From an uncultured Chitinophaga sp. (GTDB lineage Bacteria > Bacteroidota > Bacteroidia > UKL13-3): a DNA stretch of 59,455 nt. Position 1 is the stretch's first letter. Every line of letters begins with the position of its first letter. Made by a program: the position numbers and the translations under genes. This document shows positions 1 through 59,455 of this stretch, piece after piece. The notes beneath the pieces were generated by a model. It was given only the letters and a program-made list of their open reading frames with translations. It had not been told where the DNA came from and did not search any database. Location of the stretch: the NCBI GenBank assembly GCA_964443415.1, contig CAYUDC010000005.1:1-59455 (forward strand), in the 5' to 3' direction.

Positions 1-233
1 GCTATCAAGCTAAAACTACTCGTACTCTTGCCAAAAGATTACGTGCAAGCACAGTTAAAAGTGAAGCAGAAGCTTTGCTAAAAGAAGTGAGTGCAATGTT
101 AGACAAGTTAGCTAAGCGTAACATTATTCATAAAAACAAAGCTGCCAATCAAAAATCAAAATTGGCAAAGGTTGTTAATAAGGTTGGAACTGCAGTAGTA
201 GCAGAGAAAAAAGTTACTCGTAAAAAGAAATAA
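1..233 (+). CDS. rpsT: 30S ribosomal protein S20, C-terminal part (5' end lies outside the window)
   Basis: Frame 3 reads YQAKTTRTLAKRLRAS...LAKRNIIHKNKAANQKSKLAKVV...KKVTRKKK with TAA at 231-233. The HKNKAAxxKSxL motif and lysine-rich tail are typical of S20. A terminator hairpin follows. Confidence 0.85.
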   Translation, partial: YQAKTTRTLAKRLRASTVKSEAEALLKEVSAMLDKLAKRNIIHKNKAANQKSKLAKVVNKVGTAVVAEKKVTRKKK

Positions 234-253
234 TCATTGATTTTATATCATGA

Positions 254-283
254 AAAAGACCTCCCTTGGAGGTCTTTTTTTTT
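254..283 (+). terminator. Rho-independent terminator after rpsT
   Basis: Stem agacctcc (257-264), loop ctt, stem ggaggtct (268-275), followed by a run of T to 283. Confidence 0.8.
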
Positions 284-338
284 CCTATTTACCAGATTAA
301 GTTGCTCTTAGAATGGTGCATCTTCCATAGCCCTTTTC

Positions 339-346
339 TACTTTTG
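339..346 (+). promoter_or_regulatory. Bacteroidota-type -7 promoter box (TAnnTTTG) for radC
   Basis: TACTTTTG lies 4 nt upstream of the ATG at 351, which implies a leaderless or very short 5' UTR. Confidence 0.35.
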
Positions 347-350
347 AGCA

Positions 351-1049
351 ATGGAAACCTACGAAACAAATGTGGCTATTAAATTTTTAGCCGAGGATGA
401 AAAGCCTAGGGAAAAACTAATGCAATATGGCCCAAACCATTTATCAAATGCAGAGTTGCTAGCCATATTAATTAACAGCGGCAACAAAAAATCTTCAGCT
501 TTAACACTTGCCCGAAAAGCACTTGGGTCAGCCCAAAACGAACTTAGAAATCTACAAAAAATGAGTTGGAAAGAGCTTAGCCGTATTAATGGAATAGGTT
601 CTGCCAAAGCCGTGATGTTAACAGCTGCCTTTGAAATAGGCAAAAGGCAAAGGGAAGAAGAGGCAAAAAAAATAACAAAAATAAGATCGAGCCAAGAGGT
701 ATTCCTGCAATTTGAACATATACTAGAGGATAAAACCAATGAGGAATTTTGGATGCTTCTGCTTAATAGGGCTAATGGCATAATTTCTAAACAAAAAATA
801 AGCGTTGGCGGCATTTCTGGCACGGTAGTAGATCCAAAAGTAATCTTTGGATTGGCCCTAAATGAATCGGCTTCAGCTATCATACTTTGCCACAATCACC
901 CCTCAGGAAATCTTACTCCTAGTCAACAAGATATAGACATTACCAGAAAACTAAAAGAAGGAGGCAAACTGCTAGACATTCTGGTTCAAGACCATATTAT
1001 TATAGGTAATAAATCTTATTTCAGTTTTGCAGATGAAGGTTTAATGTAA
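351..1049 (+). CDS. radC: RadC-family JAB/MPN domain protein
   Basis: 232 aa. N-terminal HhH-like region (LSNAELLAILINSG). C-terminal JAMM motif (ILCHNHPSGNLTPSQQD). Confidence 0.9.
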   Translation: METYETNVAIKFLAEDEKPREKLMQYGPNHLSNAELLAILINSGNKKSSALTLARKALGSAQNELRNLQKMSWKELSRINGIGSAKAVMLTAAFEIGKRQREEEAKKITKIRSSQEVFLQFEHILEDKTNEEFWMLLLNRANGIISKQKISVGGISGTVVDPKVIFGLALNESASAIILCHNHPSGNLTPSQQDIDITRKLKEGGKLLDILVQDHIIIGNKSYFSFADEGLM

Positions 1050-1054
1050 AATCT

Positions 1055-1062
1055 TATTTTTG
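1055..1062 (+). promoter_or_regulatory. -7 promoter box (TAnnTTTG) for the gtrA-like gene
   Basis: TATTTTTG lies 7 nt upstream of the ATG at 1070. Confidence 0.3.
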
Positions 1063-1069
1063 AGGCCCC

Positions 1070-1588
1070 ATGGTACTATCCAATATTACTCGATTCAGAA
1101 AATGGATTAAACAATATCCAACCGCCAAAAAATTCATCAAATTTGGAATTGTAGGCGCAACAAGCGCTTCTGTAAGCTTAGGTGTTTTTTGGCTCCTTGT
1201 GAATCAATTTCCTGCATTAAACCTTTTATCAAAAGCCATTGGATATATTATGGGCTTTTTTGTAGGCTTTACCTTAAATAAATTTTGGACCTACATTGAC
1301 CAAACGGAGGAAGACGAAAAATACCTACTAAAGTATATTTTGGTTTATGCCGTAACATTTGTGATATACCTTGCCCTAAACTTTGTATTCGACCACTTTT
1401 TACACCCCAATGAGTGGTTTGCAGTGATAACTCAAGGAATATTTGAAAACAGGTTAAGTAGTTGGCTAAACGAGAACGGCCCGCTAGTTTCTAATGTGCT
1501 AGCTATTTTTATCAATATTTTCTTGAACTTCTTTGGCACAAACAAACTTGTTTTTAGGGTGCCCGAACCAGACCATTTATTTGATTAA
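1070..1588 (+). CDS. GtrA-family membrane protein (candidate flippase for a polyprenyl-phosphate-linked sugar)
   Basis: 172 aa. The N-terminal KFIKFGIVGATSASVSLGVFWLLV is the typical GtrA opening. About 4 hydrophobic helices and a C-terminal NKLVFR-type end. Confidence 0.7.
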   Translation: MVLSNITRFRKWIKQYPTAKKFIKFGIVGATSASVSLGVFWLLVNQFPALNLLSKAIGYIMGFFVGFTLNKFWTYIDQTEEDEKYLLKYILVYAVTFVIYLALNFVFDHFLHPNEWFAVITQGIFENRLSSWLNENGPLVSNVLAIFINIFLNFFGTNKLVFRVPEPDHLFD

Positions 1589-1746
1589 CACTTGTAAAAA
1601 GGAATTTATTAAAAAAATTTAATTCCTAATAAGGCTTAGTCTTCATTATTCATTAATTTCTTATAAATATAAGATTAAAATTTCGCATTATTTTTCTATA
1701 ATTGAAACTGAAAATATTTAAATCCAAATCATTCAGTGAATAAAAA

Positions 1747-2229
1747 ATGAAAAATATTGATATCACTTGCGAGATACACCCACTGGCATTAATAGAAGAT
1801 GGTGTCTCTATAGGAAAAAATACGAAAATTGGTCCTTTCTGTATTGTAAGAAAGGGTGCTGTAATAGGTGACAATTGCAAGTTTACCGCATATTGTGAAA
1901 TAAGAGAAAATGTTATTATTGGAAATGGAACTACCTTTGGTAGTAGATGTACAATTTCTGCGAATGCGATAATCGGTAATAATGTAGTAATTAAATATGG
2001 TTTTGTTCTAACTGATACTCCAGATCTTGCCGAAGGGGAGCACAAAGTGGTGGGTAGCGTGGGTGATGAATGTTTAATCGGGGCAAATGTTACCCTAATG
2101 CCTGGATTCAATATTGGAAAAGGTGCCGTTATTGGAGCCTGTTCACAAGTTAGAAATAACATCGGGGAATTTGAAGTATGGTTTGGAAGCCCTGCAAAAC
2201 AACATAGAAAAATGGAAAATGAACATTGA
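1747..2229 (+). CDS. Left-handed beta-helix (hexapeptide-repeat) acyl/acetyltransferase
   Basis: 160 aa with successive [LIV]-G-x4 hexapeptide repeats (IGKNTKIGPFCIV..GAVIGDNCKF..IIGNGTTFG..IIGNNVVI..IGANVTL..IGKGAVIGA). Confidence 0.8.
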   Translation: MKNIDITCEIHPLALIEDGVSIGKNTKIGPFCIVRKGAVIGDNCKFTAYCEIRENVIIGNGTTFGSRCTISANAIIGNNVVIKYGFVLTDTPDLAEGEHKVVGSVGDECLIGANVTLMPGFNIGKGAVIGACSQVRNNIGEFEVWFGSPAKQHRKMENEH

Positions 2230-2992
2230 GTTAAAAACTTGGGACACTGAATTTTTTAAAAGAAACATATATTCAGTTAATTTTTTCGATTACGACTTTA
2301 TTGATAAGAAGTCATTTACTGATAAGTTCTCTAATTTGTTTTTGTTTATTGATAAAGAGAAAGAGGGTCTTTTCGAAATTGTAATAGACTCTCAAAAGAT
2401 GCCCTTTCTTAGTATTATAGAGTCAAATGGATTTAGACTCGTTGATACAAAAATTAGTTTTGAAACAGAAATTCAAAAGTCTAACCCAAGAAATTATTCA
2501 TTCTCAGTTCCAGCTGGCTATTCTATAAAGCAATATGAAAAACAATATCTAAATGACTTATTGCAAATAGGTTACGACTATTTAATCGGAGACAAAAACT
2601 TATATAGTAGGTATAAATCGGATTACTATTCAGCCGATGAATGTGAGCTTTACTATTCTACTTGGATAAAAAATTCACTTGCTGACGAAAACACCTATTG
2701 CTCAATAATTGTAGAGGAAAACTCAAATATAGCTAAAGGATTCTTTATTTATAACAAACATAAGCCTAGAACATATAAAGGAATACTAGTTAGCATTAGT
2801 CCTGAGCTTAGGGGAAACAACTTACATTTAGGATTGCAAGAATATATTTTCAACGGCATTCAAGACGATTCCTTTATTGTTGAAAACGCCACACAACTTT
2901 CAAATCTTCCAGTTATAAAAAATCACTTTTTATCAAAACGAGAACCAAAAAAAATAGAATTTATTTATTTATTGGATAAACGAATAAATTAG
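2219..2992 (+). CDS. WecD-like GNAT acyltransferase (dTDP-fucosamine acetyltransferase-like)
   Basis: The N-terminus LKTWDTEFFKRNIY and the segment SRYKSDYYSADECELYYSTWIKNS parallel E. coli WecD (LTWENAFFG..., SRFRAPWY...FYAQWIENA). I place the start at the ATG at 2219, which overlaps the upstream gene by 11 nt. The supplied ORF start at 2114 lies inside the upstream gene. Confidence 0.65.
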   Translation: MNIELKTWDTEFFKRNIYSVNFFDYDFIDKKSFTDKFSNLFLFIDKEKEGLFEIVIDSQKMPFLSIIESNGFRLVDTKISFETEIQKSNPRNYSFSVPAGYSIKQYEKQYLNDLLQIGYDYLIGDKNLYSRYKSDYYSADECELYYSTWIKNSLADENTYCSIIVEENSNIAKGFFIYNKHKPRTYKGILVSISPELRGNNLHLGLQEYIFNGIQDDSFIVENATQLSNLPVIKNHFLSKREPKKIEFIYLLDKRIN

Positions 2993-2996
2993 CGCA

Positions 2997-3938
2997 ATGC
3001 TTCAGAATTCACTTTATTCAATTATCATTCCAGTTTACAATACTGCTGATTCCCTAATCATAATAAGTGAAAGAATAGAAAATGTCTTTGCTAATTTACC
3101 CAATAAGTCATTTGAAATTCTTTTTATTGATGATTGCTCAACTAATCCAAAATCATGGGAAACACTTTCCAAACTGCAGAGTCAAAATAATAAAATAAAA
3201 TGCATCAAATTCATGCGCAATTTTGGTCAACAGGCCGCCACTATCTGTGGAATGCGGCATGCAAAAGGCGATTTTATCATCACAATGGATGATGACCTAC
3301 AACACAGTCCGGAAGAAATAACAGAATTAATGAAGTGGGAAGTTCATGATGCAGTAATTGCCCAATTCAGCGATAAACAGCATACCTTCTCTAAAAAACT
3401 ATTTAGTAAGATAAAGTATTTCTTTGATAGAATAATCATTGGTAATCCCAAGAATATCAAATTGTCATCGTTTCGCTTAATAAATAAGGCTACTAAAGAT
3501 GCAATACTTTCTCAGGCAAACACCCCATACCCATTTATTTCTGCAATGCTATTTTATGCTACAAAAGATGTAAAAGGGGCTAATTTAATTCATTCAGCAA
3601 GAACTGAAGGCCAAACTGGATACACATTCTATAAGATGATAAAACTGTTTAGTAATCTATTGCTAAACAACTCTTCAATTTTGTTAAGATTAGTTGGAAA
3701 TTTTGGTATTTTCATTTCCATAGTTAGCTTTTCATTAAGCATGTATTTCCTATTCAAGAAACTAATTTGGGGTATAAAAATAGCAGGTTGGACATCTTTA
3801 ATAATTTCAATACTTTTTATAGGTGGCCTCATACTGTTTAGCTTAGGCCTAATTGGGGAATACCTCATAAGAATTATTAAAAGTACAGAAAACAAACCTC
3901 TTTACTTCATTAAGGTCACTAAAGGTATTGATGATTAA
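2997..3938 (+). CDS. Family-2 glycosyltransferase, ArnC/GtrB-like polyprenyl-phosphate sugar transferase with C-terminal TM helices
   Basis: 313 aa. YSIIIPVYN..., FIDDCSTN and the TMDDDLQH (DxD) motif. Two C-terminal transmembrane helices, as in ArnC, GtrB and DPM1-type enzymes. Confidence 0.8.
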   Translation: MLQNSLYSIIIPVYNTADSLIIISERIENVFANLPNKSFEILFIDDCSTNPKSWETLSKLQSQNNKIKCIKFMRNFGQQAATICGMRHAKGDFIITMDDDLQHSPEEITELMKWEVHDAVIAQFSDKQHTFSKKLFSKIKYFFDRIIIGNPKNIKLSSFRLINKATKDAILSQANTPYPFISAMLFYATKDVKGANLIHSARTEGQTGYTFYKMIKLFSNLLLNNSSILLRLVGNFGIFISIVSFSLSMYFLFKKLIWGIKIAGWTSLIISILFIGGLILFSLGLIGEYLIRIIKSTENKPLYFIKVTKGIDD

Positions 3939-3959
3939 GAAATAAACTCCTTTAAAAAA

Positions 3960-6779
3960 TTACTTACTCAAATACATGCTTTTCTCTTTGTACAAATGCC
4001 TAAAGTGCGGATCTTGTAAGTCTTTTATAAATCGTATGGCCTCTCCCGTTGATTTCATTTCAGGACCTAATTCCTTGTTTACATTAGGGAACTTTTCAAA
4101 ACTAAAAACTGGCTCCTTAATGGCATAACCTGTTAGTTTTCTTTCGAAAGTAAAGTCCTTTAATTTGTGTGTACCCAGCATTACTTTGGTTGCAATATTG
4201 ATGTATGGAATTTGGTATGCCTTTGCAATAAAAGGTACTGTTCTACTGGCTCTTGGATTAGCCTCTATCACATATACCTTTTCATTTTTTATAGCAAACT
4301 GAATATTCAATAAGCCCCTAATGTTCATGCTCTTTGCTAATTTGATGGCATATTCCTCCATTTTGGCTTGAACCGTCTCACTTAAGCTAAAAGGTGGTAA
4401 TACAGCAGAACTATCTCCCGAGTGAATTCCTGCAGGTTCAATGTGCTCCATCATGCCAACAATATGAACATCTTCTCCGTCACAAATTAAATCTATTTCG
4501 GCCTCCTCTGCTCTATCCAAAAAGTGGTCTATTAAACAACGATTGCCTGGCAAGTCTCCTAATAAGTCTATAACAGCTTGCTCTAAGTCTTCATCATTAA
4601 TAACAATCTTCATCCCTTGGCCACCTAATACATAACTTGGCCTTACTAAAACAGGATAACCCACTTTATTTGCTACAACAATGGCCTCTTCTGCATCTTC
4701 TGCCACTCCGTAATCTGGATAAGGAATCTCTAGTTCTTTCAATAAATCAGAGAAGCTTCCTCTATCTTCAGAAATATCCATGTCTGGGAAACTTGTACCA
4801 ATGATTTTAATCCCTAGTTCATGAAGCTTCCTTGCCAATTTAAGTGCTGTTTGGCCACCCAATTGAACTATCACACCTTCTGGCTTTTCTAAATCAATTA
4901 TTTCCCTTAGTGTTTCCCAAAAAACAGGTTCAAAGTACAACTTATCGGCCATGTCAAAGTCTGTACTCACTGTTTCAGGATTACAGTTAATCATAATGGC
5001 TTCAAAACCTGCCTCCTTTGCCGCCAATAGCCCGTGTACACAACTATAATCAAACTCAATTCCTTGCCCAATCCTATTTGGCCCAGAACCTAACACTATT
5101 ACCTTTTTTCTATTGCTAACCTTACTTTCGTTTTCACCATCAAATGACGAATAAAAATAATTGGTAGGCGATGGAAATTCAGCAGCACACGTATCTACCA
5201 TTTTGTAGATTCTATGCAAATTCAACCTTTTGCGCAAGTTCCAAACATCGTCTTCGGTAGTATCTCCACCTAATAAGTAGGCAATTTGAATATCACTATA
5301 TCCCTTTTGCTTTAATTCTACCAAAATTTCTTTAGGCAAATTTCCCAAGTTAAATCGCTTTGCATCATTTTCTAACCTAACCATATCATTGATTTGCGTT
5401 AGAAACCATCTATCTATTCTTGTTAATTTCTCCAATGAAGATATAGGCATACCAAGGCTTAAGGCATCCTTCACTGCAAATATTCGATCCCAACTTGGGT
5501 TCTTTAACTTCTCCACAATGTCTTCTAGTTTCCTTTGCTGGAATCCATCTGCCCCTAAACCATTGCGCTTTATTTCTAAACTCTGTGTAGCTTTTTGCAA
5601 AGCCTCTATAAAAGTTCTCCCAATACCCATTACTTCGCCAACCGACTTCATCTGTAGGCCAAGCGTTTTATTAGACCCTTTAAATTTATCAAAATTCCAA
5701 CGCGGAATTTTCACGATCACATAATCGATAGCTGGTTCAAAATAGGCAGAGGTAGTTTTAGTAACAGGGTTTTTTAATTCATCCAGATGATAACCAATAG
5801 CCAATTTAGCAGCAATTTTAGCAATGGGATAACCCGTAGCTTTTGAAGCTAAAGCCGAAGACCTTGAAACACGAGGATTAATTTCAACTGAAATTATGCT
5901 CTCATCTTCTGGGTTTACAGCAAATTGAACATTACAACCTCCCGCAAAATTTCCAATAGAGCGCATCATGTGAATAGCCATCGTGCGCATCTTTTGAAAA
6001 ACAGTATCGCTTAAGGTCATGGCAGGCGCAACCGTAATAGAGTCGCCAGTATGAATTCCCATTGGATCAAAATTCTCTATGGTACAAATAATTGCAACAC
6101 TATCATTTTTATCCCTTAACAGTTCTAATTCATACTCCTTCCAACCAAAAACAGCCTTTTCTACCAGCACCTCGTGGGTTGGAGACGCGGATAAACCTCT
6201 TTGTAAAGCCGCATCAAGCTCTTCTTTAACCCATACAAAACCTCCACCCGTTCCACCTAAAGTATAGGAAGGCCTAATAACCAATGGAAAACCAATTTTT
6301 TGTGCTATTTCTTTACCCTCCAAAAACGAATTTGCCACTTTCGAATCGGCAACAGGTACGCCAATATCAATCATCTTTTGGCGAAACTTCTCACGATTTT
6401 CTGTGGTGTCAATAGCCGCAATATCCACACCTATCATGCGCACATTGTATTTGCTCCACAAACCCATCTCATCACATTCAATAGCCAAATTTAAGGCTGT
6501 TTGACCTCCCATCGTTGGTAGCACTGCATCAATTTGGTGTTCCATCAATATTTTCTCGATCGAATCTGGCACCAATGGCAATAAATACACATGATCTGCT
6601 GTCACAGGATCTGTCATGATGGTAGCTGGGTTACTATTGATTAATATCACCTTAATCCCCTCTTCTTTAAGCGACCTAGCAGCTTGAGAACCACTATAAT
6701 CAAACTCACACGCTTGTCCAATTACAATTGGACCGCTACCGATAATCAAAACAGATTGGATACTTGTATCTTTTGGCAT
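3960..6779 (-). CDS. carB: Carbamoyl-phosphate synthase large subunit
   Basis: 939 aa. The N-terminus IGSGPIVIGQACEFDYSGSQA recurs internally as LGSGPNRIGQGIEFDYSCVH. Duplicated ATP-grasp architecture. Confidence 0.97.
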   Translation of the reverse strand: MPKDTSIQSVLIIGSGPIVIGQACEFDYSGSQAARSLKEEGIKVILINSNPATIMTDPVTADHVYLLPLVPDSIEKILMEHQIDAVLPTMGGQTALNLAIECDEMGLWSKYNVRMIGVDIAAIDTTENREKFRQKMIDIGVPVADSKVANSFLEGKEIAQKIGFPLVIRPSYTLGGTGGGFVWVKEELDAALQRGLSASPTHEVLVEKAVFGWKEYELELLRDKNDSVAIICTIENFDPMGIHTGDSITVAPAMTLSDTVFQKMRTMAIHMMRSIGNFAGGCNVQFAVNPEDESIISVEINPRVSRSSALASKATGYPIAKIAAKLAIGYHLDELKNPVTKTTSAYFEPAIDYVIVKIPRWNFDKFKGSNKTLGLQMKSVGEVMGIGRTFIEALQKATQSLEIKRNGLGADGFQQRKLEDIVEKLKNPSWDRIFAVKDALSLGMPISSLEKLTRIDRWFLTQINDMVRLENDAKRFNLGNLPKEILVELKQKGYSDIQIAYLLGGDTTEDDVWNLRKRLNLHRIYKMVDTCAAEFPSPTNYFYSSFDGENESKVSNRKKVIVLGSGPNRIGQGIEFDYSCVHGLLAAKEAGFEAIMINCNPETVSTDFDMADKLYFEPVFWETLREIIDLEKPEGVIVQLGGQTALKLARKLHELGIKIIGTSFPDMDISEDRGSFSDLLKELEIPYPDYGVAEDAEEAIVVANKVGYPVLVRPSYVLGGQGMKIVINDEDLEQAVIDLLGDLPGNRCLIDHFLDRAEEAEIDLICDGEDVHIVGMMEHIEPAGIHSGDSSAVLPPFSLSETVQAKMEEYAIKLAKSMNIRGLLNIQFAIKNEKVYVIEANPRASRTVPFIAKAYQIPYINIATKVMLGTHKLKDFTFERKLTGYAIKEPVFSFEKFPNVNKELGPEMKSTGEAIRFIKDLQDPHFRHLYKEKSMYLSK

Positions 6780-6818
6780 AATTAAACTTCCTCAGTGTAT
6801 TTATATGTATAAATTATG

Positions 6819-6826
6819 CAAAGTTA
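6819..6826 (-). promoter_or_regulatory. -7 promoter box for carB (TAACTTTG on the minus strand)
   Basis: caaagtta on the plus strand, 40 nt upstream of the carB ATG at 6779. Confidence 0.35.
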
Positions 6827-6984
6827 ACGCTCTTCATGGATTATAGAAAATAATATAGCAAATGTGGAAAGTTTCCTTCTTTTAATGCTATTTAAAGAGG
6901 AAAAAAACAGAAAAGTACCAAATTTTGGACACTGATATAAATTATGTGAATTACCAAAGCTTTGGCCCTAATTTGCAATGTTTT

Positions 6985-7557
6985 ATGAACCGTATCATTC
7001 AAATATTCTCGGCTATTAGTTTGTTGCTATTTGCAGGCTTAATCACTTGGGTAGTAAGTGAAAAGAATCTTGCACCTAACGATAGCTTGCAGGTATTATA
7101 TGAATCTAACATGAAGCCCTGCATGAATTATTGGACCACAGACCCTGCCTACACAGACACGGTAAGTATGCATATGCAGGCAATGAAATTGTACGATAAA
7201 GGAGAATACTCACTCGCTCTTTTGGCGTTTCAAAGGTTCGAGCCTAATGAAAAAGAATTAAGTCTTTATAATCTATATACTGGTATTTGCTTACTTGAAT
7301 CAAATTTTAACTTGCTAGCCATTAGCAGGTTTCAAGAAGCAATTGAAACCGGGAATAAGTTTGAAATTATCCAACTTAGCAAGTGGTACTTATCTTTGGC
7401 CTACTTAAAAAGTGGTAGGCAAAAAGAAGCTATTGAAACCCTAAAAAAACTAGTTGAAGTAAATGCTTCTCAAAGATATCAAGCAGAAAATATCATGAGA
7501 GAAATTGATATCGCAAGCAACCCTATCAATCACCTTTTGGTATTTGTAACAAAATAA
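6985..7557 (+). CDS. Membrane-anchored TPR-like repeat protein (hypothetical)
   Basis: From the ATG at 6985 the protein opens MNRIIQIFSAISLLLFAGLITWVV (N-terminal TM anchor), followed by TPR-like helices (YDKGEYSLALLAF..., AYLKSGRQKEAIETLKKL). The supplied start at 6925 is a TTG with no supporting features. Confidence 0.6.
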   Translation: MNRIIQIFSAISLLLFAGLITWVVSEKNLAPNDSLQVLYESNMKPCMNYWTTDPAYTDTVSMHMQAMKLYDKGEYSLALLAFQRFEPNEKELSLYNLYTGICLLESNFNLLAISRFQEAIETGNKFEIIQLSKWYLSLAYLKSGRQKEAIETLKKLVEVNASQRYQAENIMREIDIASNPINHLLVFVTK

Positions 7558-7600
7558 GCAACGAAACCTTCCTAGAAAGCTTCATTGCTTATTTTATTTA

Positions 7601-9805
7601 TTAAAATCTTGCCGAAAGGGTCAAGAAAAAGTTAGTGCCTGCTGCTGGCAGGTACAAAGGAAACTGCCCTCTAGCACCCTGCGAATCGATGGTATTAAAT
7701 CCTCCTAAACTGCCAGAAGGGGCATATTTAGCATTTAACATATTGTTTAACTGAAAACTTATTTGCCATTCAGATTTTTCAAACTTATCAATCTTGTAAG
7801 AAGCCCTTAAATCTATAGTAGTAAACGCAGGTAAACTCAAGTTATCATTTCCTGTATTATCAAGAAATTGCTTTCCAACATACCTGCCATTCATGGCCAC
7901 ATTTACCTTGCTATCTAAACTCCTAAACTGAACCCCACCCATATGAAGGTGAGTTGGACTAAATGCCAATGGAACATCTTTATAGGTTTTGTTTACAGTT
8001 ATTGAAGCATCTTCAGCAGAAACAAATGTTTGGGTAAACTCCTTAGCCCCATTCATGCTTACATTTATATTCGCAAAAATCGAAAACATTTTATCAATGG
8101 GTAAAACCAGTTCAGATTCTAAACCCCTGCGCCAACTTCTACCGATATTTCCGGTAATAGGATATCCAAAATTATTTAAGGCCCCTGTTCCCACAATTTG
8201 ATTGGTAAACTCCATAAAATACAGGTTTACAAAAAACTTAAATCCATTTGCTGCTATCCTATATCCTAATTCTGTATTCCAAAGTTGCTCTGGCTTAATT
8301 TCGTTTTGCTTTACATCTCTAGGAGCAAAATCATCCTGAAGATAATCAAACCTGGTGGGTTCTCTAAATCCTAGGCCTGTAAAGGCATATAATTTTGAAA
8401 CAGCATTTAACTGATAATTAAAGCCCGTCCTTGGGTTTAAAAACAACCAAGACATGTTCTCTACCTTGCCAAAACTAGGTCTGATAGCCATTGCTTGATC
8501 CTGATAACCAAAGCTAGCATACCTTATTTGTAGATCTGTAAACAAACTCAACGATGAGCTAACAGCATAATTCATCTTAGAGAAGGCACTTAATTCTCTC
8601 TTCTTCCCTGTGTTTCTATACACCTCATGACCTGCAGAAATTCCACTCGGAAAAACTGTGGCACTAAGTGCCTCCATAAAATGATCGGCTTCAAAATAGT
8701 TTGCATGAATTCCACTGTTAAGCTCAAGCCTTTTGGTCTTTAATGTGTGCGTAACAAAGGCTCCATAAAATTTTTGATCTAGTCTATAAGAAGTCATCAT
8801 GTCACCAGCAAGATAACTTGTATCGTTTCCTTCAATAAATGGAGGCATGTTAAACCAATCATAAGAAAAGCCCCATGAAGCTGGAAACAAAAATTGAAAC
8901 TTTGGCGCTACGCCCCTTACAAAATAAGCGCTTGCCTGTAGGCTTTGGTTCAAACCGAAACTCCTAAAATATTGAACCTGATTAAACACTTGCCTAAAAG
9001 CGTCTGACTCGCCGTTAACAAAAGGATTTGATGTTGGATTATTGTCGAAGGTTTGCTTATCCACTCCCAAATATGAAAGCCTGTTTTGGGTAGCCCCACC
9101 AAAAGAGTTGAACCGAATAGCACCCTTTTTTAACAACCTAGTAACAGAAATCTGAAATGAATTTACTTCGGCTCGTGCATTATTCCTAAAGCCATTGGTG
9201 GTAATTCTACCAAACCTAAAACTACTTAACCATTTATTTTTTATTAAGCCACTTTGCAGGTTAATAGTCATTCGGTTTGAACCAAAAGAGCCCGCACCCA
9301 AGCTGATGGCAACAGATTTCTTCTGTTCTAATGCGGCCAAATTAATTTGAATAGAACCACCAAAGGCAGAGCTTCCATTGGTAGAAGTACCTAAACCTCT
9401 TTGAACCTGAATATCCTCTACTCCACTTAATAAATCGGCAAAATTCGCAAAAAACACCCCCTGATTTTCTGGGTCATTTACTGGTATTCCGTTAATAGTG
9501 GTATTAATTCGGGTTTGATCAATGCCACGCATTCTAAAAAAACTGTAACCAATGCCTGTTCCATTATCACTGTAGGCATTAATAGAGGGCAAATACTGCA
9601 GGGTAGAGGGCACATCAGCACCATAATAAAGCAATTTTAGTTGTTGCTTCTCGAGGGTACTAAAAGTAATCGGACGATTAAAAGATGGATTGATTTCTTT
9701 AATGACAAATTCTTGTAAACGTACTTGTTTAGAAGAAGTGTCTTGCTGTGCCCACGAAACGATAGGCAGCAGCATACTGGCTGATATATATATTATTTTT
9801 TTCAT
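7601..9805 (-). CDS. TonB-dependent outer-membrane receptor, probably for thiamine or a thiamine precursor (TPP-riboswitch controlled)
   Basis: Signal peptide MKKIIYISASMLLPIVSWAQQ. Plug-domain motifs (RMRGIDQTRINTTINGIPVND). The barrel ends in a terminal aromatic residue (...TLSARF). The start is moved to the ATG at 9805 because the supplied extension (9806-9949) covers the riboswitch. Confidence 0.9.
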   Translation of the reverse strand: MKKIIYISASMLLPIVSWAQQDTSSKQVRLQEFVIKEINPSFNRPITFSTLEKQQLKLLYYGADVPSTLQYLPSINAYSDNGTGIGYSFFRMRGIDQTRINTTINGIPVNDPENQGVFFANFADLLSGVEDIQVQRGLGTSTNGSSAFGGSIQINLAALEQKKSVAISLGAGSFGSNRMTINLQSGLIKNKWLSSFRFGRITTNGFRNNARAEVNSFQISVTRLLKKGAIRFNSFGGATQNRLSYLGVDKQTFDNNPTSNPFVNGESDAFRQVFNQVQYFRSFGLNQSLQASAYFVRGVAPKFQFLFPASWGFSYDWFNMPPFIEGNDTSYLAGDMMTSYRLDQKFYGAFVTHTLKTKRLELNSGIHANYFEADHFMEALSATVFPSGISAGHEVYRNTGKKRELSAFSKMNYAVSSSLSLFTDLQIRYASFGYQDQAMAIRPSFGKVENMSWLFLNPRTGFNYQLNAVSKLYAFTGLGFREPTRFDYLQDDFAPRDVKQNEIKPEQLWNTELGYRIAANGFKFFVNLYFMEFTNQIVGTGALNNFGYPITGNIGRSWRRGLESELVLPIDKMFSIFANINVSMNGAKEFTQTFVSAEDASITVNKTYKDVPLAFSPTHLHMGGVQFRSLDSKVNVAMNGRYVGKQFLDNTGNDNLSLPAFTTIDLRASYKIDKFEKSEWQISFQLNNMLNAKYAPSGSLGGFNTIDSQGARGQFPLYLPAAGTNFFLTLSARF
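8947..8959 (-). repeat. Exact copy of the over-represented 13-mer TTCGGTTTGAACC
   Basis: The plus strand reads ggttcaaaccgaa. Inside the TonB-dependent receptor gene, encoding FGLNQ. Confidence 0.95.
9271..9283 (+). repeat. Exact copy of TTCGGTTTGAACC
   Basis: Read directly from the sequence. Inside the TonB-dependent receptor gene, antisense to the coding strand (GSNR). Confidence 0.95.
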
Positions 9806-9893
9806 ACTTTTCCCTTTCGCAGGCATTATCCTGATCAGGTTCAGAGGGTTTATTCTCAGCCAACTTGTAAAGTTTGGCACCCCTAAAGACAGC
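9806..9893 (-). promoter_or_regulatory. TPP (thiamine pyrophosphate, THI-box) riboswitch
   Basis: The minus strand reads cuuuAGGGGUGCCaaacuuuacaaguuGGCUGAGAauaaACCCucuGAACCUGAUCAGGAUAAUGCCUGCGaaAGGGAaaag, then uAUG. All hallmark blocks are present: GGGGUGC, CUGAGA, ACCC and GAACCUGAUCnGGAUAAUGCCnGCG..AGGGA. CAGG/CCUG is a compensatory change from the usual CUGG/CCAG. Confidence 0.93.
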
Positions 9894-10013
9894 CACAAAA
9901 CAAAACCAAATTTTAAGTAACACCAAATTTTACCGCTAAATTTTACCAATTAAACTATTTTGTAAAATTCTTGTCTTAACTATACGCATCTTTGAACACC
10001 AATTTTATAAGCT

Positions 10014-12872
10014 TTGAAAATAGAAAAAGTAACCTTACTATTTGTACTCGTAATCTCTTTTATATCGGGTTTTTCACAAAATTCTTCAGGATTAATTAAA
10101 GGCAGGGTTTCTGATAAAGCAAGTCTTTTGCCTATTCAAGGGGTGAGTGTGGCAGTGCTTAAAGGCTCCAAAGTAATTGCAGGTGCTTCAACAAATGATG
10201 TCGGTATATTTCAAATAAAAAATTTACCATTCGATACATTCACACTTCAAATTAGCTTCATTGGTTATGTTACTAAAAAGCAGCAAATCATTTTATTCGA
10301 AGCAGAAAAAATGGTGGGGAATATATTACTGGAAGCTGATGCTCAAAAACTTAAAGAACTCACCATTCAAACCAATCAAATAAGAGTAGAGCAAAAAGGC
10401 GACACCACAAGCATTAATGCAGACGCCTACAAGGTAAATAGGGATGCCACAGCAGAAGACCTTGTGAAAAAAATGCCTGGCATAACTGTAGAAAACGGAA
10501 CAGTAAAGGCACAAGGAGAAGATCTTAAAAAAGTATTGGTTGATGGAAAGGAGTTCTTTGGTGATGACGCCCAAATGGCGTTAAGAAATCTTCCTGCGGA
10601 AGTTGTAGATAAGGTTCAGATTTTTGATAGGATGAACGACCAATCCCAATTTACTGGCTTTAGAGATGGTAATACGGATAAAACCATGAACATTACCACT
10701 AAGAATGGTAAAAATCAGGGTGCATTTGGAAAAGCTTATGCTGGCTATGGCACAGACAGCAGGTATCAAGCAGGAATAAGCCTCAACCAATTTAAAGGAA
10801 ACAGAAGAATTACGCTATTAGGACTATCCAATAACATAAACCAACAAAACTTCTCTATGCAAGACCTATTTGGAGGTAATGCAGGAAGAATGGGAATGAT
10901 GATGGCAAACCGTGGAAATAGCAGAGGTGGCCCTCCCATGGGTGGAGCCGGAGACTTTTTGGTGGGTCAACAAGCCGGTATTGCCAATACAAATTCTATT
11001 GGGCTTAATTATACCGATAAATGGGGTGAAAAAACTTCGGTTCAAGGCAGTTACTTTTTTAATGCCAGCAACACCTTTACACAAAAGGTTGTCAATAGAA
11101 ATTTTCTGGTAAATCCAGAAATTAAACAACTTTACCTAGATTCTACAGGTAGCCAAAATGAAAACTTTAACCACCGATTTAACTTAAGGCTAGAACACAA
11201 TTTTGATAGCATGAACTCTCTGGTATTCACGCCAAAAATTAATGTTCAAAATGCCAATATTTTTAGTGATCAATATGCCAGTAATTTTATTCAAGACACG
11301 TTCTTAAATCAAACCCAAACTAGCAGCAATACTCAAAATAATGGATATACCTTAGGAGGAAATGTGCTTTATCGCCATCGATTTAACAAGGTTGGGAGAA
11401 CAATTAGTTTAAATCTAGGTGCTGATATAAATAGGCGAAATAGTGAGATTTTTCAAACTTCACTTAATTCTTTTTTAGATTCAAACAGCCTATTACAAAA
11501 TAGAAGTTTTAGACAATTCGCAGAGTCTAATACTAATGGAAACGCATACAACGCCAATCTTACCTACACAGAAATGCTCAACAAAAGCCTACAACTTCAA
11601 TTGAGCTACAACCCCTCTATCAACTTAAATTATACCGAACGACTCACAAACCGTTTCGACAGTGTTTCTAATGAATATATTATTATTGATAGCCTCTTGA
11701 GTAATACTTTCGATAACACTGTTACCACACAAAAAGGAAATGTGAGTTTAAATTGGATCAAAGAAAAATACTCTTTAACAATGGGTGTAACGCAGCAGTT
11801 TCTAACCCTGCAAAGCACTCAGAGCTTTCCTATCAATGATAATTTTAGAAAAGACTTTAGCAACCTTTTGCCAACAGCCAACTTCCAATACAAAATCAGT
11901 CAAGCAAAATCTCTTAGGATCATTTATAGAACCAACACCAATACTCCATCTGTTACGCAATTACAGAACGTAGTAGATAACAGTAATCCACTTATTTTAA
12001 GTTCTGGAAACCCTAACTTAAAGCAAGAGTACTCACATAACTTAATTGTAAGGTATGGCTCTAATAACTGGCAAAATGCTCAATCTTTCTTTGCCTTTGC
12101 CATGGCTTCGTTTACAAATGATTATATAGCCAATGCTAACTATACCGCCACCGAAGGTGCTATTAACATAAATGGCATTACTATTCCAAGAGGAGCTCAA
12201 TTTACAATGCCCACCAATTTAAATGGTTATTTTAACTCAAGAAGCTTTATTACTTATGGCATCCCTGTAAAAAAGTTAAAAAGCAATGTTAACCTAAATG
12301 TTGGGTTAAACTATTCGATGATACCTGGATTGGTAAACGGCCTAAAAAACTCTGCTAATACCTTCAATATCAATTCTGGAATGGTGATTGGCAGTAACAT
12401 CAGCGAAAAAATAGACTTTACCATCAGCCACAATGCAAACATCAATTTGGTAGAGAATACCCTATTAGTTTCACAGAACAATAATTACTTTATTAATACG
12501 TCCACTATTAAAGCCAATGTAATGCCCAATAGTAGCTGGGTTTTCTCAACTGACATTGCCTATACAAACTTTCAAGGATTAGGCAGCTCATTTAACCAAG
12601 ACTTTTTCTTATGGAATGCCGGCCTTGGATACAGATTTCTTAAAAAAATGGGTGAATTAAGATTGAGTGTTTTCGACTTACTCAATCAAAATGCAAGTAT
12701 CAACAGAACCATTACAGAAACTTATATAGAGGATAATAGAAGCAATGTGCTACAAAGGTATTTTATGCTAACCTTTACCTATAATATCAGAAGATTTAAT
12801 TACAATGCTGCAAGCCAAAACAATTTATCACCAGGCCCAGGCGGACCGCCGCCGCCAGCACCAATAAAATAA
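10014..12872 (+). CDS. Large outer-membrane beta-barrel protein with an N-terminal carboxypeptidase-regulatory-like domain (TonB-dependent-receptor-like)
   Basis: 952 aa with a TTG start. Signal peptide KIEKVTLLFVLVISFISGFSQ. CarbopepD_reg-like segment (GLIKGRVSDKASLLPIQGVSVAVL...). Asn/Ser/Thr/Tyr-rich alternating beta-strand pattern. A barrel-like end (...LTFTYNIRRF) is followed by a 24-aa Pro/Gly tail. Confidence 0.7.
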   Translation: MKIEKVTLLFVLVISFISGFSQNSSGLIKGRVSDKASLLPIQGVSVAVLKGSKVIAGASTNDVGIFQIKNLPFDTFTLQISFIGYVTKKQQIILFEAEKMVGNILLEADAQKLKELTIQTNQIRVEQKGDTTSINADAYKVNRDATAEDLVKKMPGITVENGTVKAQGEDLKKVLVDGKEFFGDDAQMALRNLPAEVVDKVQIFDRMNDQSQFTGFRDGNTDKTMNITTKNGKNQGAFGKAYAGYGTDSRYQAGISLNQFKGNRRITLLGLSNNINQQNFSMQDLFGGNAGRMGMMMANRGNSRGGPPMGGAGDFLVGQQAGIANTNSIGLNYTDKWGEKTSVQGSYFFNASNTFTQKVVNRNFLVNPEIKQLYLDSTGSQNENFNHRFNLRLEHNFDSMNSLVFTPKINVQNANIFSDQYASNFIQDTFLNQTQTSSNTQNNGYTLGGNVLYRHRFNKVGRTISLNLGADINRRNSEIFQTSLNSFLDSNSLLQNRSFRQFAESNTNGNAYNANLTYTEMLNKSLQLQLSYNPSINLNYTERLTNRFDSVSNEYIIIDSLLSNTFDNTVTTQKGNVSLNWIKEKYSLTMGVTQQFLTLQSTQSFPINDNFRKDFSNLLPTANFQYKISQAKSLRIIYRTNTNTPSVTQLQNVVDNSNPLILSSGNPNLKQEYSHNLIVRYGSNNWQNAQSFFAFAMASFTNDYIANANYTATEGAININGITIPRGAQFTMPTNLNGYFNSRSFITYGIPVKKLKSNVNLNVGLNYSMIPGLVNGLKNSANTFNINSGMVIGSNISEKIDFTISHNANINLVENTLLVSQNNNYFINTSTIKANVMPNSSWVFSTDIAYTNFQGLGSSFNQDFFLWNAGLGYRFLKKMGELRLSVFDLLNQNASINRTITETYIEDNRSNVLQRYFMLTFTYNIRRFNYNAASQNNLSPGPGGPPPPAPIK

Positions 12873-12882
12873 AAAGGAGCAA

Positions 12883-13887
12883 TTAGTTAAGGATAATTTT
12901 TTGTCTAAGCGCCTCTACCTTATCCCTTAAAACCCTAAAAAACTGATTACGTTGTTTTTCTGCCACCCCACTTATTAAAGTACTTTTTCTAAGTAAATTA
13001 TTAAGCCAAAGCTCATTTTCATGCACAAAATCAGCACTGGTTGTGCTCATCATGTTAAAAGTATTATTGCTCACATAAGCAATTTTTGTTGACCCTATGT
13101 TTGCCAAAATGCTATTATTTCCAATCATCACCTCACTTTTATATAGCTTAAAGTTTTCTTTTCCACCTTCGCCAGGCTCGATGAGTTTACTGCTCTTTGC
13201 TGCCTTCCTTTGAACCAAGTTTAACTCTTCTGAATATAAGTCGCAGAGGTGTAAGGCATCTTGCTTCGAATTAAAAAACCCGCTTTCAAAAAAGTACTCA
13301 ATTTGCTTTAAATTACTATTAATAGTGTCTTCTGTCCAAATTTCAACCGAGTGTATTTGATTGTAGTTTCTTAGCATTTCCTCTGCGCTTTGAATCATTT
13401 CTTCATCAATTAATCTCGGGTCGTAATTGTGCTCTGCATATTCAGGAGAGTTTAAAATAGATTTTAACCAGTAGAAAAGTTTAAATGCAATGAGGTCTTT
13501 ATGAAAAAAATGGTGCCAAACAGGAACATCATCTGCTCCATACAATATTTGATTATTTACTGAGCCTCCTATTTTCTTAATGTCGCTTGCCAGAAAATAT
13601 AACCACAACTTAAAGTTCTCTTTTTTGTCATCAAGCTTTAGATAATCAAAGGTTACCTTGTTACTCATGTGCTGAATATCTGGATCAAAAGAAACCTTAA
13701 AATGCTTACAGATAAGAGAAATCTCTTCAATGTTAAATAAGGTTTCGCACCTAATTCTTCTGTAAGCACTATCGGTGCTTATTTTTAACAAGTCGGCTAG
13801 TTCGTCTACAAAAGATACATTTTGTGGTACGGCAGTTTTAACCCGTGTAATAAATTGTTCTTGTATAATAAACGATTTCTTTTCCAT
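12883..13887 (-). CDS. BetR-like helix-turn-helix protein (putative transcriptional regulator) with an uncharacterised C-terminal domain
   Basis: 334 aa. The N-terminal FVDELADLLKISTDSAYRRIRCETLFNIEEISLICKHFKVSFD matches the HTH plus YRRIRGE pattern of BetR-type N-terminal domains common in Bacteroidota. The gene lies 4 nt downstream of the PhoD-like gene. Confidence 0.55.
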   Translation of the reverse strand: MEKKSFIIQEQFITRVKTAVPQNVSFVDELADLLKISTDSAYRRIRCETLFNIEEISLICKHFKVSFDPDIQHMSNKVTFDYLKLDDKKENFKLWLYFLASDIKKIGGSVNNQILYGADDVPVWHHFFHKDLIAFKLFYWLKSILNSPEYAEHNYDPRLIDEEMIQSAEEMLRNYNQIHSVEIWTEDTINSNLKQIEYFFESGFFNSKQDALHLCDLYSEELNLVQRKAAKSSKLIEPGEGGKENFKLYKSEVMIGNNSILANIGSTKIAYVSNNTFNMMSTTSADFVHENELWLNNLLRKSTLISGVAEKQRNQFFRVLRDKVEALRQKIILN

Positions 13888-13891
13888 AGCA

Positions 13892-15256
13892 TTAAGGTTT
13901 TAAGGCTTTTAGGTCAGATTCTTTTAAACTGTATCCCCATTTTACCAATCCTTTGGTATCATAGCAAGTAATCAAGAGGGTTCGTTCTCCTCTTTTGGGG
14001 CCAGTAATGTTAATGGTGCAATAATTATTCTCTGCCACCAAAGTTCCAGGCACTCTTTGAGGATTGTCCTTTTCTGGAGTACTAGCCGCATTAGAAGCGC
14101 CTGCCGTAATAGAGCTAGAGGTTAAATCATAAAGTGGATAACCAAGCGTTTGAGCCACCTTATCATTTTTTAGAAGTTCTGTATGATGTCTATCTCCACT
14201 TAAAAAAATGACTCCGGAAATTTTCTGATCGACAATAAATTTGATGATTTCCTCACGTTCCTTTTTGTAATAATTATAAGACTCCTTATCCGTATTTTCA
14301 TTAATAAACTGGCCGCCAATGGCTACAAACTTAAATGAAGCTTTACTATGCTTTAATTTGTTTTTCAACCAAGACAACTGTTGTTCACCCAACTGCGTTT
14401 TGTTATAAAATCTTTCATCTATATCAGATTCATCTCTAAAATAGCGGTCATCACAAAGGAAAAACTCCGCATCACTAAATCTAAAATTGCTATAAATGCC
14501 TTCACCGTTTTCGCCATATGCCTTGTTTCCCCAATAATCTTTAAACAATTGATAGGTTACGTCTTTAAACTCAAAGTGTTTATTGGCATCATTATCACCA
14601 AAATCATGGTCGTCCCAAATAGCATAATTATTTCTTTTTGCCAGTAAAGGTTGCAACTCTGGTAATGTCCTAGTATGACGATACCTATACTCAATACCGC
14701 TCTTGCTGCTATAATCTGCTTCTCTTAAATAAACATTGTCGCCCATCCATAGCATAAAATCTGCAGGGGTTTCGGTCATGCTTTTTAAAATAGCTGTTTG
14801 CTGTCCGTATGGCCTACCTGGCCTATCATAGGCCGAATCGTTAATGTACAAACACGAGCCTAGCATAAAAGTGAAATTAGGAGGAGATGTTCTCCACTCC
14901 CATAAAACCTTAGTAGTAATTTCGGTTGAATAAGGCAATGTTACTTTCTTTCCATCTAAATATATCGAGTATTCATAGGTACTGCCCATTTCTAGACCAG
15001 CTAATACAAATTTGCTAATCAATGGCAAACACAAGTCTTTATTCTTATTGGTTTCGGTTTGAACCAACGCTTGTTTAGCGCCTTTTTTCTGATATTGAAT
15101 TCCGATGGTTTTGGCGCATTGGGTTTGAACCCAAATCAAAGCCTCTGTATGCTCAGCATAGCCGTTCATCGGACCCGCAATTATCCTTGGCTCATTACTT
15201 TGAGCAAAAATTTGGATGGAAAAAATGAGCAATAAAAAAGCAAAATATTTTTTCAT
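13892..15256 (-). CDS. PhoD-like alkaline phosphatase / metallophosphoesterase, secreted
   Basis: Signal peptide MKKYFAFLLLIFSIQIFAQ from the ATG at 15256. Metallophosphatase motifs GDNVY, WDDHDFGDND and LSGDRHHTEL. Confidence 0.8.
   Translation of the reverse strand: MKKYFAFLLLIFSIQIFAQSNEPRIIAGPMNGYAEHTEALIWVQTQCAKTIGIQYQKKGAKQALVQTETNKNKDLCLPLISKFVLAGLEMGSTYEYSIYLDGKKVTLPYSTEITTKVLWEWRTSPPNFTFMLGSCLYINDSAYDRPGRPYGQQTAILKSMTETPADFMLWMGDNVYLREADYSSKSGIEYRYRHTRTLPELQPLLAKRNNYAIWDDHDFGDNDANKHFEFKDVTYQLFKDYWGNKAYGENGEGIYSNFRFSDAEFFLCDDRYFRDESDIDERFYNKTQLGEQQLSWLKNKLKHSKASFKFVAIGGQFINENTDKESYNYYKKEREEIIKFIVDQKISGVIFLSGDRHHTELLKNDKVAQTLGYPLYDLTSSSITAGASNAASTPEKDNPQRVPGTLVAENNYCTINITGPKRGERTLLITCYDTKGLVKWGYSLKESDLKALKP
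15053..15065 (+). repeat. Exact copy of TTCGGTTTGAACC
   Basis: Read directly from the sequence. Inside the PhoD-like gene (encodes LVQTE on the coding strand). Confidence 0.95.
15119..15131 (+). repeat. One-mismatch copy (TTGGGTTTGAACC)
   Basis: Read directly from the sequence. Inside the PhoD-like gene (WVQTQ). Confidence 0.9.
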
Positions 15257-15335
15257 ACCCTTCAAATGTAAAGAAAAGTTTTAATGGATTAATTTAATAT
15301 AAGTACTAAAAAGCTTTAATACCTTCGCAGAAATC

Positions 15336-15728
15336 ATGGAAAACAGCAAAATCTCAAGCTATCAATTAGACGACGCGGCAAAAGCCAAGTGGTATAGAAT
15401 TGTGTTCGATCTTAAAAAACAGTTCGGCAAAAAGCCCGATATGAACGGAATATTGTTTTTGATTGGGGTTCGGGAATTGGGTCAGGTAAGGGAATTTGCG
15501 AAACACGAGAAAATGGATTTAATGCACATTGCCACGTGTAAATTGCTAAGTTATGAGGGATATTATGCCTTTGAACACACCGATGAGGACGGTTGGCCTC
15601 ATTATCGAATGATCAATAAACCATCCTTTGCAGACCTTTTATCCCAAGAAAATCTACTTAAAAAACTCATAGTAACCTACTTCGAGGAGAACGGGCTGTT
15701 GGAGTCGGTTCAAACCGAAGCCCCATAA
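15336..15728 (+). CDS. Hypothetical cytoplasmic protein, 130 aa
   Basis: Clean ORF with an ATG start and coding-like composition. I recognise no motif. Its 3' end overlaps the convergent aminotransferase gene by 19 nt. Confidence 0.55.
   Translation: MENSKISSYQLDDAAKAKWYRIVFDLKKQFGKKPDMNGILFLIGVRELGQVREFAKHEKMDLMHIATCKLLSYEGYYAFEHTDEDGWPHYRMINKPSFADLLSQENLLKKLIVTYFEENGLLESVQTEAP
15707..15719 (-). repeat. Exact copy of TTCGGTTTGAACC
   Basis: The plus strand reads ggttcaaaccgaa. It lies in the 19-nt convergent overlap of ORF 15336-15728 and the aminotransferase gene, and the aminotransferase TGA stop is inside the motif. Confidence 0.95.
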
Positions 15729-16912
15729 ACCTTTTCAATAGATGCGGTTAAAATTTTACAGGCTTGGTTAATCTCTTCTACAGTAATAGTTAGTGGGGGT
15801 GCGATTCTAATTTTATTAGAGGCAAACAAAAACCAATCACTTATAAGACCCTCTTGCAAGGCAATTTGTATAACCTTTACCGTGTTTTCAAACGAATCTA
15901 ACTGCACGGCTAACATTAGGCCTTTACCATCAATCTTTTGAATGGCCGAATGTTGTAATAGCTTTCTAAATAGCATTTCCTTGCTACCAACTTCATTCAT
16001 TAGGTTAGAGTCTAATAGTTCAATTATTCCTGCCAAAGCTGCAGCTGCCACCAGCGGATGACCACCAAAAGTAGTAATGTGCCCTAAAATAGGATGATGA
16101 GAAAAAGCATCCATCATTTTTTTAGAACTTACTACAGCACCAATGGGCATTCCTGCCCCAAGAGCCTTGCCTAAAAGTAAGACATCCGGAACAACCTGGT
16201 AATGCTCAAATGCAAACATTTTCCCTGTTTTTCCCATCCCACTTTGTATTTCATCAAAAATCAAGAGGCAACAATGTGCATCACATTGAAATCTAAGCTT
16301 ATCTAAAAATGCCTGATCGGCCGGAATGTAACCGGCTTCTCCTCTAATTACTTCTACAATGACACAGGCTGTTTTCTCGGTAATCTCATTTAAACTATCT
16401 AGGTTATTAAATTCTAAAAACTTAACCTCTGGAAGCAATGGCCTATAAGCTTGCGTATACTCCTCCTCACTGTTTAAACTCAATGCTGCATGCGTGCTTC
16501 CATGATAAGCCTGTTTAAAGGCAATAATTTCTTGTTTGCCTGTAACCCTTTTTGCAAGTTTAAGTGCTACATCAGTAGCCTCTGCGCCTGAATTAAGTAA
16601 ATACACCGACTGAAGATTTTCTGGCAATAAGGAACAAATTTGTTGGGCTAAAGCCACTTGAGGGGATTGAATAAACTCCCCATAAACCATCACATGTAAA
16701 TGGCTATTCATCTGATTAATCATTGCCTGCTTAACACGCTCATTACCATGCCCTATATGGCTTACACTAATGCCCGAAATTAAATCTAAGTATTTCTTTC
16801 CCGCTTGATCTATTAAATAATTTCCTTGGGCACCAGCAATTTCAAGCATCAACGGAAATGGAGAGGTTTGGGCTTGGTGCAACAAAAATAGCTGTCGATT
16901 GTTAAGCTTCAT
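15710..16912 (-). CDS. Class-III (PLP-dependent) aminotransferase, acetylornithine/ornithine aminotransferase-like
   Basis: 400 aa. SGAEATDVALKLA, DEIQSGMGKTGKMFAFEH and TFGGHPL are hallmarks of aminotransferase class III. Confidence 0.85.
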   Translation of the reverse strand: MKLNNRQLFLLHQAQTSPFPLMLEIAGAQGNYLIDQAGKKYLDLISGISVSHIGHGNERVKQAMINQMNSHLHVMVYGEFIQSPQVALAQQICSLLPENLQSVYLLNSGAEATDVALKLAKRVTGKQEIIAFKQAYHGSTHAALSLNSEEEYTQAYRPLLPEVKFLEFNNLDSLNEITEKTACVIVEVIRGEAGYIPADQAFLDKLRFQCDAHCCLLIFDEIQSGMGKTGKMFAFEHYQVVPDVLLLGKALGAGMPIGAVVSSKKMMDAFSHHPILGHITTFGGHPLVAAAALAGIIELLDSNLMNEVGSKEMLFRKLLQHSAIQKIDGKGLMLAVQLDSFENTVKVIQIALQEGLISDWFLFASNKIRIAPPLTITVEEINQACKILTASIEKVYGASV

Positions 16913-16938
16913 ATAAGTGCAAACAAAGGTAAAAATCT

Positions 16939-16946
16939 TACTTTTG
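16939..16946 (+). promoter_or_regulatory. -7 promoter box (TACTTTTG) for icd
   Basis: Exact TAnnTTTG match 21 nt upstream of the ATG at 16968. Confidence 0.45.
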
Positions 16947-16967
16947 CCGCCGTAAAAAAATTAGGTC

Positions 16968-18428
16968 ATGGATAAAATAAAAATTGCTGTTGCTAAAGGA
17001 GATGGAATTGGTCCAGAAATCATGGATGCTGTAATCAAAATTTTTGATGCAGCTGGAGTTCCACTTGAGTATTCATTTGTTGACATGGGAAAAAGCTTTT
17101 ACGACAAAGGCTTTAGTACTGGTATGACACCTGAAGCCAAAGAAACGGTTGAATCTTTAGGCATACTGTTTAAAGGTCCAATGGAAACTCCTAAAGGTAA
17201 GGGGGTTAAGAGTATCAATGTAACTGCCAGAAAAACCTGGAGCACTTACGCAAACAGAAGACATTTTAAATCCCTAAATGGGGTAGAAACCGTTTTTTCA
17301 AAAGCTGCCATTCCTATAGACCTTACCATTGTGAGAGAAAACATCGAAGGTACCTATGGAGGTATAGAGCATATGCTTACTCAAGATGTGGCCCTTTGCA
17401 GAAGGTTTATTACCAGACCAGGAAGTATACAAGTGCATAGATTTGCCTTTGAAATGGCAAAAAAAGAAGGCTTCAAAAAGGTTACCTGCGCCCACAAAGC
17501 CAATATCATGAAACTTACAGATGGTTTATTCTTAGAAACTTTTTATGAAGTTGCCAAAGATTACCCAGAAATTGAAGCCAATGACATCATCGTAGATGAC
17601 TTAGCCATGAAATTGGTTAGCAAACCACAAACTTTCGAAGTGGTAGTGCTTACAAACCTACAAGGAGACATTATGAGTGATTTATGTGCTGGTTTGGTAG
17701 GCGGATTGGGCTTTGCACCATCGGCTAATATTGGTGATAACATTTCGATATTTGAGGCTGTGCATGGAACAGCCCCAGACATTATGGGAAAAAACATTGC
17801 CAATCCAACTGCATTGCTTTTAAGTGGGTTTATGATGTTAAGGTATTTGGGCTTGATGGATCATGCTAACAAAATTGAAAACGCCTTATTAGTTACCCTA
17901 GAAGAGGGTAATCATACTGGCGACTTTGGAGATAAGTCTAAGCCATCTCTCAACACCACAGAATTTGCAAACTCTATTATTGGTAATTTGGGCAAAACCC
18001 CAAGTAAGGGTGAGGCCAGAAAATCTGCTAGTGCAAATTCAACCCATAAACTACCTGCCTTACCTGCTGCTCAGAAAATGATGTTTTCGAAAGAAAGAAA
18101 ACCAGAAGCAGTTATTGGCGTAGATTTATTTTTTGAGTCGCAAAAAACAGCTGCCGAAATTGCTCCTTTACTTCAAAAACACGAAAGAGATGGAGCAAAA
18201 CTTATTATGATTTCTAATAGAGGTACTCAAGTTTGGCCCACTGGCTCTGTCTTTACAGAATGTGTAGACCAATATAGAGCTAGATTCGAAGTGAAAGAAG
18301 GTGTGAGTAGCTTAAATCAAATGATGCAATTGGCTTCAGATGCCGGACAAGACTTTTTTGTATCATCGGTTGAATTACTTAGAAGCTTTGATGGTAAGCC
18401 TGCTTACTCTTTAGCCCAAGGTCAATAA
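16968..18428 (+). CDS. icd: Isocitrate dehydrogenase (isocitrate/isopropylmalate dehydrogenase family) with a C-terminal extension of about 140 aa
   Basis: IAVAKGDGIGPEIMDAV..., VRENIEGTYGGIEH and NLQGDIMSDLCAGLVGGLGFAPSANIG are beta-decarboxylating dehydrogenase motifs. About 140 residues follow the normal end of the fold. Confidence 0.85.
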   Translation: MDKIKIAVAKGDGIGPEIMDAVIKIFDAAGVPLEYSFVDMGKSFYDKGFSTGMTPEAKETVESLGILFKGPMETPKGKGVKSINVTARKTWSTYANRRHFKSLNGVETVFSKAAIPIDLTIVRENIEGTYGGIEHMLTQDVALCRRFITRPGSIQVHRFAFEMAKKEGFKKVTCAHKANIMKLTDGLFLETFYEVAKDYPEIEANDIIVDDLAMKLVSKPQTFEVVVLTNLQGDIMSDLCAGLVGGLGFAPSANIGDNISIFEAVHGTAPDIMGKNIANPTALLLSGFMMLRYLGLMDHANKIENALLVTLEEGNHTGDFGDKSKPSLNTTEFANSIIGNLGKTPSKGEARKSASANSTHKLPALPAAQKMMFSKERKPEAVIGVDLFFESQKTAAEIAPLLQKHERDGAKLIMISNRGTQVWPTGSVFTECVDQYRARFEVKEGVSSLNQMMQLASDAGQDFFVSSVELLRSFDGKPAYSLAQGQ

Positions 18429-19867
18429 AACATAACATTACTATCTAATTGATAGATATAAAAGCCCTGCCCTAACAAGTAGGGCTTTTTATTTTGCTCC
18501 TTTAAAACCTCAAGCAAATCGCTCTTCATTACAGTTACTCTTTCTTTGTTATCAAACCATATTAAAGTATTTCTTCGGTTTGATCCAAGCCTTGAAATAA
18601 ATGTACTTTCAGACTCGTTTTGAAAGGGTGTATACAAACACTGACTTTTTGTTAGCCACCAGACCAAATCGGGAAAATTACTGAGCAATTTCTCATCAAT
18701 AAAATTGCTTCTCTTCTGTAAAATATGAGAAAAATACAAGTGCGACAAATATTGATCTCGCGAAGCTTGATGATGCTTCTTTGCCCAATTGAAAACTAAA
18801 ACAATTTGACACAACAAGGTAGAAATTAACAAAATCTTGGAAATTTTGGCCCTACTAACCCTATTTTCTATGAAAAAAGCAGTAAAAACACCAAAAATTG
18901 GCCAGAAAAATGAAATATACCTTGGCAATTGCACCAAGGATAGACCAGGCTGCAAAAAAAGTAATGCAGTAGTGAAAATACTTAGGTTTAAACTTAGATT
19001 CAAGAACAAGCCAAGCTCCCTGGTTGGTTCAAATGGTTTAATGATAGAAAAAATGCCAAAAACACTTGATATCACAACAAAAATTAAAAATGCGACATTC
19101 AGTTTAAATTGTGGTGAAAGCAGGGCTACGATCCACGACTTAAAGTTTAAATAAATAGCCCCAACACTAAACTTTTCTGCTAAAGAGTGCTCTCCTAACA
19201 TTTGGCCATTTAACCAATAATTCGTTAATAACCATAATGTTGTAAACAACAAGGCGGGTAAAATGGCATAAATAAGTTTTGAAAGCTGGAGTTCCTTTCG
19301 GCCCAATAAGACATGAAATAAGAATCCAAGAAGCAAAAACCAGCCTATATACCTAGTTAGAACCAAAAAAGTTAGAACCAATGCCCATTTTAACCAGTTA
19401 TTTTTATCAAGTGTTACAGAGTAATACACCCAAGCCACAAATAATGGCACAAATAGCACTTCAGATAGGGCATTTGCCCAAACATGGGTCCAAGCAAAAC
19501 CAAACAGCATAGAAAGTAAAGTGGCCCCAATTTTACTTTTTAACCCGAGCACCCCAACAAGTTGGTAGACAAAAAATACCGTTAGGTTAAAAGAAATTCC
19601 TAAAACTACGCAGATATACACAGCTTCAGGAATATGAAATAAATATGCTGGAACTAAAATAATAGCAAAAAATGGTGGGGCGTTTTGTAGATAATTACCA
19701 TCAAACATTAGCAACCCATTGCCGCGATAAAAGTTATAGGCGGCCGAAAAGTAATTCATGGTATCTATCTGAAGGATAGGACCGAATTTTCCGATAAACC
19801 CAATAAGGAGGAGGTTTAAAAAAACAACTAAGGCAATAACTGGTGTGTGCTGCCTTAATAAATTCAT
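18422..19867 (-). CDS. Polytopic membrane protein, possible GT-C-fold (ArnT/PMT-like) glycosyltransferase
   Basis: 481 aa with about 11-12 hydrophobic helices. First loop IDTMNYFSAAYNFYRGNGL (acidic plus aromatic, as in GT-C enzymes). Soluble C-terminal region of about 110 aa. Its ATG overlaps the purQ stop (TAATG). Confidence 0.45.
   Translation of the reverse strand: MNLLRQHTPVIALVVFLNLLLIGFIGKFGPILQIDTMNYFSAAYNFYRGNGLLMFDGNYLQNAPPFFAIILVPAYLFHIPEAVYICVVLGISFNLTVFFVYQLVGVLGLKSKIGATLLSMLFGFAWTHVWANALSEVLFVPLFVAWVYYSVTLDKNNWLKWALVLTFLVLTRYIGWFLLLGFLFHVLLGRKELQLSKLIYAILPALLFTTLWLLTNYWLNGQMLGEHSLAEKFSVGAIYLNFKSWIVALLSPQFKLNVAFLIFVVISSVFGIFSIIKPFEPTRELGLFLNLSLNLSIFTTALLFLQPGLSLVQLPRYISFFWPIFGVFTAFFIENRVSRAKISKILLISTLLCQIVLVFNWAKKHHQASRDQYLSHLYFSHILQKRSNFIDEKLLSNFPDLVWWLTKSQCLYTPFQNESESTFISRLGSNRRNTLIWFDNKERVTVMKSDLLEVLKEQNKKPYLLGQGFYIYQLDSNVMFY
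18574..18586 (+). repeat. One-mismatch copy (TTCGGTTTGATCC)
   Basis: Read directly from the sequence. Inside the membrane-protein gene 18422-19867. Confidence 0.9.
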
Positions 19868-20568
19868 TAAATTACAATACGCTCAAATGCCGACAACAAG
19901 GACCTGAACATCCCTTGGCCATCTGTATTATACAGTTCTGCATCCACTGCTCTTTCAGGATGAGGCATCATTCCAAATACATTCCTTTTTATATTACACA
20001 CCCCTGCAATATTCAACAATGAGCCATTAGGATTAGCTTCTAGCGTCTCGATACCATCTTCGTTGCAGTATTTGAATAGTATTTGGTCGTTGGCAATGAG
20101 ACCCTTTAAGGTTTCTTCGTTGCAGTAATACCTGCCTTCACCATGTGCAATTGGAATTTGTAAAGCTTTGTAAAGTTGAAGTTGTGAAGTAATCACTGTA
20201 TCATTTGTTTGAGGCTTTATATATACATTCTTGCAGTTAAATTTCTGATGATCGTTATGCAACAAGGCCCCTGGTAATAGCTGGCTTTCGCATAATATCT
20301 GAAATCCATTACAAACACCCCAAACCAATCCTCCTTTTGAGGCGTAGTCCATTACATTTTGCATTATTGGTGAAAACCTTGCAATTGCACCGCTTCTAAG
20401 GTAATCTCCATAACTAAAACCACCGGGTAAAAATACTAAGTCACAAGCTTGTAAATCGTGGTCTTTGTGCCACAACTTAACTGTTTCGCATCCAAAATGA
20501 TCACGAAATGCGCTCACTGCATCTTCATCGCAGTTAGAACCAGGAAATACTATTACACCAACTTTCAT
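19867..20568 (-). CDS. purQ: Phosphoribosylformylglycinamidine synthase, glutamine amidotransferase subunit
   Basis: 233 aa. MKVGVIVFPGSNCDED, LPGGFSYGDYLR, GVCNGFQIL, HGEGRY and MPHPER. Confidence 0.95.
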   Translation of the reverse strand: MKVGVIVFPGSNCDEDAVSAFRDHFGCETVKLWHKDHDLQACDLVFLPGGFSYGDYLRSGAIARFSPIMQNVMDYASKGGLVWGVCNGFQILCESQLLPGALLHNDHQKFNCKNVYIKPQTNDTVITSQLQLYKALQIPIAHGEGRYYCNEETLKGLIANDQILFKYCNEDGIETLEANPNGSLLNIAGVCNIKRNVFGMMPHPERAVDAELYNTDGQGMFRSLLSAFERIVI

Positions 20569-20582
20569 AAAATAGCTTTGTA

Positions 20583-20590
20583 CAAAAGTA
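20583..20590 (-). promoter_or_regulatory. -7 promoter box for purQ (TACTTTTG on the minus strand)
   Basis: caaaagta on the plus strand, 15 nt upstream of the purQ ATG at 20568. Confidence 0.4.
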
Positions 20591-20611
20591 AGGTCTGAAA
20601 AATTAATTATC

Positions 20612-21142
20612 CTATTCTATCAATAAATAAAATGCCACCGGCAACATTCCTTGCGGTAAAACATGCTTTGAACCAGGTGCTTGTTGCACGGCTTGTGGCA
20701 AGGTAGTAGATAATCTAACCTCTACAAAAGTTATTTTACTCCCTTTGGGGCAAACTGTTACCGCTTGTCTACAATCATTGGTAAAAAACTGGTTGTAGTT
20801 TTGATAGGCTTTACCATGAAAATCAGGAATATTAGGCTCAACCATGAGCGTAAATGAAACTAACAGATTTTTCTTGCTCTTATCGTTCTTATCGTAAATT
20901 ACCAGCTTGGGGTTTCCTAAATTAAAAAACTGCTTATTGATACTTGGTACTTTCAATAAATCAATTTGCTCAAATCCATTGTCTAAATAATATACAAATC
21001 TAGAGGCTATCTCCACATTTTTTGCATTTGGCTGATAGCTACTATTAGGCTGAGAACCGCCATGATTATGTGTTTGTGCATTTAGGTTTTGTGTAAAAAC
21101 AAACATCAAAACAATGCAAATAGATTTTATTGCTTTCATCAT
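20612..21142 (-). CDS. Secreted hypothetical protein, 176 aa
   Basis: Signal peptide MMKAIKSICIVLMFVFTQNLNAQ, then a His/Gly-rich stretch (THNHGGSQ). No recognisable domain. Confidence 0.55.
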   Translation of the reverse strand: MMKAIKSICIVLMFVFTQNLNAQTHNHGGSQPNSSYQPNAKNVEIASRFVYYLDNGFEQIDLLKVPSINKQFFNLGNPKLVIYDKNDKSKKNLLVSFTLMVEPNIPDFHGKAYQNYNQFFTNDCRQAVTVCPKGSKITFVEVRLSTTLPQAVQQAPGSKHVLPQGMLPVAFYLLIE

Positions 21143-21194
21143 GAAAATTAAAATACAAATTTCGGGCCTTTGTTTCTAAAATTATCCTTTATTC

Positions 21195-21824
21195 TTAACT
21201 AGCAGTAAAAAACTCTTCTTTTTCAGTGGTGTGCGACCGCAAAACACCTGCACTTACCAATGCCACTAAAATTCTTTGCGCTCGCCATCTTGATATATTG
21301 AGCATTTTGCAAATCTCTTTTAAGGTAATTCGTTCATTCTTGTCTAAATACCTTAAAATGGTTTGTTCATTTTCGGTATACCTAATGAGGCTCGATTGAT
21401 TCGCAGCACTTCTTTTTAATACATCTACCACAATTTTACTTGCTAAAAGCGATTGGTCGTTCACCCGAATATGTACCCACCATTTTCCCTCCTCATCTTT
21501 TGCATAGTACGGCTTTTGATTTCCTTCTGGAATAATTGCCTCCAACACCATTTTACCACCAAATTCCCACTCCCTAATTTCGATGGGTATAGGTGGCTTT
21601 AAATAAAAATTAGCCGCTAATTCTAACATGTATTTTTCCTCTTCGCTCCTAACGCCACTAATGGTTTTATTGTCATTTACACCCACCAATAAGGTGCCAC
21701 CCTTATGATTGGCAAAGGCACTTAATGTTTTTGCGATTTTGGAGGCAGAAGAAATGGTTTTTTTAAAGTCTAAAATCTCATTTTCTCCATTTGCAATTCT
21801 AAGTAATAGTGGATGTGGGGGCAT
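21195..21824 (-). CDS. AlbA_2 (Schlafen-like DNA-binding) domain protein with a C-terminal winged-HTH
   Basis: 209 aa. GENEILDFKK...IAKTLSAFANHKGGTLLVGVNDN..ISG is the AlbA_2 signature. The C-terminal ITLKEICKMLNISRWRAQRILVALVSAGVL is HTH-like. Its ATG directly abuts the stop codon of the upstream symporter gene. Confidence 0.65.
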   Translation of the reverse strand: MPPHPLLLRIANGENEILDFKKTISSASKIAKTLSAFANHKGGTLLVGVNDNKTISGVRSEEEKYMLELAANFYLKPPIPIEIREWEFGGKMVLEAIIPEGNQKPYYAKDEEGKWWVHIRVNDQSLLASKIVVDVLKRSAANQSSLIRYTENEQTILRYLDKNERITLKEICKMLNISRWRAQRILVALVSAGVLRSHTTEKEEFFTAS

Positions 21825-23276
21825 TTAACTCCTTTTTTTTAATCTAATTAGCCAGAGTCCAGCAAAAGTTAATAGCCCGTTTATTAGCAGCATTTCAATT
21901 CCTATTTGGTATTTCCAACCAAAATACACTTGAATCTTGCTCTGATAGAAGTAACAAATTAAGGGGGCCATCATTCCAACCAAAGGGCCAAGTTTGTCAT
22001 TTACTTGGTGTTTGGTTAAAATTCCAAAGGCAAAAAGCCCAAGCAATGGTCCGTAGGTGTAACCAGCAATATCCAATAATATAGAAATGATTGATTTATT
22101 ATCTAAGTATTTAAAGTAATAAACCAATAGCAAAAACACCAAAGCAAAGCTGAGGTGAACGATCATTCTAAGGTTTGATTTCTTGTTTTCATCAAGGTTT
22201 TTATTGCGCTCAAAACCTATAATATCTAAACAAAACGATGAGGTTAAGGCTGTAATGGCGCCATCTGCACTAGGAAACAGTGCCGAAATAAGACCAATGA
22301 TAAAAATAATAGAAATAAAAGGTGGCATGTGAAACATAGCAATGCTTGGGAACAAGTCGTCACCCGTAATAGCAAGCGCAGTGCTGTTGGCGTATAAATA
22401 AAGCAAACCACCTAAAACCAAAAACATGAAATTAACTAACACCATTACACTGCTAAACAACATCATGTTTCTTTTTGCTCCGGCTAGTGTTTTTACACTA
22501 ATGTTCTTTTGCATCATTTCTTGGTCTAATCCAGTCATCGCTATGGTGATAAACGCACCGCCTATTATTTGTTTTAGAAAATATTTTTTATCCCAAAAAT
22601 CCATATTAAAAATCTGGGTGTGCCCACTGTCATTTAATTTCTGCAAGGTCGACCCAAAATCTAGTTGCAATTGAGTCATTACATAATAAACACATATTAC
22701 TAAAGACAATAACATGAAAAAAGTTTGGAGGGTATCAGTCCAAACGATTGTTTTTACGCCCCCCTTAAGAGTGTAAAGTAATATCATCAATAAAATAATA
22801 ATAGATGTGACATGAAAGCCAATACCAAGATTATCTAAAATAAAGATTTGTAAGACATTTATTACAAGATAGAGTCGTAGTGTGGCGCCAAGGGTTCTGG
22901 AAACAATAAAAAACAATGCGCCGGTTTTATATGAGTATACTCCAAAGCGTTGAAATAGATAATCATAGATAGAGGTTAGGTTCAATCTGTAATAGAGCGG
23001 CAACAACACAAAAGCTACCACAAAATAGCCTAGGAAATATCCCAGAACCACCTGAAAATAACTAAAATTAGCTGCACCAACAGTGCCGGGCACAGAGATA
23101 AATGTTACTCCAGACAGAGAAGTGCCAATCATTCCAAATGCAACCAAAGCCCAATGACTGCTTTTATTTCCAATGAAAAAGGTGTGATTATTAGATCCTC
23201 TGCTTGTATAATAGGCTACGGCTAGCAAGACCAAAAAATAGCCAAGAATGAGCGAAAGTAAAATAACAGAATTCAT
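21825..23276 (-). CDS. Sodium:solute symporter family (SSF) transporter
   Basis: 483 aa with about 13 TM helices. Motifs such as GGVKTIVWTDTLQ and FITIAMTGLDQEMMQK are typical of SSF/SLC5-type permeases. Confidence 0.8.
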   Translation of the reverse strand: MNSVILLSLILGYFLVLLAVAYYTSRGSNNHTFFIGNKSSHWALVAFGMIGTSLSGVTFISVPGTVGAANFSYFQVVLGYFLGYFVVAFVLLPLYYRLNLTSIYDYLFQRFGVYSYKTGALFFIVSRTLGATLRLYLVINVLQIFILDNLGIGFHVTSIIILLMILLYTLKGGVKTIVWTDTLQTFFMLLSLVICVYYVMTQLQLDFGSTLQKLNDSGHTQIFNMDFWDKKYFLKQIIGGAFITIAMTGLDQEMMQKNISVKTLAGAKRNMMLFSSVMVLVNFMFLVLGGLLYLYANSTALAITGDDLFPSIAMFHMPPFISIIFIIGLISALFPSADGAITALTSSFCLDIIGFERNKNLDENKKSNLRMIVHLSFALVFLLLVYYFKYLDNKSIISILLDIAGYTYGPLLGLFAFGILTKHQVNDKLGPLVGMMAPLICYFYQSKIQVYFGWKYQIGIEMLLINGLLTFAGLWLIRLKKRS

Positions 23277-23319
23277 AATTAGATTTATTTAAGTGCTATT
23301 GTCTTGGCCATTTAAACAA

Positions 23320-24144
23320 TTAATACAAACTATTTCGATTGGTTCTATTCCAATATTTAATCATAATAAATCCAAAAAGCATTCCGCCTAAATGGGCAAA
23401 ATGAGCCACGTTATCTGAAGGGTTATTATTTAGCCCCTGAAAGAGTTCAAATGCGCCAAAAATCATTACAAAGTATTTTGCTTTAATTGGAAATGGGAAG
23501 AAAATTAGCATCAAGGTAGTATTTGGAAAAAGCATCCCAAATCCAAGTAACAATCCAAACACTGCACCACTTGCGCCAACTACAGGTACATTCATTTTTT
23601 TAACCACCAGATAATCCGCTATTTCTTTTGCACCAGCAATATACTCCTGGTTATTAGGGTTATTTTTCCAGCCAGTCATAAACTCTATAACTCTGTCATT
23701 ATTCGATAACATGTTATCATTTTGCACCAGTATCCAAAAGTTGTCATAAGTGGCGTCTGCATAAAAAGCGGCTACAGTTTCTTTTGCCGCATGAATCTCG
23801 TAAGCACTTACACCAAGATGTACTGCCGCGGCTCCCAAAGCGGTAACAAAATAGAAAACAAAAAATCTTTGGGGGCCCCAATAATTTTCTAGCTGACTGC
23901 CAAACATCCACAGACTAAACATATTCGACAAAATATGAAACATACTCCCATGCATAAAAACATGGGTAATAAACTGGTAGGGTCTAAAATAAGTAGACTC
24001 AGGATAAAAAAGGCCCAGCTTAGCATTCAAATCCAAAATGCCCCTGTCTGCCAAAACCACATTGGCTAAAAAAAATAATGCATTTATAATCAATAGGTTT
24101 TTTACAACCGGTGGAAACGCATTGGGTCGAACTTGTTGAAACAT
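23320..24144 (-). CDS. Rhomboid-family intramembrane serine protease
   Basis: 274 aa. HGSMFHILSNM, catalytic GASGAVFGLL and HLGGMLFG motifs. Confidence 0.9.
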   Translation of the reverse strand: MFQQVRPNAFPPVVKNLLIINALFFLANVVLADRGILDLNAKLGLFYPESTYFRPYQFITHVFMHGSMFHILSNMFSLWMFGSQLENYWGPQRFFVFYFVTALGAAAVHLGVSAYEIHAAKETVAAFYADATYDNFWILVQNDNMLSNNDRVIEFMTGWKNNPNNQEYIAGAKEIADYLVVKKMNVPVVGASGAVFGLLLGFGMLFPNTTLMLIFFPFPIKAKYFVMIFGAFELFQGLNNNPSDNVAHFAHLGGMLFGFIMIKYWNRTNRNSLY

Positions 24145-24177
24145 ATATATGCAAGTTAACTTTAATACACAAAAACA

Positions 24178-25980
24178 CTAAAACATCCTTGAGATTTCCT
24201 CTAAGGTTAATTTACTTACACAGGGCTTACCGTCTGGAGCAAACTGAGGATCTTTACATGCAAACAACTCATCCACCAAACGGTTCATTTCTTCGATTTT
24301 TAACTTTGTCCCCGACTTAATTGCTGCTCGTTTTGCTAAGGTTTTTGCCACGTGCTTGTTCTTATTGCTCTCTGGCGTAAGTGTATTTTTATACGTTTCT
24401 ATGATTTCAGAAATGAGGGTTATTTCGTTTTCTAGGTGCAATTCTGCTGGTAGTCCATTTATTACAAACGTACTTTTGCCAAACAAATTAATGGTAAAAC
24501 CTAGGGCCAACATCTCTGGTAGTATTTCTAATAAGATGGCTTCTTCTGCAGCATTTAAAGAGATTACCTTTGGAAAAAGTAACTGCTGACTCACAATCGG
24601 GCTCTTCTCAAGTGCGTCGAGGTATTTTTCAAATAAAATTCTTTCATGGGCCGCTTGTTGATGAATAATCATCATTCCACTCTTTATTGGAGTTACAATA
24701 AACTGGTTATTGAGTTGAAAAAACACCCTTGAATCATTTACCTCAGCACCAACTTTTAATTCGGTTTGAACCGATTCTCTTGCTGGTTTAGGAGGCGAAA
24801 AAGCCAATTCCCAATGTTGCTGACTGCGGTTTCGTTGTGCTTGATATTCCGATTTAAAACCATCCCAACCACCTCTATTATTCGAAACAGTTTCTACTTG
24901 CGAAGACCCCTTAAAATCTTGAATGCTAGGAGGATTAAGTTGTAGGTTCATAAATTGATTATCATCAAATCCTACTTCATCAGGCACTTGAATGTGGGAC
25001 GCTAATGCCCGCCTAACTACCGCACGAAGTATTTGATAAATGTTCTTTTCGTCCTCGAACTTTATTTCTGTCTTAGTTGGGTGAACATTGATATCTATTT
25101 TGGAGGGGTCGATGCTAATGAAAATGATATAGAACGGAAATTGTTCTTTTGCCAACATGCCTTCAAAAGCATTATTAACAGCATGGTTTAGATAATTATC
25201 TTTAAAAAAGCGGTTGTTTACAAAGAAAAACTGCTCCCCTCTAATTCTTTTAGCGGATTCTGGTCTACCTATAAAACCTTCTAGTTTGATAATGCTCGTT
25301 TGTTCTTCAAACCAAATTAAATCAGTATCTTTTTTATCAGTAAAAATCTCTTTTACCCTATCAATTAAATTCTGTGGGCCAAAATCAAATTGAACATCAT
25401 CATTGTGCAGAAGTTTAAAACCAACATGAGTATTTGCCAAGGCTGCTCTGGTAAACTCATCTAAAATATGTTTCCATTCAACCGGATTAGATTTTAAGAA
25501 GTTTCTGCGTGCAGGAATATTGTAGAATAGATTCTTTACAATCACCTGAGTGCCTTTGTTGAGGTTGATGTGTTCTTGCTTTAACACTTTAGACCCTTCA
25601 ATCTGAATGAGGGTTCCCAAATCATCTTGCTCTCTCTTGGTTTTCATTTCAACTTGTGCCACAGAGGCAATACTTGGCAGAGCTTCTCCTCTAAATCCCA
25701 TGGTTTGGATATGGTACAAGTCTTCAGTTTTAGAGATTTTTGAAGTAGCATGTCTTTCCCAGCAAGCGCGTGCATCAATAAATGACAAGCCTATGCCGTT
25801 GTCTACAATATGAATGAATGATTTTCCAGCATCCTTCACATACAAGTCTATCTGGGTGCTCGAGGCATCCAAAGCATTGTCAAGTAATTCTTTTACCACA
25901 GAAGACGGGCGTTGAACAACCTCTCCAGCGGCAATCTGACTTGCAACATGGTCTGGCAGCAAACGTATGGTATCACTCAT
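24178..25980 (-). CDS. mutL: DNA mismatch repair protein MutL
   Basis: From the ATG at 25980 the protein opens MSDTIRLLPDHVASQIAAGEVVQRPSSVVKELLDNALDA, followed by DNGIGL and GFRGEAL. The supplied start at 25992 is a TTG four codons upstream. Confidence 0.95.
   Translation of the reverse strand: MSDTIRLLPDHVASQIAAGEVVQRPSSVVKELLDNALDASSTQIDLYVKDAGKSFIHIVDNGIGLSFIDARACWERHATSKISKTEDLYHIQTMGFRGEALPSIASVAQVEMKTKREQDDLGTLIQIEGSKVLKQEHINLNKGTQVIVKNLFYNIPARRNFLKSNPVEWKHILDEFTRAALANTHVGFKLLHNDDVQFDFGPQNLIDRVKEIFTDKKDTDLIWFEEQTSIIKLEGFIGRPESAKRIRGEQFFFVNNRFFKDNYLNHAVNNAFEGMLAKEQFPFYIIFISIDPSKIDINVHPTKTEIKFEDEKNIYQILRAVVRRALASHIQVPDEVGFDDNQFMNLQLNPPSIQDFKGSSQVETVSNNRGGWDGFKSEYQAQRNRSQQHWELAFSPPKPARESVQTELKVGAEVNDSRVFFQLNNQFIVTPIKSGMMIIHQQAAHERILFEKYLDALEKSPIVSQQLLFPKVISLNAAEEAILLEILPEMLALGFTINLFGKSTFVINGLPAELHLENEITLISEIIETYKNTLTPESNKNKHVAKTLAKRAAIKSGTKLKIEEMNRLVDELFACKDPQFAPDGKPCVSKLTLEEISRMF
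24760..24772 (+). repeat. Exact copy of TTCGGTTTGAACC
   Basis: Read directly from the sequence. Inside mutL (ESVQTE on the coding strand). Confidence 0.95.
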
Positions 25981-26055
25981 ACTGCAAATCAATCCATTTT
26001 TTTACACACTATATGCCGTGTGGAGAACTTTAAAACCACACTTGGGCAAAAAAAT

Positions 26056-29046
26056 ATGGAAAACCGTACAAACTATTTTAGCTCTTTACGTTTCTTTTGC
26101 AGTATGTTAAGGTCTCTAATAATTTTGGTGGTTTTTGGTGTATTGATTTCAAATAAAAGTTTGGGGCAAAGCCATGTCATCAATTGGTCTAAGACCAACC
26201 AGTGGGTAGATTCTGTTTTTGGAACCTTAAGCAACGATGAAAAAATTGCCCAATTGATTACCGTTGCGGTTTGGAGTCAGAGGGATAGCAACTATCTTAA
26301 AGAGATTGAAAATCTGGTAAGAAACTATAAAATCGGCGGGCTAATGTTTATGAAAGGCACGCCTCATAAGCAAGTTGTTTTAACCAATAGATTTCAAAAA
26401 GCATCTAAAATTCCATTATTAGTTAGTATAGATGGCGAATGGGGGTTAAACATGAGGCTAGATAGTACTCCTGTTTTTCCTAGACAAATGGTTCTAGGGG
26501 CAGCCAACGATCTTGAGTTAACAAAGTTGATGGGGGCAGAAATTGCCAAACATTGCCAAAGAATGGGCATACAAGTAAATTTTGCTCCAGACGTAGATAT
26601 CAATAATAATCCGGCCAACCCAGTTATTAACGACCGAAGTTTTGGCGAAAACAAAGAAGTGGTTGCAAGGCACGGAACAGCCTATGCCAAAGGCTTGCAA
26701 GAGAACAGAATTCTTGCTTGTGCCAAACATTTTCCTGGCCACGGAGATACCGAATCTGATTCGCACCATGCACTACCCATGATCACAGGTAGCAGAAAGC
26801 GGCTAGATTCATTAGAGTTATATCCCTTTAGAATTTTAATTCAAAACAAGGTTGGAGCTGTTATGGTAGGCCATTTATATGTTCCAGCAATAGACTCTAG
26901 TGCCAATACAGCTAGTTCTATTTCAAAAACCGCTATCCAAAAGTTGTTAAAAGAGGAGCTTGGTTTCGATGGCTTAGTGGTATCCGACGGCCTAAACATG
27001 AAGGGTGTTGCCAATTATGCTTCGAGTGGTGAAGTTACCGCAAAAGCACTGGCGGCTGGTAATGAATTGTTATTGTTTGTAGAAGATGTACCTAACAGTA
27101 TTTTTTGGATCAAAGAGTATCTAAAAACTGGTGCTATTTCTCAAGAAGCAATTGATGCAGCTTGCAAAAAAATTCTTTTGATAAAATATTGGTCGGGCGT
27201 ATCTCGGTTCAAACCGATACCACTTGAGCATTTAAGTGAAGATTTAAATTGTTGCACCACTGATCTTATTATTCATAAAATTATTAAAAAAGGAATTGTT
27301 GTAGCAAAAAATCAAGACAATTTAATACCACTTGAAAACCCACAAAACTTTAAAATTGCTAGCGTGGCAGTAGGTTATTCAAAGCCTAGCGAATTTCAAA
27401 GGATGCTCAACAATTTTATTAAAGCCGATTACTTTTTCATTGATAAAAACGAAACTAAACAAGCATTCGACTCTGTATTTTCTCTCTTACAACGCTATAG
27501 CTTGGTGATAGTTAGTTTGCATGGTACTAGCCGATTTGTAAGCAAAAAGTTAGGATTAACACAACAGCAAATAAACTTCGTAAATAGCATCCTTTCTGAT
27601 AGAAAAACGATTCTGGTAAACCACGGGAATCCTTATATTTTACAACACTTTCAAACAGCAAGAAATGTTATTGTTGCCTACGAAGATTTACCCGTTTATA
27701 ACATTCAAGCCGCTCAAATACTAGCAGGAGCCATTGAAGCAAAAGGGAAAATGCCGGTCTCTGTGCAACCCTCCTTTCCACTAAATACAGGAATAGAAAC
27801 CTACGCTTTAAATAAGCTTTCTTATGTATTACCCGAAGAGGTTGGATATGATCACACCCCTTTAAGTTATATCGACTCTATTGTTCAAGAAGGAATAAAA
27901 GCCAAGGCTTTTCCTGGCTGTCAGGTACTGGTGGCGTCCGAATCTAAAGTAATATATAGCAAGGCTTTTGGGGGCTTTACCTATGATAGCAACACCACTG
28001 TTGTTCAAAACCACCATTTATATGATTTAGCCTCTCTTACCAAAATGCTTGCCACTACGCTTGCCATGATGAAGTTGTACGAAGAGCATGCTATTGGTTT
28101 AAATGATCATTTAGGGCTCTATTTGCCGTTTTTACGTGGCACATCCAAAGAGCATATTAGTATAAAAGATGTGCTCACGCATCAAGCGGGCTTTTCTGCA
28201 TTTATTCCATTCTATAAAAAAGCTTTACACGACACGTATAAAGATTCTTCCATTTTTAGTAAGACGTATAGTCAGCATTATCAACTAATGGTAGCAGATA
28301 GTGTATTTATTCATAAAGGATTTGAACAAGAAATATTCAATGCCATTGCTATTTCAGAAATGAAAAAGCCTGGAGAATACTTATATTCTGATTTAGGATT
28401 TATCCTTCTTCGAAAACTAGTAGAGAATGTAAGCAACCAAAGTTTTGAAAGCTTCATGCAGGAGCATTTTTATACTCCATTAAACTTAGGAACCTTATGT
28501 TTTAACCCTTTGAGCAAAGGGGTTTCAAAAAGTCTAATTGCACCTACCGAAAGAGATTCTGTTTTTAGGAATCAAAATATTCAGGGTTTTGTTCACGACC
28601 CTACAGCAGCTATGTTAGGGGGAGTGAGTGGGCATGCTGGTTTATTTTCTAATGCCAATGATGTGGCCGTAATTATGCAAATGTTAACCAATTATGGCGA
28701 GTATGGTGGCACTAGGGTTTTAAAATCATCCACAGTTGAGTTGTTTACCAAGAAACAGAGTAAGACCTCCAGACGCGGTTTAGGATTTGATAAACCCGAA
28801 ACAAATATTCAAAAAGCAACACCTACCAGTAAGTTTGCTTCACCTTTAGCATTTGGTCATTCTGGTTTTACTGGAACCTATGCTTGGGCTGATCCTAAAA
28901 ACCAACTCGTCATTGTGTTTTTGTCTAATAGAATTCAACCCTCAGCCGATAATAATAAACTAGCAAACATGAATATTAGAACACGTATTCATGATTTAGT
29001 TTATGAGGCCACTAGGCGGAAACAGAGCTTTACCACGCTCAAATAA
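26056..29046 (+). CDS. Fusion protein: N-terminal GH3 beta-N-acetylhexosaminidase (NagZ-like) plus C-terminal serine beta-lactamase/PBP-like hydrolase
   Basis: GH3 motifs DGEWG, KHFPGHGDTESDSH and GLVVSDGLNM. C-terminal SxxK active-site motif LASLTKM (Ser codon at 28033) and HSGFTGT. Signal/TM segment MLRSLIILVVFGVLI. I use the ATG at 26056 (or 26104) because the supplied start at 25912 overlaps mutL. Confidence 0.85.
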   Translation: MENRTNYFSSLRFFCSMLRSLIILVVFGVLISNKSLGQSHVINWSKTNQWVDSVFGTLSNDEKIAQLITVAVWSQRDSNYLKEIENLVRNYKIGGLMFMKGTPHKQVVLTNRFQKASKIPLLVSIDGEWGLNMRLDSTPVFPRQMVLGAANDLELTKLMGAEIAKHCQRMGIQVNFAPDVDINNNPANPVINDRSFGENKEVVARHGTAYAKGLQENRILACAKHFPGHGDTESDSHHALPMITGSRKRLDSLELYPFRILIQNKVGAVMVGHLYVPAIDSSANTASSISKTAIQKLLKEELGFDGLVVSDGLNMKGVANYASSGEVTAKALAAGNELLLFVEDVPNSIFWIKEYLKTGAISQEAIDAACKKILLIKYWSGVSRFKPIPLEHLSEDLNCCTTDLIIHKIIKKGIVVAKNQDNLIPLENPQNFKIASVAVGYSKPSEFQRMLNNFIKADYFFIDKNETKQAFDSVFSLLQRYSLVIVSLHGTSRFVSKKLGLTQQQINFVNSILSDRKTILVNHGNPYILQHFQTARNVIVAYEDLPVYNIQAAQILAGAIEAKGKMPVSVQPSFPLNTGIETYALNKLSYVLPEEVGYDHTPLSYIDSIVQEGIKAKAFPGCQVLVASESKVIYSKAFGGFTYDSNTTVVQNHHLYDLASLTKMLATTLAMMKLYEEHAIGLNDHLGLYLPFLRGTSKEHISIKDVLTHQAGFSAFIPFYKKALHDTYKDSSIFSKTYSQHYQLMVADSVFIHKGFEQEIFNAIAISEMKKPGEYLYSDLGFILLRKLVENVSNQSFESFMQEHFYTPLNLGTLCFNPLSKGVSKSLIAPTERDSVFRNQNIQGFVHDPTAAMLGGVSGHAGLFSNANDVAVIMQMLTNYGEYGGTRVLKSSTVELFTKKQSKTSRRGLGFDKPETNIQKATPTSKFASPLAFGHSGFTGTYAWADPKNQLVIVFLSNRIQPSADNNKLANMNIRTRIHDLVYEATRRKQSFTTLK
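27206..27218 (-). repeat. One-mismatch copy (ATCGGTTTGAACC)
   Basis: The plus strand reads ggttcaaaccgat. Inside the GH3/beta-lactamase fusion gene (RFKP). Confidence 0.9.
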
Positions 29047-29110
29047 ATCATTATCAGGCACTTTTTTCGGGTATTTCTGTAAATAAATTTGGAAAAGTAA
29101 GTTCAAGGAT

Positions 29111-29118
29111 TATCTTTG
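29111..29118 (+). promoter_or_regulatory. -7 promoter box (TATCTTTG) for the RRM protein gene
   Basis: Exact TAnnTTTG match 20 nt upstream of the ATG at 29139. Confidence 0.45.
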
Positions 29119-29138
29119 ATGCTTCTTATTTTTTATCA

Positions 29139-29444
29139 ATGAACATCTATATTGGAAATTTAAACTGGAGCACAACTGAGGATGATTTACGTAGCCTCTT
29201 TCTCCAATTCGGTGAAGTTAGTTCTGCTAACATCGTTAGCGACAAATTCACTGGTCGTAGTAAAGGATTTGGTTTTGTGGAAATGCCTGATAACACATCA
29301 GGCCATAACGCCATCAACGCTCTTAATGGTCAAGCCTTTAAAGACCGCAACATTACTGTAAATGAAGCTCGTCCTCGCGAAGAAAGACCTGCCCGTAGCA
29401 GCAATGGTGGTGGCGAACGCAGATCGTTTAACAAGAGATTCTAA
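29139..29444 (+). CDS. RRM-type (RNP-1) RNA-binding protein
   Basis: 101 aa. MNIYIGNLNW (RNP-2) and KGFGFVEM (RNP-1), with an Arg/Gly-rich tail. Confidence 0.92.
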   Translation: MNIYIGNLNWSTTEDDLRSLFLQFGEVSSANIVSDKFTGRSKGFGFVEMPDNTSGHNAINALNGQAFKDRNITVNEARPREERPARSSNGGGERRSFNKRF

Positions 29445-29455
29445 TCTCTGTGTTT

Positions 29456-29491
29456 CAAAAAAAACCGCTTCAAGTTTGAAGCGGTTTTTTT
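29456..29491. terminator. Bidirectional rho-independent terminator between convergent genes
   Basis: A-run, stem ccgcttca (29465-29472), loop, stem tgaagcgg (29477-29484), then a T-run. Confidence 0.8.
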
Positions 29492-29495
29492 ATGC

Positions 29496-30713
29496 CTAAT
29501 CTTTTGCCCTTAGCTTTTTCTTTTGGGCTTGGGTCATGCTATTAATTTTCTTGTAGTAACCTAACTTACTACCTTCTACCCATACAATTAGATTTTGCCC
29601 ATATTTAAGCGAATTTCCTTTTAGTTTATTCCACGATTTTATGTCCGATGCTGGCACATCAAAGCAATCTGCAATCTCTCCAAGCACATCACCTTTCTTT
29701 ACTTTATAAACTAGTTTTTTCTTGGTAAACTTTTTCTCTTGATTGGCTGCAGGCTTAGAGTTGCTAACACTATCAACTATTTGTTCCTTTAATTTTTGTA
29801 CAGGATCTGCTTGCAGGTCTAACACATTGATGGGCCTGTAAACAGAGTCTTTTAAATAGGCTAAATTCTTAGATTTGGAGCTTGGTACCCTTAAGATATA
29901 ACCCTCAACCGTAAAGGGTATTACGTCTTTTCTAAAAATAGGATTTAGTTCCCTAAGGTCTTCCATGGAAGTTGAGGTTACCGCAGACACCTGTTCAAAA
30001 GATAGCCATTTGTTAACCAATATACTGTCTGTAGTAACCTCAAAACTTGGTTCAGCAGTAGAAATGCCATGCTCTTTATAATAGTTCAAAATATAGGCAG
30101 TTGCTACTACCTTTGGGTATAAATCTTTGCAAAAAGAGGGCATGTGAGGATAAATATCCCAAAAATAAAGGCTGTTGCCGCTAATTCGGATACACTTGTT
30201 AAGGGTAACAGGTGAGCAGCCATAACTGGCTATCACTAATGGCCAACTTTTGTAAATGCTATATAAATCCTTAAGGTGTTGGGCGGCAACAAGACTAGAT
30301 TTATTGGGATCTCGCCTTTCGTCTATATAGGTGTTTACCTTTAGTTTATACATTTTACTTACGGCAAAAGTCATCATCCAAATACCACTTGCGCCATTTG
30401 AAGCTACAGAAGATGGATCTAGAGAAGATGCTGTTGCGGCCAAATATTTTAAACCGATGGGTAATCCCTTTGCCTTTAGGTTCTTTTCAATCATAGGAAA
30501 GTAGAATTTACTTCTACCTATAAGCGCTCGAACCTTTTCTGGATTATTAAGATATTCTTCTATAAATGGTTTAACTGCGGGGTGCCAAGCCAACTCAATA
30601 GAACTATTCATAGCCGAAATTCTAGATTGTAATACTTCATCTGAAGGCAAAACAGCCCTATTGGCTAAAGAAATATTAGCAATAAAAACAAATAATATAA
30701 GCAGTCTTCCCAT
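29496..30713 (-). CDS. Lytic murein transglycosylase (SLT domain, MltD-like) with a C-terminal LysM domain
   Basis: 405 aa with a signal peptide. SLT-like segment GASGIWMMTFAVSKMYKLKVNTYIDERRDP. LysM segment YKVKKGDVLGEIADCFDVPASDIKSWNKL. Confidence 0.8.
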   Translation of the reverse strand: MGRLLILFVFIANISLANRAVLPSDEVLQSRISAMNSSIELAWHPAVKPFIEEYLNNPEKVRALIGRSKFYFPMIEKNLKAKGLPIGLKYLAATASSLDPSSVASNGASGIWMMTFAVSKMYKLKVNTYIDERRDPNKSSLVAAQHLKDLYSIYKSWPLVIASYGCSPVTLNKCIRISGNSLYFWDIYPHMPSFCKDLYPKVVATAYILNYYKEHGISTAEPSFEVTTDSILVNKWLSFEQVSAVTSTSMEDLRELNPIFRKDVIPFTVEGYILRVPSSKSKNLAYLKDSVYRPINVLDLQADPVQKLKEQIVDSVSNSKPAANQEKKFTKKKLVYKVKKGDVLGEIADCFDVPASDIKSWNKLKGNSLKYGQNLIVWVEGSKLGYYKKINSMTQAQKKKLRAKD

Positions 30714-30807
30714 AAGTTGGCAAACTAGTAATTGAAATAATAAAATATCTAAAATCTAATAAAGATTTAAACAGAATTAGATAGCATAATCGTCGTCTTT
30801 AGACAAC

Positions 30808-32220
30808 TTAAAATGCCTTTGCCAAAGAAAGCAAATTCGCATCTTTTCCTCTAGGTGCCATCAATTGAATGCCTATTGGCAAGCCTAATTCATCGGTTCC
30901 ATATGGTATACTAATTGCTGGGTTTCCCGCAATATTTGCATGAACCGTAAAAATATCTGCAAGGTACATGGCAATTGGATTGTCTGACTTCTCTCCAATC
31001 TTAAATGCTGTTGTAGGTGAAGTAGGAGAAATAATAAAATCATAATGATTGAAAATCTCCTCTGTTTTATTTTTTACCAACCTTCTAACCTTTTGTGCTT
31101 TACTGTAGTATGCATCATAATATCCAGAAGACAATACAAAGGTTCCAAGCATAATTCTTCTTTTTACCTCTGGGCCAAAGCCTTCAGATCTCGACTTCTT
31201 AATGGTACTTTCTAAGTCTACAGCATTGGCGCTTCTATATCCATAATGCATTCCAGCAAACCTAGAAAGATTGGAAGATGCTTCGGCAGTAGTTAAAGTA
31301 TAATAAACTGGCACCAACACATTCAATAAGTCAAAGCTAATTGGTTCAACCACATGGCCCTTATCTTTAAGCATTTTGATAAATTCCCCTGCTTTTAATT
31401 TAACCTCTGGCTGAAGCCCTTCTGTTTCTAACGCCTCCTTGATGTATGCAAATCTTTTTGGTGCAGTTTCTTCTAACTGATTGTTGCTAAAACTTGGTAA
31501 TGGTTCTTGAACCGAAGTTGCATCGTGTTCATCCATCCCAGCAATAACATCCATTACCAATTGTATATCTTCTACAGTATGTGCAATTGGTCCAATAATG
31601 TCAAAGGAAGAGGCATAAGCAATAAGTCCATATCTAGATATATAACCATAGCTTGGCTTATATCCATATAAACCGCAAAAAGAGGCTGGCTGTCTAATAC
31701 TGCCCCCTGTATCACTTCCTAAGCTTAACAAACACATCCCGGCCTGAACAGCAACAGCAGCGCCGCCACTAGAACCACCAGAAACCCTTTCATTATCTAG
31801 GGCATTTTTTACCGGTCCAAAGGCTGAGTTTTCATTTGAAGCACCCATCGCAAATTCATCGCAATTTAAGCGACCAATAATGATGGCATCTTCAGCTAAA
31901 AGCCGCTCAACAACCGTAGCAGAGTACAAAGATTCAAATCCTTCTAATATTTTTGATGATGCAGAAACCTTGTGGTCTTTGTAAACAATATTGTCTTTTA
32001 GCCCAATAACCATTCCGGCCAGCTTGCCTGCAGAATTACTTGCTAACTTTTGTGCTATGCTTTCTGCACTCTGTATCGATTCTTCTGCATACACCTCGAG
32101 GAATGCATTTAAATGCGAGTTTTGTTCAATTTGGCTCAGATAATTCTTTACCAGTTGAGGCAAACTAATTTCTCCCGAAGTTAAATCGGTTCTAATTTGG
32201 GCTAAACTTGTGTACATCAA
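30808..32220 (-). CDS. gatA: Glutamyl/aspartyl-tRNA amidotransferase subunit A
   Basis: 470 aa. Amidase signature GGSSGGAAVAVQAG...GSDTGGSIRQPASFCG. Confidence 0.93.
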   Translation of the reverse strand: MMYTSLAQIRTDLTSGEISLPQLVKNYLSQIEQNSHLNAFLEVYAEESIQSAESIAQKLASNSAGKLAGMVIGLKDNIVYKDHKVSASSKILEGFESLYSATVVERLLAEDAIIIGRLNCDEFAMGASNENSAFGPVKNALDNERVSGGSSGGAAVAVQAGMCLLSLGSDTGGSIRQPASFCGLYGYKPSYGYISRYGLIAYASSFDIIGPIAHTVEDIQLVMDVIAGMDEHDATSVQEPLPSFSNNQLEETAPKRFAYIKEALETEGLQPEVKLKAGEFIKMLKDKGHVVEPISFDLLNVLVPVYYTLTTAEASSNLSRFAGMHYGYRSANAVDLESTIKKSRSEGFGPEVKRRIMLGTFVLSSGYYDAYYSKAQKVRRLVKNKTEEIFNHYDFIISPTSPTTAFKIGEKSDNPIAMYLADIFTVHANIAGNPAISIPYGTDELGLPIGIQLMAPRGKDANLLSLAKAF

Positions 32221-32226
32221 AAATGC

Positions 32227-32415
32227 TTATTTAGACTCTTGATCTTTGGCCTTCATGCCTTCTTCAATGTGATCTTTTACATTCTTTTTGGCATCATTAA
32301 ACTCTCTGATACCGTTACCGATACCACGCATTAATTCTGGAATTTTTTTACCGCCAAAAAGAAGCAAAATTACCAGCAAAATTACGATCATTTCTGATCC
32401 ACCTAATCCAAACAT
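32227..32415 (-). CDS. tatA: Twin-arginine translocase TatA/E-family protein
   Basis: 62 aa. [33 protein letters not shown]. The gene lies 6 nt upstream of gatA. Confidence 0.9.
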
Positions 32416-32476
32416 ATTTTCAGTTTTTAAAATTCAAAATTAACTAATTTTCCTTTACCACTTCAAAGAATATTCT

Positions 32477-33796
32477 TTATTTCAAATGAACCATTCTTTT
32501 CAATTGCTTTAATTCCTTTTCGGTAAGTTCTCTCCATTCTCCTCGCTTTAGCTTACCCTTTTCTAAACCAGCATATAAAACCCTATCTAGCTTGTCTACT
32601 GTATATCCTAAATGTTCAAAAATTCTATGGATAATTCTGTTTTTACCGCTATGAATTTCTACTCCAACAACTGCTTTGTCTTTAGGGTCGGGTTGACCCA
32701 AAGCGTCTGGTTTAATAAATCCGTCCTCTAACTCTACACCATTGGCCAATGTCCACAAATCTGTTGGTTTGATAATTTTATTTAAAGTGGCTTTATACAC
32801 TTTTTTAACCTCATACTTCGGGTGCATAAGCCTTTGAGACATTTCACCATCATTGGTTAATAGCAAAACACCTGTGGTATTTCTATCCAAACGGCCAACT
32901 GGATATATGCGTTCTCTCATTTTTCCCTCAAACAAATCCATCACGGTATTTCTGCCTTCTGGATCGTCTGAAGTTGTAATCGCATCTTTGGGTTTATTTA
33001 AAATAATATAAACTTTAGCTTCAACATTTAACTTTTCACCATTAAACTTAACAACGTCCCCAGCTTTAACCTTTAAACCAAGTTCGGTAACCACTTGGCC
33101 ATTTACCGTAACCAAACCGGCCGAAATTAATTCATCTGCCTCTCTCCTACTGCAAACACCTGCATTTGAAATATATCGGTTAATGCGAATCTCTTCGCCT
33201 TGCTTTAGGGCCTTTTCAGTTACCCATTCTTTGGTGTTTCCTTTAAGTTTCTTTTTTCCTAAATCCTCTTGTTCTTCCAATATGAGTTGCTTGCCTTTAG
33301 AACCTGGTTTCTTAAACCTGTAATCAACCTCATCTTTGGCACTCATCTTTGGTTTAAACCCTTTTAATTCATTTTTCTTGGTAAACCTTCCTTTGCCTTT
33401 AGGGCTATCAAATTGTCGAGAGGTGCTTGTTCTAGGCGTTCTTTCTGGCTTTTTATCTATCCTTTTGTTTTCAGGCTCTTGTTTTCCCTCTGACAAACTT
33501 TTTAGTTTTTTTCTTTCTGTAAATGTGCTAGCGGTTCCATAAGGCTTTTTATCCCCTAATTTGCTGCTGCGGGATTGTCTAGGTTCTGTTTTTGTCTTTG
33601 AGTAAGAACCAGTAGATTTTCTTTTGGGGGCCGCCTCATCCTCTTTTCTTTTACCAGAGAATGTTCCTGCCTTTTTTGACGGTGCTTCTGAGCGATATGA
33701 CTTTGATGGTGTAGATTTTTTATAACCTGACGCCCTTGAGCTGCTTGAATTTTGTTTGCGTGCAGGAGATTTTCCTGTGTTGTTTTTACGTATCAT
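32477..33796 (-). CDS. rluB: Pseudouridine synthase (RsuA/RluB family, S4 domain) with a basic N-terminal extension of about 195 aa
   Basis: S4 domain RINRYISNAGVCSRREADELI. Catalytic motif YPVGRLDRNTTGVLLLTNDG. Residues 1 to about 195 are Lys/Ser/Pro/Arg-rich and low-complexity. Confidence 0.85.
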   Translation of the reverse strand: MIRKNNTGKSPARKQNSSSSRASGYKKSTPSKSYRSEAPSKKAGTFSGKRKEDEAAPKRKSTGSYSKTKTEPRQSRSSKLGDKKPYGTASTFTERKKLKSLSEGKQEPENKRIDKKPERTPRTSTSRQFDSPKGKGRFTKKNELKGFKPKMSAKDEVDYRFKKPGSKGKQLILEEQEDLGKKKLKGNTKEWVTEKALKQGEEIRINRYISNAGVCSRREADELISAGLVTVNGQVVTELGLKVKAGDVVKFNGEKLNVEAKVYIILNKPKDAITTSDDPEGRNTVMDLFEGKMRERIYPVGRLDRNTTGVLLLTNDGEMSQRLMHPKYEVKKVYKATLNKIIKPTDLWTLANGVELEDGFIKPDALGQPDPKDKAVVGVEIHSGKNRIIHRIFEHLGYTVDKLDRVLYAGLEKGKLKRGEWRELTEKELKQLKRMVHLK

Positions 33797-33860
33797 TAGC
33801 CTGCAAAGATAGTCGAAAACTGCGGCTTTTCAACACATTATACACAGTTGTCTTTTATTT

Positions 33861-33873
33861 TTCGGTTTGAACC
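33861..33873 (+). repeat. Exact copy of TTCGGTTTGAACC, intergenic
   Basis: Read directly from the sequence. In the divergent promoter region between the rluB-like gene and the DAACS transporter gene. Confidence 0.95.
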
Positions 33874-33942
33874 AATAGACTCAAGTAAAGTAAAATTTGC
33901 CTATTTAAGCGTTAAATAATGGTTTTTCACTAAGTTTGACTC

Positions 33943-35316
33943 ATGAAGGCAAAAAGACTCTTAATTGCATCCTTTTCTGTATTTGGCGTGCTATCGGTTC
34001 TCTTCTTACTCAATCAATATGCCATTACAAAGGTGCCTGATGTATTTATTCAAATTCTTAAATGGATTGGCCTAAGCCTAGCAACATGGTTTGCCTGGGA
34101 AAGAAAAAACCTAACCGCATGGATTATGGTTGCCATGTTTATTGGTGTTGCACTTGGAAATGATTTTCCAGAAATAAGCAAACCATTAAAGGTATTTAGT
34201 GATATCTTTTTAAGACTGATTAAAACGATTATTGCCCCACTATTATTTGCCACCTTAGTGGTAGGTATCGCTGGCCATTCTAATATTAAACAAGTAGGAA
34301 GAATGGGCTTAAAGTCATTAATTTATTTTGAGCTTGTAACTACTGTCGCACTAATTATTGGGCTTCTTGCCATCAACTTAACACAAGCTGGTAAAGGCAC
34401 TGTGCTTGAAGCAGGCAGTTCCCAAATTGAGAAAGCAAATAAGCTGCTGGCTCAAAAGCAAACACATGATGTTATTTTAGATGTGTTCCCAGAAAATTTC
34501 GCCAAGGCAGTAGCAGAAAATCAAATTTTACAAATTGTGGTATTTAGTATTCTCTTTGGCATTGGACTAGCATTGGTTCAAAACGAAGAAAAGAAAAGTG
34601 TAATGCTAAGATTCACCGAAAGCTTAAGTGAGGTAATGTTTAAATTTACACATATTGTAATGCTTTTTGCTCCATTGGCTGTTGGGGGCGCCATGGCATA
34701 TTCTGTAGCGAGTATGGGCTTAGGTGTTTTAGGAAATCTACTTAAGCTTGTTGCCACATTATATGGTGCATTAATTGCTTTTGTCGCACTGGTGCTAATC
34801 CCTATAGCCGTAGCTACAAAATTGCCTTTTAAACAGTTCCTAAATGCCATTTCAGAACCAGTTTCTATTGCATTTGCCACAGCAAGTTCAGAGGCAGCCT
34901 TACCAAAAGCGATGGAACGTTTAGAACAGATGGGAATCCCTCGCAAAGTGGTAGCATTTGTTTTACCTACAGGTTATAGTTTTAACCTAGATGGAACCAC
35001 TTTATATTTGTCACTTGCATCCGTATTTATTGCACAAGCATCTGGTTTAGATCTAACTACGGGTCAACAAATACAAATGTGTTTGATTCTTATGCTAACA
35101 AGCAAAGGTGTTGCTGGGGTAAGGGGTGCAAGTTTTTTAATTTTGGTCTCAACCATTAGTACACTTTCAATGCCCGACGGCAGCACCTTAGACCCCACAA
35201 AAGCATTTGCTATTTTAGCTGTAGACGCCCTAATGGATATGGGAAGAACTACTGTAAATGTGATTGGAAATTGTCTTGCAACTTGGGTTATTGCCAAATG
35301 GGAAGGTGAGGTATAA
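33943..35316 (+). CDS. Dicarboxylate/amino acid:cation symporter (DAACS, GltP/DctA-like)
   Basis: 457 aa. Motifs TASSEAALP, PTGYSFNLDGT and MDMGRTTVNVIGN are diagnostic of the family. Confidence 0.9.
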   Translation: MKAKRLLIASFSVFGVLSVLFLLNQYAITKVPDVFIQILKWIGLSLATWFAWERKNLTAWIMVAMFIGVALGNDFPEISKPLKVFSDIFLRLIKTIIAPLLFATLVVGIAGHSNIKQVGRMGLKSLIYFELVTTVALIIGLLAINLTQAGKGTVLEAGSSQIEKANKLLAQKQTHDVILDVFPENFAKAVAENQILQIVVFSILFGIGLALVQNEEKKSVMLRFTESLSEVMFKFTHIVMLFAPLAVGGAMAYSVASMGLGVLGNLLKLVATLYGALIAFVALVLIPIAVATKLPFKQFLNAISEPVSIAFATASSEAALPKAMERLEQMGIPRKVVAFVLPTGYSFNLDGTTLYLSLASVFIAQASGLDLTTGQQIQMCLILMLTSKGVAGVRGASFLILVSTISTLSMPDGSTLDPTKAFAILAVDALMDMGRTTVNVIGNCLATWVIAKWEGEV

Positions 35317-35379
35317 CGAGAACTATTCACATTATAAAGGGCATTCTTGTTAGTGGTTTATTAATTTGACCCGCAGTGA

Positions 35380-36657
35380 TTGAGGTATTTTTGGAAATTA
35401 ATACCATTTACCTTGATACACTATACAGAATTTACGCTTTCAAATGGTTTAGAGGTAATTCACCATCAAGACACCTCTACTCAACTTTGTGCTTTAAACA
35501 TTTTATACAAAGTTGGATCAAGAAATGAAAACCCTGAGCATACTGGTTTTGCACATTTATTTGAACACCTTATGTTTGGTGGCTCTATAAATATTGAAGA
35601 TTTTGATGGTGAGTTACAAAAAGCTGGAGGAGAAAGCAATGCCTTTACAAGCAATGATATCACCAATTACTACGTAACACTGCCAGCCAACAATATTGAA
35701 ACCGGATTTTGGCTAGAAAGCGACAGAATGCTTCAGCTAAACTTCAGTCAAAAGAGCTTAGATGTACAAAAAGGAGTGGTTATCGAAGAGTTTAAAGAGC
35801 GCTACCTTAATCAACCTTATGGAGATTTGTGGCTTCATATTTTACCACTTGCATATAAGTCTCATCCTTATCATTGGCCAACTATTGGCAAAAGCATCGA
35901 ACATATAGAGAAAACTTCTTTAGAGGATGTTCAGGCTTTTTTTAACAACTTTTATGCGCCTAATAATGCCACCTTGGTAGTGGCAGGAAATATTAGTTTA
36001 GAAGAAACAAAGCGACTTTGTGAAAAGTGGTTTGAACCTATTCCAAGCAAAACAAGCATTATTCCTAAATACCCTGTTGAGCCAAAACAAACCCAACCAA
36101 GAATGTTGGAAGTAGAGGCAGACGTACCGATTGACCTAATTCTTAAAGGTTACAAAATGGGTGGCAGATTAGACCCAGATTATTTTTGCTCTGATTTATT
36201 ATCCGATATATTAGGATCTGGACGCTCAGCTAGGCTGTATAATGTATTGGTAAAAGAACAAGCTATTTTTAGTGAAATAGATGCCTATATCTCTGGAGAT
36301 GTAGACCCCGGTTTATTTTTAATTGAAGGAAAGCTTCAAAAAGGAATAAGTTTTGAGCAGGCAGAAAACGCCATCCAAACTGAACTTAACAAGCTAATTG
36401 TCAACAATATAAGTGCTGAAGAGTTAACTAAAGTTATCAATAAGACAGAAACCAATATTCTATTTGGTGATGTAAATATATTAAATAGGGCCATGAAGCT
36501 TGCATTTGCTAAGTTTATGGGAGACATCGAATTGGTTAATACAGAAATCATTTCTTATCAGTCGGTAACAGTAGATCAAATACGTATGACTGCAAGAAAC
36601 ATGTTTAGAGAAGAAAATTGTTCTACTATCTATTATAAATCAAAGACCAATGCTTAA
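35380..36657 (+). CDS. M16 (pitrilysin-family) zinc peptidase, active subunit
   Basis: Inverted zinc motif HLFEHLMF (HxxEH). The start is non-ATG: TTG at 35380 or TTG at 35413. A TATTTTTG -7-like box at 35386-35393 favours the later start. Confidence 0.8.
   Translation: MRYFWKLIPFTLIHYTEFTLSNGLEVIHHQDTSTQLCALNILYKVGSRNENPEHTGFAHLFEHLMFGGSINIEDFDGELQKAGGESNAFTSNDITNYYVTLPANNIETGFWLESDRMLQLNFSQKSLDVQKGVVIEEFKERYLNQPYGDLWLHILPLAYKSHPYHWPTIGKSIEHIEKTSLEDVQAFFNNFYAPNNATLVVAGNISLEETKRLCEKWFEPIPSKTSIIPKYPVEPKQTQPRMLEVEADVPIDLILKGYKMGGRLDPDYFCSDLLSDILGSGRSARLYNVLVKEQAIFSEIDAYISGDVDPGLFLIEGKLQKGISFEQAENAIQTELNKLIVNNISAEELTKVINKTETNILFGDVNILNRAMKLAFAKFMGDIELVNTEIISYQSVTVDQIRMTARNMFREENCSTIYYKSKTNA
36029..36038 (+). 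repeat. Core copy GGTTTGAACC
   Basis: Read directly from the sequence. Inside the M16 peptidase gene (WFEP). Confidence 0.85.
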
Positions 36658-37924
36658 CAGAAAAACGGCTCCATCATTTAGTAAAATTGATTCATTACAA
36701 TTTCCTAATTACAATGAGTATAAGCTTACAAATGACTTAAAAGTATATAGTTTAGTGGCTGGTGTAGAACCGGTTATTAAGATAGACATGGTTTTTAATG
36801 CCAGTCACTATACACAAGAAAAAAGAGGTGTTGCTGGTTTCTTGGCAAGTATGTTAAGCGAAGGAACAAAAACAAAAACGGCCATAGAACTTGCAGATAA
36901 ACTAGATTATTATGGGTCGTATTTTCAGGTGAGAAGTGGTCCAGAAGATTTAGTTGTTAGTTTATTCTGCTTGGAAAAGCATTTAAATAATTGCCTACCC
37001 TATTTTTTTGAAGCAATCTGCGACTCCATATTTCCAGAAAAAGAGCTGGAAATACTAAAGAAGAATGCGGTACAGAAATTAAAGGTTTCTAATAAGAAAA
37101 ACAGCTATTTGTGTAGGAAGGCTTTCTATCAAAACTTGTTAGGATCAAACCACCCCATTGCTGCCTTTAGTGAAGCAAATGAAATTTTGGACATTCATAA
37201 ATCAGACCTTATAAATGAACACAAAAACCATGTACTCAATGGTTATAAATACCTAATTATCTCTGGGTGTTATTCAGAGAATAGCTTAAATGTTTTAACA
37301 AACCATCTTTTAAATTCAGGATTGAGACAAACCGATTTCAATTATCCAGATATAAAAAACGAAACTAAAACAGGCATACATTTTATAGATAGAAACGATA
37401 CTGTTCAGTCTAGCATCAGAATTGGTTGCGAGACCATTAAAAGAGACCATGTAGACTTTAGAAAACTCCAGTTTTTAAACTTAATACTAGGCGGATACTT
37501 TGGCTCAAGATTAATGAAGAATATTCGTGAGGATAAGGGCTTAACCTATGGAATTTATTCGAGTTTGGAGCCCTATCAAAAAGTTGGAATATGGTACATA
37601 GACTGTGAACTAAACTACAAAAACAGGCAAAGCGGCATTGAGGAAATATTTAAAGAAATAAAAAACATTCAAACAACACCAGTGCGTGATGAAGAACTAG
37701 AAACTGCCAAAAATTATTATGTAGGATCATTTCTTAAATCATTGGACGGCCCATTCTCAATAGCAAATAGATTAAAGGTAATGATTGATAATGATTTAGA
37801 TATAAATTACTATCCGGAATTTATTCATATCATAAAAGATATTACTGCAACTGAAATACAATCTATAGCTCAGGAATATCTAGTTGAAAATAAACTAATT
37901 CAAGTAATCGTTGGCAAAGAGTGA
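36650..37924 (+). CDS. M16-family peptidase, probably the non-catalytic partner subunit
   Basis: 424 aa with an M16-like fold pattern but no HxxEH motif. The start overlaps the upstream M16 gene by 8 nt (ATGCTTAA). Confidence 0.7.
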   Translation: MLNRKTAPSFSKIDSLQFPNYNEYKLTNDLKVYSLVAGVEPVIKIDMVFNASHYTQEKRGVAGFLASMLSEGTKTKTAIELADKLDYYGSYFQVRSGPEDLVVSLFCLEKHLNNCLPYFFEAICDSIFPEKELEILKKNAVQKLKVSNKKNSYLCRKAFYQNLLGSNHPIAAFSEANEILDIHKSDLINEHKNHVLNGYKYLIISGCYSENSLNVLTNHLLNSGLRQTDFNYPDIKNETKTGIHFIDRNDTVQSSIRIGCETIKRDHVDFRKLQFLNLILGGYFGSRLMKNIREDKGLTYGIYSSLEPYQKVGIWYIDCELNYKNRQSGIEEIFKEIKNIQTTPVRDEELETAKNYYVGSFLKSLDGPFSIANRLKVMIDNDLDINYYPEFIHIIKDITATEIQSIAQEYLVENKLIQVIVGKE

Positions 37925-39636
37925 AGAATATACTAATTATATTAACTCTGCTCCTATGGCACTCTACATCAATTGGCCAAGGGCTTCGATTAACAAGGGT
38001 CTGTAATAATGGAGTGAATAATGCAATTACCTGGAGACAAATTTCAGACAGCTGCATATTAAGCGGAACTGTAAATATTTGGGCAAAGGAAAATGTGTCA
38101 GCTAGTTTCTACAAAATCGACTCAAATATTGCTATAAATACAATACCATATATTCATATAAATGCCAACAATCCTGCCATCAAAGATTGGCATTATCAAA
38201 TAGAATACGAAACAAAATGCTCTACAGACACATTTCAAATATTCACCAATTCACTTCGGGTAGATGATGAAAAACCAGATTCTACCATATTAGATTCTGT
38301 AAGTGTTGACCCAATAAACAATGTAGTTTTTCTTGGTTGGCAATCCAACAAAACAAACGATTTCTCTGCATATTATTTATACAATATTGACCGTGTTGAC
38401 CCAAGATTACAAGAAAACTACCGCGATACATTCTATATAGATAACACACCAATTAACCCCAAATCAAAGTCGCTTCAATATGACATAACATCAGCAGATA
38501 GTTGCGACAATAGAAGAGATTATGGCAAATACTTTCACAAAACAATATGGCTTTCTGCAAGCGTAGATACTTGCCAAAATAAAGTTAATTTAACTTGGAC
38601 GCCATATGTAGGTTGGCAAACCAAAACACATTATATATTTAAAAGTACCAATGGAAATTCATTTAAAATGATAGATTCTATACCAGGAAATATATTAAGC
38701 TACACAGATAAAAATGTTCAAAACAACGAAAGAATAATTTACTTTATCAGGGCACATTCCGCAAACTCAAGCTCCAGCTCTAATTCAACAAACGAAATAA
38801 AAACTGGCCTATCAAAGTCACCGAGTAATACCAAAATTGAATTTGTTACAGCCAACGACGACGAGAAAATTACCATCAAAATTTCTGAAGAGGTGGGAGT
38901 AAATTATCGTTACTATATTTTAGAAAGAGGAATATCTGTAGACAAGTTTGATTCAATATTATTTGCTTCAAATATAACAATGCCGATTATAGATGAAACA
39001 TCAAGTGATACAAGAAGGTGGTATTATCGAGTAATATCCAAAAATGTTTGCAATGAATACTCTGATACAAGTTCAATTTCATCTAACATTGTATTACAAA
39101 AAGTTGAGGATCTAGATCAAATTCAAATGTATTGGAACAACTATTTCACGTGGAACAATCCAATTGAAAAGTATACAATATACAGAGCATCAGGAGATAA
39201 CGTGTCAAATGCGAAAAGTTTCATGGAAATAGATGACGCCAATGATACACTGTTTCTAGACGTCACAGAACAAGTATTATCTGTTAATTGTTATTATGTA
39301 ATAGCATCAGAAACTGGAACAGAAGCAGAGTCAAAAAGCAATACCATATGTTATGTTCAAACAGGCGAGATTTACTACCCAAATGCAATTGTGCTAAATG
39401 GAATAAACAACACCTTCACATTTATTGGTAAGTCAATAGAGCTTGATAAAAGTAAGCTTCAGGTATTTGACAGGTGGGGAAATCAAATAGCCTATAAAGA
39501 CGGTCTAAGCAATGGATGGGATGGGACAACATTTGACAATAAAACAGTTAGTCAGGGAGTTTACTTTTTCTTGGCAGAAATAAAAAGAAATAACGAGTAT
39601 ATCACAATCAAAGGAACCATAAATGTCATCAACTAA
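37921..39636 (+). CDS. Secreted repeat protein with a T9SS type-B (gliding-motility-associated, CHU_C-like) C-terminal sorting domain
   Basis: The GTG start overlaps the upstream stop (GTGA). Signal peptide KNILIILTLLLWHSTSIGQ. C-terminal YYPNAIVLNGINNTFTFIGK...VFDRWGNQIAY...GWDGT...VSQGVYFFLAEI matches the type-B T9SS sorting domain. Confidence 0.75.
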   Translation: MKNILIILTLLLWHSTSIGQGLRLTRVCNNGVNNAITWRQISDSCILSGTVNIWAKENVSASFYKIDSNIAINTIPYIHINANNPAIKDWHYQIEYETKCSTDTFQIFTNSLRVDDEKPDSTILDSVSVDPINNVVFLGWQSNKTNDFSAYYLYNIDRVDPRLQENYRDTFYIDNTPINPKSKSLQYDITSADSCDNRRDYGKYFHKTIWLSASVDTCQNKVNLTWTPYVGWQTKTHYIFKSTNGNSFKMIDSIPGNILSYTDKNVQNNERIIYFIRAHSANSSSSSNSTNEIKTGLSKSPSNTKIEFVTANDDEKITIKISEEVGVNYRYYILERGISVDKFDSILFASNITMPIIDETSSDTRRWYYRVISKNVCNEYSDTSSISSNIVLQKVEDLDQIQMYWNNYFTWNNPIEKYTIYRASGDNVSNAKSFMEIDDANDTLFLDVTEQVLSVNCYYVIASETGTEAESKSNTICYVQTGEIYYPNAIVLNGINNTFTFIGKSIELDKSKLQVFDRWGNQIAYKDGLSNGWDGTTFDNKTVSQGVYFFLAEIKRNNEYITIKGTINVIN

Positions 39637-40069
39637 AATACGCTTTAATGAGATTGGAGTAAAAACAAAACTACCAAAAATTCAACTTAGGAAGTGGGTA
39701 CTTAGTATAGCAAAACAAAACAAAATAGAACTAGGAGACATAAACTATATCTTTTGTAAAGATGACTATCTCATTAAGATTAACTATGAATACTTAAAAC
39801 ATGATAACTATACTGATATTATCACATTTGACTTAAGCGAACCGGGAGATAAGGAGAGAAGTGCAGATATATATATAAGTATTGAAAGGGTTATAGATAA
39901 CGCCCATAAACACAACACCAGCGCTGAAGAAGAAATTTTACGTGTAATCATTCATGGAATTTTACATCTTTGTGGGTTCAAGGATAAAGAGAAAAAGGAA
40001 AAACAAGAAATGCGTGAGAAAGAAAACATGGCAATAAATGAATATTTTGCCATGTTCCACGTGAAATAG
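39623..40069 (+). CDS. ybeY: rRNA maturation endoribonuclease YbeY
   Basis: 148 aa. Zinc motif IIHGILHLCGFKD. Overlaps the upstream gene by 14 nt. Confidence 0.9.
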   Translation: MSSTKIRFNEIGVKTKLPKIQLRKWVLSIAKQNKIELGDINYIFCKDDYLIKINYEYLKHDNYTDIITFDLSEPGDKERSADIYISIERVIDNAHKHNTSAEEEILRVIIHGILHLCGFKDKEKKEKQEMREKENMAINEYFAMFHVK

Positions 40070-40077
40070 TATTAAAT

Positions 40078-41940
40078 ATGTTTCAAAAATACGATGTTAT
40101 TGTAGTGGGTGCCGGCCATGCCGGATGTGAGGCAGCCGCGGCCTCAGCGAATCTTGGTTGTCAAACATTATTGATAACCATGGATATGACAAAAATTGCT
40201 CAAATGAGCTGTAACCCAGCCATGGGTGGGATTGCAAAGGGACAAATAGTAAGGGAAATAGATGCATTGGGCGGATATTCTGGTATTGTGAGTGACAAAT
40301 CAACCATACAATTCAGAATGTTAAATCGCTCTAAAGGGCCAGCCATGTTTAGCCCAAGGTCACAGAATGATAGAAGCCTATTTACTCTATACTGGCGAGA
40401 GTTGCTAGAGCAAACAAAGAATGTTGATTTTTGGCAAGATATGGTCTCTGAAATTATCATAGAGAACAACAAAGCAACTGGAGTAAAAACTAGCATGGGT
40501 CAAACGATTAAGGCCCATACAGTGATAATAACCAATGGAACATTCTTAAATGGTATCATACATATAGGTGAGAAACAATTTGGCGGGGGAAGGATTGGAG
40601 AAAAATCTGCAAAAGGAATTACTGAACAATTAGTTTCATTAGGGTTTGAAGCTGGTCGTATGAAAACGGGCACCCCTCCACGAATTGATGGGAGAAGCTT
40701 GGATTATTCAAAAATGGAAGTACAGGAAGGCGATATAAATCCAGAAAAGTTTTCTTACCTAAACAACACAAGAAGTCTTACCAAACAGTTAAACTGTTGG
40801 ATTACCTATACAAACAATTCGGTTCATGAAATCTTAAAAGAAGGTTTTGAAAAATCGCCCATGTACACAGGCAGGATCCAAGGACTCGGGCCAAGATACT
40901 GCCCTTCTATTGAAGATAAGATTAATCGTTTCGCAGAAAGAGAAAGGCATCAAATATTTGTAGAACCTGAGGGTTGGAATACGGTAGAAATATACGTTAA
41001 TGGATTTTCAACTTCATTGCCAGATGAAATACAAAATAAAGCTATTAAACTCATTCCTGGATTTGAAAAGGCTAAAATGTTTAGACCAGGATATGCTATT
41101 GAATACGATTACTTTCCTCCTACCCAATTGAAGCTAACGCTCGAGTCTAAACAAATTGATAATCTGTTTTTTGCGGGGCAGATAAATGGAACAACTGGTT
41201 ATGAAGAAGCTGCCTGTCAGGGCTTAATGGCAGGAATAAACGCTGCCCAAAAGGTAAAAGAGGCAGAGGAATTCATATTAACAAGGTCGGAAGCCTATAT
41301 TGGGGTACTTATCGATGATTTAGTAAATAAAGGCACAGATGAACCTTACAGAATGTTTACCTCACGGGCTGAATATCGATTAATGCTCAGACAAGATAAC
41401 GCAGATATAAGATTAACCAAAAAGTCATTTGACATTGGCTTAGCAGACATAAATAGACTAGAGGCAGTGGAAAGAAAAGAAAAAGAGACCAATGAGATTA
41501 TTCAATACTTTAAAAGAACTTCTGTTACTCCAGAACAAGTAAATCCAGTTCTAATCAAAAAAGAATCAAATCCAGTTCCACAGAATTACAAACTTTATCA
41601 AATATTAAGCAGACCTCAAATAGAGATAAATGATTTACTTCCTATTCTATCGGATCAAGCCGAAATTGTAAATTATTCAACAGAGAGTATTTTACAGGCA
41701 GAAGTGCTAATGAAATATGAAGGATATTTAGAAAAAGAAAAATTGCTAGTAGAAAAAATGAACAGGCTTGAAAACATAAAGATTAACAATGATTTTAATT
41801 ATCAAGAAGTAAAATCATTGTCATTGGAAGCAAGAGAGAAACTAATTAAACTTCAGCCTAAAACATTGGGTCAAGCAGCTAGAATAAGCGGCATATCACC
41901 AAGTGATGTTTCGATACTAATGGTACATTTAGGCAGATAA
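40078..41940 (+). CDS. mnmG: tRNA uridine 5-carboxymethylaminomethyl modification enzyme MnmG (GidA)
   Basis: 620 aa. YDVIVVGAGHAGCEAA, NPAMGGIAKG, GPRYCPSIEDK and FFAGQINGTTGYEEAA. Confidence 0.97.
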   Translation: MFQKYDVIVVGAGHAGCEAAAASANLGCQTLLITMDMTKIAQMSCNPAMGGIAKGQIVREIDALGGYSGIVSDKSTIQFRMLNRSKGPAMFSPRSQNDRSLFTLYWRELLEQTKNVDFWQDMVSEIIIENNKATGVKTSMGQTIKAHTVIITNGTFLNGIIHIGEKQFGGGRIGEKSAKGITEQLVSLGFEAGRMKTGTPPRIDGRSLDYSKMEVQEGDINPEKFSYLNNTRSLTKQLNCWITYTNNSVHEILKEGFEKSPMYTGRIQGLGPRYCPSIEDKINRFAERERHQIFVEPEGWNTVEIYVNGFSTSLPDEIQNKAIKLIPGFEKAKMFRPGYAIEYDYFPPTQLKLTLESKQIDNLFFAGQINGTTGYEEAACQGLMAGINAAQKVKEAEEFILTRSEAYIGVLIDDLVNKGTDEPYRMFTSRAEYRLMLRQDNADIRLTKKSFDIGLADINRLEAVERKEKETNEIIQYFKRTSVTPEQVNPVLIKKESNPVPQNYKLYQILSRPQIEINDLLPILSDQAEIVNYSTESILQAEVLMKYEGYLEKEKLLVEKMNRLENIKINNDFNYQEVKSLSLEAREKLIKLQPKTLGQAARISGISPSDVSILMVHLGR

Positions 41941-41955
41941 TTCTTAATTTGCAGC

Positions 41956-42849
41956 GTGGAAAATTTAATTAATTGTCCTGTTTGTTTAGCACAGGAATCT
42001 AAAATAGTAGTAAGCTGCATAGACTATGTTGCTACTGGTGAAACCTTCAGTATAGAAGAATGTAAAGTTTGCGGACTAAGATATACTAACCCTAGACCAA
42101 CTGAGATCGAGATTGGGAAATATTATCAATCTAACAAATATATTTCTCATGCAGGCTCTGAGAAAAAGAATCTTGGATTCATGTATAAAGTTTACGACTT
42201 AGTTAGAAACTATAGTATTACTAGTAAACTCAATATAATTAAACGTTACAACCAAAATGGAACGCTCCTTGACTTAGGCTGTGGAATGGGATATTTTGCA
42301 GAGGGAGTGAAAAGAGATAATACTTTTAACTTGCTTGCAGCTGATGTATCTGAAGAAGCGATAAAGTACGTTAAAGAAAAGTTTTCAATAGAGGTATTAA
42401 ACGAAAGTCATTTAGATCAAATAGAATCGGATTCTTTATCAGTAATTACACAATGGCATGTTATTGAGCACGTCCATAAACTTGATGAGAGAATGAATTT
42501 CTTAAAAAGAGTACTTAACAAGAACGGAACCATGTTTATTGCAGTACCAATTTATGAATCATATGATGCATCTTACTATAAATCCTTTTGGGATGGGTAT
42601 GATGTGCCTAGACATTTACTTCACTTCTCTATTAATTCAATGAATCAACTAATGAGTAGAAATGGGTTTAAAGTAGTGGAACAGATACCTTTTAAATTTG
42701 ACGCTCCTTATATTTCTATGAGAAGTGAAATTCATCAAGGAAACAAATTATCAATGTTAAAAGGCGCAATCATTGGCAGTATTTCAAACATGAAGGCCAT
42801 GTTCACTAAGAAATACTCTACCATTTTATTTGTAGTAAAACATGCTTAA
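41956..42849 (+). CDS. Class I SAM-dependent methyltransferase with an N-terminal zinc ribbon
   Basis: GTG start. CPVC...CKVC zinc ribbon. Motif I LLDLGCGMGYF. Confidence 0.7.
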   Translation: MENLINCPVCLAQESKIVVSCIDYVATGETFSIEECKVCGLRYTNPRPTEIEIGKYYQSNKYISHAGSEKKNLGFMYKVYDLVRNYSITSKLNIIKRYNQNGTLLDLGCGMGYFAEGVKRDNTFNLLAADVSEEAIKYVKEKFSIEVLNESHLDQIESDSLSVITQWHVIEHVHKLDERMNFLKRVLNKNGTMFIAVPIYESYDASYYKSFWDGYDVPRHLLHFSINSMNQLMSRNGFKVVEQIPFKFDAPYISMRSEIHQGNKLSMLKGAIIGSISNMKAMFTKKYSTILFVVKHA

Positions 42850-42861
42850 AATAGAATTTGA

Positions 42862-44460
42862 ATGATTAAATACTTGTGTGTTTTAGCTTGCTTCATTATA
42901 ACTTCTTGCGCCCAACAGATACCTCCTACTGGAGGTGATAAAGACGAAATTCCACCAAAGGTTATTGGAACTAAACCCATTAATCAAACAAGTAATTTTA
43001 AAGAAAAGAAGATCACAATAGAGTTTGATGAATTCATCCAAATTAAAGAAAATAAGAATATCATTATTTCGCCAAAGCCCAATACAAAGACTCAGATAAT
43101 ATCAGATGGTAAAAAGCTAATATTTGAATTTAAGGAGAAAGACCTTGATACAAACTCAACCTACACCATATCACTGATAAATGCGATTGCAGATATTCAC
43201 GAAGGAAAGTTACTCAATGAATACCAATATGTATTTTCTACCGGTAACTTCATAGATACAGCTCAAATAAATGGAGAGGTAATAAACTCTTTAAGCAACC
43301 AAACAGAGAAGGATTATACAGTTGTTCTTAGTAAGTATAAAAACAATAAGGATTCTAATTACTATAAAAAGAATATTTCATACATCACTAAAACAAATGA
43401 AGCAGGTAAATTCTCGTTTAAGAATATACCTATTGATTCTTTTGAAGTATTTGCATTTAACGATAAGAACAATAACAATACATTAGACAAGAATGAGGAG
43501 AATGGATTTGCCAGCAATGTAGTAATCTCTAATATAGAAAAAGCTATTAAGATAGTCAGCTTTAAACAAGATGATCATGAAATGGATAAGTTACTAGATA
43601 CAATAAAAATTAATCCATTTATTCATCAATTTGTTGTTTTTAATTACACCAATTTTAAAATAAACAAACCAAGTAGAGAAAGCTTCTATTTAAGGCCAAT
43701 AAAGTCTGCAAGTAATTATGATACTATAACAGTGTTTAATTTGGCAACAAAAGACACCATTGGCGCTTCTAGCTATCTTATAAAAACAAACAATAATAAA
43801 TTAGATAGTATTAGAATAATAGGCAAAAAAAGTAGAGATAAAAGATTTGATAGAATAGAGATTCAAATTACACCTATCACTAAACCTGACGATAGTATTT
43901 ATATTCATACTAATTTACCCATTAAACTAATCAATAAAGAAAGACTTACATTAAAGCAGGATACCATCTATATTGACACTATTAATCTCATTAGAAAAGA
44001 TGATTTTACTATGATTGTTACTAATAGATTGGAACCTAATAAAACATATAACTTAGAAATAAGAGACTCATCAATACAAAGTATTTATAATCAATATAAT
44101 ACGAATAAAAAGCAAATCATTATTCCAGCCAAAAAAGAAGATTTCGGCGGCATTCAAATTAAGAATATTGAAATGAATGATTCAAATATATTAATACAAA
44201 TAGTTGACAGTAAAGATTTTAGTAAAGTAATATATAATAATTATTTAGACAAGAAACAGTATAATATAGAAAACCTTACACCTGGCACTTACAAAATTAG
44301 ATTCGTAAAAGATTCAAATAAAAATGGATACTGGGACAACGGTGATATTCTAAAGCAAAAACAACCAGAACTTATTTGTTACTTAAAAGATGAGATTAAC
44401 ATTAAAGCTTACTGGGACATTGAAATAGTTATTAAAAAAGATGATATTATATTTAATTGA
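42862..44460 (+). CDS. Lipoprotein with an N-terminal Ig-like (SbsA_Ig-type) domain, very AT-rich (hypothetical)
   Basis: Lipobox LACFIITSCAQQ, then IPPTGGDKDEIPPKV, typical of Bacteroidota Ig-like lipoproteins. Asn/Lys/Ile-rich composition. Confidence 0.6.
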   Translation: MIKYLCVLACFIITSCAQQIPPTGGDKDEIPPKVIGTKPINQTSNFKEKKITIEFDEFIQIKENKNIIISPKPNTKTQIISDGKKLIFEFKEKDLDTNSTYTISLINAIADIHEGKLLNEYQYVFSTGNFIDTAQINGEVINSLSNQTEKDYTVVLSKYKNNKDSNYYKKNISYITKTNEAGKFSFKNIPIDSFEVFAFNDKNNNNTLDKNEENGFASNVVISNIEKAIKIVSFKQDDHEMDKLLDTIKINPFIHQFVVFNYTNFKINKPSRESFYLRPIKSASNYDTITVFNLATKDTIGASSYLIKTNNNKLDSIRIIGKKSRDKRFDRIEIQITPITKPDDSIYIHTNLPIKLINKERLTLKQDTIYIDTINLIRKDDFTMIVTNRLEPNKTYNLEIRDSSIQSIYNQYNTNKKQIIIPAKKEDFGGIQIKNIEMNDSNILIQIVDSKDFSKVIYNNYLDKKQYNIENLTPGTYKIRFVKDSNKNGYWDNGDILKQKQPELICYLKDEINIKAYWDIEIVIKKDDIIFN

Positions 44461-44876
44461 TATTCAATAATTTGAATAAAAATAATATTGCGACATTTTC
44501 CACTATTGGTAAATATTTATGTGCATAACCAACCAAATCATCCACAATAAAAATATAGATAAAAAGAAGTGTTAATTAGTGTTTATGATATATGGATAAG
44601 ATGCCATGATTTCAACAAATAAGGAATGCGACATTTTTCCCCGAAAGAATGTAAACAGCATATAAAATAATTAACAATAAAACGTTAAGCACTGAATAAT
44701 AGAAATATACCAAGTTTGTAAAATGTGAATTAAATCTAATAAGTACAAAGCCAAATGGAGGGCATTTTATTTTTCAACCAAATTAACATCTCTATTAAAT
44801 ACTATTAATTATATAAGTTTATACCTAATCAATACTTGTGTTGGTTGAAAAAATTGCAAGAGCTTAAATGGTTTAA

Positions 44877-44884
44877 TACCTTTG
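44877..44884 (+). promoter_or_regulatory. -7 promoter box (TACCTTTG) for pheS
   Basis: Exact TAnnTTTG match 18 nt upstream of the ATG at 44903. Confidence 0.45.
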
Positions 44885-44902
44885 AAGAAACAAAATCGCT
44901 GA

Positions 44903-45919
44903 ATGAAAGAACGTATCGAAGCTTTATTAAACAAAATCGATGGCTATGAAATTAAAGCCCAAGAACAAGTTGAACAATTCAGACTAGAATTTTTGTCTAA
45001 AAAGGGAGAACTGAATGATTTATTTGAAGATTTTAAAACTGTACCAAATGAATTGAAAAAAGAGATTGGACAAAAATTAAATCAAATAAAAGTAAAAGCT
45101 CAAGCAAAGTTTGAGGAGGCACATCAAATGTTTGGCAAACAAACGGGTGCTGATAAAAAATCTCAATTAGACTTAACATTAAGTGCAGAAATAAGTTACA
45201 CTGGATCTAGACATCCTTTAGCTATCGTTGAGAACCAAGTAATTGATATTTTTAAAAAACTTGGTTTTGTGTATTCTGAAGGCCCTGAAATTGAAGATGA
45301 TTGGCATAATTTTTCAGCATTAAATTTTCCAAAAAATCATCCTGCTAGAGACATGCAGGATACATTCTTTATAGCAGAAGAGATAGCATTAAGAACGCAT
45401 ACAAGTTCTGTACAGGTTAGACTCATGGAAAATTCTAAGCCACCTATTAGAGCAATCATGCCAGGACGTGTTTACAGAAATGAGGCAATATCTGCTAGGG
45501 CAAACTGTTTTTTTCATCAAATTGAAGGCATTTACATAGATGAAAAAGTAAGTTTTGCAGATCTTAAGCAGACCTTATACTACTTTGTTCAAGAGCTTTT
45601 TGGTAATGATGTACAAGTAAGGTTTAGACCAAGTTATTTTCCTTTTACCGAACCAAGTGCAGAAATGGACATTAGTTGTTTGCTGTGTAAGGGTAAAGGT
45701 TGTAATGTTTGCAAGCAAACAGGCTGGTTAGAAATTTTAGGTTGTGGTATGATTGATCCTAATGTTTTAACAGCTAATAATATTGATCCAGAAAAATATA
45801 CAGGTTTTGCCTTTGGTATGGGTATAGAAAGAATAGCCATGCTAAAATTTGAAGTAAAAGATTTAAGAACATACTTCAGTAACGATATTAGATTTTTAAA
45901 ACAGTTTGAAAGTATTTAA
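44903..45919 (+). CDS. pheS: Phenylalanine--tRNA ligase alpha subunit
   Basis: 338 aa. HPARDMQDTFF, RTHTSSVQVR, FPFTEPSAE and GFAFGMGIERIAML. Confidence 0.96.
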   Translation: MKERIEALLNKIDGYEIKAQEQVEQFRLEFLSKKGELNDLFEDFKTVPNELKKEIGQKLNQIKVKAQAKFEEAHQMFGKQTGADKKSQLDLTLSAEISYTGSRHPLAIVENQVIDIFKKLGFVYSEGPEIEDDWHNFSALNFPKNHPARDMQDTFFIAEEIALRTHTSSVQVRLMENSKPPIRAIMPGRVYRNEAISARANCFFHQIEGIYIDEKVSFADLKQTLYYFVQELFGNDVQVRFRPSYFPFTEPSAEMDISCLLCKGKGCNVCKQTGWLEILGCGMIDPNVLTANNIDPEKYTGFAFGMGIERIAMLKFEVKDLRTYFSNDIRFLKQFESI

Positions 45920-45930
45920 AAGAAAATAAA

Positions 45931-46905
45931 ATGAGTAAAGGACCTATTAGTAATTTTATTGAAACGCATTATAAGCATTTCAATGCAGCAGCTTTGGTAG
46001 ATGCTGCAAAAGGATATGAGACCCATCTTTTAGAAGGAGGAAAGATGATGGTTACCTTGGCTGGTGCTATGAGCACGGCTGAATTAGGTAAATCGTTAGC
46101 CGAAATGATTAGGCAAGATAAAGTTGCTATTATTTCTTGTACAGGGGCCAATTTAGAGGAGGATATTATGAATTTAGTTGCCCATTCTCACTACAAGCGC
46201 GTCCCAAATTATAGAGATTTAAGTCCACAAGATGAATGGGATTTGTTAGAAAACCATTTTAACAGGGTTACCGACACATGCATTCCGGAGGAGGAAGCAT
46301 TTAGGCGTTTACAAAAGCACATACATAAAATTTGGAAGGATGCGGATACGAGTGGCGAGCGTTATTTTCCTCATGAATACATGTACAAAATTTTGCTAAG
46401 CGGAGAGTTAGAGCAATATTATGAAATTGATCCTAAAAACAGCTGGATGTTAGCTGCTGCTCAAAAGAACTTACCAATAGTAGTACCAGGCTGGGAAGAT
46501 TCTACGATGGGAAATATTTTTGCCTCATACGTTATAAAAAACGAAATCAAAGCAAGTACCATGAAATCAGGAATTGAGTACATGGCTTGGTTAGCAGACT
46601 GGTATGTAAAGAATTCGGAAGGAAAAGGAGTAGGATTTTTTCAAATAGGTGGCGGTATTGCGGGAGATTTTCCTATTTGTGTTGTGCCAATGCTATATCA
46701 AGATATGGAAATGGAGAATATACCATTTTGGAGTTATTTCTGTCAAATAAGTGATTCTACTACTTCTTATGGTTCTTATAGTGGTGCAGTGCCAAATGAA
46801 AAAATCACATGGGGCAAACTGGATATTCATACCCCTAAATTTATTGTTGAAAGTGATGCAACAATTGTTGCTCCGCTCATTTTCGCTTGGATATTAGGTT
46901 GGTAA
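45931..46905 (+). CDS. Deoxyhypusine synthase-like protein (possible homospermidine-synthase-type enzyme)
   Basis: 324 aa. DHS-family pattern (ISCTGANLEEDI, GGGIAGDF) and a conserved Lys in EKITWGK, matching the xSWGK catalytic-lysine motif of deoxyhypusine synthases. Confidence 0.75.
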   Translation: MSKGPISNFIETHYKHFNAAALVDAAKGYETHLLEGGKMMVTLAGAMSTAELGKSLAEMIRQDKVAIISCTGANLEEDIMNLVAHSHYKRVPNYRDLSPQDEWDLLENHFNRVTDTCIPEEEAFRRLQKHIHKIWKDADTSGERYFPHEYMYKILLSGELEQYYEIDPKNSWMLAAAQKNLPIVVPGWEDSTMGNIFASYVIKNEIKASTMKSGIEYMAWLADWYVKNSEGKGVGFFQIGGGIAGDFPICVVPMLYQDMEMENIPFWSYFCQISDSTTSYGSYSGAVPNEKITWGKLDIHTPKFIVESDATIVAPLIFAWILGW

Positions 46906-46907
46906 TT

Positions 46908-46938
46908 TAAAAAAAAAGCGCCTACAGGCGCTTTTTTT
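46908..46938. terminator. Bidirectional rho-independent terminator between convergent genes
   Basis: A-run 46908-46917, stem gcgcct (46918-46923), loop ac, stem aggcgc (46926-46931), T-run 46932-46938. Confidence 0.8.
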
Positions 46939-48022
46939 ATTTCTCGAAGTAAAACAACGGATACTCTCCGTGTTTTCCGGTGAACTCCGGATTTCGTTCT
47001 TCCCAATTCCAAATTAGTTTTAAAAGTTGTTTACCAAAAAGAAAAGGATGCAAATACACTTTCATAAAAGGCACACTCACCACACGCCATACTGCTAGTT
47101 TAAAGGGCATAGGCATATTGGCTTTAAAGTATTCATATGGGTGAGCATGAAAATACAACATCTTGGTGGCTTTACCTTTACCAGAAGCTTTGGCAAAAAG
47201 GCCCCTTATGCGATGCCTAATGAATTCAATTGCACGAAATGGTAGAAGGGTTACATTCATTAAAATGGAATGTTTATACCAATCATAAACCACTACTCCT
47301 TTACCTTTAGGTTCCAATACCCGATACATTTCGGAAATGGCATTGATTTGTTCGTCTTTGGGGATATGATAAACTACATTTAATGAAACAAAACCTTGAG
47401 CCACATTATCTTTTATAGGGAGTTTTGTTAAATCACAAAGCAGACAAATAGCCTTGTCGCCTAGTTTTCTCTTACACTCTTGAAGTCCTTGAAATGAAAG
47501 ATCTGCGCAGATTCTGTATTTGTAATTTTCTGAATATTGCAAATAATCTGGGTATTGAAGAGCACCTGAACCTGCGTCTAATAAGTAGGTTCCTGATGTA
47601 TTAAGGTACCTATTTACTCTACTATGACAGTTTTTTAGATATTCTGCCGACATGGGACGTAAATCTTCGAAAATAATAGCATCCTCATAGTCTCCTTCTT
47701 CTTCTTGAAACCAGCCTCTTTGGTTATAAAAATCTTGAACCAATTTTTTATCAGCGATGAGGCTTTCGCCTTGTATTTTGGATTTATCTTTTACGAGAGC
47801 TAAATCGGAAAGAAGCACTACAATTCCTTTGATAATTGGATAAACATAAGTGTTATCGGTAGAAATAAGCGCTTTTTCTAGCTTATAATCAACCAATGTT
47901 CCATTGATATGCCAAAGTGCTTGTTGGTTAATTAAGTCATTAAATGATGCTAATTCTTCTGTAGAAAGCAATCTTAAATCGTTTCCAGTGAAATTGCATT
48001 TGAGTATTTGAACCCATTCCAT
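46937..48022 (-). CDS. Trm112-like domain fused to a class I SAM-dependent methyltransferase
   Basis: From the ATG at 48022 the protein opens MEWVQILKCNFTGNDLRLL...YVYPIIKGIVVLLSDLAL (Trm112/YcaR-like), followed by motif I LLDAGSGALQ. The supplied start at 48154 would overlap pyrF by 62 nt. Confidence 0.65.
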   Translation of the reverse strand: MEWVQILKCNFTGNDLRLLSTEELASFNDLINQQALWHINGTLVDYKLEKALISTDNTYVYPIIKGIVVLLSDLALVKDKSKIQGESLIADKKLVQDFYNQRGWFQEEEGDYEDAIIFEDLRPMSAEYLKNCHSRVNRYLNTSGTYLLDAGSGALQYPDYLQYSENYKYRICADLSFQGLQECKRKLGDKAICLLCDLTKLPIKDNVAQGFVSLNVVYHIPKDEQINAISEMYRVLEPKGKGVVVYDWYKHSILMNVTLLPFRAIEFIRHRIRGLFAKASGKGKATKMLYFHAHPYEYFKANMPMPFKLAVWRVVSVPFMKVYLHPFLFGKQLLKLIWNWEERNPEFTGKHGEYPLFYFEK

Positions 48023-48092
48023 AAGTGAGTTTGTATTATTTACGCAATTAATGCATAAAACAATGAAATTCAAACAAAGTGGAAAGTTAACA

Positions 48093-48896
48093 TTATAGGT
48101 AAGTAGACATTTCGAGTTGTAACTTTTGAGCCTCCGAAGCCGCTTTACCGGCAAAATCTAAACCGTCTGAGGCATATATAATGCTTCTAGAAGCGTTGAT
48201 TAATAATCCTACATTTTGGGTCAAACCAAATTTAACTACGTCTTTCAAAGAGCCGCCTTGGGCGCCTACGCCCGGCACTAATAAAAAATGTGAAGGAGCA
48301 TACTTTCTAATGATCGAAAATTCTTCTGGTTTAGTAGCCCCAACCACAAACATTAAATTTTCTTTTGATCCTATTTTACAAGTATTCTCAACGACTACTT
48401 CGAAAAGGAATTTTTCTCCAACCTTTTGTTGTTCGTAGTCTTTACTACCAGGATTGGAGGTTAAGGCCAAGACAATTCCCCATTTGCCCTCGTATTTAAA
48501 AAAGGGTTCAAGAGAGTCATTGCCCATGTAGGGTGCTAAGGTAACAGCATCGGCATTGAGTGTTTTAAAAAACGCTTTGGCATATTGGTCGCTGGTGTTG
48601 CCAATATCGCCTCGTTTGGCATCTGCAATTTTAAAACAGTTTGTGGGGATATAATCCAGTGTTTTTTGCATAGACTCCCAGCCAGCAGCACCATTGGCCT
48701 CAAAAAATGCAGTATTAATTTTATAGGAAACGCAGTAAGGCTCAGTGGCGTCGATAATGGCTTTATTAAATGCAAAAATTGGATCAGGTTCTGAAAGCAG
48801 ATGCTTTGGAATTTTGGTAATGTCTGTATCTAGGCCAACGCAAAGAAAAGATTGCTTGCGATTTATTTCTGCAACAAGGTTGTCGTGGGTAAACAT
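48093..48896 (-). CDS. pyrF: Orotidine 5'-phosphate decarboxylase (type 2)
   Basis: 267 aa. FLCVGLDTD, KIADAKRGDIGNT and VPGVGAQGG. Confidence 0.93.
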   Translation of the reverse strand: MFTHDNLVAEINRKQSFLCVGLDTDITKIPKHLLSEPDPIFAFNKAIIDATEPYCVSYKINTAFFEANGAAGWESMQKTLDYIPTNCFKIADAKRGDIGNTSDQYAKAFFKTLNADAVTLAPYMGNDSLEPFFKYEGKWGIVLALTSNPGSKDYEQQKVGEKFLFEVVVENTCKIGSKENLMFVVGATKPEEFSIIRKYAPSHFLLVPGVGAQGGSLKDVVKFGLTQNVGLLINASRSIIYASDGLDFAGKAASEAQKLQLEMSTYL

Positions 48897-48897
48897 G

Positions 48898-49587
48898 TTA
48901 GAAGATCAAATTAAATTCAAGGGCAAAGTTATGCATGCTACCTGATTTATTAGCAATGGTTGCTCCTGAATTTCCTGGCCAATCTCTTCCAAGGTTAATA
49001 TTTCTTAAACCCCCTTTAAGTGCAATTTGAAATGCCACATATTCCATTTGATATTGATAAGCTCCAACAATGGCCCAATCATGGTTGTCTAATGGTATGC
49101 TTCCATCTGCTGGATAGGGATTATCATCTTGAAATACTAACTTGTTTAAAGCATGGCTAAACTGCATTCCAGCCCCTATTCTATGAACACTCTTGGGCTG
49201 AGGTTTTATCATTAGCAAAAGGGGAACATCTAAATAAAGATACTTAATAGCGCCAATATCTGGGCTAATTCCCCTAAATCTTCCTCCTCTAAAAGAAATG
49301 AGCAATTCATGTTGGAGTGAAACAGATTTATTAAAATTAATTCTACCATAGCCTCCCCCTAAAAGGCCAAGTCGAGGACTTTTATCAATAGGATAGGAGC
49401 CCAGAATTGCCGTAAGGTTAAAACCCATTTTTATACCTAAGCGATAAACGCCTTCATCAGATGCTTTTACCCAAGGTATGGGTGCTTCTTCCTCTTCTCC
49501 TTCTACGTTTGTAGAGTCTATTTGTGAAAACAACTCTGTGCCACTTAAAAGAAGAAGGAGGCTTAGCAGATAAGTATGCAATCTCAT
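48898..49587 (-). CDS. Small outer-membrane beta-barrel protein (PorT/OmpA-like porin family)
   Basis: 229 aa with a signal peptide. Alternating beta-strand pattern and a terminal aromatic residue (...LEFNLIF). The stop lies 1 nt before the pyrF start. Confidence 0.6.
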   Translation of the reverse strand: MRLHTYLLSLLLLLSGTELFSQIDSTNVEGEEEEAPIPWVKASDEGVYRLGIKMGFNLTAILGSYPIDKSPRLGLLGGGYGRINFNKSVSLQHELLISFRGGRFRGISPDIGAIKYLYLDVPLLLMIKPQPKSVHRIGAGMQFSHALNKLVFQDDNPYPADGSIPLDNHDWAIVGAYQYQMEYVAFQIALKGGLRNINLGRDWPGNSGATIANKSGSMHNFALEFNLIF

Positions 49588-49654
49588 ATTTACAAAGCTA
49601 CGAGTTGCTAACGGCTATCTGTATCAATTATTCTAAAAAAAAACTTAAATCAAA

Positions 49655-50464
49655 CTATTTTACTGTATATCGTTTTCTTACCACATCATAGGCTGCAAAA
49701 TATCCAACTGCGCCATTTGTTATATTAGTTGGAAGGTTTGCTGGCGGAGATTGAAATGGACCAGGAATATTTGGGTTTGAGTTGTTGTAGGCATTAATAA
49801 AGTTGAACATGTTTTTATCGATGGATCTAAAAATGGCTAAAAACACCCGTCCACTTTCGAACCTTGAAAAAGGCAATTCAAAGCTATAAGGCTCATTAAC
49901 AGGAGTGAGGCTATTGTCAAAAGTAATTTTATCGGTATTAAAAGAATCACTTTGGATGCTATCACTGTATACACCACTCGTGAAATAGGTGTATTTTACT
50001 TGAGGCCTGGCATCAAATGCGGCATAACTAAGTGCCCATCCAGCTGGAATAGCGCCACCGAGCTCGGGTCCTTTCCATGTTTGAAAAATAGAATCTACTC
50101 TGAACATTGGTTCAAGAAAAGTGTTGGCTGTGTAGGTTTTATTATTATAAACAATTGAAAGGTTGTAAGCAGTGTTTATGGTTCCAATAAAACCTGGTGC
50201 AGGTTGGTATCTCTTTGAGGCAGAATTATACACAAAAGGCACATTATTAACGGTTACTGTAGCATTGGAAACAATCGGATAGGGATCGGCACTATAATAA
50301 TTGCTACTTAAAGTTAACCTCACATAAGAGCTATCCAGCTCTGTGGTTACTTCGCCTTCTACCACCAAAAGCGGTTCGGCATCTGGTATTTCGATGTTAA
50401 TTTTTTCTTTGCAGGCACCTAAAAACAATGCCATTATCGAGAGTATAAATAGAGTCTTTTTCAT
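49655..50464 (-). CDS. DUF4249-type lipoprotein (partner of the TonB-dependent receptor)
   Basis: Lipobox FLGACKEK. PLLVVEGEVTT... is the characteristic DUF4249 opening. The gene lies 4 nt downstream of a TonB-dependent receptor gene, which is the usual pairing. Confidence 0.65.
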   Translation of the reverse strand: MKKTLFILSIMALFLGACKEKINIEIPDAEPLLVVEGEVTTELDSSYVRLTLSSNYYSADPYPIVSNATVTVNNVPFVYNSASKRYQPAPGFIGTINTAYNLSIVYNNKTYTANTFLEPMFRVDSIFQTWKGPELGGAIPAGWALSYAAFDARPQVKYTYFTSGVYSDSIQSDSFNTDKITFDNSLTPVNEPYSFELPFSRFESGRVFLAIFRSIDKNMFNFINAYNNSNPNIPGPFQSPPANLPTNITNGAVGYFAAYDVVRKRYTVK

Positions 50465-50468
50465 ACAA

Positions 50469-52865
50469 TTAGAATTTAAAATTATAAGTAATTGAAGGCA
50501 CTATGGTAAAAAGGTACCATTTGTAAATGATAGGCACGCCAGTATCTAGATCGCTATCATAACTTAAGGTGTAGGCATTTTTTCTGCCATATAGATTGTA
50601 GATAGAGAAAACCCAATCACTTTCGTTCTTATAAACCTTGCCAGGAACCTTTTTTCTGCCAAGGGTTAGAGAGATGTCTGCCCTATGGTAATTAGGGAAT
50701 CTTGCATTGTTTCGAGCGCCGTAAAAGATGGATGGTTGTTCATTTCCAAAAATGGCATAACGCTGACTGGCCTGGGTAAATGCTTCACCGGTGGCATAAA
50801 TAAAATTTCCAGAAACGCTCACACGTTCGCTGATTTTTTGGTTAAGCACAAAGGTAAAATAATGTGTTCTGTCGAATCTAAAATCGTACCATTCGCCATT
50901 ATTGATATTATCAGCCCTTCTTTCAGATTTTGCGATAGTATACCCAATCCAACCAGTTGTGTTGCCGCCTTGTTTTCTTGCAAACAACTCTAATCCATAG
51001 GCACGGCCTTCGCCAGCAACTACTTGAGCTTCTATGGCTTCATTAAATTGAATGTCTGCGCCTTCTCTTAACTCAACCGTGTTTCTGAGGTTTTTGTAAT
51101 AAGTTTCAGCGGAGAATTCGAGTTTATTATCTAAAAAGTTTCTAAAATATCCTAAAGCAAATTGATCTGCCATTTGAGGCTTAATATAGTTATCGCTAGG
51201 CGTCCAGAATTCTTGTCCAATGCTGGCAGTAATATTCTGAATCAGGTGCATATACTGATACATGCGGTTATAGGAACCTTTAACAGAGCTCTTATCGTTG
51301 AGCATGTAGGTGAAATTTAGTCTTGGTTCGAACCCAACGAACGTATTGTAAATTTCGTTTGAGGCATAGTTAGTATAAGGGTTTGCGGCATCTTTAGCGC
51401 TCTCTTTAATTTGACCATTTTCTACAAAAGTAGGTGAGCCGCCCACATAATTGATAGACCTACCACTGCCTATATTAGAAAAAATTGATAATCTGGCACC
51501 ATAATCTAGAGAAATTCTAGCCCCAATTTTGGTGGCATGCGAGGCATATAAGTCTTGCTCGATGGCCTTTTTTACGGGTAATGATTGTGGGTCTACGATA
51601 GACGCCGCTTTAATGGGATCTATTTTACCAGGTAGAAATTCATATCTATTGGCTTTAACGCCAAACTTTATGCTGTTTTTATTATTTAAAAAGTAGCTTC
51701 CATCTACCTTTAGGTTAATATCATCAATATAATTTGTTCTTCTAAAATTTAGATTTTCGCTAATGTTAATATCAAAATTGTAGTTGTATCTAGAGTAAAC
51801 AAGGCTGGTGTTTACAAAGAGTTTGCTATTAAAAATATGGTTCCATCTAAGTGTACCTGTATAATTTCCCCAGCCAAAACCAAAGGCGCCACCAAAGGCA
51901 AGATCGTCTCTACCAAAATAGCCACTTAGGTAAAGTTTGTCTTTGTCACTTAGCTCGTAGTTGAGTTTGATGTTTAGGTCGCCAAAATAGGCCGTTACTT
52001 GCGATAGCTGATCGGATAGAGGAAAGAACAGGTCGAAATAGCTCCTTCTTCCGCTAATTAGGAAAGAGGATTTATCTTTTACGATAGGGGCCTCTAGGGT
52101 TAATCTTGAGGATAAAATCCCGATACCACCGCTTGCTCCAAATTTCTTTGAATTTCCATCTTTCATGTGTACATCTAAAACAGAAGCTAATCGGCCACCA
52201 TATTGGGCAGGAATTCCCCCTTTATAGAGTTCGAAATCTTTAATGGCATCACCATTAAAGGTAGAGAAAAAACCAAGCACATGAGAGGGATTGTATACCA
52301 CAGCTTCATCCAATTGCACCAGGTTATGGTCTATGTTTCCACCGCGTACAATAAAGTTAGTAGACCCATCGCCAGCAGCTTGAACTCCTGGCAAAAGCTG
52401 AATGGCTTTAATAATATCAACCTCTCCAAGTAAAATAGGTATTTTCTTCACTTGTTTTACATCAATCTTAACCACACTCATTTTATTTTGAGTGACATTG
52501 CTGTTAGAAATTTTATCGGAGGTAACCACCAGCTCTTTGAGGGCTTTTTTTGATTCATTAAGCTCTACGTTGAGTTTAATGTTTTGGTTTAGGAGTACTT
52601 CTTTAATAATTGGTTCATACCCCACATAACTTATTTCTAATTTATAAGTACCAGGAGGAAGGCTTAACGAATAAAAGCCATAGGCATTAGTGGTTGCGCC
52701 GGTTTTTAGGTCTGGAACCGCTACAGAGGCGCCAATAAGTTCTTCTCCATTTTTAGCATCGGTGATATTTCCGCTAATGGTAAAGTTTTTGGTTTGACCC
52801 AACACAGGGTTTGAGCAAAGAAGGGCCAAGGCCAAGGCCAGGCTTAAAATTGATTTTTGTAGCAT
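50469..52865 (-). CDS. TonB-dependent receptor with a carboxypeptidase-regulatory-like N-terminal domain
   Basis: 798 aa with a signal peptide. CarbopepD_reg-like segment FTISGNITDAKNGEELIGASVAV. Plug segment NFIVRGGNIDHNLVQLDEAVVYNP. Terminal ...ITYNFKF. Confidence 0.88.
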   Translation of the reverse strand: MLQKSILSLALALALLCSNPVLGQTKNFTISGNITDAKNGEELIGASVAVPDLKTGATTNAYGFYSLSLPPGTYKLEISYVGYEPIIKEVLLNQNIKLNVELNESKKALKELVVTSDKISNSNVTQNKMSVVKIDVKQVKKIPILLGEVDIIKAIQLLPGVQAAGDGSTNFIVRGGNIDHNLVQLDEAVVYNPSHVLGFFSTFNGDAIKDFELYKGGIPAQYGGRLASVLDVHMKDGNSKKFGASGGIGILSSRLTLEAPIVKDKSSFLISGRRSYFDLFFPLSDQLSQVTAYFGDLNIKLNYELSDKDKLYLSGYFGRDDLAFGGAFGFGWGNYTGTLRWNHIFNSKLFVNTSLVYSRYNYNFDINISENLNFRRTNYIDDINLKVDGSYFLNNKNSIKFGVKANRYEFLPGKIDPIKAASIVDPQSLPVKKAIEQDLYASHATKIGARISLDYGARLSIFSNIGSGRSINYVGGSPTFVENGQIKESAKDAANPYTNYASNEIYNTFVGFEPRLNFTYMLNDKSSVKGSYNRMYQYMHLIQNITASIGQEFWTPSDNYIKPQMADQFALGYFRNFLDNKLEFSAETYYKNLRNTVELREGADIQFNEAIEAQVVAGEGRAYGLELFARKQGGNTTGWIGYTIAKSERRADNINNGEWYDFRFDRTHYFTFVLNQKISERVSVSGNFIYATGEAFTQASQRYAIFGNEQPSIFYGARNNARFPNYHRADISLTLGRKKVPGKVYKNESDWVFSIYNLYGRKNAYTLSYDSDLDTGVPIIYKWYLFTIVPSITYNFKF

Positions 52866-52883
52866 AGTCTAATAAAAGCGGCA

Positions 52884-52891
52884 CAAAACTA
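52884..52891 (-). promoter_or_regulatory. -7 promoter box (TAGTTTTG on the minus strand) for the TonB-dependent receptor/DUF4249 operon
   Basis: caaaacta on the plus strand, 19 nt upstream of the ATG at 52865. Confidence 0.4.
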
Positions 52892-52980
52892 AGTTGGCCC
52901 ATACAATAACCAAGACTAAAGCGACAAAGTTTGCTTTGAGGGTGTTAAGTGGTTATTTTTAGTAGATAAAGGGGTTTGGA

Positions 52981-54675
52981 TCAAACCGACACATTTAGAT
53001 TTGAGGCCTTTCTACTGAAGCTAAAATAGATGATTAAACCAACCGCTAGCCAAATACTAAACCCAATCCAATTGCTTAATCCCAGTTCTGTCATTAGGTA
53101 GAAATTACTGCACAATCCCAGCACCGGAATAAGAGAATAGTTTCTTGTAAAGCTTAAAAAACTCACGATGGTACTGATGGCCAAAAAACCAAAAACTGGG
53201 ATGTTGTGCCACCATTCGTGAAGCGTAAAGAGCTTTTGAAAAAAGCCAGGGTTAAGCACAATGGTGATGGTTAATCCTGTAATGTAAATAATCGGTACCC
53301 AATATTTACCATTGATATATGGCACTCTAAAGCCGGTGTGAAATTCGCTTTTATGACTTTCCATGACAATGACGGCGGCATTTACCAGTACAAAAGCAAA
53401 AAGGGTTCCGATGCTCGAAAGGTCTGTAACCTCTTTAAGGTTCATAAATAGAGCGGGTATGGCCACCATAAAACCAGTGACAATGGTAGCAAACCAAGGT
53501 GTTTTATACTTTGGGTGAATGGCCGAGAATTTTTTAGGAAGAAGGCCATCTCTACTCATGGTCATCCAAATTCTTGGTTGGCCGTTTTGAAACACCAATA
53601 ACACACTGGCCATTGCAATTACGGCACTTACCGCTACAATTCCCTGCATCCATGGGAGGTTAACTTTCTCGAACACAAATGCTAATGGGTCGCCTACACC
53701 AAGCTCGGTATAATTTACCATTCCGGTTAATACTAAGGCAATCAGGATATACAAAACGGTACAAATAATGAGGGAGGCGATCATGCTTTTGGGCAGATCT
53801 TTTCTGGGGTCTTTACATTCTTCGGCAGTAGTGGCTAGGGCGTCGAAACCAACATAGGCGAAGAAAACCGAAGAAACCCCCTTTAAAACCCCTGTGAGGC
53901 CGTTGGGCGCAAAAGGGCTCCAATTTTCTGGGTTAACATAGAATGCTCCCACAACAATCACCATGAGCACAACGATTATTTTTAATCCCACCATGATATT
54001 ACTGGCATTTTTGGTCTCTTTTACGCCTCTAAAAATTAGCCAGGTGATGGCCACAACGATGGCAAGAGCGGGTAAATCTAAAATGATTTTAAAACCTCCT
54101 ATTTCTGGTGCTTGGGTCCAAGCATTAAAGGCTTCTTGTAAAGTTGCGCTAAGGGTTTGGTTGGCTTCTAACATCTTGATGGCTTCTTGATGTCCATTGG
54201 ATGCGCTTAAATAATCCATGCTAAAATAGGTTGGGATGTTAATTCCCAATCCAGAGAGGAGCCCTGTAAAGTAATCGCTCCAACTGATGGCCACTACAAT
54301 ATTTCCGATGGCATATTCTACAATAAGTGCCCAACCAATTATCCAAGCAATTAACTCTCCAAATGCGGCATAGGCATAAGTGTAGGCAGAACCACTAATT
54401 GGAATAACAGAGGCAAATTCTGCATAGCACAATGCCGAGAAGCCACAAGCGATGGCGGTAAAAATAAATAAAGTGATAACGGCTGGCCCGCCATTAAAGC
54501 TGGCATTACCGATGGTAGAAAATATACCAGCGCCAATAATGGCAGCTATGCCCATGGCAGTAAGGTCTTTAAAGCCTAGTGTTTTATGCAGCGCGCCTTC
54601 TGTTTCTGAGAGAGCAGCATGGTCGCGCTGTATATCTGCGATAGTTTTTTTTCTGAAAAGAGACTTTAGGTTCAC
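52981..54675 (-). CDS. APC-superfamily amino acid permease (cationic amino acid transporter-like)
   Basis: 564 aa with a GTG start and about 14 TM helices. The N-terminal LTAMGIAAIIGAGIFSTIG motif is typical of APC/CAT permeases. Confidence 0.85.
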   Translation of the reverse strand: MNLKSLFRKKTIADIQRDHAALSETEGALHKTLGFKDLTAMGIAAIIGAGIFSTIGNASFNGGPAVITLFIFTAIACGFSALCYAEFASVIPISGSAYTYAYAAFGELIAWIIGWALIVEYAIGNIVVAISWSDYFTGLLSGLGINIPTYFSMDYLSASNGHQEAIKMLEANQTLSATLQEAFNAWTQAPEIGGFKIILDLPALAIVVAITWLIFRGVKETKNASNIMVGLKIIVVLMVIVVGAFYVNPENWSPFAPNGLTGVLKGVSSVFFAYVGFDALATTAEECKDPRKDLPKSMIASLIICTVLYILIALVLTGMVNYTELGVGDPLAFVFEKVNLPWMQGIVAVSAVIAMASVLLVFQNGQPRIWMTMSRDGLLPKKFSAIHPKYKTPWFATIVTGFMVAIPALFMNLKEVTDLSSIGTLFAFVLVNAAVIVMESHKSEFHTGFRVPYINGKYWVPIIYITGLTITIVLNPGFFQKLFTLHEWWHNIPVFGFLAISTIVSFLSFTRNYSLIPVLGLCSNFYLMTELGLSNWIGFSIWLAVGLIIYFSFSRKASNLNVSV

Positions 54676-54732
54676 GTAGGTATATTAGAAAATCAAACCT
54701 AACGCATAGCAATTGGATTTACAAGTATGTTG

Positions 54733-55299
54733 TTAGAACAAATTATTTTCTATGTGATCGATAAGTGCATGAATGCATTTGATATGAATTTCTTGGGCTC
54801 TATCTGCGTATGGAGAATGTGGAGCGCGAATTTCTACATCGCAGATACCGGCCATTTTGCCGCCATCTTTTCCGGTGAGGCCGACTACTTTAATCCCGAT
54901 TTTTTTGGCCGCCGCGATGGCATTTAATACATTTTTGCTATTTCCACTGGTGGATATTGCCAATAACACATCACCTTGTCTGCCTACAGCCTCTAAGTAT
55001 CTGCTGAATATAAAATCATAACCATAATCGTTGCCAACGCATGCAATGTGGCTGGCATCGCTTATAGAAATGGCACCGATAGCGGGTCTATCGTTGCGGT
55101 ATTTTCCTGTAAGTTCTTCGGCAAAATGCATGGCATCGCACATGCTACCACCATTGCCACAACTCAGTATTTTACCTCCATTTTTGATGGCTTGAACCAT
55201 TAAATTTCCAGCAGCTTCAATTTTATCGAAATTAGAATCATCTGATAAAAACGAAGCGAGAATAGATTGAGCTTCTAAAAAATGCTGTTTGCTGCTCAT
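54733..55299 (-). CDS. gmhA: SIS-domain phosphoheptose isomerase (D-sedoheptulose-7-phosphate isomerase)
   Basis: 188 aa. [35 protein letters not shown] and [14 protein letters not shown] match GmhA/DiaA-type SIS proteins. Confidence 0.8.
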
Positions 55300-55301
55300 A
55301 A

Positions 55302-57383
55302 TTACTTTGTATTAAAGGCGGCCTTGCCGGCATCTAGGAAGTTTACAAAATTTTGCACGTTTAGGTCGTATGCTTTTGGTTCAACCAAAGTTTTTTCATT
55401 TTGATTGATGATCACGTAGTATGGTTGAGCGTTTGCATTGTACTTCGAAATTTGTAAATCGGCATTTTGCTTACCAATGGTTTTCTTCTCCTTGTTATCT
55501 CTAGTACTTACATACCATTCTTCTTGAGGAAGCTCAGTTTTATCGTCTACGTAAAGGGCTAGCACCACAAAGTCTTCTTGTAATCTTTTAAGAACGGCAG
55601 GATCACTCCAAACGTTTGCTTCCATTTCTCGGCAATTAACACAGCCATGTCCTGTAAAATCAATGAATATTGGCTTGTTAACTTTCTTAGAGTAGGCGAG
55701 AGCTTCTTTGTAGTCGTAAAATCCATTAAGTTCATGGGGTAATGGTTTAAACACGTCATCAAATCTCACTTTTTCTGGAAAATCGCTGCTTTTTTGGCTA
55801 GTATGTGAGCTCCTTTTGCTAAGATCAAAATCTAATGTTTCTTGAGGAGGCAAATAACCGCTAATGGCTTTAAGTGGTGCGCCAAACAATCCTGGGAAGA
55901 GGTATAATACAAAAGTGAAAGTTGCAATGGCTAAGAATAATCTTGGAACGCTAATAGAGGTAACTTCGTCGTCGTGGGCAAAGCGAAGCTTGCCAAGCAA
56001 ATATAAACCGAGTAGGAAGAAGACAACAATCCAAATGGCAATGTAAATTTCTCTATCTAGTAATCCCCAATGGTAGGTTTGATCTGGAATAGAGAGAAAT
56101 TTAAAGGCAAGTGCGAGCTCTAAAAATCCAAGTACAACTTTTACTGAATTTAGCCACCCTCCAGATTTAGGAAGGTTTTGAAGCCAAGAAGGGAAAATGG
56201 CAAACAAGGTAAAGGGTGCTGCTAAACCAGCACCAAAAGCCGCCATTCCTAAAGCCGGCTTTAAAAACTGTCCTCCAACAGCTTCAATTAGAAGGGAACC
56301 AACGATGGGTCCTGTGCAGCTAAATGAAACCAAAACCAAGGTAAATGCCATAAAGAACACTCCAATAAAAGAACCCATAGAACTTTTGCTGTCTACTTGG
56401 TTAACAAATTGGTGAGGCAAGGTAATCTCGAACATGCCAAGAAAACTGGCGGCAAAAACAATAAAAATTACAAAGAATAGGATGTTTGGTAGCCAATGTG
56501 TGCTGAGTGCATTTCCAAAGTCTTCACCCAAACCAAAAACTCCAAAAATTACACCAAGTGAGGCATAAATTCCTACAATACTTAGCCCAAAGCCAAAAGC
56601 TCTTTTTAAGGCCAAACTTCTTGTCTCGCTGCGTTTTGTAAAGAAAGTAACTGTCATTGGGAGCATAGGAAAAACACAGGGAGTAACTACTGCAACAAGG
56701 CCCCCCAAGAAGGCGAAGATTAGAAAGGCTAGCATAGATTTTTGATCGCCTCCACTTACCGAGCCGGTGTGGGTAGAAACCTTTTCATTGGATTGAACAG
56801 CAGCTTTTGGAGCAGTGTCTGCTGCTTGACTTATCACATTTACGCTTGCAGAATCTACAGCAGGTTCTTTGGTTGGCGTGGCAGTTGTAGCGCCTTTGTC
56901 GTCAAGTACTTTAATGTTTTTAATCACAATTTCGTCGTCGAACAGCACACACATTCCTGTGATTTGCGAGCATTCTTGAAATTCAAGTGCTACTTTGATG
57001 ACAGGGTTTGCTTTTAGGATTTTAACCTTTTGTCTAAATTCTGCTTTACCGGTAAATGTGGAAACCTCTCCTTCAAAAACCTCATCAAAATGTTTGTGGT
57101 TTCCAACCGGTCTAAGTTTGCCCACCAATTGATAGCTTGGGTGTTTTTCAAAATCAAAACGAGCAACAGTAGGCCCAACAGACTCGCTAAAGTCTGATGA
57201 GTACATGTACCAATCTTTTTGAATTTTGCTGGTGAAAATTAACTCGATTTCTTCTCCAATTTTAACCTCACTTTTGGATGTTTTAGTTTCCCATGTTGGC
57301 TTTTGTTGAAGCTGAGCTTTAAGAAATAGTGGAGCCAAACCAAGCAACAAAAAGGGAACAAGTAGGATTTTTATTCTTAACAT
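55302..57383 (-). CDS. dsbD: Thiol:disulfide interchange protein DsbD (N-terminal domain, membrane core and C-terminal thioredoxin domain)
   Basis: 693 aa. TM-core cysteines in [10 protein letters not shown] and [11 protein letters not shown]-terminal thioredoxin motif [11 protein letters not shown]. Confidence 0.88.
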
Positions 57384-57495
57384 AAGTTTTTGATATGTAA
57401 CGTAAGCGTTTAACCTTTGGTAGCGGCTTCGTACTTTAAAATTTCATAATATATACAAGCAACAAATTTATATAATAAAGGCAGTAAAGCAATAC

Positions 57496-59223
57496 TTAAG
57501 GATTTGAAGGACTTATTTGAATTTTTATGTCTTTTAATGAATCATTTGGTGGCAAATGGTAGACTACCAAGTAGCAAATGGCAGCGTTTAGTTTTTTGGT
57601 GGGTTTTGGTTTGAACCAATAATCGCCTGTTTGAAACTTTCCGGGTTTACCATTACAAAACTGTAAAAGCTGCTTTTGTTCCCAGAATAATTTTTCTTGT
57701 GTTAATGTATCAATGGCAAATAAGGCTATTTGACCCTGATATTCGTGAGGGAAATGGTGGTTAAGTGAAATACGGTACTCTGCGCCATTTTCTAGCGCTT
57801 TAAATTTAAAGCCAGCCAATTTAAGAATAGTATCTGAAGGAACGCCCTTGCTATAGTAAGAAATGGTTTGATGTGGTTGAAAACTATTTGATGTGGCTTC
57901 CCCCTTTTTTTCTTTCCAAACCCAACCCATGTAAGGGTTTGAAGTACGCAAGAACACACGCCAATACTTTTCTTTATTCATTTGGTCCCAATGAAGAATA
58001 TAATGCTGGTACTGCCAGGTTTGAATTAGATTTACAGTGATAGTGATAAGAAGCACTATTGAAAAAGCTAGTTTCTGTGGAAACTTAGGCTTTTGAGTAA
58101 ATAATTTGATTGGCAGGATTAATATAGGCAAATATTCTAGGTATACCCTTTGCCCATACGAACTGCCATAAAACCAGCACCACCAGCTGCTAAATACATA
58201 GGTAATGAAGGTAAAATAAAAAAGGAAGTAGGCCTTGAAAAAAGTGTTTTTTGTTGGGTTTAAGAAAACAGTGGTACCTATTAAAATAGCTAGAATTGGA
58301 CAGTACACAAAAAGCCCCTTTTGGTAACTAAAAAGGATATTTAATAATTGAGGATTAAGAAAATCGAATGTTTCATGTTGGTAGCTATAAACATAGATAT
58401 ATCCTGTTTGTAAATACCATAGGCACATTTGCAGCATAATTGGAGCCAAGAATAAAAAAACGGCGATGGTGAATGGTTTGGCATTTGTTTTTATAAAATC
58501 AATTACTCTAAATAAGCCTTGTAAATCTATTATCAGTGGCAAAGCCAAGCAAACTAAAAAATTAACAGGTCTAAGTATCGTAATTAGTCCCAATGCAAGA
58601 CCTGCCAACCAAAGGTGTTTTATGTAAAGGTGTTTAGTGAATAGTTTGATATTAAGCAAAAACAATGAAATCAATGCAAAAGAAAACACATGACTATAGC
58701 TGGCGTCGAACCAGGCATAATTTGTAAATGGGGTGGAAAACAGAATAGAAATTTGAGCACAGACTATATAGAAATCTCTTACGCGGTATTGACATAGAAT
58801 TTTTCGAACAGCGATTAGCCCAACGAATAAACACAACAAAGCACCAACTAACACCATTACTTGGTATGGAAATTCATATCCTGTGTCTGAAAACCCTAAG
58901 ACGCTCCTGCACAAGTGAAGCGGCAAGAATAAAGGAAGTAATATTGTGGCAGTACCGCAGTAATATTTATTAACCAATCCATTTCTATAGGCTTTATAAT
59001 AAGGCTTGTCATTCAAGGCTGGATAAAAAATGGTGGTGGTATCAGAGATTGTTTGATGTCTTACAAGATCCTTTCTAATAAAAACAGATGGAAGATAATC
59101 ATAATATCCTTCGCCATCTGAGTGGATATAATCTAATCGCTGATTGAAATTTAACAGCATTACACAGGTAAACACAAAGAGTAGCAATACTTCTCTTAAA
59201 GCATGGTTTCCGATAGGTTTCAT
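57496..59223 (-). CDS. Polytopic membrane protein, possible GT-C-fold glycosyltransferase, with a C-terminal soluble domain
   Basis: 575 aa with at least 11 hydrophobic helices. The first loop HSDGEGYYDYLPS is acidic and aromatic, as in ArnT/PMT-type enzymes. Soluble C-terminal region of about 170 aa. Confidence 0.4.
   Translation of the reverse strand: MKPIGNHALREVLLLFVFTCVMLLNFNQRLDYIHSDGEGYYDYLPSVFIRKDLVRHQTISDTTTIFYPALNDKPYYKAYRNGLVNKYYCGTATILLPLFLPLHLCRSVLGFSDTGYEFPYQVMVLVGALLCLFVGLIAVRKILCQYRVRDFYIVCAQISILFSTPFTNYAWFDASYSHVFSFALISLFLLNIKLFTKHLYIKHLWLAGLALGLITILRPVNFLVCLALPLIIDLQGLFRVIDFIKTNAKPFTIAVFLFLAPIMLQMCLWYLQTGYIYVYSYQHETFDFLNPQLLNILFSYQKGLFVYCPILAILIGTTVFLNPTKNTFFKAYFLFYFTFITYVFSSWWCWFYGSSYGQRVYLEYLPILILPIKLFTQKPKFPQKLAFSIVLLITITVNLIQTWQYQHYILHWDQMNKEKYWRVFLRTSNPYMGWVWKEKKGEATSNSFQPHQTISYYSKGVPSDTILKLAGFKFKALENGAEYRISLNHHFPHEYQGQIALFAIDTLTQEKLFWEQKQLLQFCNGKPGKFQTGDYWFKPKPTKKLNAAICYLVVYHLPPNDSLKDIKIQISPSNP
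57605..57617 (+). repeat. One-mismatch copy (TTTGGTTTGAACC)
   Basis: Read directly from the sequence. Inside the membrane-protein gene 57496-59223 (WFKP on the coding strand). Confidence 0.9.
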
Positions 59224-59348
59224 TGCAGGCTGGCTATAGGTTTAGGTTAACGCAAAATTATTTGTTTGCTTATTAAAATATACAAACAAATAATAATGTG
59301 AGAAAAAGCCTTCAGGCTACTTTTAATACATTCTTATCTTTGTTGTAA

Positions 59349-59455
59349 GTGATAAATCGAATTCAACATATTTTCTTCGGCTTCCTATTTCCTTTAGCAT
59401 TGTTGGGTCAAACCGATACTAACGCCGTTAAACCTGTGCTAGCACCAAAGCAAAC
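59349..59455 (+). CDS. 5' end of a secreted-protein gene (continues beyond the window)
   Basis: GTG at 59349 follows an in-frame TAA. It encodes (M)INRIQHIFFGFLFPLALLGQTDTN, a signal-peptide-like N-terminus. A TATCTTTG -7 box at 59335-59342 sits just upstream. Confidence 0.35.
   Translation, partial: MINRIQHIFFGFLFPLALLGQTDTNAVKPVLAPKQ

Follow-up and report, generated by a model that had tools for sequence, protein, structure and literature searches.

To our knowledge, there is firm evidence of sequence-selective DNA uptake for only two proteobacterial families, the Neisseriaceae, with their DUS (AT-GCCGTCTGAA and its dialects), and the Pasteurellaceae, with their USS (the AAGTGCGGT and ACAAGCGGT types), and these are the closest known counterparts of the word described here. 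As far as we know, the receptor of the USS is still unidentified, and the nature of the receptors, as well as the choice between molecular drive and selected "sex", are long-standing questions. HIP1 (GCGATCGC) of cyanobacteria offers a further comparison, since recent evidence ties it to transformation efficiency, this palindromic word raising transformation in a cyanobacterium (bioRxiv 10.1101/2024.09.10.611283). Within the Bacteroidota, a phylum with no known uptake sequence, the machinery behind the natural competence of Riemerella is unusual, and R. columbina favours its own DNA, although an uptake sequence was not found (PMC7965970, PMC8459023). The literature yielded no motif resembling ours for this phylum, in line with the preliminary description of this DNA.

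Here, we describe a word, (T)TTCGGTTTGAACCRA, found inside unrelated genes of one uncultured Bacteroidota lineage at about 100 times the chance frequency. Our leading interpretation, which we hold tentatively, is that it would act as a DNA-level self tag of this lineage, most likely an uptake sequence of the DUS/USS kind recognised in natural transformation, possibly with a HIP1-like role in processing or recombination.

The stretch of DNA analysed (the window) is 59,455 nucleotides long and has a GC content of 36.3%, rather than the roughly 38% assumed earlier. Six exact matches to the 13-mer TTCGGTTTGAACC are present, where none is expected and none appeared in 100 dinucleotide shuffles. The core GGTTTGAACC occurs 10 times, or about once per 6 kb, against 0.14 (dinucleotide shuffle), 0.27 (Markov-3) and 0.77 (Markov-5) expected occurrences, and the total at up to two mismatches reaches 19 copies against 1.27 expected (Table 1). 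The coordinates reported previously were all recovered (six exact 13-mers, four one-mismatch copies, the core at 36029 and the weaker copies at 52978(-) and 59405(-)), while the one-mismatch list had overlooked a fifth copy at 34575(-).

Table 1. Copies of the word in the window; exact copies are matches to the 13-mer.
Form	Position	Strand	Context
TTTGGCTTGAACC, 2 mismatches	4362..4374	+	antisense in carB (Pfam); may be chance, ~1.3 expected at ≤2 mismatches
exact copy	8947..8959	-	sense in TonB-dependent receptor, reads FGLNQ
exact copy	9271..9283	+	antisense in the TonB-dependent receptor that also holds the 8947 copy; reads GSNR
exact copy	15053..15065	+	antisense in PhoD-like gene, variable segment, reads LVQTE; kept in L285, L286, L304
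TTGGGTTTGAACC(CAA), 1 mismatch	15119..15131	+	perfect 16-nt palindrome; PhoD-like gene, conserved WVQT; in L285, L286, L288
exact copy	15707..15719	-	internal TGA is the stop of class-III aminotransferase (...GASV*, 15710); kept in L285, 1 mismatch in L286
TTCGGTTTGATCC, 1 mismatch	18574..18586	+	hypothetical protein 18422-19867; orthologous L286 site exact
exact copy	24760..24772	+	antisense in mutL variable linker, reads SVQTE; aligned position without copy in L288, L202
ATCGGTTTGAACC(GA), 1 mismatch	27206..27218	-	antisense in GH3/beta-lactamase fusion gene
TTTGGTTTAAACC, degenerate, central TA variant	33348..33360	+	pseudouridine synthase gene
exact copy	33861..33873	+	146-bp intergenic region separating divergent genes
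TTCGTTTTGAACC, 1 mismatch	34575..34587	-	sodium:dicarboxylate symporter (SDF) gene; new here
GGTTTGAACC, core only	36029..36038	+	M16 peptidase gene
TTCGGCTTGATCC, 2 mismatches	41652..41664	-	mnmG; possibly chance
TTTGGTTTGACCC, degenerate	48218..48230	-	pyrF
TTGGGTTCGAACC, degenerate, central CG, core perfectly palindromic	51325..51337	-	TonB-dependent receptor-like gene
TTTGGTTTGACCC, degenerate	52788..52800	+	TonB-dependent receptor-like gene that also holds the 51325 copy
GTCGGTTTGATCC, degenerate	52978..52990	-	TGA is the stop of amino-acid permease (...NVSV*, 52981)
TTTGGTTTGAACC(AA), 1 mismatch	57605..57617	+	hypothetical protein 57496-59223
ATCGGTTTGACCC, degenerate	59405..59417	-	right edge of window

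When the copies were aligned, the information content was about zero outside positions 0-15, whereas positions 14 (R) and 15 (A) were conserved although both had been ignored in selecting the sites. Therefore, the word is 15-16 nt long with random flanks and is not part of a longer repeat, as had been proposed from the window alone. It can be written as a near-palindrome of 15-16 bp, TTYGGTT-TG-AACCRAA, with a C-rich left arm, an A-rich right arm and TG at the centre, and perfect 16-mer palindromes occur at 15119 and, in the neighbouring locus L282, at 7497. The half-sites previously seen as an inverted repeat around TG thus form an incomplete dyad: TTCGGTT-TG-AACCAA, the form seen most often, lacks symmetry, and CGGTCTGAACC, a variant favoured in relatives, breaks the symmetry further. 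The strands are used about equally at up to two mismatches (10 plus, 9 minus), which agrees with the lack of obvious polarity noted before.

Many copies of one short sequence might also be left by a mobile element (MITE, REP or transposon end) or arise as an assembly or library artefact, an origin to which we give a negligible probability. MITE, REP or transposon remnants are refuted by flanks devoid of information and by the position of copies within intact ORFs that show no indels relative to their orthologues; as for an artefact, identical sites were found in independent assemblies from ENA, JGI, Logan and NCBI.

The genes that carry the word are unrelated (a TonB-dependent receptor, the PhoD-like gene, MutL, the GH3/beta-lactamase fusion, an M16 peptidase, CarB, MnmG, PyrF, the SDF symporter and others), and the copies lie at gene ends and in segments where the protein is poorly conserved; in two genes, encoding the aminotransferase and the amino-acid permease, the internal TGA serves as the stop codon. 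Intergenic copies make up about 11%, a share similar to that of intergenic DNA in the sequence. Shuffling synonymous codons, with the proteins and the codon usage of each gene kept, left 1.7 cores against 8 observed in ORFs, and 0.7 copies at up to one mismatch against 9 observed; only about 10-25% of the copies survive this procedure. The enrichment is therefore in the DNA and not in the proteins. Together with the conservation of the motif above its flanks reported below, this supports the earlier view of the DNA, and not a peptide, as the target of selection.

It follows that selection on transcripts or peptides, whether on a small RNA hairpin or T-arm-like element (GGUUCAAACC) in mRNAs or on a favoured peptide (L/W)VQTE, is very improbable; it is largely refuted by the codon shuffle and by the spread of frames and orientations. 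Roughly 70% of the genic copies do place GGTTCAAACCGAA in the mRNA, and GUUCAAACC resembles the T-loop consensus, GUUCNANNC. The genic copies use all six reading frames, but unevenly, with about half reading G-GTT-CAA-ACC-GAA (VQTE); the previously reported use of all three frames and both orientations stands. Against an effect on RNA or protein, the word also occurs in intergenic DNA and across stop codons, and its host proteins are unrelated. The ratio of antisense to sense copies relative to transcription (about 16:7 in the source species) is no different from the 3:2 expected from stop-free frames, since one sense frame contains TGA. Moreover, the hairpin has little stability (-1.3 to -4 kcal/mol; z-score -2.3 at best), its loop has 6 nt against the 7 nt of a T-loop, and Rfam returned no match.

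Our counts cover 69 kb of the source species (the window and L282, 9.5 kb to its left) and about 150 kb of related metagenomic lineages with a PhoD identity of 95-65% to the window, nearly all of it from one syntenic neighbourhood. Confinement of the enrichment to this window had been named in the preliminary description as grounds for abandoning the idea. We found instead six copies at up to two mismatches in L282, seven in 10 kb of genes of the relative L304 that are absent from the window, and enrichment in every sampled lineage of this PhoD range, including places where the gene order departs from that of the window (L304, L291 and L289). The unlinked MetRS locus L293 showed modest enrichment, part of it within gene-internal repeats. 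By contrast, we counted 10 instances of GGTNTGAACC in 2.58 Mb of loci from other Bacteroidota, compared with one per 2-8 kb in the lineage, and overall the word is about 50-100 times rarer in some 2.5 Mb of other Bacteroidota DNA. The core was found twice in 1.04 Mb of metagenome loci, and IMG/VR viral contigs contained the word at chance level only. Among the sampled loci, the word is thus restricted to one lineage, with variant words in related taxa.

When orthologous loci of the window and of L285 or L286 were aligned, identity was 92-94% in the motif columns, compared with 80% and 64% in the flanking ±30 nt, so the comparison of motif with host genes suggested earlier gave a positive answer and revealed lineage-specific variants as well. 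Other sites have been gained or lost between lineages. Since the motif columns are more conserved than their flanks while other sites turn over, the sites look selected or driven.

To read the word as an uptake tag, or as the site of a nucleoid-associated or modification protein, as the preliminary description did, is to argue by analogy. The resemblance to DUS and USS covers a compact word enriched more than 100-fold, over-represented under every null model including the synonymous-codon shuffle, present on both strands and mostly in unrelated genes with biased frames and tolerant protein segments. It extends to conservation above the flanks alongside gain and loss between species, to lineage-specific variants, to the enrichment of one-mismatch neighbours, and to absence from unrelated taxa and phage contigs. 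As an anecdote on the depletion in recently acquired DNA that goes with uptake sequences, the low-GC stretch at 42-46 kb is free of copies. Under this model, the competence machinery would include a DNA receptor, at the surface or in the periplasm, that prefers double-stranded DNA with the word over other DNA. Fragments bearing the word would then be taken up and recombined more often, and the resulting molecular drive would spread mutations that create it and replace those that destroy it. Copies would build up where proteins tolerate them, in variable linkers, signal peptides, C-terminal ends that use TGA as stop and intergenic DNA, and the frame giving the innocuous peptide VQTE would be favoured.

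On the other hand, several observations set the word apart from DUS and USS or speak against an uptake tag. The host belongs to the Bacteroidota, the density is 5-6 times below that of DUS or USS, and one variant of the word differs by 1 nt in the spacer. Inverted pairs at terminators are not enriched, unlike those of neisserial DUS, and no terminator-like pair was seen among the copies. The sampled sequence comes nearly all from one, apparently origin-proximal, neighbourhood, and the unlinked locus L293 is only modestly enriched. Partial dyad symmetry is foreign to DUS and USS and more typical of sites for dimeric DNA-binding proteins or methyltransferases. A search of Pfam matches and gene tables for competence genes (comEC, dprA, comF, pilus, secretin) found none, either in the window or among the fetched loci.

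With somewhat greater reserve than for the tag itself, we consider it possible that the word represents the first DNA-uptake (self-recognition) sequence system in Bacteroidota, a partly palindromic 15-mer with co-evolving variants, one of them in spacer length, across an uncultured freshwater family. If so, sequence-selective natural transformation would be widespread there and would depend on a novel type of receptor, which may be a dimer with no relation to the neisserial pilin ComP. It would add a third, independent case in another phylum, and would suggest that abundant uncultured freshwater Bacteroidota undergo natural transformation. Should the word instead prove to be a chromosome-organising or HIP1-like site, it would still be an undescribed, lineage-defining genomic signature, and might serve for binning or tracing DNA of the lineage in metagenomes.

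A serious rival, although we consider it unlikely, is that a chromosome-organising or segregation protein binds the word. This protein, which might be a ParB/Noc-like paralogue, a condensin-loading factor or some other site-specific nucleoid protein, would attach as a dimer to the partly palindromic 16-mer at many sites over an origin-proximal domain, and protein and site would co-evolve between lineages. A regional array of this kind stays in play because the window is probably origin-proximal, as judged from a GC skew that changes sign at about 34 kb, the presence of mnmG, two parS-like 16-mers at 39142 and 40053, and DnaA-box-like words clustered at 44520-44599. The near-palindromic form, with some copies as perfect 16-mers, would suit such a protein, as would the uneven placement of the exact copies (all seven in the source species lie left of 34 kb) and the origin of the lineage data in one neighbourhood.

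The sites of ParB (parS), Noc (NBS), SlmA (SBS), MatP (matS) and RacA (ram) are likewise palindromes or near-palindromes of 13-16 bp, often intragenic and in some cases clustered at the origin; in Streptomyces and Myxococcus, intragenic parS clusters comprise about 20 sites near oriC. However, those arrays hold 10-100 highly conserved sites per genome, whereas here about 25 sites lie in 69 kb without any sign of tapering, which is denser than known parS, NBS, matS and SBS arrays, and the sequence is not conserved across taxa. The window has separate sites resembling canonical parS, the commonest form of the word is not symmetric, and enrichment persists at the synteny-broken loci and, weakly, at the unlinked MetRS locus. 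Furthermore, the word changes fast between close relatives and single genomes carry mixtures of one-step variants, which is unusual for architectural sites.

Equally unlikely, in our estimate, is a site that acts inside the cell and not at uptake, as HIP1 or Chi do: the target of an orphan methyltransferase or of repair, or a recombination-hotspot or anti-degradation signal for a nuclease of the AddAB/RecBCD type, accumulating through biased repair or selection for recombinational repair. HIP1 too is highly abundant inside genes, has dyad symmetry and variants between lineages, and spreads by point substitutions; it may act in a Chi-like, methylation-dependent manner. In addition, the central TG/CA exceeds the perfectly palindromic CG (38 versus 7 in the lineage loci), as deamination of methylated CpG would give. 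HIP1 differs in being a perfect 8-bp palindrome of much higher density with a known cognate methyltransferase, while the present word has 15 nt and only a partial dyad. The window contains no gene for a DNA methyltransferase, Vsr or restriction enzyme, the methyltransferase-domain genes there being of the small-molecule type. Very-short-patch repair and similar repair biases produce less than 2-fold enrichment, against more than 100-fold here.

As for Chi, the density of about one per 3-6 kb resembles that of Chi in E. coli, and Chi, KOPS and SRS are likewise over-represented in core genes and species-specific. With an origin at about 34 kb, 14 of the 19 copies would have GGTTCAAACCGAA on the leading strand, but this replichore bias is not significant (14:5 for all copies, 8:5 at up to one mismatch) and is confounded with gene orientation. 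Chi, KOPS and SRS are moreover non-palindromic, strongly strand-polar words of 5-8 nt, and a Chi of 13-15 nt would be without precedent.

Returning to the uptake tag, the variant words may record changes in its recognition. The specificity of the receptor would drift in a daughter lineage and new copies would arise in the new version, giving variants such as CGGTCTGAACC and GGTTGAACC, which are those favoured in relatives; the graded series would then be a natural experiment linking the word to changes in candidate receptors. One-step neighbours such as GGTTCGAACC are enriched too, as expected at a balance of mutation and drive. CGGTCTGAACC shares GTCTGAA with the neisserial DUS, presumably by coincidence. 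It occurs four times in L202, whose lineage-specific sites are of this type, while the sites peculiar to L291 are GGTTTGAACC. Finally, L002 carries six copies of GGTTGAACC in 22.8 kb, compared with 24 in 2.8 Mb of background.

The word is real, robust and common to the whole lineage. Its 13-mer form, TTCGGTTTGAACC, has six exact copies in the window, with the coordinates and strands that the preliminary description had claimed, against none in 100 dinucleotide-preserving shuffles. When up to two mismatches are allowed, we count 19 copies where 1.27 would be expected. The 10-nt core, GGTTTGAACC, occurs 10 times, compared with an expectation of 0.14, or of 0.27 under a third-order Markov model and 0.77 in a fifth-order Markov simulation. 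The core is also the top-ranking 10-mer of the window, above A/T-rich words, and sub-words of the word are the commonest 12- to 14-mers. At the DNA level, the enrichment is more than 100-fold. All previously listed one-mismatch copies are present, but one on the minus strand had been overlooked (Table), and the GC content, previously put at about 38%, is 36.3%.

In an alignment of 25 same-species copies (19 from the window and six from the adjoining 9.5 kb on the left), information is restricted to positions 0 to 15 and drops to background on either side. Positions 14 (R) and 15 (A) are conserved although they were not used in site selection. Therefore, the unit is (T)TTCGGTTTGAACCRA, 15-16 nt long, and not part of a longer repeat; a MITE, as already argued from the sequence, or a REP element would not fit these flanks. 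The dyad symmetry is partial (TTYGGTT-TG-AACCRAA), and the commonest form is asymmetric, with C in the left arm, A in the right arm and TG at the centre. Single-strand folding yields only -1.3 to -4 kcal/mol, which led us to reject a stable hairpin or terminator, and an Rfam search with the word matched no family, leaving no known RNA family as a candidate. A mimic of the tRNA T-arm was rejected, since the loop is one base too short and both orientations are present, as was the Bacteroidota promoter -7 box TAnnTTTG, since the sequence of the word is TCGGTTTG and the copies lie inside genes. Likewise, 5-codon indels against orthologues, as expected from an in-frame 15-nt insertion, are absent, and close pairs of copies, as expected from the inverted repeats of an invertible segment, are no commoner than random spacing predicts.

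The genes that carry the word are unrelated. They comprise carB, two TonB-dependent receptors, a PhoD-like phosphatase, an aminotransferase, mutL, a GH3/beta-lactamase fusion, a pseudouridine synthase, a dicarboxylate symporter, an M16 peptidase, mnmG, pyrF, an amino-acid permease and hypothetical proteins. We shuffled synonymous codons within each gene, preserving the protein sequences and the per-gene codon usage, and most copies were lost: the ORFs hold eight cores (1.7 after shuffling), nine copies with at most one mismatch (0.7) and 15 with at most two (4.0). Therefore, the enrichment resides in the DNA and not in the encoded proteins, which bears out the earlier proposal of selection on DNA and speaks against a peptide motif. 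Taken together, the results effectively exclude explanations based on RNA, a peptide, a mobile element or an artefact.

All six reading frames are occupied, but unevenly, with G-GTT-CAA-ACC-GAA (VQTE) accounting for about half of the genic copies. In the window, the TGA-containing sense frame is used only at gene ends, where the TGA of the word serves as the stop codon of the aminotransferase and of the amino-acid permease; the former copy is conserved in the relatives L285 and L286. These two unrelated proteins both end in ...SV*, because TCG-GTT-TGA in the word supplies their last codons and stop. By our own tally of the window-species copies, antisense and sense placements stand at about 16:7, no different from the 3:2 expected given that antisense frames make up three of the five without a stop. 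Such a frame bias is as expected for a word that settles wherever its translation is tolerated. Where orthologues could be aligned, the PhoD copies fall in a variable N-terminal stretch and the MutL copy in a variable linker.

The closest CarB (90% identity), found in a one-genome-per-species GTDB set, belongs to a MAG labelled 'Bacteroidia bacterium' (L002), followed by freshwater-lake MAGs (86%) and by Pedobacter and Mucilaginibacter (78%), while the best aminotransferase match among metagenome contigs reaches 70%. The source is an uncultured Bacteroidota lineage near Sphingobacteriales. Relatives of its SHMT include 'Bacteroidetes bacterium UKL13-3', a genome of the freshwater NS11-12g group. 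Same-species contigs were found in ENA ERZ4209337 and in the Logan assemblies of SRR12487002 and SRR12487024. The exact RadC protein led to the ENA contig L282, which extends 9.5 kb past the left edge of the window and stops there, and the exact-protein look-up of MutL and of the last ORF of the window returned no identical record. L282 and the window differ at 12 bases in 11 kb, 11 of which are grouped into two clusters of about 100 bp, the sequence being otherwise identical (Table); these clusters look like short recombination tracts.

The enrichment is not confined to the window. The 9.5 kb of L282 outside it hold one exact, one one-mismatch and four two-mismatch copies. Relatives were fetched via PhoD homologues: L285 (95% identity), L286, L287 and L304 (84%), L288 and L289 (76%) and, more distantly, L290 (70%), L291 and L292 (67%) and L202 (65%). 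Every one of them is enriched, with GGTNTGAACC once per 2-8 kb, compared with 10 occurrences in 2.58 Mb of other fetched Bacteroidota loci; 1.04 Mb of metagenome loci contain two copies of the core. In IMG/VR viral contigs the 15- and 16-mers occur only about as often as our own chance estimate predicts, with one per contig. The contig L300, with three weak matches, proved giant-virus-like, with RCC1 and Kelch repeats, and was set aside as unrelated.

Four sites are common to the window and to the relatives with 95% and 84% PhoD identity in a multiple alignment of the syntenic block: the aminotransferase stop, two PhoD sites and one in a hypothetical gene at 18.5 kb. Others are lineage-specific, for instance the mutL copy of the window, a distinct one in the mutL of L288 and one additional exact copy in L286. 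Across the shared region, identity to the window in the motif columns is 92% for L285 and 94% for L286, compared with 80% and 64% for the flanks (+-30 nt), so that the motif itself, as distinct from its host genes, is conserved; in L288 and L202, which are more distant, the sites of the window are conserved no better than their flanks. The word is thus maintained above the neutral level over short evolutionary distances and turns over across longer ones.

The form of the word also varies among relatives. In L202, CGGTCTGAACC(AA) dominates (four of six sites), and the lineage-specific sites have this same form, while those of the related L291 are GGTTTGAACC; at one orthologous position, L291 has GGTTTGAACC, and both L202 and L290 have GGTCTGAACC. 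L002 has no GGTNTGAACC and instead carries GGTTGAACC six times in 22.8 kb, against a background of 24 in 2.8 Mb. In GGTTGAACC the arms are the same, the spacer is one base shorter and the flanks are similar (TTYY...MA). Within the lineage, enrichment extends to the one-step neighbours GGTTCGAACC and GGTTSAACC. The variant CGGTCTGAACC and the neisserial DUS GCCGTCTGAA have the 7-mer GTCTGAA in common, an overlap that is probably a coincidence. Two other repeats were noted among the relatives: a longer GC-rich one with GCGGGACTCCCACACCAC, present 4-5 times in 22.8 kb of the related MAG L004, which may be a REP- or MITE-like element, and a tandem array in L205 (Table), unrelated to the word.

The window lies probably at or next to a replication origin, as its GC skew changes sign at about 34-36 kb and it contains mnmG, parS-like sites and DnaA-box-like 9-mers (Table). 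Since nearly all lineage sequence obtained comes from this same chromosomal neighbourhood, an array of sites in this region, bound by a chromosome-organising protein, is a real alternative, which we nevertheless regard as unlikely. Separate parS-like sites are already present, the density of the word is very high, the word changes fast between relatives, and the enrichment continues across synteny breaks. For example, the 10 kb past SHMT in L304, with genes absent from the window, hold seven copies with at most two mismatches, compared with an expectation of about 0.2 at the chance rate of the window; SHMT still lies about 4 kb from PhoD there, so that these are new genes and not an unlinked region. 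A single locus, L293, around MetRS on a 1.22 Mb contig, is clearly unlinked; it is a modest piece of evidence, with a few related words, several of which lie in 321-bp repeats internal to genes. Each of these repeats carries CTCGGTCTGAACCAAA and/or ACTGTTTGAACCAAC, and therefore within-gene repeat expansion can also multiply copies of the word.

We tentatively rank first the reading of the word as a transformation-linked self-recognition tag, based on its DUS/USS-like signature and on the competence known in Bacteroidota. Like the DUS and USS of Neisseriaceae and Pasteurellaceae, the word is compact, strongly enriched at the DNA level on both strands, and intragenic, biased towards frames and positions that the protein tolerates, and its near-neighbour words are enriched too. 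It is likewise conserved above its flanks with turnover, limited to one lineage with variants, and absent from phage contigs. Riemerella, also of the Bacteroidota, is naturally competent with unusual machinery (PMC8459023), and R. columbina prefers its own DNA, the k-mers found there being A-rich only (PMC7965970, PMC8459023). By analogy, biased uptake or processing followed by recombination would drive the accumulation of the word. HIP1 of cyanobacteria shares part of the signature and was reported to increase natural transformation in a methylation-dependent manner (preprint, bioRxiv 10.1101/2024.09.10.611283). A HIP1-like or Chi-like intracellular role seems improbable here, as the apparent leading-strand bias (14/19) is not significant, disappears for good copies (8:5) and is confounded with gene orientation. 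Our literature search turned up neither a description of this word as a motif nor any report of an uptake sequence in Bacteroidota, in agreement with the preliminary description. This would make it an iterated word resembling uptake sequences or HIP, in a phylum new for such words and with novel sequence features.

Further features of the window and its relatives are listed in the Table. Among them, a TPP riboswitch precedes the TonB-dependent receptor gene that holds two exact copies of the word; this receptor probably has a thiamine-related role, and its actual start is further downstream than the mechanical ORF start, the gene being called at 741 aa in L282.

Table. Positions of features in the window and in related contigs
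Locus	Feature	Position	Strand	Remark
Window	Overlooked one-mismatch copy	34575	minus	
Window	Stop codon of aminotransferase	15710-15712		...GASV*
Window	Stop codon of amino-acid permease	52981-52983		...NVSV*
Window	parS-like 16-mer TATTTCACGTGGAACA and its reverse complement	39142-39157, 40053-40068		inverted pair, flanking region upstream of mnmG
Window	Three DnaA-box-like 9-mers	44520-44599		clustered in AT-rich gap upstream of pheS
Window	Low-GC stretch (29.5-33%)	42000-46000		zero copies of the word; encodes methyltransferase-domain protein, Big_5/DUF2141 protein, pheS
Window	Clusters of differences from L282	8071-8182, 10296-10381		
Window	Mechanical ORF start, TonB-dependent receptor	9949		
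Window	TPP riboswitch (Rfam RF00059, 72 bits)	9794-9894	minus	directly upstream of the receptor
Window	Schlafen/AlbA_2 + HTH domain gene	21195-21824	minus	putative DNA-binding protein; same position in L285 to L288
L202	CGGTCTGAACC	7429, 11701, 12258, 19427		
L293	Giant cadherin-like and SprB-type adhesin genes	1-8490, 12207-22121		321-bp internal repeats
L205 (distant relative)	Tandem array, 42-bp spacing (one 84-bp gap)	9610-10030		GAACWWGTTC palindrome in each unit
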